From: an uncultured Poribacteria bacterium
Lineage (GTDB): Bacteria; Poribacteria; WGA-4E; WGA-3G
DNA: 64,000 bases
Assembly (NCBI GenBank): GCA_951813565.1
Contig: OX638351.1
Coordinates: 576,001-640,000 of the forward strand
Reading direction: 5' to 3'
The position numbers and the translations under genes are program-made. The stretch's first letter is position 1; each line of letters starts with the position of its first letter. Shown here one piece after another: positions 1 through 64,000 of the stretch. The notes under the pieces were generated by a model that made no database searches, was not told the origin of the DNA, and saw only the letters and a program-made list of their open reading frames with translations.

Positions 1-169
1 GTTACGTTTGAACTTTTGGGAAAACCTTATTAAGAAGTACGTGATTCACGGGTCTAAAGAAATCGGGCTTACAAAGCCCTCCAACAAGAGTCCGTTTAAT
101 TTTACAATATTGTCTATTTGTTGCTTATTTCATTATAAATACCGAAGCCGTTATTAGGAGGACAGAAAC

Positions 170-1048
170 ATGTCGGTTAACAAAAAGGAAAAAAATAAAA
201 CAAACCACCGTTTCTCACGCCGTGCCTTTATCAAAAGTTCTGTAGGACTGGCGACTGCCTCAGTCGCCGGTGGGGGATTGCTTCGGTCCGCGAAGGCACA
301 GTCCCAATTTGGGGAATATATCCCTTACGATTCTGCACGCGATTATCACTACAGTTCACGCTACGACAGGGGTGAAATCATTGAACACCATCATCCGGGA
401 ACAGAGTCGACAGGTGAAAAATTCACATTTGTTCGTCTCAAATATCCGGGTGGCGATTGGTGGACTAATCTTGTTAACGTTTATCGCTGGCAGTCGGACC
501 TAAAATTTACGCAAGTACTCGCCGAGTATACCGCAATTGATGTAGACCTGCGTAACCATCCACAATACGTTGACATTGACGATTCCTGGCTTTTTTCTTA
601 TCCGTTTCTCTATATGACAGGACACGGCAGAACTCCGCGCGGGCTACAACTTTCTGATGCACATGTGCGTAAGTTGAGAGAATACTTTGAACGCGGAGGT
701 TTTCTCCATGTTGAGGATTGCGACATCCGCTACAATCGGTTCTGGCCGCAAATCAAAACGATGATGAAACGAATATATCCCGAAAAGAAGTTTGAACGGC
801 TGGATATGAGCCATTCGATTTATCATACGCTCTACCCACATGACGATTATCTTGGTGGTGATAAACTTGTTCGGGGTTTTGATTATGATCAGGCTATCAT
901 GGATGATGACAAGGTGATGGTCTACTTCTGCCCCAGTGATTTAAATTGTGCGTGGGAAGGAAGAAGATGTAGTCCCGGTGGTGAGGAACAACGGCTTTGG
1001 GCGTTTGAGCAGGGCATGAATGTTGTGGCGTATGCCCTTACGCGATAA
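170..1048 (+). CDS. DUF4159 domain protein with Tat signal peptide
   Basis: SRRAFIK twin-arginine motif; F-x-F-VRLKY-GGDW, YPFLYMTGHG, LREYFERGGFL and G-x-N-VVAYALT match DUF4159; AGGAGG RBS. Confidence 0.8.
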   Translation: MSVNKKEKNKTNHRFSRRAFIKSSVGLATASVAGGGLLRSAKAQSQFGEYIPYDSARDYHYSSRYDRGEIIEHHHPGTESTGEKFTFVRLKYPGGDWWTNLVNVYRWQSDLKFTQVLAEYTAIDVDLRNHPQYVDIDDSWLFSYPFLYMTGHGRTPRGLQLSDAHVRKLREYFERGGFLHVEDCDIRYNRFWPQIKTMMKRIYPEKKFERLDMSHSIYHTLYPHDDYLGGDKLVRGFDYDQAIMDDDKVMVYFCPSDLNCAWEGRRCSPGGEEQRLWAFEQGMNVVAYALTR

Positions 1049-1069
1049 TTTGTAGTCAAATCTAAACAA

Positions 1070-1282
1070 ACGTGAGTTTGATAAATCCCGTAGGGAATCA
1101 ACACCGAATGCGCCTATGGCATTCGGTGAGGTAGAACGGAAATGGACAATAAAAACAGACCTTAAAGAGAGGTAGTTGAGCTATTTTAGGTCGATATTTC
1201 CGAAAAAATAAGTGAAATTCAACTCTTTAGGACTCTCAAGACGGTTGAATTGTTGGGTTTCGCTGCGCTCTATCCAACCTAC
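1070..1282. repeat. Composite MITE/REP repeat, near-identical to 62070..62274
   Basis: About 205 bp match to 62070-62274; starts with ACGTGAGTTTGATAA and ends in a REP (reverse complement GTAGGTTGGATAGAGCGCAGCGAAACCCAAC); right TIR not found in this copy. Confidence 0.85.
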
Positions 1283-1333
1283 GGTTATACTATAATTTTT
1301 TGAACTGTGCCTTTTTTATGTACGCTTACCTGT

Positions 1334-2554
1334 CTATGGAAGTTGTGCTAAAAGTTTTTCTCGGAAACGTTCATAAGCAAGGTTTGCCCCTGCAATGTTA
1401 CCTGAAGCGGGACCAATTTGAAGCTGCGCAACCGTGCCTGAACCCAACAGATTCTCGATTGGGTAGAATTGTAGGTTGATATCAAGTTTTGGAAGACCAC
1501 AAACAGGCGGGATAGGGTACTGCCTAATTAATTCCCTCAAAAACCCATAGCGGCGAAGGTTAAATTTATATCCTGTTGCAAGGATAATACGAGATATATC
1601 CGTAATCACACCGCGTGTCGTTTCAACTTGTAGTAAGCCTTGTGTCGAGACGATACTACAGATATGTGTCTCAGGACAGATACTGATGTTTGCACTATTC
1701 TCCAGTGTTTCCATCACGTCCGGGGTGATGCTGCCTTCACCTCTGTTTTCTTTAATTATTTGGTACCGCCGTTGTAAATCGGTCTCGCTTGCAAATTCTG
1801 CAAGTGCTTTGGGGCCTAACCAAATCGGTGGAAAATCGAACTGCTCTGTTTTTAACTGCTTCCTTGCAATTAGCACCACGTGATGTCCCCGTTCACTAAG
1901 GCTTCTTGCAAGCGTTCCTGCTGTCAATCCACCCCCAACTATCACAATTTTACCACTATCTTCTTGTCCTTGTTTGCAATTCACCGAAAATTGCGATGCG
2001 TGTACAATCCTGTCTGAATATCTGCGTTGCCATTCAGCAAACTCTGGTGGCACGTACGCACAATCTATCGCTCCGATAGCAAGAATAACACAACTACTCC
2101 GAAACCCTGCATTGTCAGTTGAAATCAAACGGAAAGGGTATTTTCCTGCACCTTTGTCCCACCGTAATTTAGCCACTTCAAACTGATAGTAGATAGGATA
2201 TTTTGTGAGTTCAGCAAGCGCACCATTGCAGAAATCCCAAAAAAGTTCGGTAGAAGGTTGAGAATATGGCGGTGCTAATTCATGCGTTCGGTTGTGGCGT
2301 TCAGCATATTCAACGATACCTAATGGATCGGGGGTAAGGTGATGCACTGCTGGGGATCGTAGAAACGTCATGCCTTGGCGTTCCGTTTTCAGCCGCCATT
2401 CAGTGAGCGGTTGTGGATGCCGATCTACGATTGCAATGTGTCTCGCTGCTGTTGGCACGTCGCGTAGCAGTCGGAGGGCTATAGAGATGCCGTGAATGCC
2501 GCCACCGACGATGGTAATCGGGATGTTTCGGTGTGCTAAATTTTTCATATTCAC
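1334..2554 (-). CDS. FAD/NAD(P)-binding oxidoreductase (lysine/ornithine N-monooxygenase-like)
   Basis: Two Rossmann motifs IVGGGIHG and IVGGGLTA, LRSP motif, ILATGY. Confidence 0.75.
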   Translation of the reverse strand: MNMKNLAHRNIPITIVGGGIHGISIALRLLRDVPTAARHIAIVDRHPQPLTEWRLKTERQGMTFLRSPAVHHLTPDPLGIVEYAERHNRTHELAPPYSQPSTELFWDFCNGALAELTKYPIYYQFEVAKLRWDKGAGKYPFRLISTDNAGFRSSCVILAIGAIDCAYVPPEFAEWQRRYSDRIVHASQFSVNCKQGQEDSGKIVIVGGGLTAGTLARSLSERGHHVVLIARKQLKTEQFDFPPIWLGPKALAEFASETDLQRRYQIIKENRGEGSITPDVMETLENSANISICPETHICSIVSTQGLLQVETTRGVITDISRIILATGYKFNLRRYGFLRELIRQYPIPPVCGLPKLDINLQFYPIENLLGSGTVAQLQIGPASGNIAGANLAYERFREKLLAQLP

Positions 2555-2565
2555 ACCACAAAGAC

Positions 2566-3552
2566 TTAATCTGTAAATGGTCCGGGCAGGTGAACGCTTT
2601 TTAGCGCAAAGGTCTGTGTTTGAAATGTATCGGTAGCGCGATAACGACTGAATCTATACTGGACAACCCCAACTGATGGTGCTATCCAATAAACTGCAGG
2701 CGGGCTTATTAGGCGAATTGACGGATCATCGCTGACGCCGTAAACGACCTCCTCGTAAACAACATAAGTATTGTAACTCCCTGCGGGTACGGTGACTTGT
2801 ACGTCCTTTTCTGCGACAAAGCGGGTAGCAGATACTGGTATTCCTGCGGTTTTTTCAAAAACAACCCATTCCTTTCCGACTTCTAACGGAAAATCCCATA
2901 GACGACGTGGCGGAAAATGTTTTTGGTGAAATACCGGATTTTGAGCCGAAAGAAAGGCATCATACGCGGATTCTACCAACGCTTGCGGGGTTTTTGTAAA
3001 GTAGGTTGCCAAAATCGGGGGAGTTCCGGGATAAAAATCGGTCTCAAAGAATCTAAAGTAATATGCGTTTGCTGCCAGGTGGTCAAATATAAAGAAATTG
3101 TCTTCTTCAGGTTCGACAAGGCTGATTTCGCTGATGGCCATCTGCCGATGTGTTGTTCCGCTGATGTCGCGTGTGCCTCTAACGCGGAGCGTGAATTCCT
3201 GTTCGGTATCAACGTTGATGTATGTCCATGCCGATCCTGTATCTGTTGGGAAATCAATAGCCCGTAACGTCCCAGTTGTATCGGGAGGTGGTAGTTTGGT
3301 CTCACCGTGTGGATCAATAAGACCCTCATCACCACAACTACAGAGAAGTAGTAAGAAAAGGACAATCGGAATAGCAGCCATCCATCGGAAACCATCGGTT
3401 TTCAGCAGTTGGCTGTTGGAAAAAGAGGTTTTCTGTTTATGCGACTCTTCTTTTTGATTATTGACGACTGTAGATTGTCGGTTAGTCCTACAGATAGTCC
3501 CATCTACTGATTGCTGATTACTGGTTACTGATTGCTGATTACTCTTCATCAT
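2566..3552 (-). CDS. Hypothetical lipoprotein; N-terminus overlaps a heptamer repeat (alternative start 3381)
   Basis: Lipobox LLCSC; V-T-VPAGSY and YWIAPSVGVV beta-rich motifs; start overlaps the upstream stop (ATGATGA). Confidence 0.6.
   Translation of the reverse strand: MMKSNQQSVTSNQQSVDGTICRTNRQSTVVNNQKEESHKQKTSFSNSQLLKTDGFRWMAAIPIVLFLLLLCSCGDEGLIDPHGETKLPPPDTTGTLRAIDFPTDTGSAWTYINVDTEQEFTLRVRGTRDISGTTHRQMAISEISLVEPEEDNFFIFDHLAANAYYFRFFETDFYPGTPPILATYFTKTPQALVESAYDAFLSAQNPVFHQKHFPPRRLWDFPLEVGKEWVVFEKTAGIPVSATRFVAEKDVQVTVPAGSYNTYVVYEEVVYGVSDDPSIRLISPPAVYWIAPSVGVVQYRFSRYRATDTFQTQTFALKSVHLPGPFTD
3395..3545. repeat. Degenerate heptameric tandem repeats (CTGATTG/CTGATTA/CTGGTTA)
   Basis: actgattgctgattactggttactgattgctgattact at ~3506-3543, with opposite-orientation degenerate units at ~3395-3420. 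Confidence 0.6.
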
Positions 3553-6149
3553 TTCACCACAGAGAATTTCCCAGTACTTTGGAACCCGTTTCCATCAGTA
3601 GCACGGAAAAAGTATAGGCCGGCACAAACTTTTTCGCCGCGTTGGTTTGTGCAATCCCAATTGGATGCATTATTAATTACCTTAATTCGATTCCCCAATA
3701 TATCGTAAATTTCAACTTTTAATCCTCTTGGATAAAAGGTTAGATGTTGGCTTCCTTGTGCTGCACGAAGCGGGTTAGGTGAAACCGATACGTTTCGATT
3801 TGTGTTATTCGCAACATAGTTGAAGATTCGCCCTTGCCAAATTTGATTTCCTGTTATACCAGTAGGTGTTTGTCCGCTAATTTTATAGAGATAGATGCCT
3901 GTCAATGGAAATCCGTTTGTGCGCAAGGTTCCGCGCCATTTTGTCTCTGATTCTTGCGTCAAAATGACGGTATAGTTGTCTCTGTTAGGACTTTCTACCA
4001 ACAACTGTGGCGCACTTTGCAGCGGGCGTGTGCTTTGGACTTCAACATGCCATTCACCTGTGTGATGTGGTTGTGTAGTAATGAAGAATGCAGGTGCCTC
4101 GTTTGCTGTATCTGTGATCGGTGTAATACTATCTGGCACAATGCTTGGATTTCCCATAATGCCTATCGCGTTGACAGGCACAACCGCATAGTAATAATGA
4201 ACATCATTTGGATCAGTATCCAGATCAATATCTTGGAAGACGGTGGTATCTTCAAACTGTGTTTGCGTAACGTCTACTCGTCCAACGATTGCGATATCGT
4301 TTTCAGGGATACCGTTACCGTCGCTGTCGCGAGCAGCGAGGACTGCATCAGAATTTTGAAAAGGTTGGGGCACATCCGTTTCACTTTCCAGTTCATAGCG
4401 TTTTCTCACGATTACGACTTCCCGAATATCGGTCGGGTTGTCAAACGTCCATTTGATAACGGGGCCTCTGATGCCTTGCGAGACTTGAGCATTTGAGAGT
4501 TGCCCCTTCGGTGGTGCACCAGCCATATAACTCACGGAACCGCCAAAAGTACCACCAGGAATTATAACCTGTTCAACATCGGGATGCATATTGATAAGAA
4601 TGAGTGTAATTTCCTGTATATCCCCACCGAAATCTGAGAACGTCATCTGCGCTTCTTGGGAACGTTGGTAGGTAAACGCTTCTCTTATCTCGGTGCTACC
4701 ATTCCGTTTTTTGACGATAAATTTGGCAGCCCATCCACGCAGCCCTATAAATGTGTGCCGATTCAGTTCTGCCTGAATTCTTGTTTGGTCGGTTTGTGTT
4801 AAGTTACGCATATCTATCGGTGCAAGGTCTGCGCCATCTATTTTGACAGCGAATTCTGGCATAATCTCAGTGGGACGAAAGACAATATACCGACAAGAAA
4901 AATGTTCTGGCATTGCTTCTGAATTGAAATCAGCACGAATCGGATAGTGGGTGTGGACATCGTTAGGATGAATGGCAACAGGGGGAAATCGATCCGCGTT
5001 CCTATAACCCGGAAGTTCGCTGTTTGTATAGGCGCGGGTATGTGTGAAATAGTTCCATACTGTGAAGGTTTTGAATGCTTCTGCAAGCGTAGTGCCATTA
5101 TCAATAAAAACGTCGTAGAAGTTGCCCATTTCACGATAGCTACCATCCGTGGCGTTTACAAAAAATTGCCGGATGATGTCGTAACCAAACCTTTGTGCCA
5201 TATACAGGGACCATATTACCGAACCGTACTCGTGATCCCCGATGCGGCTCTCAAGTGAAATATCTGGAATAAGAAACCAGCGGCGGAGTTGGTGGATGTA
5301 GTAGTTGTAGGAATTAGTTTCGTTGAGTTCGTCAGGGTCGTGGAGCGTATCGCCATCGTCAATAACACCGCCATCGTAGGTCATCACCTCTATCCACGTT
5401 GCGGATGCTTCCATGAACCATGTCGGCATATAGGCGTTATAACCGAATTGAATTCCGTGCAGGAATTCATGTGCGCAAGTTGTTTCAAGATAACGGATAC
5501 CTTCTGCTTTTCCAACATAATCGTAAATACGGGAGTTGATCATGAAGTAGGGGGCAACTGTCAATGCAGTGGATAATACGCGACCTTCAAACCAGTCTGC
5601 AGTTGTGATACCAAGTGCGGGGAATGTAAAGAGATATACATCCATTTTATGGTTGCCACCGTTCTGTGCCGCCCAAAAATCAATGTAAGGCTTTTTGAAT
5701 CCCATCAGGTCAATTTGAACGTGATAAGAGCGTTCCATTGCATCCGCACAGAGGTCAATATAATCGGGTACACCGTTGCGTGGGTGAAAATCCTCAAGCG
5801 GAGGTGCATGCGGTCCGATGCGCGTGTAGTGGAGCCTAAAGTGTGGCGTATTGAAATGTTCTGATAATTCAATATCCCCGAAAAAACTACCGGGGAGTCC
5901 AGGACGTAAAAAAATGGGCTTAAGTTCCTGCCGATATTTTGAAGGTAAGTTTTGCCAATTTTTTGCGAGCGTTACAAAACTATCGGTTGCGCATTCCGTT
6001 ATTTCGTTTGGAGTGTACCTCGATTTGAGATGGGTAAATTTACGAGCGGTTTGGATTGCATTTTGGAGTTCTGCATCTGGGGGGAGTGCATTTGCGACAG
6101 ATAGAAATGACACAAAGAATAGGAAAATTGGAATATAGAATGATTTCAT
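3549..6149 (-). CDS. Secreted zinc metalloprotease (MXAN_6640/DUF6055-like) with C-terminal FlgD/T9SS-CTD-like Ig domain
   Basis: Signal peptide MKSFYIPIFLFFVSFLSVANA (start 6149, not 6287); HEFLH-x-IQFGY and WFMEASATW; C-terminus SPNP...VEIYDILG...WD..N..G..V.AGLYF. Confidence 0.75.
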   Translation of the reverse strand: MKSFYIPIFLFFVSFLSVANALPPDAELQNAIQTARKFTHLKSRYTPNEITECATDSFVTLAKNWQNLPSKYRQELKPIFLRPGLPGSFFGDIELSEHFNTPHFRLHYTRIGPHAPPLEDFHPRNGVPDYIDLCADAMERSYHVQIDLMGFKKPYIDFWAAQNGGNHKMDVYLFTFPALGITTADWFEGRVLSTALTVAPYFMINSRIYDYVGKAEGIRYLETTCAHEFLHGIQFGYNAYMPTWFMEASATWIEVMTYDGGVIDDGDTLHDPDELNETNSYNYYIHQLRRWFLIPDISLESRIGDHEYGSVIWSLYMAQRFGYDIIRQFFVNATDGSYREMGNFYDVFIDNGTTLAEAFKTFTVWNYFTHTRAYTNSELPGYRNADRFPPVAIHPNDVHTHYPIRADFNSEAMPEHFSCRYIVFRPTEIMPEFAVKIDGADLAPIDMRNLTQTDQTRIQAELNRHTFIGLRGWAAKFIVKKRNGSTEIREAFTYQRSQEAQMTFSDFGGDIQEITLILINMHPDVEQVIIPGGTFGGSVSYMAGAPPKGQLSNAQVSQGIRGPVIKWTFDNPTDIREVVIVRKRYELESETDVPQPFQNSDAVLAARDSDGNGIPENDIAIVGRVDVTQTQFEDTTVFQDIDLDTDPNDVHYYYAVVPVNAIGIMGNPSIVPDSITPITDTANEAPAFFITTQPHHTGEWHVEVQSTRPLQSAPQLLVESPNRDNYTVILTQESETKWRGTLRTNGFPLTGIYLYKISGQTPTGITGNQIWQGRIFNYVANNTNRNVSVSPNPLRAAQGSQHLTFYPRGLKVEIYDILGNRIKVINNASNWDCTNQRGEKVCAGLYFFRATDGNGFQSTGKFSVVK

Positions 6150-6277
6150 TTTGGTAATGTGGTATGTGTTAATTATTTTCGAATTTAGTAGTTTGACTCG
6201 GTTATTCCGGAAAATCGCGCATGAATTTAACCGTGCGCGATTGTTTATGTAGTTACTGTGTGGGGGATCAACGTGTT

Positions 6278-7051
6278 TCAAAGGCACATGTCAATATAAC
6301 TTAATATGTTTGCATAATTTTCATTTATGCCTATGAAATATTCATTGCATACATGACTGAAACGTTGTAACACACTGGCACTTGGCTTTTTTCTACCTTC
6401 AAATATTCCTAACGGACGATATTCAACCCCCAATGCGTTGAACTGATGCAGAGCAATCGTTACATCGCGAGTCTTGTTATCATTGTTAAGGGCATACGCA
6501 AAAATGGGATCTTTGTCGTCACAAGCAATTTTGCAATCTACTTTATAAATGGCTTTATTATCATGGTCTAAATCATACCAATCAAAGAATACATTATCAG
6601 GGTCAACGTTATCAAGCATGAGGCTGCGGAAATTTTGCACAAATGGAGATTTTGTTTGAACTTTAGACAAGTAAGATATATCTGTTATCTTCAGAATAGA
6701 CTGGACAAAATCATAAAAGGCATCGCCGAAGTTTCTATCTGATACATCTAACCTTAATTCCCCATTACGATTCTCTATATCAAACATAGTTAGGGCATTT
6801 CCAATAATTTGATTTCGAGTTCCTTTAAAAAGAAGTTTTTCATCTATTTCATAACTCATGTGTCTGAAGGTATGTCTTTCGTCTGACAGTACCCACCTGT
6901 CAGCATCTTTTTTTAGTACTATTACCAACTGATCGCCGTCATCAAACTGAAAAGGTGATAAAACGCGGTAGCGATCTTCTCCTTCTTCTACTAATCTTAT
7001 TTTAGCCCCTACCTCTGTGATAAATTTATGTTCGATATTTTTAATTGTCAT
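6278..7051 (-). CDS. DUF1828 domain protein
   Basis: PFQFDDGDQLVIVL...WVLSD..T N-terminal motif; AT-rich; GAGG RBS. Confidence 0.7.
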   Translation of the reverse strand: MTIKNIEHKFITEVGAKIRLVEEGEDRYRVLSPFQFDDGDQLVIVLKKDADRWVLSDERHTFRHMSYEIDEKLLFKGTRNQIIGNALTMFDIENRNGELRLDVSDRNFGDAFYDFVQSILKITDISYLSKVQTKSPFVQNFRSLMLDNVDPDNVFFDWYDLDHDNKAIYKVDCKIACDDKDPIFAYALNNDNKTRDVTIALHQFNALGVEYRPLGIFEGRKKPSASVLQRFSHVCNEYFIGINENYANILSYIDMCL

Positions 7052-7063
7052 TGTTAATACCTC

Positions 7064-7515
7064 CTAAAATAAATTTAACTGTGTATTTTGAGGCATCACA
7101 AAATTTGCATCAGCGATAAGGCAGTCAACAGTCCCTTCTACATCGGTATAGCGTTTCGTTTCCACTGCGTAAGCATCCTCTTTTTGTCCTCTTTCCTGAT
7201 ACCGCTCTGTCGCTTCGTGAATATGAAACCCTGATACCTCATTGCGTTCAATCCTATTAGTGTGAGGATTAGTCTTCCCGTTATATCGACGGATGCGGAA
7301 TACTCTCGTAGTTAACAGGTGAATTACTCCCAATATAACAGAAAAGTTAATGGATTATATTTATCTTGTCTAACATATATTCTGAAGTGGTTTCCTTTAT
7401 CACCCCTAATATCCAGATGATTTAGAGTGTATATTTGAGTGTTCCAATCTTGAGGTAAAGGTTTGCGCTCATTTATCAATGCATTTATTTCTTCATCTGT
7501 GTATATAATTGCCAT
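7064..7515 (-). pseudogene. Frameshifted DUF6978-like partner gene of DUF1828
   Basis: ORFs 7324-7533 and 7064-7333 join by one inserted base near 7350 (NPL-x-FSVILGVIH); RYNGK..HTN..E...FHIH.ATERY motif. Confidence 0.6.
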
Positions 7516-7894
7516 AGTTAATGTCGCTACCAATAGACTTAGTGTTCTTTTTTCTTATGTGATAAACATATTAATATAGGCATTGTTACTTTTGCTATTA
7601 TATCTACCTGCCTAAAGAAATTCAAAGAAAATAAGAGAGATGGTTGTGTATAGTTTTTGTCATTGTAGGTAGCGTTTTGCACGTCCTAGTGACGTGCAAA
7701 TGTCAATCGGTACAAGGAATGTGACGTGATTTTAGTTTTTTATGTTCTTTTTGTTCTGTGGACAATTTGGATATATTTACGTCAATGTTTTGTAATAGTT
7801 ACTATAACACAAAATAATATGTTTGTCAAGAAAAATTTCTAAAGGTGATTAGTGACAATAACTTTACACTCAGGAGAGATTTAGGACAGGCATC

Positions 7895-8434
7895 CTAAGC
7901 GAAATGAGTAGGTTTGCCGTCAAGACTGACGCTGTTCTTTTCTTCCCAATATGCCTTCAAACCTTTTTTGCCTTTCTTTGTTGCCCATGTATTTAACTGC
8001 TCTCTTTCACCGACGTAGTCGTAAAGTGGTACAGCCATCCCACACGAGGTTTGAACGAGGTCGACGTTAAGATCAAAGATTTGCCTTGCACCAGGAATTG
8101 AAGGGAATAATGGAAAGAGAAGTTGCCATTCCGTATCGTCATTATGGATAGCCTTGGTGGTGCCGTAGAGTCGGAGGATCATAGGGTTATCCTCAAATGC
8201 GGTAAACATAAGCGTCATCCGCGGGTTTTCTTGAACGTGTGCTGCGGTTTCATTTCCACTTCCAGTCACGTTTAGCCAAGCGACGCGGTTCGGATTGACG
8301 ACGCGCAAGGAGTCCATGCCCTTCGGGGATAGATTGATTCTACTATCGGCTGTTGCCGTTGCAACAAAAAATATTTTTTGGTTTTCTATGAATTGCTGTA
8401 ATTTGGGTGAGATTCTTTTGTATAGTTTTGACAT
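7895..8434 (-). CDS. Pyridoxamine 5'-phosphate oxidase family FMN-binding protein
   Basis: FFVATA..INLSPKG, TGSGNETAAH, VQTSCG.AVP motifs. Confidence 0.85.
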   Translation of the reverse strand: MSKLYKRISPKLQQFIENQKIFFVATATADSRINLSPKGMDSLRVVNPNRVAWLNVTGSGNETAAHVQENPRMTLMFTAFEDNPMILRLYGTTKAIHNDDTEWQLLFPLFPSIPGARQIFDLNVDLVQTSCGMAVPLYDYVGEREQLNTWATKKGKKGLKAYWEEKNSVSLDGKPTHFA

Positions 8435-8559
8435 TGTATTGATTATTCCCAAAAACAATTTTTGTTCTTACTTTTTAAGACTATAGTTTGGACAATTCTT
8501 GTCTCGTGGAAGGTTGAATTTTAACGGAAAATCTATTTTTGGACGAGTTTCACATATCA

Positions 8560-8720
8560 GTGGAACATCGCGAAAATGCCGCACGCCAGCGGAGTGCTAT
8601 GTGAAATGAACCCACATACCGCACCCGCCAAATGCCTTGCGCGCATTTGGCGTTGATTCACGGAGCGGGGTGCTGCGTCCGATAGCTACTATAAACATAT
8701 TGCTCCTACGGAGCAAAGGT
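8560..8720. repeat. REP-like intergenic element with nested AATCA-hairpin
   Basis: Hairpins gcacgccagcggagtgc and ttgctcctacggagcaa; insert cgccaaatgccttgcgcgcatttggcgttgatt at 8626-8658. Confidence 0.55.
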
Positions 8721-8837
8721 ATTGTTTTGGTTTTCATGTCCGGTTTCCATGTCAAGATGAACAAAAACGAAACACAACATTCAAAATTGAATGCTTTTAT
8801 CAAACTCATGTTAGGGTTAATAAATTGAAGTCAGCAT

Positions 8838-9815
8838 TTAGAATGGAAGCGGAATGCCAACTCGTTCAGCAACTGCTTTTAGCTGTTCCTGATGTGCTTC
8901 GCCAATCGGGATGCCGATTTCAGCCCATTCTCGTTCGCGCTCCCATTCTAAGCCTCCGGGGAGATCCGATCGGTCATAACCCGGTGCCGGTTGCATCTGT
9001 CGTGCATCATGGATATGTTGGTCAATTTCCGCTTTATACTCGTCAATCGGTCGGAACCGAGAAATGTCAATTGCTGCAATGAAAGCGCCTTGATTGGCGC
9101 CTTCCCAGATTGATGGGGGATCCGGTGGTTTATCAAATAGCCAGATGCCTGCCATAAACCCACCGAGTGCATGACTCACATGACTCAATCCTAACATCTT
9201 GAAGAACGCAGCGGGGCTCTGTTCAAACGCCTGTTCCAACGGCAGCCTTGCATCAATACCGGTTGCCATATCAACAACTATGGGCGGCTGGTTGCCTGCC
9301 GGAATCGCAAAACTCATCGGCGAAGCGCCAGTTGCGGTGGCAATCATACCGCCAGGACTGTGTCTAAAACGGTGGCAAGAGACCGCAAACCCAGCGCAAT
9401 CCACTTCAAGCGCGAGCCGTGAATACTTGCCAGCGCTCCCAAAATGGAAGTGATTCCGACTCGTTGCGGCACCCAGTCCCATCTCTTTGGCTTTTTTGAC
9501 CGCTGCCTTTGCAGCATGATACGAGGCAAAATGCCCCATACCGCCATCACCGTCGTAGACCGCGGTTGTCGGGGATTCATCAATGCAGCGGATGTTTGGA
9601 CATGGGTTTACTTTGCCATCAAGCATCATCCCCACATATCCCGGCGTTTGGCGCGTGCCATGACTGAACACGCCACGCAGATCAGTGAGAACTAACAGGT
9701 GTGCGATGTGCGCAGCATCCTCCTCAGATACCCCTGCCTTCTGGAAAACTTCACTGATGAAGCCTTGCATTGTCCCTGGCATAACGCGTATAAATTCTTT
9801 TGGTACTACATTCAT
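8838..9815 (-). CDS. Ldh_2 family (malate/L-lactate/L-sulfolactate-type) oxidoreductase
   Basis: DLRGVFSHG, DGDGGMGH, NHFHFG, VVDMAT, LPGGLE motifs; ATGA overlap with upstream stop. Confidence 0.85.
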   Translation of the reverse strand: MNVVPKEFIRVMPGTMQGFISEVFQKAGVSEEDAAHIAHLLVLTDLRGVFSHGTRQTPGYVGMMLDGKVNPCPNIRCIDESPTTAVYDGDGGMGHFASYHAAKAAVKKAKEMGLGAATSRNHFHFGSAGKYSRLALEVDCAGFAVSCHRFRHSPGGMIATATGASPMSFAIPAGNQPPIVVDMATGIDARLPLEQAFEQSPAAFFKMLGLSHVSHALGGFMAGIWLFDKPPDPPSIWEGANQGAFIAAIDISRFRPIDEYKAEIDQHIHDARQMQPAPGYDRSDLPGGLEWEREREWAEIGIPIGEAHQEQLKAVAERVGIPLPF

Positions 9816-10450
9816 ATTTTTAGTTCTGCCCATGTTGTAGTTAATTTGCTTGAAGGTTCAACTGCGTGCGGTTCAGCACCTTCAATGTCGCTTACATACT
9901 CACCCTCATAGAGTCGGATATGATCAATCCAGACATCCACTTTTTCTATACCCATGATGATACCTGCGCGCGAATTCACGTCATCCACAGGCATTTTAAA
10001 GGTGATGAAGAATTCTTTCCAGGTTTCGGACAGACTAATTGATTTTGCAGAGTATACATTCCACGGAGCACCTTGATGCATAATGCGCATAGTGACGTTT
10101 CTCGGTTTTTCACTTTTTGCCCACAGACTGTAAGTATAGGTAATATCTTCCTCAAGCGTGAAGGGTTGCTGATAGAGTTGTATGTGTCCTAATGCATTGC
10201 CAGCTTTATTGATTCTGATATAGGCAACATTTTTCCCGACAATCGGTTCTGCTTTATTACCTTCTGTTTGGAAGACTGCGGCAGCACTTTCGTGCGTCCA
10301 GTGATGCCATCCGTCAAGTTTTAGGTCGAAATCACCGTTTTTGAGGATGTTATCGGGGAGTTTTTGGGTGTACGCAAGTGTTGTAAATCCAAGCAGCCAA
10401 GCCAATACAAGGAAATAACTATAAATCGAAACGCTTTTAATTGTGTTCAT
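9812..10450 (-). CDS. Secreted CBM4/9-like carbohydrate-binding protein with C-terminal TW-x-x-LK motif
   Basis: Signal peptide from MNTIKS (10450); N-x-LKNGDF, YTYSLWAKS, VWIDHIRL; ends AVEPSSKLTTTWAELKI. Confidence 0.75.
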   Translation of the reverse strand: MNTIKSVSIYSYFLVLAWLLGFTTLAYTQKLPDNILKNGDFDLKLDGWHHWTHESAAAVFQTEGNKAEPIVGKNVAYIRINKAGNALGHIQLYQQPFTLEEDITYTYSLWAKSEKPRNVTMRIMHQGAPWNVYSAKSISLSETWKEFFITFKMPVDDVNSRAGIIMGIEKVDVWIDHIRLYEGEYVSDIEGAEPHAVEPSSKLTTTWAELKI

Positions 10451-10940
10451 CTTCACTTTTCCGCTCATGCTCTTTCTTACCTTCCTGGTCATGCTCACCT
10501 TCATGTTCTGAGTCATGTTCACCATGTTCTTCCCCATGACTATGTTCATCCTCGTCGACTTCGGGATGTGCTGTCCATCCGTCAAAGTCCGTGCTTGTTG
10601 CGATGAGTTGAACATCCTTTTTTTCACCGGATGCAAGATCAACCGAAAGTGTTGGACCAAGTTCTTTCGCGTTGGACAAGTGGACTTCAACCCTTACCTG
10701 TTTCAAGGTTTCGTCGGTGGTGTTTTCTATAGTGCCTTTAAAGGTATTGTTTTCTTGGTTGTAATTCATGATGAGTCGTACGCCATTTCTGACCTTATCG
10801 TAAGTTTCGTTCAGTGCAAGTTCAGTGCCTGATTCCTCTTTTTCGTTGTCAGTTGCCTGTTTTGCTGTCCTTGAACAACCGATAATAACAATTATCAACA
10901 AGACAACGATTGCTGCAAAAATACTATATATGTAATTCAT
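10437..10940 (-). CDS. Lipoprotein with Ig-like (FxLYD-like) domain and His/Glu-rich tail
   Basis: Lipobox IIGC; GTIENTT...VRVEVHL; tail EHSHGEEHGEHDSEHEGEH; upstream TTGACG-N17-TACAAT promoter. Confidence 0.65.
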   Translation of the reverse strand: MNYIYSIFAAIVVLLIIVIIGCSRTAKQATDNEKEESGTELALNETYDKVRNGVRLIMNYNQENNTFKGTIENTTDETLKQVRVEVHLSNAKELGPTLSVDLASGEKKDVQLIATSTDFDGWTAHPEVDEDEHSHGEEHGEHDSEHEGEHDQEGKKEHERKSEDEHN

Positions 10941-11013
10941 GGATGCGTTTCTCCTCAAAGAGAAGTATGTTCAATGTGAAAATTGTAGCACAAAAGAGAC
11001 AGAACGTCAAGAG

Positions 11014-11041
11014 AAAAGGGCAGACATTATGCCTGCCCTTT
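11014..11041 (-). terminator. Rho-independent terminator
   Basis: AAAGGGCAGGCATAATGTCTGCCCTTTT on the minus strand. Confidence 0.65.
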
Positions 11042-11152
11042 AAGATAGGATGCCGACAGCGCCCTGTTTTACTATGAGGTTCCCTCCGAGACCGTGACTA
11101 ATGCTTGCTACCTCCGACTTCGGGTTGAACTGTCCACCTGCTTAAAGTTTTT

Positions 11153-11468
11153 GGCTCTTGTAAAGAATGAGTGCTTTTTTCTTTATTTGTGCTATAGTAT
11201 AGTATATGGATTTTCCAATACTTTCTTTAATTGATGATGAAAGCGCGGAGGAATGGTTGCTAAACCATTTCCATCCCCAGGGTTTACACTGTCCACATTG
11301 CGATGTGAGCGTGGAGGAGGCACGCTATTTTAGAACAACAAAAACAAGTCGCCTAAAGGTTTACCGCTCGGGATATATCGCTATCTGTGAATTTGTTATT
11401 AATCTCAAATCTATTACTACTGAGTTTATATCAAAACTCGTCCAACGCACTCACTCATAACATGAGCC
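11153..11468 (+). mobile_element. Internally deleted IS1595-family element (MITE-like)
   Basis: Imperfect TIRs GGCTCTTGTAAAGAATGAGTGC / GGCTCATGTTATGAGTGAGTGC; ORF 11206-11460 has the N-terminal Zn ribbon (CPHC) fused to a C-terminal remnant, with no DDE core. Confidence 0.65.
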
Positions 11469-11478
11469 AATATACTTT

Positions 11479-12237
11479 TCATTCAGAACCTCCTATGTGG
11501 TAAGTTACTCTGAATGGGACCTCTACTCCTGATTCAAGTATCAGTTGTTTAGATTCCCTGAGGTGTTCAAGACGGTTCGCCACTACCTCAATATTTCCAG
11601 GGTGGATATCAATTCTATACATGAGTCTCAAAAGTGCCTCTGCCTCGGCAATTGTATCGTCAATTGTTAAGGTGCCATTATTACTGCGTCTGACATTTTC
11701 AACGAGAATATCCACGTCAGAATAATCACCGTATTGTTCTCGGAAGGCATCGTCAAGGCGTTGGTAAGCATATTTGGGATTACTAGCGAGATATAGGTTA
11801 TAATCCTCATATCCAGCTTTTACTACATCCATGTCGTAGGGCAGACTTTGATGTTCTTCCTGAACAATCGTCTCATCGGTCTCTATTCCTACCTCTAAAT
11901 CCTCCAAACTATTCTCTATATCTTCAGTAAAAGCCTCCAAAAACAAGGTAAATATATCAATGTCATCGCCAGGTTCAGATTGAAACTCCTTAACAAAGGA
12001 ATCGAAATCTTTACTTTTTATAGTAGTAATTGGGTCTGTAGGTTGAACGACTTCCGGTGAGGTCGTTTCTAACTGATCTGAAACCTTGGGAGTTGGGTTT
12101 AATGTAGAAGATTCTATTAGCCGTTCTTTAAAGCGTATCATGTCCCATTGCATATAAATAAAAAAAACAATGGAACAAGCGACTATCAAAATAGATGCTA
12201 CCAGAAATAGTTTGATTTTATATGATTTCATAAGCAT
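11479..12237 (-). CDS. Hypothetical N-terminally anchored acidic protein
   Basis: N-terminal TM segment; AGGAG RBS; helical C-terminal domain. Confidence 0.6.
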   Translation of the reverse strand: MLMKSYKIKLFLVASILIVACSIVFFIYMQWDMIRFKERLIESSTLNPTPKVSDQLETTSPEVVQPTDPITTIKSKDFDSFVKEFQSEPGDDIDIFTLFLEAFTEDIENSLEDLEVGIETDETIVQEEHQSLPYDMDVVKAGYEDYNLYLASNPKYAYQRLDDAFREQYGDYSDVDILVENVRRSNNGTLTIDDTIAEAEALLRLMYRIDIHPGNIEVVANRLEHLRESKQLILESGVEVPFRVTYHIGGSE

Positions 12238-12261
12238 TTTTCTACTCCTTACTTACCTTCG

Positions 12262-13074
12262 TTATTTTAGTAACTCTTTAATGGAAATGGGGGTCGTATG
12301 CTGGTCTCCGTACTTTTGGATTGCTTGGTTGATTTTTTCAAGGGAATCTTCCAGGCTTTTTATCTGATCCGCTTCCATTTCGGGAGCCGTATCTTTCAGA
12401 ATCTGCAGTTGTACTTCAAGGAACTCTCTGATATCTGAAAAAGGGAGAGATTCTGCAGCAAAGAGTTTAGACACAAGAGATACCCATTTTTCAAAGAGAG
12501 GATGCTCATTGTAGCCCCTCTTAGTCCCCAGTTTGACAAATTCGGCACGAGCGGCTTCTGGATCGGTGCGGATAAGTTCCTTGAAAACTTCTAATCGATC
12601 AGTATCGTTATTTGCTGTTAGTGCAGGTTCTTCGGTTTGTGTTCTATGCAGGTGAACCTCAGAGGGCATGGTTTTGAATTGTGTGAGTGCTGCCTTGTGG
12701 TGTTGTATTTGTTTCGCATACTTTTCTGCATCAATAGCGGTTAACATCCGGATTTCTAAGTCAGACAAACGCTTGATGTCAGAGAGATGTTGGGTGCCAT
12801 CTCGACTGAGGCGAAAGTAAAGGGGTACCCATTCTTTGGAGAGGATATGCTTGCCGAACAGTTTATTTGCAACGTTCTCAAGTTCTATGCCGGCAGCTTC
12901 TGGATCGCTACGTAAGAGATTTTGAAACGTTTTGAGGTGTTCCACCCAAAGCATTTCACTCACTAAATGGACATGTAAAACAGCGTTTTCTTTCGGGGGA
13001 CTTGGTTCGCTACAAGAAAGACATCCAAAACCACAAAAAGTCAAACACAACAAGAAGAACATTAACAACCGCAT
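12262..13074 (-). CDS. Hypothetical exported/lipoprotein with two helical DPEAA repeats
   Basis: AAGGAG RBS before MRLLM; Cys-rich signal ending CLSC; internal duplication LLRSDPEAA / LIRTDPEAA. Confidence 0.65.
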   Translation of the reverse strand: MRLLMFFLLCLTFCGFGCLSCSEPSPPKENAVLHVHLVSEMLWVEHLKTFQNLLRSDPEAAGIELENVANKLFGKHILSKEWVPLYFRLSRDGTQHLSDIKRLSDLEIRMLTAIDAEKYAKQIQHHKAALTQFKTMPSEVHLHRTQTEEPALTANNDTDRLEVFKELIRTDPEAARAEFVKLGTKRGYNEHPLFEKWVSLVSKLFAAESLPFSDIREFLEVQLQILKDTAPEMEADQIKSLEDSLEKINQAIQKYGDQHTTPISIKELLK

Positions 13075-13284
13075 CAGACTCTCCTTAGTAAAAAGGGTGA
13101 GGAACAGATACATGTATGTTATGGCCTCACCCAATTAAAATTGTTTTTCAACCGCCCCGATTAACTACATGTGAATGAGTGGGGAAGCGGATTCCAATGA
13201 AGTATAAGCTCAAACTCCATACAGATATAAAACTCAATCTCAATCTCATCACCAATTGGAATTGAGAATACGGGTACCCATTCG

Positions 13285-13554
13285 TTACAGCACCAATGCT
13301 GCCAGATCAACTGATACTGTTTTCCATAGTCCATCAGCATAGTCAGGATTATTGGTATGAAATGTTATGTCTTTGGGAGTGGGAATTTGTTCACTATCAA
13401 GCAGCAGACCTTCAAGATAACATTCAATTGCTTCTACGGCTTGCATCATGGCATCCTCAACCGTATCTCCGGCAGAGAAACATCCGGGTAAATCCGGAAC
13501 GGAAACTCCGTAACAACTCTCCGGATCTTTGTGGATAACAATAGGATAATGCAG
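13285..13554 (-). CDS. hicB: HicB-family antitoxin (N-terminal domain only; CTG start; absent from the ORF track)
   Basis: Manual translation (L/M)HYPIVIHKDPESCYGVSVPDLPGCFSAGDTVEDAMMQAVEAIECYLEGLLLDSEQIPTP...; in-frame TGA eight codons upstream. Confidence 0.75.
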   Translation of the reverse strand: MHYPIVIHKDPESCYGVSVPDLPGCFSAGDTVEDAMMQAVEAIECYLEGLLLDSEQIPTPKDITFHTNNPDYADGLWKTVSVDLAALVL

Positions 13555-13798
13555 GCCTCCGATGAATCCGTCCGATCATTGAAATAGACGTATATAATAC
13601 CTACATTCCGCACTTCGAATTTCCGATTTTCGATATTTATTTCTCAAACCTGCGTGGCACCTACATCGAGCAAGCAATTTCAGGTGAATTAGAGAAAAAG
13701 AAAAGTGACAAGTGGAATCTTAATTCACGGCACCAAATCTCTATTATCCGGTACGGATCCTTTCTTGACACGGGTTTGTCCTATAAATTTAAATTCTG

Positions 13799-14737
13799 TT
13801 AAAACAAGAACAAAGTGGAGGGTATAATGTCTAATGCGGCTAATTCTCTAGATAATGTTCCCTTCCAACCACCAGCTTTATCGAAAGGCACATAAACTAT
13901 GCCTTGAATATCTGATGGTAGTTCAACGCCTTCTTCGTGGAGAACACAAACACGTTCGCGACCCAAACCATGCAAAAAATAACCGAGTTCCAAGATGACG
14001 TTTTGTCGTGCGCGCGACTTTAGGTCGTCTTCATTATTTTTTGGTGCGCCAACATCATCGGCTGTGAGCAAAACGATTGCAAAAGCCGCTTCGTCAGCAT
14101 GTTCTTCAAACTTATCAATGATTGTTTGTCCTTTGCTTGGCTGCTCGTCAAGTATCGTTGCTGTCAATTTTAGGTTCTCAATGAACCTTGCGACCTTGTG
14201 TTTAGCTTCTCCATCATGTCCGTGTACGATAAAAATATTATAATCGGATATGCGCTCAGATATTGATTCATTATCGCACTGATCACTTTGAAGTGCTTTG
14301 GAAAAAGTTGCCAAAAACCCTCTAAATGCTCCAGCAGCGTCACCATCACTAGCCTGCAAATCGGCTATATAGTCTTCTAGGCATTCCTTCGGAATATTTT
14401 CAGCTCGGAACAAAGCCTTAAGTTCTTGCACTGCTCTCTCTTCTATGCCTTTGTTCCCTTGAGCTAAGAGAAAAATTGCAAAGGACAATGTGCCAATTCG
14501 GTAATAATTCCTCCGTGATTCTCCATCAGATCCTTCAAACCATTCGCTGGGGGGACCAACCACCCCTCCACCAACAATTCGTTCAGTTATTAATTCGTTG
14601 TAATCAGGAATTTTCAATTCAACTCGCGAAGCAACTTTACAAACGATTTTGTGTTCATCTTCATCTGGTTTTGCTGAGAATCGAGCAAAAGCAATCCCCA
14701 ACTCGAAATAGTTTCTTTTATCCTCAGATGAATACAT
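13799..14737 (-). CDS. TIR-like nucleotide-binding domain protein (Cap12/Pycsar effector-type TIR) with unknown N-terminal domain
   Basis: IFIVHGHD, ILDEQPSKGQTIIDKFE, FAIVLLTADD, RARQNVILELGYF, LPSDIQG. Confidence 0.85.
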   Translation of the reverse strand: MYSSEDKRNYFELGIAFARFSAKPDEDEHKIVCKVASRVELKIPDYNELITERIVGGGVVGPPSEWFEGSDGESRRNYYRIGTLSFAIFLLAQGNKGIEERAVQELKALFRAENIPKECLEDYIADLQASDGDAAGAFRGFLATFSKALQSDQCDNESISERISDYNIFIVHGHDGEAKHKVARFIENLKLTATILDEQPSKGQTIIDKFEEHADEAAFAIVLLTADDVGAPKNNEDDLKSRARQNVILELGYFLHGLGRERVCVLHEEGVELPSDIQGIVYVPFDKAGGWKGTLSRELAALDIIPSTLFLF

Positions 14738-14770
14738 AACAGATCGCCTCCTTAAGATTTAATAGCAATC

Positions 14771-14793
14771 AGGGCAGGTGATGAACCTGCCCT
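14771..14793 (-). terminator. Hairpin terminator after 5S rRNA
   Basis: AGGGCAGGTTCATCACCTGCCCT. Confidence 0.6.
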
Positions 14794-14802
14794 TGTATAG
14801 GA

Positions 14803-14922
14803 TTTCCGGCGACGACCTACTTTCCCGCGGGGTTGCCCCCGGAGTATCATCAGCGCTGAAGGGCTTAACTGCCGTGTTCGGAATGGGAACGGGTGTATCC
14901 CCTTCGCTATTGCCACCGGAAA
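14803..14922 (-). rRNA. rrf: 5S rRNA
   Basis: Conserved CCCGTTCCCATTCCGAACACGGCAGTTAAGC and GAAAGTAGGTCGTCGCCGG; complementary ends. Confidence 0.95.
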
Positions 14923-14981
14923 GGTGTCCAAAAATATTTGACAACTGTATAGGTATTGAGGAGTCGGTAGAGAAAAATAAA

Positions 14982-17980
<2,999 letters not shown>

Positions 17981-18011
17981 GGTGATATTTTTATTCTACC
18001 GATTTACCCTC

Positions 18012-18031
18012 TCTATACAGTTGTCAAAGAA
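18012..18031 (-). promoter_or_regulatory. boxA-like antiterminator and 5' strand of the 23S processing stem
   Basis: GTTCTTTGACAACTGTATAG; the TTGACAACTGTATAG part is complementary to ~14938-14952 downstream of 23S. Confidence 0.7.
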
Positions 18032-18073
18032 CGCCGCCTATTTTTCAAAAGTGAAACCACTTCTGTTAGGCGA

Positions 18074-18146
18074 TGGAGATGAGCGGAGTTGAACCGCTGA
18101 CCTTCTGGTTGCAAACCAGATGCTCTCCCAACTGAGCTACACCCCC
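18074..18146 (-). tRNA. tRNA-Ala(TGC), CCA not encoded
   Basis: GGGGGTGTAGCTCAGTTGGGAGAGCATCTGGTTTGCAACCAGAAGGTCAGCGGTTCAACTCCGCTCATCTCCA; G3-U70 identity pair. Confidence 0.95.
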
Positions 18147-18163
18147 TCGCGCATGTGGTATAA

Positions 18164-18325
18164 AGTATACCACGAAATCTGACATAAGTCAAACTCTTTT
18201 AAATGGTATAGTAGTATACCACAGAATTCTGATTTAAGTCAAATTTATTTTCAAAGAACAGGATTTAATAAACTTCTAATCCCTAAGCAGATTTTAAGTA
18301 TACCACAAAACGTAGTATATGTCAA
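18164..18325 (-). promoter_or_regulatory. Three tandem sigma70 promoters driving tRNA-Ala-23S-5S
   Basis: TTGACA-17-TATACT (18325-18297), TTGACT-18-TATACT (18242-18213), TTGACT-17-TATACT (18192-18164), all with TG extended -10. Confidence 0.85.
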
Positions 18326-18420
18326 ATAAATTTTACAAAAAATACTATAAAAACACAAAAAGGCGATTTTTAAGCAAGTTTTATATAAATGAATGAAACT
18401 GAGTTGTTTTTACATGGAAA

Positions 18421-18747
18421 TCATGTTTTTAACCTACTTCCATTCATACCTTGTGACATAGGTTGCCGCTCCATTATCCTTTTTTGATATTCGATAATCA
18501 TGTTGACAGTAATGCGATATACCCATGTTTCTAAAGATATTTGGAAGCGAAATTGATGTAATGCGTTAAGCACTTTCTCCTCTATTTGATTCGCCAATAC
18601 TTCTACATCTTCATCAGAACCCTGAATTCCTCTCTTTTTGATAGCAGGAAGTGCCACCGATTTTATCCGTTCTATTAACATTTCCTTCGCATCGGAATCA
18701 CCTTCTATCGAGGCTTTTATCAATTTTTCATCTGAAATATTTGTCAT
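18421..18747 (-). CDS. ECF-sigma-like protein with region 2 only
   Basis: SDEKLI...GD..A...L, L.QFRFQ.SLETWVYRITVNMII; stops before region 4; AGGAGG RBS. Confidence 0.6.
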   Translation of the reverse strand: MTNISDEKLIKASIEGDSDAKEMLIERIKSVALPAIKKRGIQGSDEDVEVLANQIEEKVLNALHQFRFQISLETWVYRITVNMIIEYQKRIMERQPMSQGMNGSRLKT

Positions 18748-18785
18748 GTTTAAAATCCTCCTTTCAAAAGTTTAGTATAAATTTA

Positions 18786-20193
18786 CGCAATAAGTAGTTT
18801 TGGACTTGCAAAAAGCCCTTAAGCGTTATGGAAATTTATACTTAATAGGGTATGAGAATTCGGAAAAGCACTAAACGGCGAAGACTAATTTCTAACTCTA
18901 ATCTGCGAGAACTTCTGCCCCTCCAACTCACATCGGTATAAAAGTTGAGCGCGCTTGATAGATACTTTGCAACGGCAGACAATTCTTCTAATCGTTTTGC
19001 CATTGTGATATTAGTGTGGTCCAGCTTGTCAAGACCTTATTCTTTAAGTTCTTCTGCCATCGTTGAGTGAGTCTTCATCTCATACTCTCATTGACAAACT
19101 TATCAAAAATGCTCTCAATGCTCCTATAGTTGTATTTATAGCACGCCTCTGCGACATATAGGGGCGTGTATTCAGTCCAATAGTGGTGATGACTTCCATA
19201 CCAAGCACGTTTGAGAAGTGACCAGAAGCCTTCAATCGTATTGGTATGGACATTACCGTCAACAAATTGTTCTTGATGATCAATGATATGGTGCTTCATC
19301 TCTTTACCGAGTGTGAGATAAGCCTTATACTCATCAGTCATCAACTGCGATTTATCTACTTTAACAACTTCGCGAATAAAATTTAAGATAGTCCGTCCCG
19401 TCAAATCTTTTGCGAGTCTTGCCACAACTTTCCCACCGCGTTCAATCGCTCCGATGATAGCATCTTTATCAGTGCCACGCCCACGCTTAGCAGGATCCCT
19501 GTCCTCTTTTTTGTTCGCTTTGCGAGGTTTACCCCCGACATAAGTTTCGTCAGCCTCTATGATACCTTGTAAGAGGATATTATCTTTAGCCATTTCAGCA
19601 CGGATACATGTTCCCATACGCCACGCAGTCTTTTGATCCAAGTCCAAATCTCTTGCCAACTGATGACTTGAAAGGCTCTTTTTAGCATTCATCATCAACG
19701 AGATAGCCAAAAACCACTTCTGAAGTGCTATCTTTGTCCCGTGAAACACCGTGCCACAAGTAACCTTGAAAGTAGCAGTGCAATCGTGGCATTGCAAGCG
19801 TCCGATGCGTCCCAATTCCGTTTCTGTTCGTCTTGCAGCGTTTGGGCAATCACAATGTGGACACTTCGGTTTACCCTTCCACCGAATACTCTCTAAATGT
19901 TCAATACAACTCTCTTGATCAGGGAATCGTTCCATCACTTTCAACAAATCCATCAGAAAACTCCTTTTTAGGAGTTGCTTTTTCTGACAGGTTTCTGATA
20001 CAATAACTAGATAAGACAGAATGCCAGAAAAGCAACTCGCTTTTTTGTGTTCAATTAGGGGGTTAACAGCCCTCTAATTTCTTATCTAAATTGTATCATA
20101 TTTTCACAATTAAAACAAGCGAAAAATGTAGTCTACACAAGGATTTAGAGCGATTTTTAAAATTTTGTTGCAAGTCCAAAACTACTTATTGCG
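18786..20193 (-). mobile_element. IS1595-family insertion sequence
   Basis: 26-bp perfect TIR CGCAATAAGTAGTTTTGGACTTGCAA; no clear TSD. Confidence 0.9.
19075..19953 (-). CDS. IS1595-family transposase
   Basis: CPHC..C..C Zn ribbon, EADETYVGG, MTDEY, HTNTIEGFWSLLKR. Confidence 0.93.
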   Translation of the reverse strand: MDLLKVMERFPDQESCIEHLESIRWKGKPKCPHCDCPNAARRTETELGRIGRLQCHDCTATFKVTCGTVFHGTKIALQKWFLAISLMMNAKKSLSSHQLARDLDLDQKTAWRMGTCIRAEMAKDNILLQGIIEADETYVGGKPRKANKKEDRDPAKRGRGTDKDAIIGAIERGGKVVARLAKDLTGRTILNFIREVVKVDKSQLMTDEYKAYLTLGKEMKHHIIDHQEQFVDGNVHTNTIEGFWSLLKRAWYGSHHHYWTEYTPLYVAEACYKYNYRSIESIFDKFVNESMR

Positions 20194-20240
20194 ATTTTTT
20201 ATATTATCATTCAAATTAAGGCATAGAAGGGGTTGATGGA

Positions 20241-21218
20241 ATGGATAGACAATTTTTTAAGTTGAGTTTGTGTTTTTTGGTACTACTGCTTATAGTTACT
20301 GGTGGGTGTAAAAAAGAAAGAACAGAAGATGTCGCAAATGCCAAACCTACGATTGAGAAAAAACTTAACGTCGTCGCGACGATTAGTATGATTACCGATA
20401 TTGTCAATAACGTTGGCGGCGATAGGATTGATGTCACTGGGATTATCGGTGAAGGGATTGACCCGCATCTTTATAAACCGACTGCGAGAGATACTAAACG
20501 ACTAACTGAAGCAGATATTATTTTTTACAACGGCTTGCATCTTGAAGTTAGAATTACGGGGACCGTCTTTGATAAAATGAAGGATAAAACGAAAGCTGTC
20601 GCCGTCACGGATGGGATTGATCGTTCACGGCTTCGGATAGCGTCTGAATTTATGGGAGGTTATGACCCGCATGTGTGGCATGATGTGTCGCTCTGGATGA
20701 AGGCAACTGAGAGAGTTCGCGACACATTGGCTCATACAGACCCTATAAATGCCGAATATTATCACGCTAACGCGAAGAATTACTTGGCAATGTTGCAAAC
20801 GCTGCATGAAGATATGCAAAAGCTTGCCGCACAGATACCTGCGAAACGTCGGGTTCTCGTCACGACGCACGATGCGTTTGGCTACCTTGGAAAGGCATAC
20901 GGTTTTGAGGTGCGCGGACTATTAGGTATAAATACAGAAGACGAGGCAGGCATCGCTGATGTTAGAGATCTTGCTGCATTTATTATTGAATATAGAATTC
21001 CGACTATGTTCGTTGATACCTCATCCCCGCGTCGGGGAATCATGTCGGTTCAGGCTGCCGTTCGCGCGAACGGCTACAATGTCAAAATTGGTGGTGGTCT
21101 TTTTGCTGATGCGATGGGAACACCCGGAACTCCTGAAGGGACATATATCGGGATGATGCGTTACAACATTGATACTATTGTAAATTCGCTTCAGACGGAG
21201 TTGGCTTATCAGGAATAA
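20241..21218 (+). CDS. Zn/Mn ABC transporter substrate-binding lipoprotein (TroA/MntA type)
   Basis: Lipobox TGGC; DPHLYKP, NGLHLE, DPHVW, TTHDAFGY. Confidence 0.9.
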   Translation: MDRQFFKLSLCFLVLLLIVTGGCKKERTEDVANAKPTIEKKLNVVATISMITDIVNNVGGDRIDVTGIIGEGIDPHLYKPTARDTKRLTEADIIFYNGLHLEVRITGTVFDKMKDKTKAVAVTDGIDRSRLRIASEFMGGYDPHVWHDVSLWMKATERVRDTLAHTDPINAEYYHANAKNYLAMLQTLHEDMQKLAAQIPAKRRVLVTTHDAFGYLGKAYGFEVRGLLGINTEDEAGIADVRDLAAFIIEYRIPTMFVDTSSPRRGIMSVQAAVRANGYNVKIGGGLFADAMGTPGTPEGTYIGMMRYNIDTIVNSLQTELAYQE

Positions 21219-21264
21219 TGAGCGTGTGATAGTAGTAGGTTATTGATAACACATCGTTGGCTGT

Positions 21265-21293
21265 AAGGCGGGGTCTTTGTGCCTCGCCTTTTT
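21265..21293 (+). terminator. Rho-independent terminator
   Basis: AAGGCGGGG...CCTCGCCTT followed by a T-run. Confidence 0.6.
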
Positions 21294-21377
21294 GATTTAA
21301 CATACACGTGTTTGAAGTCGTGCAATTCATTGTATTCTTAAACCCGTTACGGCACGCGGAGCGTGCCTGCTACTTTA

Positions 21378-22302
21378 ACCTAAGTTGCTACCTATAAAAT
21401 ACTTCTAAATCCATGGGATTTGCTCTATAATGTTTTTATGAAATAAAACACAAGGAGAAACCCCATGGAATTAACCATTGTAGCAGTTTACACGATTTGT
21501 GACGATCTTTTAATTTCACTCGGTCATCAAACGCATCCACAAGCACAAATGACAGATGCTGAAGTGATGACAACTGCGATTATCGCAGCACAATATTTTG
21601 GAGGAAATCATCAAACCGCTTGCTGTATGTTAAAAATAAATGGATATATCCCAAATATGTTAGGACACTCCCGATACAATCGTAGACTTCATCGGATACC
21701 TCATTTATTTCAAATATTTTTTGAATATCTCGCAGAAATCTCTAAATCTAATAATCCGAATGGTATTTACGCGATTGACACCTATCCTGTTGCCGTGTGT
21801 GATAACATTCGGATTAGTCGGTGTCGTCTCTATCAAGGTGAAAAATGGCGTGGCAAAATCGCAAGTAAACGCCGTCACTTTTATGGTCTCAAAGTGCATC
21901 TAATGGTCACTGAAAGTGGACACATTGTTGAAGTTTTCTTCACCCCTGGCAAGTGGAACGATGTCAGAGGAATGCGATATTTTCCATTTGATTTGCCGCA
22001 AGGTTCTGTGGTGTATGCGGATAAAGCATATTGCAACTATGGTATTGAAGATGCGCTAAAGGAAGTAGGGATTACTTTCAAACCGCTTCGGAAGAAAAAC
22101 CTCAAGCGTCAGTTTCCACCTTGGGAAGTTTATCTGCAACATCTTCACAGAAAACGGGTTGAAGTGACAAATAGTTTGATTACACAACTATTACCGAAGT
22201 CAATACACGCAGTGACTGCGACAGGTTTTGAGTTGAAACTATTTTTGTTTATCATCGCAACGAATATAAGACAAATATATGGTGATAGGTAGCAACTTGG
22301 GT
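21378..22302 (+). mobile_element. IS982-family insertion sequence
   Basis: TIR ACCTAAGTTGCTACCTA / ACCCAAGTTGCTACCTA; 7-bp TSD TACTTTA. Confidence 0.9.
21465..22292 (+). CDS. IS982-family transposase
   Basis: MTDAEV, SRYNRR, AIDTYPVAVC, FYGLKVH, YADKAY, RKRVE. Confidence 0.9.
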   Translation: MELTIVAVYTICDDLLISLGHQTHPQAQMTDAEVMTTAIIAAQYFGGNHQTACCMLKINGYIPNMLGHSRYNRRLHRIPHLFQIFFEYLAEISKSNNPNGIYAIDTYPVAVCDNIRISRCRLYQGEKWRGKIASKRRHFYGLKVHLMVTESGHIVEVFFTPGKWNDVRGMRYFPFDLPQGSVVYADKAYCNYGIEDALKEVGITFKPLRKKNLKRQFPPWEVYLQHLHRKRVEVTNSLITQLLPKSIHAVTATGFELKLFLFIIATNIRQIYGDR

Positions 22303-22445
22303 TACTTTATAAAGGCAATATCTCTGGTTTTTCGTTGACACACTTAAGAAAAATGTTGACACACTTAAGAAAAATAAGATATACTGCATTTATGTAAAGA
22401 GACATTTTCAAGCGAAGCCACTATTATTATGGAGGAATTTTTTTA

Positions 22446-23063
22446 ATGACAACATGGTTTAAACGTAACTGGCAGATTTCATTTATTGGCTCTTTGATTT
22501 TAGCCCTACTCATTATTACTTTTACACAAAAAACTGAATCACAAGATACTGCGGCAACATACGAAATAGACGCAGTGCATTCAGCAGTTATTTTCCGCGC
22601 AAAACACATGGGAGTTACTTATAATTACGGTCGATTCAATGAATTCTCAGGGTCAATTATGATGGACGAAACTGACGTTTCCAAGAGTAAAGTTGAATTA
22701 GAAGTGAAAACTGCAAGCGTTGATACCGCCAACGGAAAACGCGACCAACACCTCAGAAGCCCTGACTTCTTCAATGCCAAGCAATTCCCTGTAATCACAT
22801 TTAAAAGCACAAAGGTGAGTGCAAAGGCAGGACAAGAAAACATGCTGGAGGTAACAGGTGACTTCGCAATGCACGGTGTGCAGAAATCTATTACTGTTGA
22901 TGTTGAAATTACGGGAAAAGGAAAATCCCCGCAAGGTGGAGAATTAATCGGATTTGAAACAACGTTTGTAATTAAACGGAGCGAATTCGGTATGAATTAC
23001 GGCATGCAAGGCGTTAGTGACGACATCCGCATTACAGTAAGTATTGAAGCAGGAAAAAAATAG
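22446..23063 (+). CDS. YceI family protein
   Basis: YEIDAVHS.VIF..KH, GRF, RDQHLRSPDFF, IKRSEFGM. Confidence 0.92.
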   Translation: MTTWFKRNWQISFIGSLILALLIITFTQKTESQDTAATYEIDAVHSAVIFRAKHMGVTYNYGRFNEFSGSIMMDETDVSKSKVELEVKTASVDTANGKRDQHLRSPDFFNAKQFPVITFKSTKVSAKAGQENMLEVTGDFAMHGVQKSITVDVEITGKGKSPQGGELIGFETTFVIKRSEFGMNYGMQGVSDDIRITVSIEAGKK

Positions 23064-23110
23064 ACATCACAGAAAATGATAAGTCCAAATATAAAGCGGG
23101 GGCTTAAGCA

Positions 23111-24007
23111 GTGCTAACTTTGAGTCAGTTGTTTTTCAGTTTGCTTTTGCCTGCTATTGTCTGTGGAGGGATTTATACTGTCGTAGTATACATAAGGGCA
23201 CACGATGGAGAAAAAACTTCTCTGCTCTGGTTAACTGCCGTTGCTATCGGAATAGGATACATCGTCGGTTACCTCGGCATAGAAAGAAAACTAACCTTTT
23301 TACCAATAGAAAGTATACATTGGCTTTTCTACTTCACGCTTTTTGCACTTTTCAGCAGTACTTATTGGGACTTTTCCGGTTGGCGACGATTGATATCACA
23401 ACTCATCTATTCGGTTGCTTTACCACGTATACTATTAAATTCATACTTTCAGTATACTTGGGGCACACTTGAAGGTATCATCTGGTGGGCCTGTTTAAGT
23501 ATTGGAATTTTTATTTTTTGGAATATAGTTAAACAGAGTTTTTCTGCGATACCATCATCTAATACCTCCATCCCGTTTGTCTATTTTGGGATTTCAGGCG
23601 GAACTGCTTTGATTATCGCACTTTCGGGGAGTGTGCGAATTGCACAACATGCTGGAACATTAACGGTTCTTTTCGCAGCAATCTGGATTATTACTATTGT
23701 TCTGCAACGCAACCTGAAATCCGATAGCAACTCACACGTTTTCTCGATCAGTGCTTCCCCGGTAGTAACTTTTCTTTTTATTGGTATCTGGATGAATGGG
23801 TATTTTTACGCGGAGGCACCATCGGTCAGTATTATTCTATTAGCAATTTCGCCTTTCTTGGCACAGGTCAGACAGATACAAGCAATTCAGAAGTTAGGAG
23901 ATCGAAAATCAATATTTGTACAAGTTGGACTCATAGCACTATGTGTAAGTATAGCCATAATTATTGCAGTGGTCCGCTCAGGTTTTTTCGGTGAAGAGGC
24001 ATATTAA
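23111..24007 (+). CDS. Hypothetical multi-pass membrane protein
   Basis: About 9-10 hydrophobic segments. Confidence 0.65.
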   Translation: MLTLSQLFFSLLLPAIVCGGIYTVVVYIRAHDGEKTSLLWLTAVAIGIGYIVGYLGIERKLTFLPIESIHWLFYFTLFALFSSTYWDFSGWRRLISQLIYSVALPRILLNSYFQYTWGTLEGIIWWACLSIGIFIFWNIVKQSFSAIPSSNTSIPFVYFGISGGTALIIALSGSVRIAQHAGTLTVLFAAIWIITIVLQRNLKSDSNSHVFSISASPVVTFLFIGIWMNGYFYAEAPSVSIILLAISPFLAQVRQIQAIQKLGDRKSIFVQVGLIALCVSIAIIIAVVRSGFFGEEAY

Positions 24008-24031
24008 ACATACAATCGGAGGAAAATCAGA

Positions 24032-27000
24032 ATGCAACTCAAGCATCACAATATTTCAGGTAGAAATAAGCAATTTCTTGTCGCTTCATATACCATCACC
24101 TTAATCCTTGCAGCTATGCTCTTTATAAACGGTTGTGTTAAGATGGAAGCGACTCGTAAAGCGGATTGGGAGACAAACTTCACCGACCTACATTTTGTTA
24201 ACGCAAAACAGGGATGGATTGTTGGACTTGAAGGCTTAATTATCCATACAGCAGATGGTGGGAAAACGTGGCAGAAGCAGGAAGTAAATACTAAAGGCGA
24301 TTTCAAGGCGGTCTATTTTGCTAACAACCGATACGGATGGGCAGTTGGTGATAAAGGTTTAATTGCCACAACCGATGATAGTGGTAGACACTGGTACTTG
24401 CAAAAAAGTGGTACTTTAGCAATGCTGCGTGATGTCTATTTTGCTAATGCCAAAGAAGGGTGGATTGTTGGTGAAGATACTGATGTTCTCTATACAAAAA
24501 ACGGTGGTAAATCATGGAATCGGTATGAACATGTAAGTGAATTTCCTCTTAACGGCGTTTGGTTTGTAGACGATGACAGAGGATGGGCAGTCGGAACGTA
24601 TGATAGGATTTTTCATACCAAAACCAGTGGTGAATCGTGGCAGGAACAGAGTAATCGCTTTGAAGGTGAACGCGACCGAATGATTAACGACAACAAGCAG
24701 GTTTTCTTTATCAGCGATAACGAAGGTTGGATTGCTGGGAGTGATGGTTCAATTTTCCATACAACAACCGGCGGCGTAAATTGGGAACGTCAAGATAGCC
24801 GTATTCCACTAATTAATGGACACGTCCGTGATACAATTAATAGTATCCATTTTGCAGATGAAAACTACGGAATTGCCGTAGCAGATGTCGGTTTCATCAC
24901 CCGAACAGAAGATGGCGGCGATAATTGGCAACTGATGGAGAGCGGCACGGAAAATAATTTGACCGGTGTCCAATTCACTACTCGGAAAGAGGCTTGGGCA
25001 ATCGGATGGTCGGGCACTATTATGCGCACGATAAATGCTGGCACAACATGGGAGATGGTTAGCGGCACGACAGCCAACGACTTGCAAAATGTGCAGTTTA
25101 CTGATGCTAACCGTGCCATCGCAGTCGGCAAGCGTGGGACGATGGCTATAACCAACGACGGTGGACAAACTTGGAACGAACTGGACACAGATATCTGGGA
25201 CGGAATTTGGAACATATATTTTGCGACTGACAAGCACGGATGGGCGGTTGGTGAACGCGGACTTATCGTTCATACAAATGATGCCGGTGCCAACTGGGAA
25301 CAGCAGCGCGCTCCTTCAGCATTTACACTTCGCTCTGTCTATTTTATTAACGCCAAAGTAGGGTGGATTGTCGGAGACCTCGGCACAATCTTACACACAA
25401 TTGATGGCGGAAAAAGTTGGCTCCCACAAATCCCTATCGGCGATTTCCACTCACTCATGCTAAAAGGTATATATTTTCTTGATGAAAAGACTGGGTGGGC
25501 AATCGGATGGCCGGGTATCTGTATAGCGACACAAGATGGCGGTTTGACATGGAAGCAGCAGTCTACAGATACCTTCAACGAACTTTACGGTGTTTATTTC
25601 GTTGATGAAAACATCGGATGGATTGTCGGGCAGTTTGGTGAGATTTTACATACTAAAGATGGTGGAAAGAATTGGAATGTGCAACGTAGCGGAACACAAG
25701 AGAATTTAAATAAACTTTATTTTGCTGATGCACAACACGGCTTAATCGTGGGCGATAATGGCGTTATGCTTACTACTATCAACGGCGGAAAAAAATGGGA
25801 ACTCCAAGAAAGCGGCACCGAAAATGATCTCTACGGATTGGCACTTTCACCCGATGGTGTTGTCGCTGTCGGTAAAGGTGGGATTGCGATGCGTTACTCA
25901 GTTGAAAATGCTCAGCTTCCTGCAAAACTACCGCCTGTTGCTGAAGAGCCAGAGGTCGTAGTTGTTGAAGAGGAGGCACCCGTTGAACCTGTCGTCTATC
26001 ATTGGGATATTATCCGTCAGGCAACATGGCGAACAGATTTTGCTGACACGCATTTTGTGGATACCGAAAACGGATGGGCAGTTGGCTCCGGTGGGGCAAT
26101 TGCGCGTACAACAGATGGCGGAAAAACATGGCTTCCACAACATAGCGGCGTAGATGAGAACTTGCGAAAAGTTGAATTTACAGACGAAAAACATGGACGA
26201 ATTCTTGGGGCAAACGTCCTACTTCAAACAGAAAATGGTGGTGAAACGTGGCAACCTATTGTTAGAACAACGCGTCAAAACCTACCACGTATCAGTATGA
26301 TGCAGTTCATAAATGAGAACGAAGGATGGCTTGGTGCATCAATTGGACAAATCTTGCACACAACAGATGGCGGGAAAACGTGGAAAGTCCAGAAAACTGG
26401 CACAACAAATGCAAGCATCACAGACCTTCACTTTATCAATAATCAGGAAGGTTGGGCAGTTGCCCCGCAGCGTCGAGATGGTGGATTCATTCTACACACC
26501 GTCGACGGTGGCAATTATTGGCAAATTCAGTCAAAGACCAATCAGCCGGGTATTGCAGTCCATTTTGATGACGAAAAACAGGGTTGGGTTATTCTGGGTA
26601 ACGGGAACTCTCTGCTCACTGAAGATGGCGGCGAAACATGGAAACTGCAAGCCACAACACAAAGCCCGCGCGGTTTAAGACGTATTACCTTCCGTTCACA
26701 TACACATGCGTGGGGAATTGGTGGTGGCGGTGCGTACATCACTGAAGATCAAGGTGTAAATTGGCAACCTGTTCCTGTTTCAACAGGAGACAATATGTTC
26801 GCAATGCAGCAACCTCCACCTGAAACACCTGAAGAATCCGAGAAAGAAGGGACGGAGAATGGAAAAGAAAGTACACAACCTGCTGAGGAATCGCTCGTTG
26901 ATATTTTCCAAAGACAATTCAGTCAGGAAAGACAACGTGCTGGTCGTTTTGCTCCTGAAGGCACATTACCACCTAATGCTGAGCAAGCGAGTCCTGCTCC

Positions 27001-28075
27001 AACAAGACAACAACCGCCTCCACCACCTGAACCGAGAAGACGTTTTGGCCGTGGTGGCAGTGGGATCGCCAGTGTGTACTTCCTTGACGCACAGCATGCA
27101 TGGGCAGTTGGAAGTGCAGGTAGTATTTATCGCACTACAGACGGCGGGGAAACTTGGGAACGTCAACTCGGTGAACAGGAACGTAATGATTTCCGAGAAG
27201 TTCTCTTCTATAACGACAAAATCGGTTGGATAGCGAATAACGATGGAACATTATTGGAAACACAAGATGCAGGACAAACATGGGAAAAACTGGCAATTCA
27301 TACCCGTCAACGCCTCATCGGTATTCATTTCGCCAGCCTTGAACCGAAATGGGGTTGGACAATGCGAAGAGACGGCACAGTCCTCTATACGACTGATGGT
27401 AATACGTGGACTGCAGGCGACACACCTGAGCGACCACCTTTCTTTGAAGGGGATTCTCCCGGTAGGTTCTCAATGAGTGATGTTGACTTCGGTAAGTTCT
27501 CTGAAGGTTGGGCAGTTGGTAGATTCGGAGACATCATTCACAACAAAGATGGTGGTCCCACGTGGACACTCCAGCGCACCACGACAAACGACCCACTCAT
27601 GAGTGTAGATATGAAGTTTTCCCCTCTTGGTTGGGCAGTTGGTCAAAGCGGAACTATCCAGCGGACCATTAACGGTGGCGATTATTGGCGCATGCACGAA
27701 TCCAATACGGTTTATAACCTAAATTCGGTTTCATTTATTACGAAACGTATAGGATGGGCAGTAGGACAAGGCGGTCTTGTCGTAAAAACAGTAGATGGTG
27801 GGTTTACTTGGCAACCTAAATTGACCGGTATTACCAAAACGTTACATGGAATCATCGCGCTTTCTGAACAAGAACTCTACGCAGTTGGTGAAGAAGGGAC
27901 AATTATCCGCTCTACCGATGGTGGGGAAACATGGGAACAAGAACATACCGATATTGACAACAATCTGTATGTGATAACCCGTGCGAAAAATGGGAAAACA
28001 CTCTGGGTTGTCGGTCAGTGGGGGGTGATTCTCCGCCGCAAAGTAGAGACTCCCTTGCAAGCTTCAGCGCGGTAA
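24032..28075 (+). CDS. Large YCF48/BNR(Asp-box) repeat beta-propeller lipoprotein
   Basis: Lipobox INGC; more than 25 repeats of F.D...GW.VG..G.I.HT.DGG.TW. Confidence 0.85.
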   Translation: MQLKHHNISGRNKQFLVASYTITLILAAMLFINGCVKMEATRKADWETNFTDLHFVNAKQGWIVGLEGLIIHTADGGKTWQKQEVNTKGDFKAVYFANNRYGWAVGDKGLIATTDDSGRHWYLQKSGTLAMLRDVYFANAKEGWIVGEDTDVLYTKNGGKSWNRYEHVSEFPLNGVWFVDDDRGWAVGTYDRIFHTKTSGESWQEQSNRFEGERDRMINDNKQVFFISDNEGWIAGSDGSIFHTTTGGVNWERQDSRIPLINGHVRDTINSIHFADENYGIAVADVGFITRTEDGGDNWQLMESGTENNLTGVQFTTRKEAWAIGWSGTIMRTINAGTTWEMVSGTTANDLQNVQFTDANRAIAVGKRGTMAITNDGGQTWNELDTDIWDGIWNIYFATDKHGWAVGERGLIVHTNDAGANWEQQRAPSAFTLRSVYFINAKVGWIVGDLGTILHTIDGGKSWLPQIPIGDFHSLMLKGIYFLDEKTGWAIGWPGICIATQDGGLTWKQQSTDTFNELYGVYFVDENIGWIVGQFGEILHTKDGGKNWNVQRSGTQENLNKLYFADAQHGLIVGDNGVMLTTINGGKKWELQESGTENDLYGLALSPDGVVAVGKGGIAMRYSVENAQLPAKLPPVAEEPEVVVVEEEAPVEPVVYHWDIIRQATWRTDFADTHFVDTENGWAVGSGGAIARTTDGGKTWLPQHSGVDENLRKVEFTDEKHGRILGANVLLQTENGGETWQPIVRTTRQNLPRISMMQFINENEGWLGASIGQILHTTDGGKTWKVQKTGTTNASITDLHFINNQEGWAVAPQRRDGGFILHTVDGGNYWQIQSKTNQPGIAVHFDDEKQGWVILGNGNSLLTEDGGETWKLQATTQSPRGLRRITFRSHTHAWGIGGGGAYITEDQGVNWQPVPVSTGDNMFAMQQPPPETPEESEKEGTENGKESTQPAEESLVDIFQRQFSQERQRAGRFAPEGTLPPNAEQASPAPTRQQPPPPPEPRRRFGRGGSGIASVYFLDAQHAWAVGSAGSIYRTTDGGETWERQLGEQERNDFREVLFYNDKIGWIANNDGTLLETQDAGQTWEKLAIHTRQRLIGIHFASLEPKWGWTMRRDGTVLYTTDGNTWTAGDTPERPPFFEGDSPGRFSMSDVDFGKFSEGWAVGRFGDIIHNKDGGPTWTLQRTTTNDPLMSVDMKFSPLGWAVGQSGTIQRTINGGDYWRMHESNTVYNLNSVSFITKRIGWAVGQGGLVVKTVDGGFTWQPKLTGITKTLHGIIALSEQELYAVGEEGTIIRSTDGGETWEQEHTDIDNNLYVITRAKNGKTLWVVGQWGVILRRKVETPLQASAR

Positions 28076-28137
28076 GATGTTTTGTGTCGTAACTACCATA
28101 CAGTCTGAGAAAAAAATATTCATGTACGGATTTTAAT

Positions 28138-28338
28138 ATGTTCAAGAATATTATTTTATGCCTAATTTTGTTAATTTTAATATTTTTAAATGGATGTGGT
28201 ACTATATCCAAGATTTTATCGGAAGGTTATGAAGTTGATGATTTTAATCAAACTCGGTGGGGATATACTCAAGAAATGGTTGAGATTGCAGAATTAAAAC
28301 AAGATAGTAAGCTTTATTTAAGGGAGGGGTGTGCATAA
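28138..28338 (+). pseudogene. Lipoprotein gene probably truncated by a MITE
   Basis: Lipobox LNGC and DF..TRWG motif; stop codon lies inside the MITE TIR. Confidence 0.5.
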
Positions 28339-28581
28339 ATAATTCCGATGTTAAATATGCGCTTAAAGGTAGTCAGCACACGGCGTATGCCGTCTACAAG
28401 TTCAAAGAGGCGCAGCATGCCACACGGGGAATGCCATAAGGCATTCGGACCGTTGATTTGGCGCATGCTGCGTTGATTTGGCAATGAATTGCGCGACTAC
28501 AAACGCATTTCTATAAATCAAGCGGCACCTGGCGCTTGTCCCTGTCTGTGTTGATGCGTCAAATATTTATGCACACCCCTC
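28324..28581. mobile_element. MITE with 18-bp TIR containing nested REP/AATCA hairpins
   Basis: GAGGGGTGTGCATAAATA ... TATTTATGCACACCCCTC. Confidence 0.75.
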
Positions 28582-28616
28582 AATTAAGTGGACATTTATT
28601 AGCATTTGCGGCGTTT

Positions 28617-28750
28617 GTAGTCACGCAATTCATTGCGCTCGGACATTGACCGGTAGGCGGTGAATGCCTAAAGACGAATGCGCTTTTGGCATTCGCCATG
28701 ATTCATACCGTTGATTTCTTGATTTGGAGGTTTCCTAACCTCGCTGGTGC
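28617..28750. repeat. REP-like cluster with AATCA-hairpin units
   Basis: GTAGTCACGCAATTCATTGCG; gacgaatgcgcttttggcattcgccatgattcataccgttgatttcttgatttgg is shared with ~62508-62586. Confidence 0.65.
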
Positions 28751-28819
28751 AAGGTGTTCAAGTAATTCCAAAATCTACTATAACCTGCACTTTAGTTAGA
28801 ACGTCAACACTATTTGTGA

Positions 28820-29875
28820 TTACTGAATTTCAATGGCGCGGCGTTCTGTTGTAGCTCTCCGTGCGGCATCAATAATTGCAAGATTATGGTATGCTTTCTC
28901 AGCACTAATAGGTAATGCTCTGTCCTCAGCAAGAGCATCAAAAGTAGCCGTAAAATAACTCGCGTGTCCACTGGCATCTTTGAGTCCTTCTTCGTCAAGG
29001 TCTGGAAGTTCCACTGGTTTCCATCCTTCTGCTCTGGTAAAACGGCGCAGTGCCTCGCGAACATTGTAACGATGCTTAACACGCAGCGATCCGTTCTCAG
29101 CATGCACTTCACACCAACCGAAATCATCAGCAGGAACACTCCACGCACCAGAGACAGTGGTGATAGCACCATTTTCATGTTCACATAATAGCATAGCAAA
29201 ATCGTCAACATCAATGTCAAGAACCATCGTTCGCACACGTGCCTCAACATAACGAACAGGGGATTGCACTAAGGTACAGACAGAATAAATTTCGTGATAA
29301 CTTGTATCGCTTATACAACCGCCCCCTTTTGCCTTACTTGCACGCCATGCAAACGCTGGATTCGGATGATTAGCATTAAAATCAGTTGATCTTAATCCCA
29401 TCCCTGTGCTTCGTCCGAAATAGGTTTTGCCGATTTCGGGCAGTTGTGCAATTGCCGCTTGCATCCCAGCAGTATAGAGGTAGTTATGCACAATGGTGTA
29501 AGGCACATTGTTATCGTTGACTGCCTCCACAATTTTATCTGCTTCTTCAAGGCTTGTCGCCATTGGTTTTTCGGAGATAATCGCCACTCCCGCACTTGCG
29601 GACTCTATCACCTGTTCTGCGTGAAGTGAATGTGGTGTAGCAATGGTTACAACGTCAATGTTGCCTTTCGCTAACATCTCACGGTAATCTGTATATCGGT
29701 TTTGTGTTGGCACATCAAATTGATCGCCGACCTTTTGAAGGTTTTCTGGAACAACATCTGCGAGGGCAGATATCTTGATGGTTTCTGTTTCTGAAAGAGC
29801 GAGGTAAGCACGCGCATGTGTTTTTTGGACTATGCCGCCACAGCCTATAAGCCCTAAACGTATCGGTTTTTGCAT
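28820..29875 (-). CDS. Gfo/Idh/MocA oxidoreductase
   Basis: GLIGCGGI, IATPH..H, SEKPMA, GGG..D..YH. Confidence 0.9.
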   Translation of the reverse strand: MQKPIRLGLIGCGGIVQKTHARAYLALSETETIKISALADVVPENLQKVGDQFDVPTQNRYTDYREMLAKGNIDVVTIATPHSLHAEQVIESASAGVAIISEKPMATSLEEADKIVEAVNDNNVPYTIVHNYLYTAGMQAAIAQLPEIGKTYFGRSTGMGLRSTDFNANHPNPAFAWRASKAKGGGCISDTSYHEIYSVCTLVQSPVRYVEARVRTMVLDIDVDDFAMLLCEHENGAITTVSGAWSVPADDFGWCEVHAENGSLRVKHRYNVREALRRFTRAEGWKPVELPDLDEEGLKDASGHASYFTATFDALAEDRALPISAEKAYHNLAIIDAARRATTERRAIEIQ

Positions 29876-29993
29876 CGCATTTCTCCTTTTTTAGAGTTTA
29901 CCACATTTCACTTTTATGTCAAACAATTTTGTAACACCCGATTTGAAAATATGCTATAATGGTCGCATATATCTAACAGAAAAGGAACTACGC

Positions 29994-31490
29994 ATGAGTC
30001 AAGAAGAACAAAAAGATTCTGAAGAGGGTACGTCTGAGGACAAAAATAAGTCAATACCTGAAGATAAACTCTCTGTTACACACCATAGTGTCACGATTAA
30101 CGGCAAAGAACTCAATTATACTGCGACAACAGGCACGCTTGTTTTGAAGGCAGAAGACGAAAAAGAGGGTGAGAAACCGAAAGCCTCTATTTTTTTCGTT
30201 GCCTATACTTTAGACGATGTAGAGGATGCTTCCAAACGGCCGTTAACGTTTTCCTTCAACGGTGGTCCGGGGTCATCTTCAGTTTGGTTGCATTTAGGCG
30301 TGTTGGGGCCGCGTCGTGTCAAACCGGATGAGGATGGTAATCCACCTCAACCCCCGTATGACTTAACAAATAACGAGTTTTCCATTCTGGATAAGACTGA
30401 TTTGGTTTTTATAGACCCCGTGAGTACCGGTTTCAGTAGAGCAGTGCCCGGAGAAGAAGCGAAGCAGTTCCACGGTTTCCAGCGAGATATTGAATCAGTT
30501 GGTGATTTTATTCTACTTTATTTGGGGCGTTATAAGCGGTGGCGTTCACCTAAATTCCTCATCGGCGAAAGTTATGGTACAACACGTGCATGCGGCTTGT
30601 CTGGTTATCTTCAAGACCGAAACGGCACATATCTCAACGGTATCATGCTCGTATCTGTAGTTCTAAACTTCCAAACAATTCGGTTTGCAGTTGGTAACGA
30701 TTTACCCTATATCCTCTTTCTACCGACCTACACTGCCACAGCCTTTTGGCATAACAAACTTAGCGAGTTGGAAATTTCAAAAGAGGGTAGTCTTGAAAAG
30801 GTTTTAGATGAGGTCAGAGAATTCGCAATAGGCGATTACACTACTGCCTTGATGCAGGGTTCAGCCATATCAGACCGTAGAAGGCAAGCAATTGTTAAAA
30901 AGTTGGCAACGTATACCGGATTGACACCCGAATATATTGAAAAGACTGATATACGAATAAAAATTAACAGATTTTGTAAGGAACTGCTCCGAGAGGAAGG
31001 ACGAACAGTTGGACGTTTTGATAGCCGTTTCACTGGTATTGACCGCGATTCCGCGGGTGAGAATTATGAATATGATCCGAGTTCAGCAGTGATTCAAGGT
31101 GCTTACACTGCTACCTTAAACGATTATGTTCGTGGTGACCTTGAGTTTGAGAGCGATCTCCCGTATGAGATCCTAAGCGGACGCGTGCATCCGTGGGACT
31201 ATGGTAACCATCAGAACGAATACGTCAATGTCGCAGATACGCTTCGCAAGGCTATGACAACTAATCCTTCCTTGAAAGTTTATGTTGCAAGTGGTTACTA
31301 CGATTTGGCAACGCCATTTTTGGCGACAGAATACACATTTACGCATCTCGGTCTGGACAAATCATTGCAGGATAATATCACGATGGCTTACTACGGCGCT
31401 GGGCACATGATGTATATTGACATGGATGAACTGGAAAAGATGAAAGCGGATATGGATGCTTACCTTGACGCTACGCTTTCCGATTTATAA
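29994..31490 (+). CDS. Serine carboxypeptidase, peptidase S10
   Basis: [47 protein letters not shown] before MSQEE. Confidence 0.92.
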
Positions 31491-31525
31491 TTGGTGTTGT
31501 TCTCCAAGAAATTTCAAAGGTAGGT

Positions 31526-32572
31526 ATGAGTTACCAGAGAGACTTTGAGAAAAGACTGAACGTAGCGGTCGTTGGCGTTGGTTCTCACGGCTATCGGAAT
31601 GTCTTGCCAACGATGACTTTTCTTCCTGTCCGCTTAAAAGCATTTTGCGATGTGAATATTGGTCGTGCAAGATCTACTGCTGAACAGTATGGTGTGAAGG
31701 CGTGTTATGACAACATGGGAGAGATGTTTCGGAACGAGGAATTGGATGCGATATTTTTGTGTGTTCCGCCAAGGCTCCATCCTGAACTGACGTGTGAGGC
31801 ATTGGACGCAGGTGTCCATGTATGGTTGGAAAAGCCTCCGGGCATGTTTGCATGTGAAGTTGAGGAGATGATTCGTCATCGCAAAGACCGCGTTGTGGTT
31901 GTCGGTTTCAAAAAGGCGTTCATGCCTGCCACACAGAAAATCATTGAGATCTTCAATACAGAAGAATACGGACCTTTACGAACGTTATTGGGTGTCTACC
32001 CTATGACAATTCCAAGTGATGGAAAACGTGTGCTTCGTGAGGGTGAGCATACAAACTGGCTTCAAAATGGGATTCATCCGTTATCACTGCTGTTGGCAGT
32101 TGGTGGGAAGGTATCGTCTGTAACGGTGCATCGAGGCACACGCGGTGGCGGGGTGTGTGTATTAGAATTTGCCAGCGGCGCGCTCGGTAATTTTCATCTT
32201 GCAGATGGTGCGAGGCATGGACAACCGTCTGAATTTTATCAGTTCTTTGGTGATGGATGCCACGCTGAAATTCGGAACGGCACACATGTTTTGTTACAAC
32301 GCGGAATGCAGTTCAATTACAGTGGCAGCACAAGTTTTGTGTCTGAAGGTTTTGATAGCGGTGCCATCGTCTGGGAACCACAATACAGTCTCGGTACACT
32401 TGAAAACAAGGGGCTTTTCGTCCAAGGTTTTTATCAAGAGATGTGGTATTTCTGTGATTGTATTTTGGAGGGAAAACCTGCTGAACAAGGATCGCTTGAG
32501 TTTGCTTTAGATGTGATGAAGGTGTATGAGGCGGGGCTTCGTTCTGAAGGTGAGACCGTCGCTATACTGTAA
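31526..32572 (+). CDS. Gfo/Idh/MocA oxidoreductase
   Basis: [20 protein letters not shown]. Confidence 0.85.
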
Positions 32573-32608
32573 GGACAATTGTAGTTTTAAAATTTTTCTG
32601 GAGCAAAA

Positions 32609-34336
32609 ATGCTAACGAAATTGACTTGTCGTAATTTTAAAAGGTTTGGCGAAATAGAAGTCGAATTAGGGAATCCGGTCGTCTTCATCGGTCCAAATAA
32701 TTCTGGCAAAACGACAGCGTTACAAGCTTTGGCTCTGTGGGAAATAGGTCTAAAACGGTGGAATGAGAATCACAAGGGAAAACCAAATTCGGCAAAACGT
32801 TCAGGAGTTGTTATCAACCGGCTTCACCTTATCTCTATTCCCGTTCCAAGAGCACGTTTGCTCTGGCGGAACTTGCAGGTTCGTGATGTTGAGAGGATTG
32901 ATGGTAAACAACAGCAACAAAATATCCGCATAGATATTATTATTGAAGGTGTCACTAAAGGCAAAAACTGGAAATGTGGATTAGAATTCGATTATGCCAA
33001 TCAGGAATCTATCTACTGCCGTCCGTTGAGAATATCAGAAGACGGAGGAAAGGTAACCTCGCGAATGTCTATTCCTGACGAAGTTGGAGAACTCTCTGTT
33101 GCTTATCTTCCACCGATGTCTGGACTCGCATCTAATGAAATCCGATTAGAGGAAGGCACGATAGGTGTCCGGATCGGAGAGGGGCGAACAGCAGAGGTGC
33201 TGCGCAACCTATGTTATCAGATTTCACAGCATAACAAAACATGGGATAAACTCTGTCAACAGATCCGTGTCCTGTTTGGTGTGCAACTTGATAGACCAGA
33301 TTATATTGCAGAACGTGGTGAGTTTGTGATGAACTATCGCGATGAGTCAGATATCTCGTTAGACCTCTCTTCATCAGGACGGGGATTGCAACAAACCTTA
33401 TTGCTACTTGCCTATATCGCTGCACATCCCGGTTCTGTGCTTCTACTTGATGAACCGGACGCACACCTTGAAATTCTTCGGCAGCGGCAGATTTATCAAG
33501 TACTTACAGAATCGGCAACTGAACACGGCAGTCAGATCGTAGCTGCCAGTCATTCCGAAGTTATCCTTAGTGAGGCAGCGGAACGCGATGTCGTCATCGC
33601 TTTTCTCGGAAAACCACATCGAATTGATGATCGCGGCAGTCAGCTATTGAAATCGATGGGGACAATCAGTTCTGAAGAGTATTATCAAGCAGAACAACAG
33701 GGATGGATTCTTTATCTTGAAGGGGCAACCGATCTTCCAATCTTGCGAGCATTTGCCCAGAAACTTAACCATCAATCCCAAACTGTATTAGAATCACCTT
33801 ATGTACACTATGTTGGCAACCTGCCACGGGAAGCTCGTAAACACTTTTACGGATTGCGTGAAGCAAAGCCAGATTTGGTAGGATTTAGCCTGTTCGATCG
33901 GATTGATATCAAACTTTGCTCACGACCTGAATTAACGGAGTACGCATGGCAGTGTCGTGAGATTGAAAATTACATTGTATTCAGCAAACAGGTGCTAATC
34001 AATTGGGCACACAATGAAGCAGCGGAACATGCTGGGGGTATTTTATCCTCAGAAGATTGTGTATCTATGATGGAGGAAAGGATTACAGAAATTGAAAACG
34101 CGCGAGAGACGCTTGGTCAAGAATCGCCTTGGTCGTCAAGTACGAAGGTCAGTACAGAATTTCTGGATCCTTTGTTTAACTCATTTTTCAAAAAACTTGA
34201 GTTGCCAAACCTTATGCAAAAGACGAATTATCACACTTTAGTCCAATTTGTTCAAGCGGATCAAATTGATCCGGAAGTTACCGACGTGCTTGATGGCATT
34301 TTAGAAATTGCCAATAAAGCGAAGACATTAAGTTGA
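32609..34336 (+). CDS. ABC-type ATPase with C-terminal TOPRIM-like domain (OLD-family-like nuclease)
   Basis: NFKRF, Walker A GPNNSGKT, signature-like SSGRG, Walker B LLLDEPDAHL, SHS; LYLEGATD, FDR.D, REIENY. Confidence 0.75.
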   Translation: MLTKLTCRNFKRFGEIEVELGNPVVFIGPNNSGKTTALQALALWEIGLKRWNENHKGKPNSAKRSGVVINRLHLISIPVPRARLLWRNLQVRDVERIDGKQQQQNIRIDIIIEGVTKGKNWKCGLEFDYANQESIYCRPLRISEDGGKVTSRMSIPDEVGELSVAYLPPMSGLASNEIRLEEGTIGVRIGEGRTAEVLRNLCYQISQHNKTWDKLCQQIRVLFGVQLDRPDYIAERGEFVMNYRDESDISLDLSSSGRGLQQTLLLLAYIAAHPGSVLLLDEPDAHLEILRQRQIYQVLTESATEHGSQIVAASHSEVILSEAAERDVVIAFLGKPHRIDDRGSQLLKSMGTISSEEYYQAEQQGWILYLEGATDLPILRAFAQKLNHQSQTVLESPYVHYVGNLPREARKHFYGLREAKPDLVGFSLFDRIDIKLCSRPELTEYAWQCREIENYIVFSKQVLINWAHNEAAEHAGGILSSEDCVSMMEERITEIENARETLGQESPWSSSTKVSTEFLDPLFNSFFKKLELPNLMQKTNYHTLVQFVQADQIDPEVTDVLDGILEIANKAKTLS

Positions 34337-34581
34337 TGGGTTTTACTGAAAGTTTATATTGTCCGTTGTGTAGGTCTTGCGAAACCCAACACGGATACGT
34401 AAATGTTTGGTTTCGCTACGCTTTACTCTTAGGAATTGAATCTGAATTTGTGAATAGGCACAGCCCAGAGGGACGAAAGGTATCCAACTCAAGAGATTAT
34501 TTTACCGCGTATCTACACATCTATCATCTCGCTGGGTTCAAGAGTGTGTTTGACACTGTTTTCTTACAAAGAGAAGGTTAA

Positions 34582-35046
34582 ATGGCAACAGTATCCCTCA
34601 GACCAATCACACAGATAAATTTTCATGAGTGTATCTCCTTAAGGGTCGCTGATAATCAAAAGAAATTTGTTGCCACCAATGTACAGTCTCTTGCCGAAGC
34701 GTTTGTCAATCCAACATATCATCCTTTCGGCATCTATGACTCAGAAGCACATTACCAAGCGAATCCGTCTATGGTAGGATTTACAATGTATGAACTTACC
34801 GACGCAGTAGGCTTCATCTTACGGTTGATGATAGATGAAAAGTTTCAAAGGAAGGGTTATGGTAGGGCAGCAATGATTGAAGTTATACGAAGATTGAAAT
34901 TACACCCAGAGGTTGAGCGGATTGCCACAAGTCATGAGAGGCAAAATGAAGTTGCCGAGCGACTCTATAAAAGTTTGGGATTCGTTGATTGGCAACATGA
35001 ATTAAGGGGTGAAGAGTATTCCGGTGAAAGGTATTTGATTCTTTAA
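34582..35046 (+). CDS. GNAT N-acetyltransferase (spermidine acetyltransferase-like)
   Basis: RLMIDEKFQRKGYGR, N..A..LYKSLGF. Confidence 0.85.
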   Translation: MATVSLRPITQINFHECISLRVADNQKKFVATNVQSLAEAFVNPTYHPFGIYDSEAHYQANPSMVGFTMYELTDAVGFILRLMIDEKFQRKGYGRAAMIEVIRRLKLHPEVERIATSHERQNEVAERLYKSLGFVDWQHELRGEEYSGERYLIL

Positions 35047-35454
35047 CGCTCCCCGTCAAATCCCCATGCTTTAGCTTGTGGGATGTCCACGGCTAACAAT
35101 GTGATGGACAGCACGAAATGTCCAGCGAAAGCGGAATAAAACCCATCGCTATAACGAAATCTATAAAGTTGGTGGATAGCGTCCATATCAAGCCACTGCA
35201 GCACTGCAGACTGGAATGCGTGAGCGGAGGCAACCCCTCCCGAAGTCTAAGGACTTGTCGCGTGGCGTGCCTGGTAGAAAGGGCAGCTATAAAATGGGTG
35301 GAAACAGAGCCAACCCACGACATTGCGAAAAATAAATCAAACGGGCAGGCTTGGCTGCCTAAAGTGGAGTGACAATAAGACGGTGGACGCTAAGCGAAAA
35401 CCGCAGTCGCGAGGAAGCACAAGCCCCTACCTTTAGGTAGTGGGTACCTATGAC
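35047..35454 (+). mobile_element. ORF-less IS200/IS605-type element carrying a structured RNA (omegaRNA-like 3' end)
   Basis: Left hairpin TCCCCATGCTTTAGCTTGTGGGA; right hairpin CCCCTACCTTTAGGTAGTGGG then TGAC; several GNRA-capped stems inside. Confidence 0.65.
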
Positions 35455-35484
35455 GAAGATAGCATCTAACCGTCGGAGGGAATT

Positions 35485-36504
35485 TTGGAATACAGAAGGC
35501 TCGGCAAAAGTGGTCTGAAAGTTTCAGAAATCTGTTTAGGAACGATGACGTTTGGTCATGGTGCAGATGAAGCAGAATCTGAGCGCATGGTACATCTTGC
35601 TTGGGATGCAGGGGTCAACTTCTTTGATACTGCAAATTCGTATGGAGACGGAGAATCAGAGATATTGCTCGGTAAGGCACTAAAAGGCAGACGCCGCGAT
35701 GCTATTGTAGCCACAAAGTTTTTCAATCCGATGAGTAAAGGTCCTAACGATTCTGGCATGTCCCGCGTACATATCCTGCAAGCAATTGACGACAGCCTTA
35801 AACGACTTCAGATGGAATATGTAGACATCTATTATATCCATCACGTTGATACACAAACGCCATTAGAAGAAATGCTACGCGCGTTGGACGACCTTGTCCA
35901 TCAAGGCAAAGTTCGTTACACAGCGTGCAGCAACTACCAAGCGTGGCGGTTATCTGAAGCATTATGGCTCAGCGATTCGCTTAACTTAGCACGATTTGTG
36001 TGTTATCAACCGCAATATAGTCTCGTTGTGCGGGATATAGAACAAGAATTAGTTCCGCTATGTGAATACAAGGGATTGGGCATTGTTGTGTGGAGTCCAT
36101 TAGCGGGCGGATTTCTCTCTGGTACATATAAACCCGGAGAACGCACCCAAGCGGAATCTCGATCAGCGGAAGGTTGGGCGTTCCCACAACGCTATTTTGC
36201 AGCAAACGCAGATGAAACATTAAAAACTCTCTTTGAGATTGCAAAAGAATTGGGGCAGAGTCCCGCACAGACAGCACTCCGATGGGTGCTTGAACAACAA
36301 GCAATGACCTCTGTGATTGTCGGTGCAAGGCACACTACACATTTGCTGGATAATCTTGGTGCCGCTGGTTGGAAGTTAGAGGGAGAAGCACTTGAAAGAC
36401 TAAACGAAGTTTCACATCTACCTGACCGATATCCCGAAGCGATGGAAAAGAATATGCACGAACGTCGGGATAGTGCTGTTGATATGCCGCTTCGCCTTTC
36501 TTGA
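35485..36504 (+). CDS. Aldo/keto reductase
   Basis: LGKSGLKVSEICLGTMTFG, DTANSY, SLKRLQ.EYVD.Y..H, WSPLAGG; TTG start with GGAGG RBS. Confidence 0.93.
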   Translation: MEYRRLGKSGLKVSEICLGTMTFGHGADEAESERMVHLAWDAGVNFFDTANSYGDGESEILLGKALKGRRRDAIVATKFFNPMSKGPNDSGMSRVHILQAIDDSLKRLQMEYVDIYYIHHVDTQTPLEEMLRALDDLVHQGKVRYTACSNYQAWRLSEALWLSDSLNLARFVCYQPQYSLVVRDIEQELVPLCEYKGLGIVVWSPLAGGFLSGTYKPGERTQAESRSAEGWAFPQRYFAANADETLKTLFEIAKELGQSPAQTALRWVLEQQAMTSVIVGARHTTHLLDNLGAAGWKLEGEALERLNEVSHLPDRYPEAMEKNMHERRDSAVDMPLRLS

Positions 36505-36686
36505 AATGAATTGAACAGAAATTAGAGAAATTATACACCAATTAACTGGTAACGAAAACGCGAACTTTTCTCTATCTAATTTGACTAAAAGATAAAATAA
36601 AGATGTGGGCGAGGTATATATAGATAGTAATATTCTTAGTGTCATTTTGATTACGCAGACTCAACCGAATTATAAGGGGGATTCCG

Positions 36687-38738
36687 ATGAACAAGTGGAA
36701 AATTATCACAATTGTTGGTGTAGTTGTGCTTGTCGTAGGTGCCGCAGTCGTCATCGGACGTATGGTATTTGCTACTAAAGGAGACAATAGCAATTCAGAC
36801 ACACCTGCGGTACAAACAGCAACTGTACAACGAGGTGACATTGCTGTGACAATTGATGCTACAGGGACTATTAAGCCGCTGAATATCGTTGAAATCAGCT
36901 CAAAAGCGAGTGGAAAGATATTAAAGCTTAATGTTGACGCGGGCGATTATGTGGAGAAGGATGATGTCATCGCGATAATTGAAGACACTTATGTGCAGAT
37001 TAGTTTAGAACAAGCGGAAGCAGATCTGAAAGCGGCGGAAGCACGTCTTCAACAGTCTGAGATTGACATTCAACTCCAAAAGGAACAGTCGGAAATCCAG
37101 ATTCGGCAAGCCAAAGAATCACTTGCGGAGGCAAAGAAACGTTTAGAACAGATTAAAGAGCAAATTCGGCTTGAGAAAATAGCAAATAGACGCGGTGTAA
37201 AAGACGCAGAAAATAGTCTGAAGATTGCTAATCTCAGGTATAAACTGCTAACTTCTGAAACAGTTCGCGAGGAAAGTAAAAAACGTGCGGAAGCCTCTGT
37301 CACACAGGAAAAGGTTAATCTCGATTTAGTAAAAACTGAGCATGAGCGTAACGTGAAGTTGCATGAACAGGAACTTATCTCAGATGCAGCCCTTGAAACT
37401 TCCCAAGCACAGTATCGTTCTGCAGAGGCGCGATACGAATCTGCTCAAGAACAATTTAAGTTAGTTGAAAAACCCGCGAGTGAAGTAGAACTTGAATTGT
37501 CACAGGCTGATATTAAAAAGGCTGAATTTGCCTTGGAAGTTGCAAATGAACGAATTGAAGCTGAGTCGTCTCGTGATATGGATATTGAATTGCAGCAGCA
37601 ACGCATTACACAGGCAGAAGACGCGTTGAAACTTGCACAAACTAACCAGAAACAGATTGACAGGAAAGAACGGGACCTTGAGAGTGCAAAAGCATCTCTC
37701 AAACGGAGCCAAGGACAACGCGACCTGCGACAAATTGAGTTTGAAGATACCATAATCAAGGCACCTATTTCTGGCACTATACTTGAAAAGAAGGTCGAAG
37801 AGGGACAAGTTATCACTTCTCGACTATCATCTATTGCCTCTTCAGAAGGACAAACTATAGTTACAATGGCAGACTTGAACACTGTATTTGTTGTAACTGA
37901 GGTTGATGAAACTGACATTGGTAAGGTAAATATAGGGCAACCTGTGACGATTACGGTGGAAGCGTATCCAGAAATGCCGTTTGAGGGACAAGTCCTGAAA
38001 ATAGCACCTATGGGACAAGTAATTCAGAATATCACAACGTTTGAAGTGACCTCCGAGTTGAAAAATGTTGGTGCTGCTGGTTCTCAACAAGGCAGCATGG
38101 GTAGAGGAGCAGGCAGATGGCAAGGCGGAGAAATGGGGAATTTGACGGAGGAACAGCGGGAACGTTTCCGTGCAATGCGTCAACAACGCCAAGCAGAAGG
38201 TGGCAATCAGAATCAGGTGCGTAAACCAGAACAGCAAGAATCTACCGCGCAAGCACCTGTGGAACCCTCTATCGCTAAGACAGAGGAGGAAAGTGAAGAT
38301 GATTGGGGCGCTCTCTTTGGCAATGTTTTTGAGCAAACTCCCGCTGAAAATACACCTGACATTACACAACAACCAGAACCTGAATCAGCAAAAATGCCAT
38401 TTCTCAAACCTGGCATGAACGCAAGTGTCCAAATCTCGGCAGTGAATAAAACAGGTATACTAACGCTTCCATCCGAAGCTATCCTTGATATGCGCGGAAG
38501 GAAAATGGTCAGACCTATTGGAGAAGACGGACAACCCGGTCGCCCACAACCTATTGTGGTTGGGGTGAGTAGTTTTGACAAAGTTGAAATCATCTCAGGA
38601 CTTGCTGAAGGAAACGTTGTCGCAATTGGTGGTTTTGAAAGAGGCGGCGGTTCAAGTGAAATGTTCAGACGCATGATGCAAAATCCTGCTTCCACAGTGC
38701 GTAGGATGGGCGGTGGTGGCGGTCCACGAGGCAGATAG
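36687..38738 (+). CDS. MacA/HlyD-family periplasmic adaptor subunit
   Basis: N-terminal TM, lipoyl halves (SGKI..L.V..GD, IKAPISG), long coiled coil, VDETDIGKV..GQ, LKPGMNA. Confidence 0.88.
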   Translation: MNKWKIITIVGVVVLVVGAAVVIGRMVFATKGDNSNSDTPAVQTATVQRGDIAVTIDATGTIKPLNIVEISSKASGKILKLNVDAGDYVEKDDVIAIIEDTYVQISLEQAEADLKAAEARLQQSEIDIQLQKEQSEIQIRQAKESLAEAKKRLEQIKEQIRLEKIANRRGVKDAENSLKIANLRYKLLTSETVREESKKRAEASVTQEKVNLDLVKTEHERNVKLHEQELISDAALETSQAQYRSAEARYESAQEQFKLVEKPASEVELELSQADIKKAEFALEVANERIEAESSRDMDIELQQQRITQAEDALKLAQTNQKQIDRKERDLESAKASLKRSQGQRDLRQIEFEDTIIKAPISGTILEKKVEEGQVITSRLSSIASSEGQTIVTMADLNTVFVVTEVDETDIGKVNIGQPVTITVEAYPEMPFEGQVLKIAPMGQVIQNITTFEVTSELKNVGAAGSQQGSMGRGAGRWQGGEMGNLTEEQRERFRAMRQQRQAEGGNQNQVRKPEQQESTAQAPVEPSIAKTEEESEDDWGALFGNVFEQTPAENTPDITQQPEPESAKMPFLKPGMNASVQISAVNKTGILTLPSEAILDMRGRKMVRPIGEDGQPGRPQPIVVGVSSFDKVEIISGLAEGNVVAIGGFERGGGSSEMFRRMMQNPASTVRRMGGGGGPRGR

Positions 38739-38756
38739 ACGCAAAGGAGGTAAACT

Positions 38757-39968
38757 ATGAGTATCCTTGAAAGTCTTGCGAACGCATTTCACGGTTTATT
38801 GGCAAATAAACTTCGGTCGATTTTAACAATGTTAGGCGTTATTATTGGTGTTGGGGCAATTATCACGACAACTTCAATTGGGGAAGGAGCGAAAGCCGAT
38901 ATAACTGAACGGATTCAGACATTAGGTGCAAATATCCTTGCGGTGCGTCCAGGGCAAAGTATGTTTCGTGGACGTGGTTCAGCTGATGCACGTAGAACCC
39001 TCACTGTTGAAGACGTTACCGCATTACGAGAACGTGGACAGAATTTTGGATATATTACCCCTGAAATCAGTAGTCGAGCACAAGTAAAATACCTCAATAA
39101 AAATTCAAACACCACAATCATCGGAACTTCTCCTGAATATCTCGTCACTGCAAATTTTACGGTTGAGAATGGAAAGTTCTTTAGCGAAAACGATATCCGT
39201 TACCGGAAAAAAGTTTGTGTTCTTGGCAAAACCGTTGTGGACAATCTCTTCGATAAGAGAGATCCAGTGGGTAAAACGGTCAAGATTCGTAATATCAGTT
39301 TTCACGTATTAGGTGTTATGAAGGAAAAAGGGGCAACTGGATTTCGAAATCCAGATGATCAGGTTTTCATCCCGTATTCCACGGCAATGAAACGTGTTTT
39401 TGGCGCAGAATATCTATCAAGTATCAGTTTACAAGCAAATACCGATAAACTCATTCAGGCAGCTGAAACAGAGGTAACAGAACTGCTACGTAAACAGCAC
39501 AAAATACCTATAAATAAAGAACCTGACTTTCACGTCCGCAACCAAGCAGAATTCATGGAAACTTTGGAAGAGTCAAGCCAAACATTTACCAACATGATTT
39601 TAGGAATTGCCGTAGTATCATTACTTGTCGGTGGTATCGGAATTATGAACATTATGTTGGTCTCTGTTACAGAACGAACGAAAGAGATTGGTCTCCGAAA
39701 AGCGGTTGGTGCACAACGTTTGGATATCCTTGTACAATTCCTCGTTGAATCTACAACGTTAGCTTTGATCGGTGGTCTTGTTGGTGTTGGTGTCGGGATA
39801 GCTGGTGCAGAGATGGTGCCATCACTTTGGGGATGGCGAACCGTGATCTCACCTGTCTACGGTCTTCTATCATTTGTTGTCAGTGCGCTTGTTGGTGTAT
39901 TCTTTGGCGCATATCCTGCATGGAAAGCAGCAAAACTCCATCCGATTGATGCGCTCCGGCACGATTAG
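38757..39968 (+). CDS. MacB-type ABC transporter permease
   Basis: RSILTMLGVIIGV, GGIGIMNIMLVSVTERTKEIGLRKAVGA, PA.KAAKL.PIDALR. Confidence 0.93.
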   Translation: MSILESLANAFHGLLANKLRSILTMLGVIIGVGAIITTTSIGEGAKADITERIQTLGANILAVRPGQSMFRGRGSADARRTLTVEDVTALRERGQNFGYITPEISSRAQVKYLNKNSNTTIIGTSPEYLVTANFTVENGKFFSENDIRYRKKVCVLGKTVVDNLFDKRDPVGKTVKIRNISFHVLGVMKEKGATGFRNPDDQVFIPYSTAMKRVFGAEYLSSISLQANTDKLIQAAETEVTELLRKQHKIPINKEPDFHVRNQAEFMETLEESSQTFTNMILGIAVVSLLVGGIGIMNIMLVSVTERTKEIGLRKAVGAQRLDILVQFLVESTTLALIGGLVGVGVGIAGAEMVPSLWGWRTVISPVYGLLSFVVSALVGVFFGAYPAWKAAKLHPIDALRHD

Positions 39969-39995
39969 GTTTCAGCACTAATGGTAGACTGTTGC

Positions 39996-40170
39996 TTGGT
40001 GCGGTTAGGAAACCGCACCTACCGTGGAAGGTAAGGTTTTCAACGCAAACTTCTTCTTGTAGGAGCGACCTCCCGGTCGCGACCAGGAGGTCGCTCCTAA
40101 AGAATGTAAAAAGCGCTAAAATACCAAACGCGCATTTGGCGTTGATTTGGCAATGAATTGCGCGATTACA
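39996..40170. repeat. Cluster of REP-like hairpins
   Basis: GGTGCGGTTAGGAAACCGCACCTAC; GTAGGAGCGACCTCC..GGAGGTCGCTCCTA; AATCA-hairpin joined to GGCAATGAATTGCGCGATTAC. Confidence 0.65.
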
Positions 40171-40250
40171 AATACGTTTTTTGTTTATGAAAACCGGTCA
40201 ATTAGAATGTTATAAGATGTTTACATATTTTACTATATGGAGGGATCAAC

Positions 40251-40967
40251 ATGTCAAAAGTTGCAGTGATTGCAGGAGTAGGTCCAGGTTTAGGCGCGGC
40301 AATTGCCCGTAAATTCGCGAATGAAGGATGCAATCTTGCATTGCTGTCGCGTTCATCCGCATACAGTATCAATTTATCAAATAGATTAGAAGAAACAGGT
40401 GTATCAGTTATACCCATCCCAACAGATATTACGGATGCCGCGCAGGTCACTGCAAGTTTTAGCCAAATTCGCGAAGAATTAGGCACTCCGGATATTTTGG
40501 TGAACCACGCAGGAAATGCGGCATGGGGTAATCTTTCAGAACTGACACCTGAGGCATTTGAAAGCGCATGGCGGGTTTGCACACTCGGTGCGTTTCTCTG
40601 CATTAAGCAAGTAGTCCCGGGAATGATTGAAAAGAGCAGCGGAACAATCCTCTTTTCTGGTGCGACATCTGCTGTCCGTGGTAGAGCAGGTGCAATTGCT
40701 TTTAGCAGCGCAAAATTCGCAATGCGTGGTTTAGCATCAGCACTGGCACGTGAAGTTGGACCGCAGGGAATCCACGTTGCACATATCATAATTGACGGTG
40801 TGATTGACACACCCGGTGTCAGAGAGCGGTATCAGTTAGGGCCTGATGAACCTTTGCTCACACCTGACTCTATTGCTGACACCTATTGGGCTCTTGTGCA
40901 GCAAGAACGTAGTGCCTGGAGTTTTGAGGTAGATGTCAGACCATATAATGAGGAATTTTTTACATAG
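40251..40967 (+). CDS. SDR family oxidoreductase
   Basis: GVGPGLG, SGATS..RG, F...KFA.RGL, HVAH..IDG.ID. Confidence 0.9.
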   Translation: MSKVAVIAGVGPGLGAAIARKFANEGCNLALLSRSSAYSINLSNRLEETGVSVIPIPTDITDAAQVTASFSQIREELGTPDILVNHAGNAAWGNLSELTPEAFESAWRVCTLGAFLCIKQVVPGMIEKSSGTILFSGATSAVRGRAGAIAFSSAKFAMRGLASALAREVGPQGIHVAHIIIDGVIDTPGVRERYQLGPDEPLLTPDSIADTYWALVQQERSAWSFEVDVRPYNEEFFT

Positions 40968-41019
40968 ACAGATATACAAATGCGAAATATGTATAATTGT
41001 TGATAAAAAGGAGATTACC

Positions 41020-42114
41020 ATGGTTAGAACGGTTATTACTTTTTTGATATTGCTTATCGGTATTACGCTCTCTTTTTCGGACACAATAGCTGAAACAAAG
41101 TGGACTGTACTACGAGATGACGATATCATCCGAGGTGATGGCATTCAAGGGATGTTACATGATGTGCATTTTTGGGATAATCAAAACGGTTTAGTGATTG
41201 GTGATAGTGGCTTGATGCTTGTGACGGCAGATGGTGGGAAAACTTGGACCAAAAAAGAGGTGAATATGCGCCCACCCGGTGCAACTACAGGACAGAGACC
41301 TGGGCGTCCGCCTGGTGCTGGTGGTCCTCCGGCAGGCTTCGGTGGCGGTGGTTCTCCTACACTCTATAATATCTACTTTGTCAATGAAAAAGTAGGCTAC
41401 ATCACAGGGGCAAGAGGAACTATTCTAAAAACTGAAGATAACGGGAAAACATGGAACCGAAAAATAGCAAGAAGTGAGGCTGCAGGACAAAATAATAACC
41501 CACGTAGAGGTGGAATACGTGCTAACTTAATGGGAATTCAGATAATCAACGAAACGGTCGGTTTCATTGTGGGATCAGAAAACACTATTCTCAAGACAAC
41601 TGATGGTGGTGAAACATGGGTGGGCAGATCAGAACGCGCACGTGTCGGGGAAACCCGAAACAACCTTGAGGATATCTGGTTTGTTACGCCGACAACAGGT
41701 TGGATTGTTGGGTCTTATGGAACACTCTTGCATACGACAGATGGTGGCGAAACATGGGAAAAACGCGAAGCGGGATTCGATAATAACCTATTCGGTATCT
41801 ATTTCTTTGATGAGAAGACAGGTTGGATCTGTGGACAGGAAGGATTGATCCTCCACACCAACGATGGCAAAACATGGAATCAGCAGAAAACGGGTTCTAT
41901 TGATAACCTTCATGATATTATTTTCGTTGATAACATGATAGGTTGGACAGTTGGAGATTATAGTGCTGTTTTGCATACCACAGATGGTGGGAAAACGTGG
42001 GGTGCTTCAAAAGCTGGCGGAAGCGGAACACTCAAAGGGGTATACGCCACGGATAAAAACCACTGCTGGACAGTTGATGATTGGGGTGTAATCTCAGCAT
42101 ACAAAACGAAATAA
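41020..42114 (+). CDS. YCF48/BNR repeat secreted protein
   Basis: AAGGAG RBS; signal peptide; about 7 T.DGG.TW repeats with Gly/Pro/Arg inserts. Confidence 0.85.
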   Translation: MVRTVITFLILLIGITLSFSDTIAETKWTVLRDDDIIRGDGIQGMLHDVHFWDNQNGLVIGDSGLMLVTADGGKTWTKKEVNMRPPGATTGQRPGRPPGAGGPPAGFGGGGSPTLYNIYFVNEKVGYITGARGTILKTEDNGKTWNRKIARSEAAGQNNNPRRGGIRANLMGIQIINETVGFIVGSENTILKTTDGGETWVGRSERARVGETRNNLEDIWFVTPTTGWIVGSYGTLLHTTDGGETWEKREAGFDNNLFGIYFFDEKTGWICGQEGLILHTNDGKTWNQQKTGSIDNLHDIIFVDNMIGWTVGDYSAVLHTTDGGKTWGASKAGGSGTLKGVYATDKNHCWTVDDWGVISAYKTK

Positions 42115-42120
42115 TATTGT

Positions 42121-42151
42121 GGGTAAGGGCTACGTTCCGTACCCTTTTTTT
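42121..42151 (+). terminator. Probable Rho-independent terminator
   Basis: GGGTA...TACCC followed by a T-run. Confidence 0.5.
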
Positions 42152-42178
42152 ATCAGAATATTTCTAATGGAGGAATGA

Positions 42179-43390
42179 ATGTCGGAACAGAAAAGCCATA
42201 AAGTTACGATGCTCGGTACAGGACTCATCGGCATGTTTTACACGATGACGCTCCACAATCAGCGCGGCGCGGACCGCGTTTATGCTGTTTACTCCCGACG
42301 TGAAGAACGCGCAACCGAATTTGCGAAAGAGTGGGATATTCCTAACGCTACAACCGATTTAGCGGAAGCGATCAATCATCCTGAAACAGATGTAGTTGTT
42401 ATCGGACTACCGAACAATCTACACATGAAAGCGGTTGAACTTGCAGCAGAAGCAGGTAAGGCGATCCTCTGCACAAAACCGCTCGGACGCACTGCTGAAG
42501 AGGCGAAAACGATGTTAGACCTCGTTGAAAATGCTGGTGTATTTGGAGGTTATCTTGAAGATTTGGTGTATCCTCCCAAAACACTTAAGGCGTTAGAAGC
42601 CGTTCAAAACGGGGCACTTGGTAAGATTTTATGGGTGCGTTCCAGAGAAACACATCCCGGTCCACATAGTGACTGGTTTTGGGATTTGGAACAAGCAGGG
42701 GGCGGTGCTATTGTTGACATGGGATGCCACTGCATTGAGATTATCCGAAATTTTGTTGGAAAGAACAACAAACCGCTTGAGGTAATGTGTTGGGCAGACA
42801 CACTTGTGCATCCGATTGATGCAGAGGACCACGGCATCGCGCTCATCCGATTTGAAAGTGGCGCGATGGGACAGTTTGAAGTCGGTTGGGCATTTCGTGG
42901 TGGCATGGATTTACGAGATGAAGTTTCTGGTAGCGAAGGGACGATCTGGCTCAATCACTGGCTTCGCACAGGTTTTGAAATGTTTACAGCTGTCGGACAG
43001 GGAGGTTATGTCGCTGAAAAGGCTGAAAGTGACACCGGTTGGCTTTTCCCTGTCGGTGATGAAGTAGCGGAACTCGGTTACCGGGATATGTTCCTTGATA
43101 TGTTCAATGCGATTGATGAAGGCAGAGAACCTCTGGAAACGTTCTATGATGGCTATGTTGTGAATGCAATCATTGATGCCTGCTATAAATCTGCAAAAAC
43201 AAAGCAGTGGGAAGCAGTTGAACTTGAAGACTGGCGTGGTGAAGCGGAAACTGATGACGCACAAGCAGGAAAATCAGACGCAGATGAACGATATGCTCAT
43301 CTCAAAGATGAGCGGATGCCAGATGGTAGAATGAAACGTATCTTTAGAGACCGCGAAACAGGTGAGATTATTGAGCGAGTAGAGGATTAA
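42179..43390 (+). CDS. Gfo/Idh/MocA oxidoreductase
   Basis: [24 protein letters not shown]. Confidence 0.9.
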
Positions 43391-43457
43391 AACCCTTACA
43401 ACGTCTATTGCCGGAAAAGGCACATTTTGCAACAAACTAACAAAAAGAGGTATTACG

Positions 43458-44210
43458 ATGGCATCTTCAAAGCAATATCAAATTCCCTATGCTCGGACAG
43501 ATGAATCGGATATATATCCTGAATTGGATGGAGAACCTCTCGCTGAAACAGAACGGCATCTCCGCGAAATTTTTCGGATGCTGGATATTCTTGGGACCCA
43601 TTTTGCGGAAATTCCAGATGTTTATGTCTGGAGTAATATGATGATGTATTACGAAAAAGGCAATCCTCGCGCATTCGTCAAACCGGATATTTTCGTATCC
43701 TTTGGTATTGGCAAACAGGAGCGCCGCATCTATAAAGTGTGGGAAGAGGGTAAACCTCCCGATTTCATCATGGAGTTTGCCAGCAGGAGCACTTACAATA
43801 ACGACTTAGGGGGCAAGAAGGAAATTTATGCTGCCATGGGGGTTACGGAATATTTTCTTTACGATCCATTTCGGTGTTGTTTGCCCGCTCCGTTGATGGG
43901 ATTTCGACTTTTTGACGGTGATTATGTTGAAATTCTACCGCTCGCTAATGGAGGTGTGCCATCAGAAACCCTAAATCTTGAATTTCTTTTGCAAGACGAT
44001 GGTATCGGTGTTTATACAACAATGGCGGGAGGACAGTTAAAAACGCGTGCTGAGCAAGAAGCAGATGCACGACATCAAGAAGTCATCGCACGGCAAAATG
44101 CTGAGGCACGCGCACAACGGGAAGCTGAGGCACGCCGTGATGCTGAGGCTGAATTGGCAGAACTCCGAGAAAAACTCAAACGCTTGGAAGCAAAATCCAC
44201 TAATTCGTAG
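43458..44210 (+). CDS. Uma2 family (PD-(D/E)xK) endonuclease
   Basis: YPE.DGEP.AE, PD.FV, PDF.MEFAS, K..IY..MGV.EYFLYDP; coiled-coil tail. Confidence 0.9.
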   Translation: MASSKQYQIPYARTDESDIYPELDGEPLAETERHLREIFRMLDILGTHFAEIPDVYVWSNMMMYYEKGNPRAFVKPDIFVSFGIGKQERRIYKVWEEGKPPDFIMEFASRSTYNNDLGGKKEIYAAMGVTEYFLYDPFRCCLPAPLMGFRLFDGDYVEILPLANGGVPSETLNLEFLLQDDGIGVYTTMAGGQLKTRAEQEADARHQEVIARQNAEARAQREAEARRDAEAELAELREKLKRLEAKSTNS

Positions 44211-44252
44211 AACTACGATTCACAATCTACAAACTATCGGTACAGAATTACA

Positions 44253-45098
44253 ATGGATACAACATGGCTTGAATATTGTGCCACCGACGAACAACTCAAG
44301 GCGTTTAACGACACCGGTTACCTCATTGTTGAGGATGCTTTAAGTTCTGAGATGGTAGATGCGTTAGAGGTGGTAGCAGACCGAATTGATGCCGAAGAGC
44401 GTTTCAAAACGGGACTGGCACCGCACAAATTGTTGTCAAAGTTCCGCACGGTCATTGAAGACGACATCCTTCTGGAATTGCTTGACAACAAGAAGATTTT
44501 CCCACTGCTCTGGGACATCTTAGGTTGGAACATCCAACTTTATATCTCACACCTCATCATGTATCCACCAGAACCTCCTGATACACCGCGTGTTACCAAA
44601 GCCGCACATTGGCATCAGGACGGTGGCAGACCTGTTCCAGAGATGGAACGTCCGCATCCACGATTGTCGCTTAAGGTGAGTTATTGGTTAACTGACGTTA
44701 CACACCGGGATAACGGTGCGATGCGCCTTATACCGGGCAGTCACAAACTTGATACTTTGCCCCCACGAAACGATCCTGATAGCGACCCCGAAGGTGTGAT
44801 GGACCTGCTTGTTAAAAGCGGTACTGCTGTGCTTTTCGATCGGAGGATGTGGCATTCACGCGGCTGGAATTTTTCCGATGTAACGCGTAAGGTGTTTTTT
44901 ATGGGATATAGTTATCGTTGGCTGCGCGGTTTGGATTACAACCTCATGCCTCCCGAAATTCTCGAAAAATGCGATCCAATTCGGCGGCAGTTGTTAGGAG
45001 ATGGCGTGAATATCAAAGGGTGGTGGCAACCTACAGATGCTGACGTTCCCTTGAAGACATGGATTGCAAAGCATCGTGGGGAGGAATATGTGCGGTAG
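44253..45098 (+). CDS. Phytanoyl-CoA dioxygenase (PhyH) family 2OG-Fe(II) enzyme
   Basis: WHQD, NGAM..IPGSH, G.A.LFD.R.WH. Confidence 0.9.
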   Translation: MDTTWLEYCATDEQLKAFNDTGYLIVEDALSSEMVDALEVVADRIDAEERFKTGLAPHKLLSKFRTVIEDDILLELLDNKKIFPLLWDILGWNIQLYISHLIMYPPEPPDTPRVTKAAHWHQDGGRPVPEMERPHPRLSLKVSYWLTDVTHRDNGAMRLIPGSHKLDTLPPRNDPDSDPEGVMDLLVKSGTAVLFDRRMWHSRGWNFSDVTRKVFFMGYSYRWLRGLDYNLMPPEILEKCDPIRRQLLGDGVNIKGWWQPTDADVPLKTWIAKHRGEEYVR

Positions 45099-45176
45099 AG
45101 ATTCTCGTCAGAATCTCACAATTTTTTGAAGTCTAAGACACATTATAAATAACGGAAACTTATGTCCCGCTAATAT

Positions 45177-45907
45177 TTAAGTATTATCCTCAGATTTTTC
45201 TGATGTCTTATGTTTGGATGGGTCAAAATAGGATACATATTTTATTCCATTCCGTTTGCCCTCTTCTTCTTTTGCCTTCAGATACGCATAGAATTCGTCC
45301 AAGGTCTTGAATTGCGCGCTAATTTCTGCTTTGATTCGATAACATTCCTCAAGGATGGGATCCGTGTAAGTTTCTGGGTCAAATTCTGGTTGTTTTTCTG
45401 GAGTTTCTTTCATCTGAATTTCCTCCATCAGTTCTATAGGTGTACAGATTGTAATGGGCTGAAAACCGGCTTCTTGACATACAGGATTGATCTGCTCACG
45501 TTTGTGCTCATTCACAATATGTTTATAGTTCCACGATACCAAGTAATCAACACTGTGTATTGTTGCAACAGCAATATGTTCTGCATAGGCACAGAATTTC
45601 GTGGCACTGCACCAGCATCTAAAAGTTTTTGTACAAGTACATTTGTCTCTGGTCTGCTTTTTAGTACAGTAAGAGATGAAATCGCTTTGATCCGCTGCTG
45701 TGCTGCGGTTGCGTCACCCCGTTGAATTTCGGTACGAACTAATTCTGAAATAACAAACTCAAATCTATCCGCATAGTTTTGCCACAATCGTTGAGTCGCT
45801 CTTTGCCGAGATGCTGATATTGGATTATTGCTGGGTCTCGCTACCAAGTAACTAACAACTGTTGCTTCAACGTAGACTCTCGGTTTTATTGTCGTATATT
45901 TTAGCAT
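45177..45907 (-). pseudogene. Frameshifted PIN-domain toxin fused to a small antitoxin-like domain
   Basis: VYVE.TVVSYL N-terminus; adding one base near 45586 restores (D)AEHIAVATVHSVDYLVSWNYKHI and runs into DPILEECYRIKAEI. Confidence 0.7.
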
Positions 45908-46003
45908 AAAAAATTGTGTTTTTCAAATCAAATTGCCCAATTTGCAACATTCGACAAAAACAATCATTGTCTAATGGTAATTTTGGGAAAGAGTTCTACC
46001 CAT

Positions 46004-47239
46004 TCATTCTCTGATTTGACCTGTGATATCCCATAGATCCACTTCGCCGCACTCATCACCGCTTGCGAGCATGATGTTATCGGGAGCAAATGCTAAAGCA
46101 GTGATTTCACACGGAGAATCTGTATCTATCATAGACATCAACCGTTGGGTAGTCAAGTCCCAAACAAGAATCTTGCGACTATCTGCCCATCTTTTGCTGC
46201 CATCACTTGCAAGGTATTTCCCATCAGGAGAAAATGCAAGTGTATCGACTTTCCATCTTGGCGTTCTGAGGGTAATCTTCGGCATTCCTGTTTCTACATC
46301 CCACAAATGGATTTTTCCAGCAGTTATATTAAACGGTTGAAACTCACTCCGACTACTACTGGTGAGTATTCTACCGTCTGGAGAAAATGCTAATGCCTGA
46401 ATCGGATACGAATGTGATGAAAGATAAATTGGCAGGAGATTGGGACCTGGTGTCAATGCAATTATACCTTTATCATTGAAAACTTCTGAATTCAAAATAG
46501 AATTCAAGTTCTCTGGTGTGTTATCAACGTTCTGGTCTTTGACAACCCAATTCCATCTGGTGATAATACGTTCTCTGCTATAATCGTAATACCCGTGTCC
46601 GTAGAGATGAGCCAAACGGGCGAACGCAAATGTCCCAAGTATGCGTTGATGTGTAAGACCTATAATGGTGTCCCACGTTGTTATTAATCCATCACTATTC
46701 GCGCCAACCAGAGTTGCACCGTCGGGAGAAAAATCTAACGTTGCTATCCAAGATGTATGCCCCGAAAGAGATGCTTTTACTTGTCCTGTAGTGGTATCGT
46801 GCAATATAACTGGGTGTTGATTAGACTTTTTGCTAATCGCGAAAGTTTTGCCATCCGGTGAGAATGTCAGATCAGTAACTATTCCTGCATGCTCATTCAT
46901 CGTGTACAGGGGATCACCAGTTTTTACGTCCCACAATATAATCTCACTATACGCAGTACAAGCAAGCGTTTTGCCATCTGGTGTAAACGCTAACGTGGTA
47001 ACAGGCTTGCTGGGTGTAGAAAAAGTAGAAATATGTGCATACTCTTGTGCATGTTCGGGAAGTAGATACGGGGTAGACTCCAACAGGAGGGGCAGAAAAA
47101 TCTTGAACAGGACATATAGAATAAGCACATCACAAGCAGCAAAAGCAGATACAAGAAAAATTAGAAACCAGTGCCTCTTTTTTCTTTTCCTTCGTGTGTA
47201 CTCTAATGGATATTTGCTGATTCGTCGTGTTAAGTACAT
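46004..47239 (-). CDS. Membrane-anchored WD40 repeat protein
   Basis: Repeated LAFSPDG..LAS..LWD; N-terminal basic patch plus TM segment. Confidence 0.88.
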   Translation of the reverse strand: MYLTRRISKYPLEYTRRKRKKRHWFLIFLVSAFAACDVLILYVLFKIFLPLLLESTPYLLPEHAQEYAHISTFSTPSKPVTTLAFTPDGKTLACTAYSEIILWDVKTGDPLYTMNEHAGIVTDLTFSPDGKTFAISKKSNQHPVILHDTTTGQVKASLSGHTSWIATLDFSPDGATLVGANSDGLITTWDTIIGLTHQRILGTFAFARLAHLYGHGYYDYSRERIITRWNWVVKDQNVDNTPENLNSILNSEVFNDKGIIALTPGPNLLPIYLSSHSYPIQALAFSPDGRILTSSSRSEFQPFNITAGKIHLWDVETGMPKITLRTPRWKVDTLAFSPDGKYLASDGSKRWADSRKILVWDLTTQRLMSMIDTDSPCEITALAFAPDNIMLASGDECGEVDLWDITGQIRE

Positions 47240-47395
47240 CGGTCAACCTCCGTAAGTATAGGCAGATAATACCAATCTGCCCAACAAAGACAATCCATTA
47301 CCAAATTAACTTGATTAAAGATTTCTTGATAGGATGGGAAAGTGAACCGTGATGCCAAATCAACACTAAAATCTATAGATTGCTTTTAATTCGGG

Positions 47396-48460
47396 TCACA
47401 GTGTGTCCTCCCCATCTGTCAACCACGCTAAATCAAACTTTGCAAACGACAATGTTTCATAAGCACTTTTGTCACCGCGCTCATAGAGACAACATATATT
47501 CATGTCTGAATCGATACAGAGATCGGAGTAAGCAGCGGGGCCTTCGTGTAGGACTTTGCCATCGTTCCAACTGCGACACTCATCGTAACTGATACGCACC
47601 GTCAACTTCTCGCGCCCTGTGCTTGCTGGATTAGAGAACAATACCCGGTTTTTGTCGTGAGAATTGGCATCTGTATAACGGACCAAGCTGGCTTGGCAAA
47701 TAGGTTCAATCAAATCATCGTCGTAACCGAATTCGGTGAACGTGTCGCCACCGTCAGAACTCCAAGCGTAAGCACGCCGTTTCGGTGCTACATAGTTTCG
47801 GCAGTTGAAATATAGATCGCCGTTTACAGTCTCTACGATAACGGATTCATTTGTACCGGGTTGTGCTTCACCCGCGATATGCCACGTTTCACCGTGGTCA
47901 TCACTAACAATTAAATGTGAATAACCCATCTCAGCATAATTCCGGCTTTGCCCAAGCACATGATCACACGGAATAACTAATCTGCCACTTGCCAATTGAA
48001 TGCCGTGACAGGGGCCTGTTGCATACCACGTCCACGTGTCTAATTTTGTATCAGCAGTGATCTCTTTGGGTTCTACCCAAGTTTCGCCATCGTCGGTGCT
48101 TGAGGTTACCCAAACAGTACGCGGCGCCTCTCCTGCGATAATTCTGCCTTCACCGCCATCAGCGAAATTTTTGCAGAAAAGTAGCCAGATGGTGCCTGTA
48201 TCACGGTCAACTACTGGCGCAGGATTACCATCTGTATCTGCCCCGGTAGAGACAACGACTTGCATCGGTTGCCATGTTTCTCCGTTGTCAAAACTCCGTT
48301 TCAGCACAATATCTATGTCACCGGAATCACCACCACTTTTTCGCCTACCTTCGCAGAACGCCAATAGTGTTCCGTTATTTGATGCAGCGAGTGCCGGAAT
48401 ACGAAATGTATTATATCCTTCTTTCCCCGCTATAAAAAGCGGACTTTCTGTTTTATACAT
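47396..48460 (-). CDS. Exo-alpha-sialidase (GH33)
   Basis: FRIP motif; Asp boxes SFDNGETW, STDDGETW, SDDHGETW, SSDGGDTF, SYDECRSW; AYSD and LYE. Confidence 0.9.
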   Translation of the reverse strand: MYKTESPLFIAGKEGYNTFRIPALAASNNGTLLAFCEGRRKSGGDSGDIDIVLKRSFDNGETWQPMQVVVSTGADTDGNPAPVVDRDTGTIWLLFCKNFADGGEGRIIAGEAPRTVWVTSSTDDGETWVEPKEITADTKLDTWTWYATGPCHGIQLASGRLVIPCDHVLGQSRNYAEMGYSHLIVSDDHGETWHIAGEAQPGTNESVIVETVNGDLYFNCRNYVAPKRRAYAWSSDGGDTFTEFGYDDDLIEPICQASLVRYTDANSHDKNRVLFSNPASTGREKLTVRISYDECRSWNDGKVLHEGPAAYSDLCIDSDMNICCLYERGDKSAYETLSFAKFDLAWLTDGEDTL

Positions 48461-48550
48461 TTATAGTCCTCAGTTCAGTTGTATGAAAATAAGCCCCGAG
48501 TAGTTCAACCAACAAAAGTGAATAGGGTGGACTATAGTCCACCCTGTCAG

Positions 48551-49270
48551 TTATCTTACGGTTTTCAGTTGTCCCCAAGTTATCGTCAATTTCCCAAGGG
48601 GTTGAACCGGTGCGGGATCATCAAGTACTAATTCACCCGCCTCCTTCTGATGGTCAGATATCCGAAGCCCATCAACAACACAATTCGTTGGAAAATTAGG
48701 AGAGGGTGGAGAAGCATTGTTAATTTCAAAGGTTTCTGCGAAAACAACAGGGCCTTTAGTAGAAGCATCTTCCGCTTCCAGTTTGCCATCCAGATAGAGT
48801 TTCAAACCACCCGGTCCCCACGTTCCTGCCATGTGGTGATGTTCTCCTTTTTTCCAGTTAAGTGCGCCACTGTCCGCGTTGAACCAACTCCCCGCGCTTT
48901 TGATACGCATGCGAGCTTTTCCACCATTGTCAAATTGCAGGAAAACCGCATCAGTTCCACGCTTATAAGTCATGAACAGAAAAAGTTCACCTGTAACCGT
49001 TGAAGCATCAAACCCCATTGTTACCCATAACTCAACTGTTCCTTCATCAAGGTTAACAAACCTATCTTCTACCGGAAAGTGGATGACATCCCCCTGTTCT
49101 TCACTGACAAAACCGTTGCCAAATTTGCCGGGGACAAAATTGCCTCCATTAACAGTACCTCCCTCTTTTTCAACCTCTTCTTTACTTTCAAGGGCTGAAA
49201 AGAAAGTCTCTTTTGCCATTGCGACAGAAAAACAGAGCAATGTAATTACTATAACACATAATGTTTTCAT
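48551..49270 (-). CDS. Secreted LamG/concanavalin-like protein with C-terminal TW-x-x-LK motif
   Basis: Signal peptide; GKFG, GTVELW, HH.AGTW...LKLYLDG, VDGLRISD; ends PVQPLGKLTITWGQLKTVR. Confidence 0.85.
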   Translation of the reverse strand: MKTLCVIVITLLCFSVAMAKETFFSALESKEEVEKEGGTVNGGNFVPGKFGNGFVSEEQGDVIHFPVEDRFVNLDEGTVELWVTMGFDASTVTGELFLFMTYKRGTDAVFLQFDNGGKARMRIKSAGSWFNADSGALNWKKGEHHHMAGTWGPGGLKLYLDGKLEAEDASTKGPVVFAETFEINNASPPSPNFPTNCVVDGLRISDHQKEAGELVLDDPAPVQPLGKLTITWGQLKTVR

Positions 49271-49409
49271 GGAATTTCTCCTTTGTTTTAAATTAAGATG
49301 TGCATAATCGTTTGGCAGAGCAACACAGACAGTGACGCACTTTTTGCGCCTTCATTTAGAGTCGTGTAACTCATTGCGTCTCTTATGTCAGTTTTCAGTG
49401 TAAACCTAC

Positions 49410-49488
49410 TGTAGGTTGGGTAGAACAACGTGAAACTCAATAACATACTGACAAAGTTAGGTTTCACTTATGCTTTTCCCAACCTACG
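49410..49488. repeat. Inverted REP pair (REPIN-like)
   Basis: GTAGGTTGGGTAGAAC..GTGAAACTCAA ... GGTTTCAC...CCCAACCTAC. Confidence 0.7.
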
Positions 49489-49581
49489 AACCTACTACTT
49501 TTAAGCATATATTATATCAGTTTGCAGAATTTTATGGTAGTTTCTCTGGCAAAATGTGAAAAACAAGAGATTTGAACGCGC

Positions 49582-50379
49582 TTATTTCGGTTTTGCACAT
49601 ATCGCATATACATACGGTGACGTTAACTGCTGATTTGGAACGCGGATTGCCGCCAGAAAATTGCCGACTACAATATCTGTAAGATTGACAAACTTGCATA
49701 ATACTTCGTGTCCCCATTTGCCAATAACTGCGCGCCACGGTGAATAATCAACAACACTTAACTTTAAAGGGCCGCCTGTGTATCCAAATTCTGTAACTTG
49801 AAATCCGACATTGCGCAACAACCCTGCGAGTGTTATAGGTGGAATCTCTCTGTGTGTGGCAAGAAGTTTTGGACTCGCGATGCGAGCTATGGGTGTATAC
49901 ATACCACGTAGGTTTGGGGTTATTGTTAACATTGTTCCTCCCGGTTTAAGAAGGCTATACATCTCTTCCAAAACCGCTTGTGGGGAGGTGAAATGTTCAA
50001 TCAGCCCCATTGAATAGACAAAATCAAAATCGGCTATATGTGTTTTGGCATAAGTAAAAAAATCTTCACATAGAATCGTGCCTTTTACGCCTGCAAGGGC
50101 GAGGTTGCGTTGTGCAAGCTGACATCCCAGTTCCGAAAAGTCAATTCCGTAACACTCACTATCATATTTTTTTGCGAGATATGGCAACCACAAGGAATCA
50201 GCACATCCCAATTCAATTAGCGTTGGCTGTGTGAAACTGGACAGTGACCGATGGAACAACCTTGCGAGGTGGCGGTTCGCCACATAAGCCCATCGTAGGT
50301 GGCGAATTTTATGTTGCTGTCCGTCCCAAAGCGTTGTCCAATAGGATTCGTCAGTTAACGGAGAAGCATTTGAACCCAT
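49582..50379 (-). CDS. Class I SAM-dependent methyltransferase
   Basis: IELGCA, GIDFS, FDFVYS.GLIEHF, LLKPGG. Confidence 0.88.
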   Translation of the reverse strand: MGSNASPLTDESYWTTLWDGQQHKIRHLRWAYVANRHLARLFHRSLSSFTQPTLIELGCADSLWLPYLAKKYDSECYGIDFSELGCQLAQRNLALAGVKGTILCEDFFTYAKTHIADFDFVYSMGLIEHFTSPQAVLEEMYSLLKPGGTMLTITPNLRGMYTPIARIASPKLLATHREIPPITLAGLLRNVGFQVTEFGYTGGPLKLSVVDYSPWRAVIGKWGHEVLCKFVNLTDIVVGNFLAAIRVPNQQLTSPYVYAICAKPK

Positions 50380-50380
50380 T

Positions 50381-51871
50381 TTAACTTTCCTCTAATAAAA
50401 CAGCATTATGCTCTAAAATGGGACATAAATCACAAAGTTGATCGGCACAGAAGTTCTTGTAAAGCCGCATCATGCCCTGCTGAATTTTAGCCGTAGGTTT
50501 TATCAGACGCATCGGTTGCACTTCTGTAAAAACTTGTTTCCCAACCTGACGAATAATACTGTTTTCCTGCAATTTAGTATAATCACTGTAAAGTCTCAGA
50601 ATAGCGTCCTGTAATTTCTTGCTTTCTGATTCAACTGCCCAAATATACGCTACAGGAAGGATTTTGTTGACCATGATGTCTAACGCTCTTGATTCTCCGA
50701 TCAGTTTAGCTTTTTGAGTTCCGCCTTTTCCAAAATTGGAATGTGTTTCCCAATAACCGATAGGTTCCAGCATTAAAAGTTCAAGTAGTTCCTTTCGGAT
50801 AGTACCCAACAGTTTTGGTGTGTCCACGATTGCTGCTCTTTCACATGTAGGCAGGAAGCACATCATCAAACTTCCTCGGCAATGATAAATCAACTGACTC
50901 ATTGCAGCAATACGTCGGGTTGGATAGTTAAAAGGACGGATTTTACCAAACTGCCAATGTGATGCATTCATGTGGTCTGAACGCTTAGCATGTTCCGAAG
51001 TTTTCCATAATGTCTCTAATGCCACAATTAACGGATCATCTGTTTCCTTTTCAGACAGTGGTTTCTCTGATTGTGATGGCAATAGACCAGCAACACCAAA
51101 AAGGATGGCTTGAATTTCATGCTCGGACTTCTGATCAAAATCGGAAAAAGGCACGCGTTGTGCCAGTTCACGCAAGGGTTTGCTGTTTTGCGAGTATCCT
51201 AACGCTTCCATAATGCCTTCATAGAGGATTTGCTCAAAATTGAGACGTGTTCTTAATAGTCGCACAGCATCAGCTTTTTCTAAAAAACGTTCAGTCCCTA
51301 ACGCCTCAAATGTACTTTTGAGGTTATCTATGTTTAAGCGGTTTCCTGTTACTCGACAGAAATTAGATGCATCTGTTTCTGTTTGTGCCGTTTCATCAAA
51401 TAGGTTTCCGATGGGCGCATCAATCCATTTGAGGAGTTCCAATGTCGGAATTCGTTTGCCGTTCTGCAGTCGTGTGCGGAGGTTAAAGTCATCATTAAAG
51501 AAAACCACATGGAGAACAACACGGTTATATCTTGAGTTCAGATGATGTTTATGCGCGTACCATTCCGAAGATTTGACATGAATTTCGACATCACCGACGT
51601 GCAGCTTACCATTAATTTCAATCTCCGCGCGCATAAAATCAGGACCTTCTTCACGGTTCCAGACACCAGGTTTCAGCACACGAATTTCTCTACTGTCAAT
51701 TGACATCAGATTGGCATTGAAAAAACGTTGCCCATTCCATAATTTCTGCACGAAGTCTTCATCAATCTTATCAAAATCCGGTTCGTAAACCTGATCTACT
51801 TCCCTGAATTCCTTAGACAATAATTTATTTTTTGAGTGGTCATATTCATCAATTTGAGAACGTTCGGTCAT
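50381..51871 (-). CDS. DUF2851 family protein
   Basis: PG.WN...GPDF, GDVEIH...W..H.H....Y..V.LHVV, RP.NYP.RR, C...LC..CPI. Confidence 0.85.
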   Translation of the reverse strand: MTERSQIDEYDHSKNKLLSKEFREVDQVYEPDFDKIDEDFVQKLWNGQRFFNANLMSIDSREIRVLKPGVWNREEGPDFMRAEIEINGKLHVGDVEIHVKSSEWYAHKHHLNSRYNRVVLHVVFFNDDFNLRTRLQNGKRIPTLELLKWIDAPIGNLFDETAQTETDASNFCRVTGNRLNIDNLKSTFEALGTERFLEKADAVRLLRTRLNFEQILYEGIMEALGYSQNSKPLRELAQRVPFSDFDQKSEHEIQAILFGVAGLLPSQSEKPLSEKETDDPLIVALETLWKTSEHAKRSDHMNASHWQFGKIRPFNYPTRRIAAMSQLIYHCRGSLMMCFLPTCERAAIVDTPKLLGTIRKELLELLMLEPIGYWETHSNFGKGGTQKAKLIGESRALDIMVNKILPVAYIWAVESESKKLQDAILRLYSDYTKLQENSIIRQVGKQVFTEVQPMRLIKPTAKIQQGMMRLYKNFCADQLCDLCPILEHNAVLLEES

Positions 51872-51892
51872 ATATTTCTACTCTCCAAAGTT

Positions 51893-52534
51893 CTATTTTA
51901 TGCCTGCTTTTGCTTGCTGGATCTCTTGTATAAGACTTTGCGTTGCTGCGAGCGGGTCTCGCTGTGCACACACAGCAGAAATGACAGCGATTCCGTGTGC
52001 GCCTGCTTTTATGACCTCCGCCGCAGTTGGCAACGTAATTCCGCCTATAGCAATTACAGGACATTGCGCGACTTCGGACATTCTACGTAAGCGTTCCAAC
52101 CCCTTAGGTGTTTCTGCGTCCGATTTTGAGGGTGTCTGATAAATGGGGCCAAACCCAATATAGTCTGCGCCTTCTGAAATAGCCTCAAGTATCTTTTCTT
52201 CGGTTCGTGCTGATGCACCTATAATGGTTTCTGTGGAGAGGATACTTCTCCCGATGGCAACAGGCATATCATCTTGCCCAAAATGTGTTCCCGCTGCGCC
52301 AACAGCCAGCGCAATATCTGCTCTATCGTTTACAATTAACGGCACTCCATGTCGCGTGCATATTGCCTGCATTTGCTCTGCAATTGCGATTAATTCACGT
52401 GTCGTTCCGTTCTTGTGTCGGAATTGGACGGTATCTGCACCGCCCTGAATTGCAAGTTCAGCCAGTTGCGGATGTGTAAAACGAGATTGAAGTGTTGTAT
52501 CCGTAATGACATGGAGAACTCCGATGTTTTTCAT
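51893..52534 (-). CDS. thiE: Thiamine-phosphate synthase
   Basis: VQFR.K, LIVNDR.D.A, H.GQDD, DYIGFGPIY.T.SK, AIGGI, AVISA. Confidence 0.92.
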   Translation of the reverse strand: MKNIGVLHVITDTTLQSRFTHPQLAELAIQGGADTVQFRHKNGTTRELIAIAEQMQAICTRHGVPLIVNDRADIALAVGAAGTHFGQDDMPVAIGRSILSTETIIGASARTEEKILEAISEGADYIGFGPIYQTPSKSDAETPKGLERLRRMSEVAQCPVIAIGGITLPTAAEVIKAGAHGIAVISAVCAQRDPLAATQSLIQEIQQAKAGIK

Positions 52535-52568
52535 GTTGGCATTCTATTGAAAATGTGGTAAGTTAATT

Positions 52569-54027
52569 CAATACCTTCGCCAAAAATAATTGAATAAATA
52601 GGGCGTCTGTCCTAAAGTTATAACAGTTAACCATAACTTAGAAAGGACAATCGCCCATGTCAGAAATTATAGCACTGTTTACTGTTCTTAATCCATGTTT
52701 ATCCGCAACGATGACGCGGCAGTTATGCCGAGTTGTATTCGCACTACTTGCGATGAGTGGTCGGGTAACCATGTTAAATATCTCTCGTTGGACAACCCAA
52801 GGCGGTAGCTACCGCACCATACAACGCTTTTTCAACACTGTTATGCCTTGGACGACGATGTGTTGGATGTTTTTTCGCACGCATCTGTTTGATCGTGAAA
52901 GTGACTACATCCTCACAGGAGACGAAGTGGTTGTGCCAAAAGCAGGAAAATCTACTTATGGTTTATCTCGTTTCTTTTCTTCATTGTATGGCAAAGCGGT
53001 CCCCGGTTTGTCGTTTTTAGCCGTGTCCTTAGTGAGTGTCAACCGAAGGCGTTCATACCCGATGGTTATGGAGCAAATCGTGCGTGGCACCTCATCGTCA
53101 AATCAAGGAGTTTGTGCTTCCGAACATCAGGACAACACCGAGACAGCAACACCAAGACATAAATGCGGGCGTCCAAAGGGAAGCCGAAACCGAAACAAAG
53201 ACGATGTCATGCTCAGCGATGTGTTGAAGCAACTTCAAACGATGGTCAAGGCGTTGCTAAAACTGGTTGGCAACTTGATCCCACTCCGTTATCTTGTGCT
53301 TGATGGATACTTCGGACATAATAATGCGCTACAAATGACAAAGCAATGTGGACTACATCTCATTTCAAAACTACGCATAGATGCTGCGTTGTATCTGCCA
53401 CCGACGACACCTTACGCCGGACAAGGGCGCCCACGCATCTACGGAGAGCGTTTCACCCCACGACAGATTGACCCTAAGTATTGTGTTTCTGCCGACACAC
53501 AGGGAAACCTGAGAACCGAAGTGTATCAAATGAACTTACGCCACAAAAAGTTCACAGACTTCCTAAATGTAGTTTGCGTTCTCAAAACGAACTTGACGAC
53601 GAAACAACAAGCACACGTTTTACTGTTCAGTTCTGATTTAGCGTTAGACGCTGAAAAACTGATTGATTATTATTCCCTCCGTTTTCAAATCGAGTTCAAC
53701 TTCCGCGACGCAAAGCAATATTGGGGATTACAAGATTTTATGAATGTCAACAAGATACCAGTAAACAATGCAGCGAACCTCTCAATGTTTATGGTGAATG
53801 TGAGTGCTAAACTCATAGATACGCTCCGTTGTAAAAATACTGCGTCCAGTGTTTTAGACCTAAAAGCACGCTACCGAGGTTTGAAGTATTTACACGAAAC
53901 ATTAAAAATACTTCCGCAAAAACCTGAACCTATTGTTATTCAACAAATCGCACAACATTTGGGAACAATCGGTGCTATTCATCACACACAACCAAAACTG
54001 AACCCCGGATAATTGGCGAAGGTATTG
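52569..54027 (+). mobile_element. IS701/IS4-like DDE insertion sequence
   Basis: 15-bp TIR CAATACCTTCGCCAA; 6-bp TSD TTAATT. Confidence 0.88.
52657..54012 (+). CDS. DDE transposase (IS701/IS4-like)
   Basis: GDEVV..K.GK, LDGYF, GRPR.YG, Y..RFQIEFNFRDAKQ. Confidence 0.88.
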   Translation: MSEIIALFTVLNPCLSATMTRQLCRVVFALLAMSGRVTMLNISRWTTQGGSYRTIQRFFNTVMPWTTMCWMFFRTHLFDRESDYILTGDEVVVPKAGKSTYGLSRFFSSLYGKAVPGLSFLAVSLVSVNRRRSYPMVMEQIVRGTSSSNQGVCASEHQDNTETATPRHKCGRPKGSRNRNKDDVMLSDVLKQLQTMVKALLKLVGNLIPLRYLVLDGYFGHNNALQMTKQCGLHLISKLRIDAALYLPPTTPYAGQGRPRIYGERFTPRQIDPKYCVSADTQGNLRTEVYQMNLRHKKFTDFLNVVCVLKTNLTTKQQAHVLLFSSDLALDAEKLIDYYSLRFQIEFNFRDAKQYWGLQDFMNVNKIPVNNAANLSMFMVNVSAKLIDTLRCKNTASSVLDLKARYRGLKYLHETLKILPQKPEPIVIQQIAQHLGTIGAIHHTQPKLNPG

Positions 54028-54111
54028 TTAATTGGAACGTCAAATCTTAAGCAACTATGTAAGTAAAATTCAATATGTCCATTATTAGTATATCACATAA
54101 GGAGATAGTTT

Positions 54112-54747
54112 GTGAGTAATTTATTATTTGAATCTGGAGATAAGGTGCTTTTTATTGGAGATAGTATCACGGATTGTGGCAGGAGAGGTGATCACGCGCC
54201 TTTAGGTCATGGGTATGTCCGCAAAATAACCGAACTGATTACTGCCAAGTACCCTGAACGCGATATCGCTTACGTCAACAAAGGGATTGGTGGGGATATT
54301 GTTGAAGGTTTAGAAAACCGTTGGGATACCGATGTTATTGCTGAAAAACCGGATTGGCTCTCAGTTAAAATTGGTATCAACAATGCAAGTCGGCAGCTTG
54401 GAGAAGGTATTTCAAATGAAGACTATCTGCCAAAGTGGGAAGCCTGCTATAGGCGAATTCTCACGCGTGTGAAAAATGAGTTGGATGCGCCGCTTTTCTT
54501 GTTTGAAATTTTCTATATTGAAGAAGATGTTGAAAATCCGCGCCCATTAGCGGTAGATGCTTACAACGCAAGTATCCATAAACTTGCTGATGAGTTTGAT
54601 GCGCGGTTAATTTTGACGAATGATGCGTTTGATAATGCAGTTGCCGCGAGACCCGGTGCGTTATGGACAACACAAGATGGCGTCCATCCGAATGCGGAAG
54701 GACATACCTTGATGGCATTGGAATTCTTGAAACAGGCAGGCTGGTAG
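54112..54747 (+). CDS. SGNH/GDSL hydrolase
   Basis: FIGDSITD, NKGIGG, IGINN, DGVHPN..GH. Confidence 0.92.
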   Translation: MSNLLFESGDKVLFIGDSITDCGRRGDHAPLGHGYVRKITELITAKYPERDIAYVNKGIGGDIVEGLENRWDTDVIAEKPDWLSVKIGINNASRQLGEGISNEDYLPKWEACYRRILTRVKNELDAPLFLFEIFYIEEDVENPRPLAVDAYNASIHKLADEFDARLILTNDAFDNAVAARPGALWTTQDGVHPNAEGHTLMALEFLKQAGW

Positions 54748-54837
54748 TTCTACGAGTTATACGAACATTGGTCGGTGTCAAATGCCATACGCGCATTCGG
54801 CGTTGATTTAGTGATTGTAGCAGCCTACCCTAAAGTA

Positions 54838-55332
54838 TCATTCTGATTCAAGATGTTTTTTAACATTTTCTTTTCCAAATGCCCAAACTTCGTCACCAAG
54901 TTCCATCAAGCGGGAAGCGAAAAGCGAGTTATCAATTTCGTCTTTGAAGAAATCGCTTAAATACGGATTAAGAAAATGAAGTAGAAGCGAAATAATAAGT
55001 ATGCTTGAAGCAATGCCTATCGCTAAACCGAGCAGACTGTTCAACCATCCTAAAATTCCTTTCTCAAAAATTCGATGGATTCGTTCAAATACTGCGTCGG
55101 TTACGATAGATGTAATAATTATCAGGACAATTATACTGATCCATTTTGTGACTTCTTCATTCGAAACAATTTTTTGGATGGGCAAAGCGAGGTACTGCCA
55201 CAATTGACTCGCAACGATGAGTCCGGCACCGATGGCAAAAATCCCCCATACGCTACGAGTAAAACCTGCCTTGTAGCAACTAAATCCGGCTATTCCAACG
55301 ATGATAAGGATGACAATATCTAATTTGGTCAT
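54838..55332 (-). CDS. CvpA (colicin V production) family membrane protein
   Basis: LD.VIL....GF.R, LGWLNSLLGL..G, ..NS.F; four TM segments. Confidence 0.7.
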   Translation of the reverse strand: MTKLDIVILIIVGIAGFSCYKAGFTRSVWGIFAIGAGLIVASQLWQYLALPIQKIVSNEEVTKWISIIVLIIITSIVTDAVFERIHRIFEKGILGWLNSLLGLAIGIASSILIISLLLHFLNPYLSDFFKDEIDNSLFASRLMELGDEVWAFGKENVKKHLESE

Positions 55333-55429
55333 AGTGAGGGAAGCATCAAGTAAGCATGTCATCTATTATGAATGCTTTATGCAAGTTTCAAACGAGGAAC
55401 AAAGGACTCGGGGCGACTTTTTTATTTGG

Positions 55430-56437
55430 TTAATCGGGTAATAAACTCTTTTTATAAGTTTGCTGCATCGCTGTTTCAATCGGAGTCCTGTTTCCTAAAA
55501 GACAGAGAAGTTGGCGCATAGAAGAGAATCCATTCTCATCAATTAACGTAGCGACAATCGCTGCAGATTGGAGATAGGCAATTTTCCGTTCTGAGGCGGA
55601 GAGTTCAGTAAATGGCTGGTTGAGTTCCGACAATGTTGGTAAAGTGCCGTTTTTGTCTGCCTGCTGCAGCGCAAGTTTCTCAAAGGATAGTAACGGACGT
55701 GCAATCGTTTGTGCAAGTCCCTCGTTAAGCCAAAGTGGACAATTCCCATGTGTTAGCAGATCAACTAACAGATGTGTCCACTCATGCCGAATAAGCGCAT
55801 ATAGAACACCAAGTTCTGGTTCTCCGTCAGCACAATAATTCAGATGGATATGTCCATCGTAGCACCCACTGGCCCATTTTGGAACGTGCGTCTTCATCAA
55901 GCCATCGTGCGTATTTACGATTGAGATGGATATCTGGTGGGATGGATAGCAATTGAGTTGGATACCGACTTTGTTATACGTTTTTTCAACGAGTTGATAG
56001 ATATACCAGACTGTTTTTGGCGCAACAGCGGGTTGAACAGTCAGTTTGAAAAACTGGTGTTCTATAGTATTCTGGGGATGTGGCGATTTTTTTGATTCGA
56101 GTGTTGGTGTAAAATCTGAGGGGAGATCATCCACTAATTTGCTCTCGCTAATTAGGGTTTGGTAGTACTCTTTTTCCTCATTGATGCGCGCTTTGCGCCT
56201 GAGAACTGTTGGTGAATCAGGACACAACTGGAGAGCAATGTCTAAATACGTCAATGCCTGTTCCCATTTTCCAACCATTTCGTAGGCTTTAGCAAGGTCA
56301 GCATAAATGTGGTAACGGCTCTGGTCATATCTTAAACCCGATAAATAGTGTTGAATTGATTCAACGTAACGGGTTTGTTGATAACAAGTTGCCGCCTGCT
56401 GAAAATAGGATAAGGCGAGAGAAGACTTATCACGCAC
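55430..56437 (-). CDS. TPR + peptidase MA-like metallopeptidase
   Basis: N-terminal TPRs; PKWASGCYDG, HEWTH, P.WLNEGLA, AY..S. Confidence 0.85.
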   Translation of the reverse strand: MRDKSSLALSYFQQAATCYQQTRYVESIQHYLSGLRYDQSRYHIYADLAKAYEMVGKWEQALTYLDIALQLCPDSPTVLRRKARINEEKEYYQTLISESKLVDDLPSDFTPTLESKKSPHPQNTIEHQFFKLTVQPAVAPKTVWYIYQLVEKTYNKVGIQLNCYPSHQISISIVNTHDGLMKTHVPKWASGCYDGHIHLNYCADGEPELGVLYALIRHEWTHLLVDLLTHGNCPLWLNEGLAQTIARPLLSFEKLALQQADKNGTLPTLSELNQPFTELSASERKIAYLQSAAIVATLIDENGFSSMRQLLCLLGNRTPIETAMQQTYKKSLLPD

Positions 56438-56548
56438 GGATTTCAGTTTTCTCGGTTAGGTGAGAACGAAGGGAGTAGACGCACAAGTATCTAAATAAAA
56501 TGAAACCGCGTTTTAAATGTGGTGATTACTCCCTGTTCTCCTAATAAC

Positions 56549-57190
56549 TTAAGACTTCTCAATATCAACGACCTGGAAAGTAATATCTCCACATTTAAAC
56601 TCCGCACCTTCCTGAATAGGAGCAGAATCTTTAACGCGAATTCCTTCAACATACGTGGGTGTTGAACTTCCCATATCTGTGATAGAGACTTCATCATCTT
56701 GCATCTCAAAAGAGAGATTCAGATGAGCCAGTGTTCGGGAATCAGTTTCTTTTGCATCTTCAGAATTCTGCCAGCGTTCCAATTCTTCTTCAGTCGGAGG
56801 CGTTTGCGACACTGGGAAAACATCGGTATCTACGTTCCCCATTGCTTGTGGACTATAAGCGGCCTGTGGACTGAGCGTAACAGGCACTTCTTGAGTAGTC
56901 TCCTGCGATTCTCCTCTGATCGCTTTCATAAGTTTTTCAGCGACCCGTTCCTTAGAGCCTGGGCGAGGTGTAACGCTTTCTGTTTCCTGAAAACGATAAT
57001 GTGCGAAATCTATCAGGTCTTTTGCTTTATGAAAATGGCCTGATTCCTGAATATTTTTTAGAAGACCCTTCTGTTTGCGGCTAAGCTTTTCGTTTTTCAG
57101 CCAACACGTATAAGCTTCTAAAATTTCTGCTTCTTTAACATCGGTATCTGTATACCGAGCGGACTTTGGAGTTTTTCTAAAAAACTGCAT
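56549..57190 (-). CDS. Putative soluble anti-sigma factor with partial FHA domain
   Basis: Directly after an ECF sigma gene; C-terminal ITDMGSS.PTYVEG...GDITF resembles the second half of FHA. Confidence 0.5.
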   Translation of the reverse strand: MQFFRKTPKSARYTDTDVKEAEILEAYTCWLKNEKLSRKQKGLLKNIQESGHFHKAKDLIDFAHYRFQETESVTPRPGSKERVAEKLMKAIRGESQETTQEVPVTLSPQAAYSPQAMGNVDTDVFPVSQTPPTEEELERWQNSEDAKETDSRTLAHLNLSFEMQDDEVSITDMGSSTPTYVEGIRVKDSAPIQEGAEFKCGDITFQVVDIEKS

Positions 57191-57224
57191 TAGTAATCCT
57201 CCATGTTAGTAAATATAAATTAAA

Positions 57225-57842
57225 TTATTGAATCCAACGAATACCTTTATTAACCAGAATTTGTCTTAACTCTTGTGTACACCGGAAAATCCAGATTTTA
57301 ACAGTGCCATCTTTCCGATTAAGAATACGGGAAATTTCGGCGACACTACACCCTTCAAGGTGTCTTAATATCCACGCGATGCGGTGGTTCGGTTTTGTGA
57401 CCTGCTCAAGAGCACTTTCCAATATTTCTTGTGCCTCTTGCGCTATTATATGTTTGTCAGGTCCAGGTCGTCTATCCTCGTATTCATTTAGCGGCAGATC
57501 ATCCTGCTCTTCAAGGGTAAGGAGGGACTCGCGTATCCGATCTCTTCTTCGAATCGCATCAATAATAGTATTACGGGCAACTATATTCAACCATGCTTGG
57601 AAACTACCCTTTTCGGGGTCCCATTTATCTTTGTCGAGTTTCTGCCAGACTTTAGTAAAAACATCTAAACTAACTTCTTCAGTATCCTGATGGTCCCCGA
57701 GCATTCTATAAGCCTTGCTATAGACCCAATTATAGTGCTTCTCAAATAACTGACTAAATGCAGCCTCGTCACCTTGTTTAGCTTGCGTAGCTAAATAAAT
57801 GTCTTCAGTAGCCGATAGGTCATTTTTCGCTTGGCGCGCCAT
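57225..57842 (-). CDS. ECF sigma-70 factor
   Basis: GDEAAF..L, D.F.KVW, F.AWL..VARN.IID..RR, L...EG.S..EI......GTVK. Confidence 0.9.
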   Translation of the reverse strand: MARQAKNDLSATEDIYLATQAKQGDEAAFSQLFEKHYNWVYSKAYRMLGDHQDTEEVSLDVFTKVWQKLDKDKWDPEKGSFQAWLNIVARNTIIDAIRRRDRIRESLLTLEEQDDLPLNEYEDRRPGPDKHIIAQEAQEILESALEQVTKPNHRIAWILRHLEGCSVAEISRILNRKDGTVKIWIFRCTQELRQILVNKGIRWIQ

Positions 57843-58100
57843 TAGATAAGCCCTCCTCTGTCCTCCTTTAGCCAAAGGATTAATCAAACCTATTTCGTTT
57901 TATTAAGTATAAGAACGAAACTTTTTCTTGTTACGTTTCAGAAAATTATAAAATCTTCCTATAGTAAAAATAAAAAGGAAATTGGCACATAAGAGGATAT
58001 TTATGGAATAATGAAATGTAAGAAATATGGAATGTTTTAAAGTATAGTGTTTTTAAACTATATCATATAACGAAAATTGAATCAATAAGTTTAATGAGTA

Positions 58101-59255
58101 ATACCAAATTAACGTAAGTCATATTGTGTTTTCCATTTTGCAAATCCACTGAAAACCGACATGTTCTTGCACCTTCTTTCTGTTTTTGGAGAACCACTGA
58201 CACCTTTTCACAAGCACTTCTTCAAGGTCTGATAGCGTTCTAAAAACTTTATTGGCAACCACCTCTCGCAACAGAGGCCATAGCCGTTCGGCAGGTTGAA
58301 GTTCCGGTGTATACGGCGGTAAAAAAAATAACTCAATACCTTGTGGGACATCTAAATCCTTACCCGTGTGAAAACCGGCACGATCTAATAAGAGGATTAT
58401 CTGTTTCTTGCCTTCCGGGTTTACATCCCGAGCAAACTCTGCCAACGCAAGGTTCATCACTTCAACACTCACACTCGGCATCAGAAGCCAATAAGTCTCA
58501 CCCGTCTGTGGACGGACAAAACCGAAACCATAAAGCCATTTATATGACGGACACACCGAGGCTGTCGGTCTTTCACCTTGCTTCGCCCAGACACGCCGAT
58601 GAACCGGCAATAATCCCACGCGTGCCTCGTCTTCTGCCCAGACTTCTACCGATTTCTCCGGGTGCTGACCTTCAAGCTCAGCTACCCGCTCCCTAAGTTT
58701 TTTTTTAATGCTTGCTGCTCATCTGGTGTTGCAGCTGACTGATGTTGAGGACGAGGTGTTTGTAAAGTATAACCGAGGCGCTTGAGATATTTCCAACCTG
58801 ACACATTACTGACAGGACGCTTGAGTGTCTCGGATATCCACGCAGCCACCTTCGGACCTGTCCACAGACCGCCATCAGCAGGAGGCGAAGAAAGTGCAGC
58901 TTCAAGGGCTGCTTGCTGTGTTTCATCCAAAATACGCTTGCGTCCATTGTTTTTGCGTTTGTCTCGCATAGCTGCTTCGCCTTCAGCGTTGTAGCGTTTG
59001 AGCAACTTCCGAACCCAGTCCGGCGTGCATCCTACAATCTCAGCAACTTCGCGAGGTGTTCGCGGATGTGTGGTATCAGCAAGAAGCCAAATAATATGCC
59101 AGTGCGTCCGTTCAATAGGACATTCACATTCAAGATACCTTTGTTTCAGAACTTCTACTGAAAAGTGAGGGGAAACCCCATGTTTTTTATTTTTCATCTG
59201 ATCACAATAACACATCCAAAAAATAAATGCAAGAACAATCATATTAATATGGTAT
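58101..59255 (-). mobile_element. IS630-family insertion sequence
   Basis: Imperfect TIRs ATACCAAATTAACGTAA / ATACCATATTAATATGA; ends approximate. Confidence 0.8.
58119..59197 (-). CDS. IS630 transposase, two ORFs joined by a -1 frameshift at an A9 run (58698-58706)
   Basis: HTH ORF from MKNKK; the -1 frame gives KKLRERV...WAEDEARVGL, then LDRAGFH and LPPYTPELQPAERLW. Confidence 0.88.
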
Positions 59256-59257
59256 AA

Positions 59258-59392
59258 GGGTGTGTAAAGTTTTTGGCACGAATATTTCTCAACTCTTGTA
59301 GAAGGGCTTTGTCCGCCCGATTTATCAGAGTTCAAACCCTTCCTACAAGAAAGATGACATGGTTAATGCCAAAAAACAAAACTTACACACCC
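59258..59392. repeat. Short MITE-like element with internal REP-like pair
   Basis: GGGTGTGTAAAGTTTT / AAAACTTACACACCC ends; core TTGTAGAAGGGCTTTGTCCGCCCGAT..AAACCCTTCCTACAAGA also at ~62313-62382 and partly at ~58-90. Confidence 0.6.
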
Positions 59393-59561
59393 AAATCTTC
59401 CCAAACACTTGACTCCTAAATATAAAACGATATATTATAAATCACATGAGTTCGTTATAACAATTTATGGAAACTGGTGCGGTTATGAGAATAGGATTCA
59501 AGCATTAAGAACTGCATATCTCGGACACCGAACTCACATTATAAATAGATTAGGAATTAAT

Positions 59562-60290
59562 ATGCAAACCCAACGAATTTGTCTTTGGTCGGGACCACGA
59601 AACATCTCAACAGCATTAATGTATGCTTTCGGACAACGAAGCGATACCGAAATCATTGATGAGCCATTATATGCACACTATCTTCATGTCACAGGGGCAA
59701 CGCACCCTGGCCGAGAGGACGTTATGACATCCATGCAAACTGATGGTGCTGCTGTCATTCGTGATGTTATTCTTGGACCTTGTACAAAGTCAGTCCTCTT
59801 TATGAAACAGATGGCACATCATCTCGTCGACATTAATGCATCTTTCATGCGGAAAACGGTAAATATATTGCTAATCCGTGATCCAAAGGAAATGCTTCTG
59901 TCTTTAACGAAAGTTATCGGAATTCCGACACTGAAAGATACTGGTTTAAAGATGCAAGCCGAATTGTTGTCAGAATTAAGAGAGATGGGACAATCGCCCC
60001 CCATTTTGGATGCGCGGGAATTGTTGCTTGCACCGAGAGATGTACTGTCAATATTGTGTGATCGGTTAGATCTTCCGTTTGAGGAATCCATGTTGTCATG
60101 GCCGCGTGGTGGACATCCTTCGGATGGTATTTGGGCACCGCATTGGTATCATAATGTGCATCGGAGTGCAGGTTTTGTGTCATATCAACCGAAACGTGAA
60201 CCGTTTCCTGAAGCGTTGGAAGGTGTTTTATCAGAGTGTTTACCGTATTATGATATGCTACGTGCCGATGCAATTTGTAGCGATTCGTGA
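59562..60290 (+). CDS. Sulfotransferase-like protein (Sulfotransfer_5 type)
   Basis: WSGPRNISTALMY.F.QR.D, DEP.YA.YL, KQM.HH, LIRDP, ML.W..G....DG.WA..WY. Confidence 0.8.
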   Translation: MQTQRICLWSGPRNISTALMYAFGQRSDTEIIDEPLYAHYLHVTGATHPGREDVMTSMQTDGAAVIRDVILGPCTKSVLFMKQMAHHLVDINASFMRKTVNILLIRDPKEMLLSLTKVIGIPTLKDTGLKMQAELLSELREMGQSPPILDARELLLAPRDVLSILCDRLDLPFEESMLSWPRGGHPSDGIWAPHWYHNVHRSAGFVSYQPKREPFPEALEGVLSECLPYYDMLRADAICSDS

Positions 60291-60309
60291 AGGCGTCTAC
60301 ATTAAAGCA

Positions 60310-60804
60310 TTAAGTTTCATAACGCTGGGTTTGCTGGATAAACGATTCCAGACTATACCCTCGTTCAGGTGAACAAGCAATTCCGAAACTTGCTACCCCT
60401 AATATAGCATCTGCGAAAACTATCGTCCAATTAGGCGTTGTTGAAACTGAAAGTCCCAAGAAATCAAGAAAAGTAAAAAGAAAGTTGTCACAACCGCAAT
60501 CCGTTACAGGCAGTTCTTTCCACAACACATTTGCCAACGCAACCGAAAAAATCAAAAAAAGGAGCGAGGCAAGTATACCTGCACCACGCGAAAAATAGCC
60601 GATGCTTAACGCAATTCCCAGCGCTACCTCTGCCGAAACCAACAGATAACTTGTTGGTTTTACCAGTGCTGTCGGTAACATTTGATAACCAGCTACGGTT
60701 GTCACAAAAGCACTGAAATTAGTAAGTTTAGCGATACCCGCAAAAAAGAGAATTGATCCAAGGATTATTCTGATAGCTGTTACCAACAGTGATAAAGTCG
60801 TCAT
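60310..60804 (-). CDS. MauE/DoxX family redox-associated membrane protein
   Basis: R..LG..L.FAG..KL, AEV.LG, DCGC; ATGA overlap with rhodanese stop. Confidence 0.82.
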   Translation of the reverse strand: MTTLSLLVTAIRIILGSILFFAGIAKLTNFSAFVTTVAGYQMLPTALVKPTSYLLVSAEVALGIALSIGYFSRGAGILASLLFLIFSVALANVLWKELPVTDCGCDNFLFTFLDFLGLSVSTTPNWTIVFADAILGVASFGIACSPERGYSLESFIQQTQRYET

Positions 60805-61307
60805 TCTGTTACTAATGGATATCCCAATGCTTGCCAACCTCTCAATCCACGCGAAAAAAACTTTACATTTTGATAACCGTGCGCTAAAAGAATATTCATC
60901 AACTGGTAAGCGTTCGGACATTCAACGCTTCCGCAATACGTAATCAAGAGCATTTTTTTGTCTGTTGGCAAAATAGATAAGTTTTGTTTTGCTCGGTTGA
61001 TGGGAACATTTACGGCATCTGGGATATGTCCTCGTCTGAAGCTGGCTGCAGAACGAGCATCCACGAAAACTGCCCCTTTTTGTTGCCATATCTGATAGAC
61101 AAGCGGAAAATCAACTTGCAGGGTAGAATCGCTACGTGTTTGAAAGTTGGAAGAGAAAAGTCCAAAACCATCTGCACCCCAGAGTGTTAAGGCACCGAAT
61201 GCGATCCAAATACTAACAATCAGCATTTCCTTAATAATCTGCTGTAATGTTTTTCGTTCAGACACATTTGATATGTCACGTTCGGTTTGTTTGGGATAGC
61301 TAAACAT
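60801..61307 (-). CDS. Rhodanese-like domain protein
   Basis: FVDAR....F..GHIP.AVN.P, YC....C, G...W...GYP. Confidence 0.88.
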   Translation of the reverse strand: MFSYPKQTERDISNVSERKTLQQIIKEMLIVSIWIAFGALTLWGADGFGLFSSNFQTRSDSTLQVDFPLVYQIWQQKGAVFVDARSAASFRRGHIPDAVNVPINRAKQNLSILPTDKKMLLITYCGSVECPNAYQLMNILLAHGYQNVKFFSRGLRGWQALGYPLVTE

Positions 61308-62005
61308 TATCTTCTCTTAAGTTGTGCCCAAGTTGATGTTACTTTTACTTCTGGAGAAACGTTTAATCCTGAAATTGTGAATGAATCAATCCAACCTTTT
61401 CCAACCCATTCGTTTGCGATAGTAATACCTTCTACAACAAATCCAAGGATATCAATTCTATTGAAGTTTGCGTCTCGGAATTTTGCGCGAAATTCGCCAT
61501 CAGCGAACAGTAGAAAATTACCTGAGTTAAAATGTAACCTCATCTCTGTCAAGCTCTCGGTGTCCCACCGCACACGAGGTTCCCGAGACAATCGAATCTG
61601 AAACGGATGACTACTACCTTTGCCATCAAAACGTCGAGCTCTAATCTCATCAAGAAAAAACACATAAAAAAACGGGTCTTCTTCGGAGGTATCAGGGAAA
61701 CGCCGCCCTACACAGAAACCAAATCGGAGCTTGTCAACACCAAAATCCTTAATCGTAACTGTAAAATCTCGATAAGGAGCGGGAAATGCAATAAGTTGGT
61801 AGAGATCGTATTGAACTTCCCAATCTCGATTAACTTCAACGCGTAAAAAACCTTCTTCTACCTTCCATACATTATCGTTACCCACGGTGTGCCACGCGTC
61901 CGAATTCTCGGAATCAAAATCGTCGTGCCAGATCTCCGCGGATGTAGAAATGATGCCACCGACAGAGAAAAATATGATTATCAAAATTATGGAAATGGTT
62001 CGCAT
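61307..62005 (-). CDS. Secreted hypothetical protein with C-terminal TW-x-x-LK motif
   Basis: Signal peptide from MRTIS; W.DDF; ends VSPEVKVTSTWAQLKRR; paralog of 63516 gene. Confidence 0.75.
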   Translation of the reverse strand: MRTISIILIIIFFSVGGIISTSAEIWHDDFDSENSDAWHTVGNDNVWKVEEGFLRVEVNRDWEVQYDLYQLIAFPAPYRDFTVTIKDFGVDKLRFGFCVGRRFPDTSEEDPFFYVFFLDEIRARRFDGKGSSHPFQIRLSREPRVRWDTESLTEMRLHFNSGNFLLFADGEFRAKFRDANFNRIDILGFVVEGITIANEWVGKGWIDSFTISGLNVSPEVKVTSTWAQLKRR

Positions 62006-62069
62006 CGTTTTTCTGTTTGGCATGAAGTATAGAAGACTCCGTTTTTTCGGACTATATGCGGTAAAACTA

Positions 62070-62724
62070 ACGTGAGTTTGATAAATCCCGTAGGGAATCA
62101 ACACCGAATGCGCCTACGGCATTCGGTGGGGTAGAACGGAATGGACAATAAAAACAGACCGTAAAGAGAGGTTGTTGAGCTATTTGAGGACGATATTTCC
62201 GAAAAAATAAGTGAAACCCAACTCTTTAGGACTCTCAAAACGGTTGAATTGTTGGGTTTCGCTTCGCTCTACCCCATAAGTGTCAACTTAAGAAAAAATG
62301 CTGTATTTTCTCTTGTGGGAGGGCTTTGTCCGCCCGATATAATATAGCATCAGAAATCGGGGTTGAAAACCCTCCCACAAGAGAAAATCTGGTAATTATG
62401 TGCTTAAGTTTACACCCGCCAAATGCCAAAAAGCGCATTTGGCATTGATTTGGCAGCATGCCGGACGGGGAATGCCAAAGGGCATTCGGACCCGGTGAAT
62501 GACTAAAGACGAATGCGCTTGGTAGAATACGCTTTTGGTATTCTACATGATTCGCCATGATTCATACCGTTGATTTCTTGATTTGGCGCATGCTGCGTTG
62601 ATTTAGCTGAATCATGCGGAATACCAAAAGCGTATTCCGCCAAAAGGCATTCATAGCGTTGATTGGGTTTCGCTTCGCTCTACCCAACGGACATCTATAT
62701 TTATTCTAATTATCAAGCTCACGT
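62070..62724. mobile_element. Composite MITE (IS982-like ends) with nested elements
   Basis: TIR ACGTGAGTTTGATAA / TTATCAAGCTCACGT; 8-bp TSD TAAAACTA; inner IR GTGTCAACTTAAG(62280)/CTTAAGTTTACAC(62415). Confidence 0.8.
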
Positions 62725-62751
62725 TAAAACTAACAACAATTATGTGTTGTG

Positions 62752-63495
62752 TCAATTGATCTTTATACAATCGTACCACCGTAGTGTCCGCTTTCCTTTT
62801 CGACTCAACACTCCGGGTTTTCGTTCAACAGGGGAACCAAAGTCACGATCTTTCTGCCGCAAGACGTTCCAGTCTGGTGGAAACCATGCTCTCAGCGTTT
62901 TACAGTTTACCTCAAGATTTTCACCTTCCCATCCACCGGTTTTATAATACATCGGGCAGATCCACCGTTCCCTCCCCCGAGCATACTGCCGCCATCCCAT
63001 CACAGAGGCTTGTGATCGGATAATGTTGCCATCTCGCCAATGTCGTTCAATCCCACTCCATGGGTAACCTGTTGTCCCAGTGCCACGATTAATTTCACTC
63101 CACCCGAGGTCATCATGAAGTGTGATATAGGAGACGTTTGTGCCCCAAGGTGTTTGATCACTGGCAAAACCCCACTTTTGCCGCCGGTACCAATGTAACG
63201 CACCTCTAATATTTGACTTGGATACAACGGCATTCTCAATAGTTTCTATAATGTCAAAAAATCCTCTGTTATTATAAGGGTTATGCACTCCCTCACAGAG
63301 TGTTAAGGAGTTCACTTCAGGACCGAACCATTTTCCGTTTTTACCGGGGGTTCTATAATATGATCCCGATGCCGCAGGCGCAGCGCGCTCGCTCGGATTC
63401 AACTTCGCCTTTGCAAATGTGCTCCAGAACGCCACGCCTAAAACTGCTAATAGCAAGAAAGCATTAAAAACCAGATCTAAATTCTTCCGCAACAT
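62752..63495 (-). CDS. Secreted hypothetical protein
   Basis: Signal-like MLRKN..AFLLLAVLGVAFWSTFAKA; Trp/Gly-rich body; ends LSRKGKRTLRWYDCIKIN. Confidence 0.6.
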   Translation of the reverse strand: MLRKNLDLVFNAFLLLAVLGVAFWSTFAKAKLNPSERAAPAASGSYYRTPGKNGKWFGPEVNSLTLCEGVHNPYNNRGFFDIIETIENAVVSKSNIRGALHWYRRQKWGFASDQTPWGTNVSYITLHDDLGWSEINRGTGTTGYPWSGIERHWRDGNIIRSQASVMGWRQYARGRERWICPMYYKTGGWEGENLEVNCKTLRAWFPPDWNVLRQKDRDFGSPVERKPGVLSRKGKRTLRWYDCIKIN

Positions 63496-63515
63496 TATTT
63501 TTTTTATTTTTAGGG

Positions 63516-64000
63516 CTATTCTCGTTTCAGATGTCCCCATGTTGTTGTTAATTTCCGTTTTGGTGATACTGGAAGTCCAGAAATAGTAATTTTATCAACC
63601 CATGCTTCGCCTATGTTCGCCATATCAGTAACATACCCAACGAGAACAAAACCGATAATGTCCATTTTCGGTAAGTTCGCGTCCCTAAAATCCATGCGCG
63701 ATTCGCCATCACCGAACAGCTGAAATCTGCCCCCATCAAAGTGGAGCACCATCTCGTTGAGGGCATCTGTGCCCCAGCGTTTGCCGGGACCGAGAAACAC
63801 CTTACCATCTCTTGATGCCTGCATATCATTCGTGAAAAATAGGTAATAGCCTATCTCCTCTATCTCCGCATCGTCATTGAAGAAATGTTTTCCAAGTGCT
63901 ATGCCGAATTTAATATCCCCTGCTGCGCCGATATTATCAATCTTAATTGTAATGTTATCGTAAGGTCCTTGGAAGGCAGTAAATTGGTAGAGTTCAAATA
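63516..64000 (-). CDS. Partial (5' end outside window) paralog of 61307 protein with C-terminal TW-x-x-LK motif
   Basis: Frame open to the window edge (FELYQFTAFQGPY.. aligns with YDLYQLIAFPAPY); ends VSPKRKLTTTWGHLKRE. Confidence 0.75.
   Translation of the reverse strand, partial: FELYQFTAFQGPYDNITIKIDNIGAAGDIKFGIALGKHFFNDDAEIEEIGYYLFFTNDMQASRDGKVFLGPGKRWGTDALNEMVLHFDGGRFQLFGDGESRMDFRDANLPKMDIIGFVLVGYVTDMANIGEAWVDKITISGLPVSPKRKLTTTWGHLKRE

Follow-up and report, generated by a model that had tools for sequence, protein, structure and literature searches.

The shared tail and its genes

Several genes for exported-looking proteins in this stretch of Poribacteria DNA end in nearly the same short peptide, and the question is what this tail does and which machinery, if any, reads it. 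In the window, that is, the whole stretch of 64,000 nucleotides, a six-frame scan finds exactly four matches to the motif, all on the minus strand, with stops at 9812, 48551, 61307 and 63516. These are the same four genes in which the initial annotation had recognized a terminal motif 1–3 residues from the stop; one, three, two and two residues follow the conserved Lys in genes 1, 2, 3 and 4, respectively.

9812..10450, minus strand: tail-bearing gene 1, 212 aa; predicted signal peptide, CBM4/9 domain, tail
9812..9865, minus strand: tail of gene 1 including the stop, AVEPSSKLTTTWAELKI
48551..49270, minus strand: tail-bearing gene 2, 239 aa; predicted signal peptide, LamG (Laminin_G_3), tail
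48551..48610, minus strand: tail of gene 2 including the stop, PVQPLGKLTITWGQLKTVR
61307..62023, minus strand: tail-bearing gene 3; predicted signal peptide, 3-keto-disaccharide-hydrolase-like body, tail
61307..61360, minus strand: tail of gene 3 including the stop, VSPEVKVTSTWAQLKRR
63516..64000, minus strand: tail-bearing gene 4, 227 aa, continuing ~200 bases beyond the window end; predicted signal peptide
63516..63569, minus strand: tail of gene 4 including the stop, VSPKRKLTTTWGHLKRE
3549..6149, minus strand: context gene for an 866-aa exported metalloprotease-like protein with a T9SS type A sorting domain at its end

The start of gene 1 is most likely the ATG at 10450. Pfam assigns CBM_4_9 to gene 1 and Laminin_G_3 to gene 2, in agreement with the earlier CBM4/9-like and LamG assignments. 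The body of gene 3 has no Pfam match and is grouped by the Atlas with 3-keto-disaccharide hydrolase-like Poribacteria clusters, which is a lead. Genes 3 and 4 are homologous, with 41% identity over 211 aa, and the window therefore has three families of bodies. The earlier claim of three different families stands in number, but all three are beta-sandwich lectin-like folds and two of the four genes are related. Signal peptides, claimed for the three complete genes, are predicted for them; gene 4, however, is also complete in the genome and has a signal-peptide-like N-terminus. The strict motif ends 97 of 105 full-length homologues of gene 2. The protein of 3549..6149, which scores 32.3 bits against TIGR04183 (cut-off 23), places the long form of a T9SS signal in the same window as the four tails.

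Terminal position and cargo proteins

Of the called genes in this Poribacteria genome, 164 close with W[GAS]x[LIVMF]K, where the frequency of the motif inside proteins would predict 2.35. A position-blind regular expression applied to 123,784 open frames matched 139 times, 136 of these matches being no more than 10 residues from the stop, and an HMM built from terminal matches gave 149 matches of at least 14 bits, 146 of which are terminal, with none in reversed decoys. The motif, for which an HMM scan and a test of C-terminal bias had been proposed, is thus terminal genome-wide rather than randomly placed, and a chance origin of the shared tail is excluded.

The expected association with signal peptides is also found: by an in-house heuristic, not SignalP, a signal-peptide-like start occurs in 129 of 143 tail proteins (~90%) versus 1,133 of 4,118 background proteins (27%). 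A strict lipobox is present in none of 141 tail proteins versus 134 of 830 other exported proteins, and two lipoprotein homologues of one tail protein lack the tail, so that the absence of the tail from lipoproteins, noticed in the window, holds throughout the genome. The tail bodies fall into 38 clusters with unrelated Pfam folds (LamG, CBM, beta-propeller, ankyrin, beta-helix), one LamG-like cluster taking 72 of the 149. Nearly all tail proteins are small (146 of 149 have at most 450 aa), and all 27 CTD-pattern proteins have at least 416 aa. A portable C-terminal tag on predicted exported proteins is supported by these sequence comparisons; from them we infer a sorting or anchoring role for the tail.

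The Val and Gly codons of the tails are somewhat skewed. That skew, together with the large LamG-like cluster, would suit a motif that is a structural strand within a single fold, or one left behind by a repeated DNA element. Such an origin is most improbable and is largely refuted by the variety of body clusters and by a modelled tail lying outside the fold. The repeated-DNA-element reading was rejected because every synonymous codon is used in the tails and the DNA 3′ of the stop is not conserved.

Sequence and predicted shape of the tail

The tail consensus is [LT]-[AP]-V-[ED]-P-x-x-K-L-x-T-T-W-[GA]-x-[LI]-K. The Trp, the small residue and the Lys are near-invariant; the residue after Trp is always Gly, Ala or Ser, and none of 132 tails in this genome has Arg in place of the conserved Lys. 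The mean net charge is +2.3. The predicted tail comprises ~20 residues with one short helix of 6–9 residues. In the model of gene 2 it is of low confidence, free of the fold and helical at WGQLKT, and thus not an integral strand of one shared fold. The stated lack of a transmembrane helix is borne out by a peak 15-residue hydropathy of 1.39 in the last 40 residues of 164 tails.

Database searches gave no characterized relative. Neither TIGR04183 nor PF18962 matches the four window proteins, Pfam has no match for 37 Poribacteria tails and NCBIfam none for 78 other tails, so that the tail maps to no characterized sorting HMM in these collections. PDB sequence searches with both tail profiles returned nothing under an E-value of 0.26, and an Atlas search with the tail alone returned only unnamed short clusters. 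No published description of the motif was found in a search of the openly accessible literature.

The charge and the short helix with its Trp could also belong to a basic amphipathic helix of a generic kind, one with affinity for membrane or LPS or one whose Lys is linked covalently to the cell wall, for which Braun's lipoprotein is the model and with which the exclusive use of Lys would agree. This is very unlikely: 6–9 residues are short for a membrane anchor, the position after Trp is always small, the Lys is not terminal and is replaced by Arg in 5 of 105 gene 2 homologues, and the link to the CTD described below would be left unexplained.

Relation to the type A CTD

The initial annotation held that the tail matches none of the known sorting systems. 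It does lie outside the CTD families of T9SS, yet it has a physical connection with the type A CTD. In four proteins of this genome the tail peptide directly precedes a type A CTD, and when three such junctions were used to seed a search of the phylum, 28 of 30 loci showed the same arrangement; hhalign aligns tail and junction with a probability of 96.5. In the junction forms the Trp is mostly Leu or Phe, and most CTD proteins of this genome have another, helical-looking linker. The two signals also interchange, since an LDL-receptor-repeat body carries the tail in one gene and dockerin plus CTD in a 42%-identity homologue. Similarly, the single-copy Ignavibacteria-type protein consists of a signal peptide, one Ig-like domain and the tail, and in both longer homologues found (2/2) the Ig-like domain directly precedes Por_Secre_tail. 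In a model of the fused form, which draws on a shallow alignment of only 30 sequences, the tail (pLDDT ~48–57 versus ~90 for the CTD) lies before the first CTD strand and is not packed on the CTD, whose modelled part resembles FlgD and PorU chains. Taken together, these arrangements connect the tail with T9SS indirectly.

The tail could instead be a detached CTD processing linker, serving as a PorU-like sortase site only, with the surface reached by another route. It sits between body and CTD, where T9SS proteins are cleaved, its small residue and Val at the start resemble the PT/GI consensus given in PMC11969387, and C25 peptidases with His and Cys motifs occur in five of five tail-rich genomes tested. 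We consider this quite unlikely, since most CTD proteins of this genome have the other linker, the Trp is more strictly conserved in free tails than in fused ones, and no second export route was found tied to the tail, T2SS being outside the search.

Distribution and T9SS machinery

The tail is present in 121 of 121 Poribacteria genomes searched. A related end, TWGxIKAL[YF]R, is found in Eisenbacteria, Krumholzibacteria, Latescibacteria, Fermentibacteria, Zixibacteria, Calditrichia and Ignavibacteria; because it occurs in at least seven other named groups, the description of the tail as lineage-specific is unsupported. Ignavibacteria-type genomes have a single, highly conserved copy.

This genome encodes a 2,167-aa SprA-like protein, six barrels above the PorV-family cut-off and three C25 peptidases with His and Cys motifs, and it has 31 TIGR04183 matches. 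The SprA (155.7 versus an equivalog cut-off of 200) and PorV (91–100 versus 250) homologues are both divergent. Neither GldM nor GldN was found in this genome. A machine was earlier said not to be evident in the window; the SprA-, PorV- and PorU-like genes do lie outside it, but the genome encodes them. A SprA-like match was found in 59 of 59 tail-bearing genomes tested, and the four SprA-negative genomes among 65 are those with an internal, not terminal, pattern match; these co-occurrences are counted among related lineages and are not independent. GldM was found in 0 of the 59 tail-bearing genomes and GldN in 0 of 4; the term motor-less as used here refers to these GldM and GldN searches.

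Tail-bearing genomes make up 26 of 151 in a Bacteroidota sample; none has GldM (0/26), and all have PorV-family barrels (26/26, 5–21 copies). Among the 54 tested of 125 tail-negative genomes, GldM occurs in 16 and 13 have no barrel. Twenty-five genomes with PorV-family barrels and without GldM have no tail match, and therefore a motor-less T9SS needs no detectable tail. Proximity of tail genes to T9SS genes is at chance level, both within 3 kb (3/18, p 0.29) and within 6 kb (7/18, p 0.06–0.12). A quick barrel tree (35 rows after trimming) singled out no tail-specific barrel. A predicted complex between the tail and the best-conserved PorV-family barrel scored 0.00 against a mark of 0.32; as controls were not folded in that run, the score speaks neither for nor against binding.

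In a SprA-negative Patescibacteria bin, two proteins have the motif near the N-terminus. This would suit a docking peptide that, after Sec export, clips small lectin-like proteins to an abundant scaffold or carrier (e.g., a CTD-bearing protein or a surface layer), by which they would be kept in the envelope or carried outward as passengers. The near-invariant Trp, small residue and Lys suit a protein pocket, the tail is free of the fold, and tail and lipid anchor do not occur together, as would be expected if the tail were itself an anchor. Such docking is nevertheless unlikely: no scaffold was found, the tail is unpacked in the 30-sequence fused model, and the replacement of the CTD by the tail on homologous bodies would be left unexplained.

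A possible sorting pathway

The reading that we favor, at a probability of roughly 60%, is that the tail is a miniature sorting signal of a motor-less T9SS, carried by ~160 mostly small proteins. Export to the periplasm would start with Sec, as predicted from the signal-like N-termini. The body then probably folds, the tail remaining outside as a short Thr-capped helix according to the models. A general component of the SprA translocon, most probably a barrel of the PorV family, may recognize the face formed by Trp, the small residue, [LI] and Lys, and the outer membrane would be crossed through SprA. Finally, and this is the weakest step, cleavage by a PorU-like C25 peptidase may take place near the small-residue-Val-Glu step with which the tail begins, and the body would be either released or anchored. 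The Pro that directly precedes the Val in 29% of tails sits poorly with cleavage at that point. The observed division by size may arise because small single-domain cargo uses the tail and large cargo the full CTD.

More tentatively, the tail might be a T9SS signal of a new class, in which a helix of 20 residues stands in for a folded domain; it would belong to a motor-less T9SS found in at least eight bacterial groups, with small cargo sorted by tail and large cargo by CTD; the single Ignavibacteria-type copy might then be a working part or regulator of the system.

The tail marks ~4% of the called genes of a dominant sponge-symbiont-type Poribacteria bacterium, and tens of tail genes occur in several uncultured phyla; it would therefore allow the surface or secreted proteome of these bacteria to be defined by sequence alone. 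A T9SS signal of this kind would be far below even the short CTDs of Prevotella intermedia in length (PMC11969387), would need a different way of being read and would point to a T9SS working without the known motor. Cultured Ignavibacteria (Melioribacter, Rosettibacter), with their single copy, make the question accessible at the bench.

Comparison with known sorting systems

LPXTG/sortase, PEP-CTERM/exosortase and GlyGly-CTERM/rhombosortase signals combine a signature, a transmembrane helix and a basic cluster. Like them, the tail is short, C-terminal and basic at its end, and it is carried by many exported proteins that are unrelated to one another; unlike them, it has no transmembrane helix (164 tails) and no NCBIfam match. 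The T9SS type B CTD (TIGR04131) has a dedicated PorP/SprF-type barrel and is a second signal class read through a barrel. As in that system, many barrels of this genome lie directly behind a large exported gene, whereas tail genes have no adjacent barrel beyond chance and show no sequence match to it.

The closest parallels are with the T9SS type A CTD (TIGR04183, PF18962; FlgD_ig-like PF13860 here). Both combine an N-terminal signal peptide with a portable C-terminal signal on unrelated bodies, occupy the same slot, sometimes in tandem, and interchange on homologous bodies; in the genomes tested the tail occurs only with SprA-like genes, and the cargo of both has a predicted Sec signal peptide and no lipid anchor. 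In contrast to the CTD, a 70–90-residue seven-strand sandwich, the tail has ~20 residues and one helix, lacks a beta-sheet, motifs B, D and E and an HMM match, and occurs only where GldM was undetected. Known CTDs, even short three-strand ones, bind PorV via a beta-sheet and motifs B, D and E, according to PMC11969387. The same paper describes Prevotella intermedia short CTDs of 40–55 residues, which keep three beta-strands and motifs B, D and E and have the cleavage consensus PT/GI that the tail start resembles; these offer a precedent for shrunken T9SS signals.

The tail and its carriers

A six-frame scan of the window found the tail, a short conserved C-terminal peptide with the core W-[GAS]-x-[LIVMF]-K, four times, always 1-3 residues upstream of the stop, which bears out the coordinates and near-stop position of the four motif sites reported in the initial annotation. 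These genes and other features of the window are as follows.

9812..10450, minus strand: tail gene 1, CBM4/9 body (Pfam)
48551..49270, minus strand: tail gene 2, LamG body (Pfam)
61307..62023, minus strand: tail gene 3, resembling 3-keto-disaccharide-hydrolase-like clusters; 41% identical to tail gene 4
63516..64000, minus strand: tail gene 4, resembling 3-keto-disaccharide-hydrolase-like clusters; runs past the window end, complete in the genome, with a signal-like N-terminal stretch
3549-6149, minus strand: exported 866-aa protein that combines an MXAN_6640-like HExxH metalloprotease region with a T9SS type A C-terminal sorting domain (CTD)
10437-10970, minus strand: lipoprotein-like gene whose C-terminal stretch is rich in His and Glu and that overlaps tail gene 1 at the start of the latter
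62752-63540, minus strand: exported protein lacking the tail and any Pfam or NCBIfam family, encoded between tail genes 3 and 4
19075-19953, 21465-22292, 52657-54012 and 58119-59335: four transposase-like genes, identified by eye

The window belongs to one 5.43-Mb contig, and the names of homologues together with Atlas taxa place the organism in Poribacteria. Across the genome, 136 of 139 position-blind regex matches lie within 10 residues of a stop, and W[GAS]x[LIVMF]K stands at the end of 164 of 4,267 genes, where 2.35 would be expected. A genome scan with a tail HMM, as proposed in the initial annotation, confirmed the terminal bias: seeded with the terminal regex matches, the HMM gave 153 matches at 12 bits, 149 of them terminal, and three in reversed decoys. 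The claimed association with exported proteins also held, signal-like N-termini being present in 129 of 143 tail genes and 1,133 of 4,118 other genes (by a heuristic, not SignalP, and leaving out six of the 149 tails that fall outside gene calls). Nine tail genes that lack a signal call are all <200 aa and look like fragments, and a low-scoring match in one anti-sigma-like protein is probably spurious. None of 141 tail proteins has a strict lipobox, compared with 134 of 830 other exported proteins. The tail proteins fall into 38 body clusters, the largest holding 72 of 149; Pfam folds on 38 chosen proteins include LamG, PD40 propellers, LDL-receptor repeats, CBM9, F5/8, NPCBM, ankyrin, beta-helix and LTD plus Ig.

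Because every synonymous codon is used in tails and the DNA downstream of the stop is variable, conservation acts on the protein. In leave-one-out patterns from this genome, Lys is kept in 132/132 cases and Trp in 132/134, and Trp is followed by G, A or S without exception; in other members of the phylum, Arg replaces Lys in 5 of 105 full-length gene 2 homologues. No transmembrane helix was found in the tails. AlphaFold2 modeled the LamG body of gene 2 with high confidence; the final 17 residues fall below pLDDT 50 and include a helix at WGQLKT. Searches of Pfam, NCBIfam and PDB sequences returned no family for the tail. In a library of 1.84 billion sequences, 524 representatives, many of them fragments, match it, and the motif is terminal in 142 of the best 150.

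Distribution

All 121 Poribacteria phylum genomes searched match the tail, the number of scored copies ranging from 19 to at least 67. A related form was sought with a DNA pattern in six of the genome collection's 64 parts; 118 of 130 matches lie within eight residues of the stop, in records titled Eisenbacteria, Krumholzibacteria, Latescibacteria, Fermentibacteria, Zixibacteria, Calditrichia, Ignavibacteria and others, and a TWGxIK core is common to both profiles. Whole-genome searches, covering 50 of the 127 loci, found tens of copies per genome in the first four groups and a single copy in Ignavibacteria, Zixibacteria and Calditrichia. An additional small phylum gave matches in all 10 of its genomes. 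A Patescibacteria-titled record (genome G163, loci L128 and L129), from a genome without a SprA match, has TWGAIKALYR near the N-terminus of two signal-peptide proteins, which may reflect mimicry, transfer or mis-binning of a contig.

Relation to the type A CTD

This genome has 31 matches to TIGR04183, the type A CTD, and in four CTD proteins the tail peptide immediately precedes the domain. A search seeded with such junctions yielded 30 loci, in 28 of which the peptide stands directly before the CTD, usually with Leu or Phe in place of its Trp; in a fused tail-plus-CTD model it is an unpacked linker. Type A CTDs here mostly follow a conserved helical-looking segment of ~45 residues rather than the tail peptide, and at locus L245 this segment comes after a dockerin-like domain. 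Of two homologous bodies, 42% identical, one is tail-ended and the other ends in a dockerin plus CTD, and two lipoprotein homologues of one tail protein lack the tail. In the single-copy protein of the Ignavibacteria type (~135 aa; loci L107:1495-1929, L100 and L231-L242), a signal peptide is followed by an Ig-like domain and a tail that hardly varies; in both longer homologues found, that Ig-like domain sits before Por_Secre_tail. The usual neighbor of the single-copy gene is Maf-like. In Zixibacteria, a different small body bears the same tail.

Co-occurrence with T9SS machinery

Passages of PMC3909097 describe Poribacteria with TIGR04183 domains, report structural T9SS genes as absent, and do not mention the tail motif. 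This genome has a divergent SprA (the translocon), 19 PorV-family barrel matches, six above cut-off, and three C25 peptidases in which the His and Cys motifs are present; the motor and ring parts GldM and GldN were not found in it. Two of the barrels carry fusions, to Ig-like and SPOR domains (L249, G000:C1:2471143-2473155) and to a lytic transglycosylase domain (L250, 739377-741035). Many barrel genes directly follow a large exported gene with a CTD-like terminal strand (L001, L043, L201-L230), an order that suggests dedicated cargo-barrel pairs.

In a 65-genome set, a SprA-like match is present in all 59 genomes with real terminal tails, and GldM in none of these; the remaining six, with internal or spurious matches only, lack SprA (four) or have both SprA and GldM (two). 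The tail occurs in 26 of 151 sampled Bacteroidota genomes. When all 26 were compared with 54 of the 125 tail-negative genomes, GldM was present in 0/26 versus 16/54 and PorV-family barrels in 26/26 versus 41/54, counts that leave 25 motor-less, barrel-bearing genomes without a tail match. No p-value is given for co-occurrence because the genomes are related and many are incomplete.

Possible mechanism and comparison with known signals

The tail is terminal, portable and lipoprotein-excluding, takes the CTD slot, and, in the genomes tested, occurs with SprA and without GldM. It is likely a miniature sorting signal of a T9SS that lacks the usual motor, a reading to which, taken as a whole, we assign a probability of about 0.6. 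Tail proteins are predicted to cross the inner membrane by Sec, with the tail as a free short helix that would be recognized by a PorV-family barrel or SprA; the proteins would then pass through SprA and might be cut by a PorU-like enzyme (a C25 peptidase). Several observations count against this reading: tail genes in this genome show no adjacency to T9SS genes beyond chance, a quick tree of the barrels shows no tail-specific barrel, and Pro precedes Val in 29% of tails. The main rival, in which the tail serves to dock proteins onto a scaffold or carrier, seems to us rather unlikely.

A literature search, with supplements and subscription papers outside its scope, found no description of the tail, and passages of PMC11285876 add nothing on it; it is a real, widespread C-terminal tag that apparently has had no name so far. 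Tail proteins and CTD proteins differ in size, 146 of 149 tail proteins being ≤450 aa and all 27 CTD-pattern proteins ≥416 aa. Parts of PMC11969387 describe short CTDs, 40-55 residues long, that are built from three strands and have PT/GI as their cleavage consensus. The motifs of the type A CTD are absent from the tail, which weighs against the T9SS-signal reading. The tail belongs to no CTD family, but likely functions in the manner of a CTD.

Follow-up and report, generated by a model that had tools for sequence, protein, structure and literature searches.

A gene-less IS200/IS605 element of Candidatus Poribacteria with a predicted omegaRNA scaffold and a conserved multi-helix RNA interior

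Gene-less guide-RNA elements of the IS200/IS605 group are thought to be minimal, consisting of two ends and a scaffold. The locus described here lies at positions 35047-35454 of a 64,000-nt stretch (hereafter the window, the whole of the DNA that was analysed) from a member of Candidatus Poribacteria, which are sponge symbionts. It raises the question of what kind of element holds about 240 nt of structured sequence between its left end and its scaffold, and what this interior could do.

A discrete insertion with ends common to resident tnpB elements

The limits of the element follow from a comparison with empty sites. Four further species of the genus (G008, G012, G014 and G017) lack the element: there, the flank up to 35046 adjoins the flank from 35455, query base 597 being directly next to base 1006, and the empty site of G012 reads directly as ...TTCTTCAA|GAAGATAG... 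As the orthologous flanks are directly adjacent in these four species, the element is a discrete insertion of 408 bp with exact limits at 35047 and 35454 and without target duplication, and its polymorphic presence is a sign of past mobility. The empty sites that an earlier note on this DNA had proposed to look for thus exist as exact counterparts, and the TTTAA, the hairpin at each end and the TGAC terminus are as that note described them. The ends and neighbouring genes, all on the + strand, are as follows.

34582-35046, +: GNAT acetyltransferase gene, upstream and co-oriented, its stop codon inside the TAM
35042-35046, +: TTTAA target and predicted TAM, including the TAA stop of the GNAT gene
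35047-35096, +: left end common to resident tnpB and tnpA+tnpB elements
35062-35082, +: left hairpin CCCCATGC-TTTA-GCTTGTGGG, subterminal, with compensatory changes
35336-35454, +: right end, predicted omegaRNA scaffold
35336-35362, +: last eight tnpB codons and stop (blastn/tblastn against full elements)
35343-35360, +: hairpin P_K, covarying
35369-35373 with 35406-35410, +: stem L, covarying
35424-35444, +: right hairpin CCCCTACC-TTTA-GGTAGTGGG, with compensatory changes
35455-35470, +: predicted guide GAAGATAGCATCTAAC, read from the flank, as suggested by its position and the exact empty site
35485-36504, +: aldo/keto reductase gene, downstream and co-oriented

The genome of origin (G000) contains eight copies of the element at 94-100% identity and one decayed copy; of the eight, five are preceded by TTTAA and two by TTTAG, and the remaining one has a foreign left end. 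The last 119 bases (q290-408) have 29 further matches in this genome, at 91-99% identity and beside TnpB genes, and the left-end bases q3-50 recur at 79-96% identity at distances matching these right-end matches. Seven end-matching elements were cut out, of which five carry tnpB only (1365-1373 bp) and two a Y1 tnpA together with tnpB (1752-1754 bp). Genome-wide, 55 TnpB matches and ten Y1 TnpA matches were obtained, none of them within the window, in agreement with the earlier note. The resident TnpB has OrfB_IS605 and TNB domains, and its closest solved relative is ISDra2 TnpB (residues 27-369, E = 1.8e-43). A single IscB gene (G000:C1:2829138-2830307, - strand, 519-aa frame) is found among the 55 TnpB matches.

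We conclude that the element is a gene-less IS200/IS605 transposon of the type termed PATE or stand-alone omegaRNA element, inserted after TTTAA. It encodes no protein, it has a subterminal hairpin at either end and lacks terminal inverted repeats, its 3' terminus is ...CTATGAC at 35454, it was inserted 3' of a short conserved motif that was not duplicated, and its ends are common to tnpA- and tnpB-bearing elements of the same genome. Being present in multiple copies and having these common ends, it is not the isolated sequence lacking IS605 relatives that the earlier note had named as the outcome speaking against its reading. The assignment of TTTAA as a TAM is a prediction that fits the exact empty sites.

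IS605 elements carry the omegaRNA scaffold at their right end and take the guide from the flank. The right end described here lies in this position, overlaps the 3' end of tnpB and would have its guide beyond the terminus, and the secondary structure of the scaffold is conserved, since P_K, stem L and the right-end hairpin all covary. The proposal of the earlier note that the right end is a TnpB guide scaffold is supported: the last 119 nt match tnpB elements, including eight codons and the stop, and the scaffold stems covary. A guide of 16 nt corresponds to that of ISDra2, and a predicted trans-acting guide RNA would fit a right end shared with tnpB elements. This shared right end starts just 24 nt upstream of the tnpB stop. 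The native scaffold that is kept thus comprises only 119 nt, and if TnpB needs parts located inside tnpB, the RNA of the element would be defective or the interior would replace them.

The interior and its fold

The interior is neither a gene nor tnpB. The longest + strand ORF has 84 aa, and a stop falls within 30 codons of that frame in 21 of 30 homologues, which upholds the statement of the earlier note that no credible ORF exists. Bases q51-q289 gave no blastn or tblastn similarity to full tnpB/tnpA elements, the matches being confined to the ends and the eight codons. Local alignment of the interior with tnpB remained at shuffle level (z at most 1.3, the score of the 3' part being reached by 221 of 500 shuffles), and a covariance model of the fold, R1 (172 positions, 44 pairs), matched no tnpB element in this genome at E <= 1. 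All 16 matches of R1 in the genome at that threshold are gene-less elements. A decayed tnpB, against which the earlier note had wished its reading to be checked, is strongly disfavoured by these results, the tblastn likeness being limited to the last eight codons.

Searches for catalogued RNAs were likewise negative. Rfam searched at curated cut-offs over the whole window gave rRNA and tRNA matches only, and at E <= 10, with this copy and seven distant relatives, no consistent family and no match to an intron or a self-cleaving ribozyme was obtained; the likeness to HEARO or a group I intron that the earlier note had suggested examining was not found for the element. ARAGORN detected no tRNA-like structure. 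Among the papers listed for Poribacteria with TnpB, IS605 or IS200, none contains the name Poribacteria, and the term 'Poribacteria-1' gave no paper. Elsewhere in the window, a 23S rRNA, a 5S rRNA and one tRNA lie together at 14804-18146 (- strand), and no 16S rRNA match was obtained anywhere in the 64 kb; the 16S gene may be unlinked to this 23S/5S locus.

The + strand of the element folds at -136.4 kcal/mol (z = -2.66, none of 100 shuffles being as stable), and the - strand reaches z = -1.49, with nine of 100 shuffles as stable. Frequent G-U pairs and rare A-C pairs identify the + strand as the folded one. Pairing was assessed in three alignments: A1 (27 rows, eight of them from the genome of origin), A2 (30 rows, MAFFT) and A4 (49 distinct rows, including the 553-nt sister family described below). 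In A2, 94.0% of 2011 cells are paired, compared with 34.7-42.6% when the partners are slid by 1-3 columns, and 25 of 68 pairs show compensatory changes, compared with 1-9 in the slid controls and 13.4 +/- 1.9 in shuffles (0 of 500 reach 25); as the rows are related, the shuffle control overstates the signal and the slid control is fairer. In A4, 95.8% of cells are paired and 28 of 44 pairs are compensatory (5-11 when slid), figures that lean towards the structure because the rows were fitted to the model. Overall, about 35-45% of cells are paired in the slid controls. Covariation, the absence of which the earlier note had named as an outcome against its reading, is thus present in both alignments. 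Judged from this comparative evidence, the interior of about 240 nt is a conserved multi-helix RNA with 12 helices; its features are listed below.

35106-35110 with 35119-35123 (unit 35100-35123), +: hairpin P_a, 97% paired, three of five pairs compensatory
35100-35103 with loop bases 35112-35115, +: candidate H-type pseudoknot PK1, nearly invariant
35125-35149, +: helix P_c (GCGA/TCGC) enclosing a variable hairpin, with variants ACGA/TCGT, CAGA/TCTG and GGGA/TCTC
35172-35186, +: hairpin P_alpha, GUGGA-UAGCG-UCCAU, 95% paired, U-A changed to A-U in 6-7 rows
35193-35214, +: hairpin P_E, CCA/UGG base and variable tip, paired in A2 and A4
35215-35225, +: conserved unpaired junction AAUGCGUGAGC, near-invariant columns
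35226-35240, +: hairpin P_F, three of five pairs compensatory, tip tolerating insertions (about 115 nt in the 553-nt sister family)
35243-35256, +: hairpin P_G, AAGUC-UAAG-GACUU, paired in A2 and A4
35258-35328, +: covarying three-way unit in which P_H closes the long hairpin P_H2/P_I and hairpin P_J, the latter with loop AAACAGAG
35273-35280, +: near-invariant loop GGUAGAAA of P_H2/P_I

The three-way unit has compensatory changes in A4 at four of four pairs of P_H, five of ten of P_H2/P_I and all seven of P_J. Within it, bases 35262-35264 pair equally well with 35288-35290 or with 35321-35323, in a mutually exclusive manner, and 35263 covaries with both partners; the two alternatives may represent a switch or a base triple. 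For P_c, only 72% of the A2 cells are paired because the alignment is poor there, and for PK1 the sole compensatory change, seen by eye, occurs in one distant copy (L192). One copy in the genome (G000:C1:4155387-4155803) carries a tandem duplication of 8-9 bases (CACTGCAG...) within P_E.

The pairings suggested in the earlier note had to be revised at several points. The long-range pairing AGCGTCCA/TGGACGCT is present only in the eight own-genome rows among the 27 of A1, and its 5' half sits in a local hairpin that covaries independently. GGCAGC/GCTGCC and AGACT/AGTCT, taken as long-range complements, are both part of local hairpins, and GCGAAAGC, taken as a GNRA-capped stem, is better described as the GCGA strand of the GCGA/TCGC helix.

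Further candidate pairings were considered and rejected. The long-range stems TGTG/CACA, GTT/GAC and TCCAT/GTGGA given by RNAalifold were dropped after comparison, the last because TCCAT covaries with a neighbouring GTGGA and copies with TCCTT keep the GTGGA of the right end. A loop-linker pairing of 35160-35164 with 35274-35278 was unconvincing (79.9% paired; apart from two invariant pairs, the picture is mixed). The loop CUGGUAGAAAG (35271-35281) is complementary over 11 nt, without a mismatch, to the tnpB codons H-S-F-Y-Q of the same genome (position 1044-1054 of C1:185787-187151), and this pairing is kept with G-U in G031, G021 and G006; it was rejected as the cause of loop conservation, since it is lost in G009 and G020 although their loop is unchanged.

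Distribution of the fold and exchange of ends

Of 36 further genomes of the genus, 12 gave query-spanning BLAST matches to the interior at 70-88% identity. The interior was present in 22 of 111 genomes of the family, from three genera; 24 genomes representing three other families of the order gave no match. When 150 genomes drawn from the phylum were searched with R1, matches came from 23 of 99 genomes of the same family and from 0 of 51 belonging to eight other families. A pattern search of genome contigs was loose, returning at least 117 stretches of which eight of the 80 examined match R1, all from Candidatus Poribacteria, and it says little on other phyla. The corresponding metagenome search gave two contigs, both matching R1, and the plasmid and phage collections gave no match. 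Of 25 further loci examined, 21 contain all three sequence profiles made from parts of the fold (m5, mid and m3), with their order unchanged. Across the genomes sampled, the fold is confined to gene-less elements of one Poribacteria family.

The same RNA domain is carried by a second, 553-nt family of gene-less elements, with three full copies and one truncated copy in the genome of origin (G000:C1:4013182-4013734, 925789-926326, 2324388-2324930 and 2996542-2996920). In this sister family, P_F is enlarged by about 115 bases and the 3' part is not that of the 408-nt element; its matches to tnpB elements, which are of another subfamily, are limited to the last 34 bases. Ends have also changed between species: in G031, the last 111 nt of the element are 98% identical to three resident tnpB elements beside TnpB genes, and this right end differs from that of the genome of origin in mid-scaffold while the interiors are 88% alike. 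The right end of G009 is only 79-84% like those of resident elements, showing that the coupling of ends is not universal. The ends thus appear to track resident elements, though not in all genomes, while the interior is kept. Close TnpB homologues (6-38 matches) occur in all five element-bearing genomes checked, and TnpB homologues at 70% identity or above in two of five element-free genomes, both being small samples. One recombinant copy in the genome of origin (G000:C1:2994597-2995004), 1.5 kb from a truncated 553-type copy, has the interior and right end of the 408-type, joined to a left end and a flank motif that are those of the 553-nt family.

Possible roles of the interior domain

The transcriptional context was considered at 26 distinct insertion sites, around which frames were called mechanically. 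At eight sites, an open frame of 100 aa or more in the same orientation ends within 40 nt upstream, in five of these with its stop at the TAM; a co-oriented frame starts within 150 nt downstream at 15; and a convergent frame ending at the right end was found at none. This orientation fits read-through transcription, and strand-specific insertion could also yield the bias. In RNA libraries, the interior is present in contigs of three studies (P5, P7 and P9), where carry-over of DNA is possible, and P8 has only the ends. Some contigs bridge from the flank into the element, and the sole skip is one of 80 nt inside the element, in a single X20 contig, with no skip across the whole element. As assembled contigs, these data carry no ends, strand or level, and uncovered stretches have no weight.

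We propose the following hypothetical scheme, in which (i) a TnpA encoded elsewhere in the genome would move the element as single-stranded DNA; (ii) the element would be transcribed by read-through from the upstream host gene, a step suggested because no sigma-70-like promoter was found inside the element; (iii) the RNA product would consist of the 5' domain, the scaffold and the flank-derived guide; (iv) resident TnpB loaded with this RNA would cut the emptied site (TTTAA and flank), after which recombination would restore the element. The enzymes potentially available in trans are the Y1 TnpA and the resident TnpB described above. Under this proposal, the guide RNA has to be released from a host message and faces competition for TnpB; the 5' domain could shield the scaffold against both the surrounding host message and decay from the 5' side, and this shielding would help it compete with omegaRNAs made in cis by tnpB elements. 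A multi-copy selfish element keeps such a domain only through its own propagation, which favours a role in cis, in folding, protecting or trimming the guide. We place about as much trust as doubt in the scheme as a whole, namely a PATE inserted after TTTAA, whose right 119 bases are the omegaRNA region of resident tnpB elements and whose interior fold probably acts in cis to fold, stabilise or trim a guide RNA for TnpB in trans, and we are less confident of the role assigned to the interior.

Near-invariant loops and junctions over 240 nt are not obviously needed in a mere stabiliser. A bolder version, which we advance tentatively and consider rather improbable, regards the fold as a new class of large structured RNA, a hijacking device on gene-less transposons that recruits, or is processed for, the TnpB of autonomous elements, or that frees the guide from host messages as a ribozyme. 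If so, the element would be a parasite of a parasite that wins the guide-loading race, and the alternative pairings of 35262-35264 could be its switch. We consider it unlikely that the interior is instead part of the TnpB-binding scaffold and contacts the protein directly, replacing the half of the omegaRNA that is encoded in the 3' coding region of tnpB. No more than 24 nt separate the start of the shared right end from the tnpB stop, the scaffold of ISDra2 TnpB extends further upstream, and small motifs of the interior recur by eye in the tnpB 3' end (AAAUG-GUGG...CCAC-GAC and UGGAUA...CCAUA). Nevertheless, the similarity between interior and tnpB is not significant, R1 matches no tnpB element of the genome at the threshold given above, and elements of the 553-nt family combine this interior with another 3' part, a finding that speaks for a generic module.

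A catalytic interior, either self-cleaving to free the guide from the host message or self-splicing in the manner of an IStron so that insertion into an operon is harmless, seems to us very unlikely. It would explain why the fold is large and its junctions and loops are conserved, and why an element with no promoter of its own lies in sense orientation in operon-like contexts; IStrons, as well as a PATE that has IStron ends and no ORF, are known from the material reported in 10.1101/2023.11.20.567912. Against it stand the Rfam searches for introns and self-cleaving families, a helix order of a row of hairpins and one three-way unit that is unlike a group I core, and the base preceding the element, which is A or G and not U. 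The fold might also act in the excised single-stranded DNA, compacting the element or protecting the circle so that TnpA pairs both ends. In work on IS608, the transposed top strand has the same sequence as the RNA, so that G-T wobbles and covariation would fit a role in DNA equally well, and the element has no promoter. We nevertheless rate this reading as highly unlikely: TnpA requires no more than the hairpins at the ends, the purine-rich loops and junctions are conserved and resemble tertiary motifs of RNA, the fold is joined in register with an RNA scaffold, and the interior occurs in RNA-library contigs. A last reading, in which the interior would be filler without function or what is left of a decayed tnpB or of host DNA, strikes us as scarcely credible even though the last eight tnpB codons survive at 35336-35362; it is already disfavoured by an identity of 75-88% across three genera while ends were exchanged, by compensatory changes in 25-28 pairs and by the lack of likeness to tnpB.

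Compared with known systems, the novelty is the large conserved 5' domain, as gene-less omegaRNA elements are already known. PATEs that bear an omegaRNA and stand-alone omegaRNAs that compatible effectors can use in trans have been described in Geobacillus stearothermophilus (Meers et al., preprint, PMC10055086) and by Altae-Tran et al. (PNAS 2023, PMC10691335), as far as the relevant passages of these reports go. As in those passages, the element described here is gene-less, has ends common with tnpA/tnpB elements of its own genome and carries an omegaRNA region; there, function with a TnpB made elsewhere is thought or shown, whereas here it is predicted. In contrast to those elements, which the same passages of text describe without such a domain, about 240 nt of a conserved, covarying and uncatalogued fold lie between left end and scaffold. 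The scaffold at the right end and a guide from the flank are as in ISDra2 TnpB-omegaRNA (PDB 8BF8, 8EXA and 8H1J), to which the resident TnpB is related; in contrast to that system, the predicted guide RNA would come from an element without tnpB that has only the 119 nt of the native 3' region.

In IStrons, a group I intron is fused to an IS605 or IS607 element, and ORF-less derivatives exist, according to the parts of 10.1101/2023.11.20.567912 that treat them. There too, a structured RNA makes up the body of the IS605-type element and lies directly next to the omegaRNA. However, no group I intron match was obtained here at E <= 10, the helix order is different and the resident tnpB elements lack the fold. 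With the IscB omegaRNA (HEARO), the element shares a large multi-helix RNA beside the left end of an IS200/IS605 element; in contrast, it has no Rfam match, and R1 gives no match at the single IscB locus of the genome.

Selection appears to have kept a 12-helix RNA domain on gene-less elements over at least three genera. That the domain was kept while ends were swapped to match local tnpB elements suggests a function at the RNA level in the contest for TnpB; to our knowledge, no such function of a domain of this kind has been described. If the domain raises the stability or loading of guides, it could be transferred onto engineered TnpB guides, and if it is catalytic, it would constitute a new ribozyme class. 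A further gene-less family of 404 nt is found in the same genome (G000:C1:2117809-2118212 and five more loci). It has the same kind of ends, an unrelated interior and its own promoter (TTGACA-17-TATATT), and the identity of five of its copies indicates that it was recently active.
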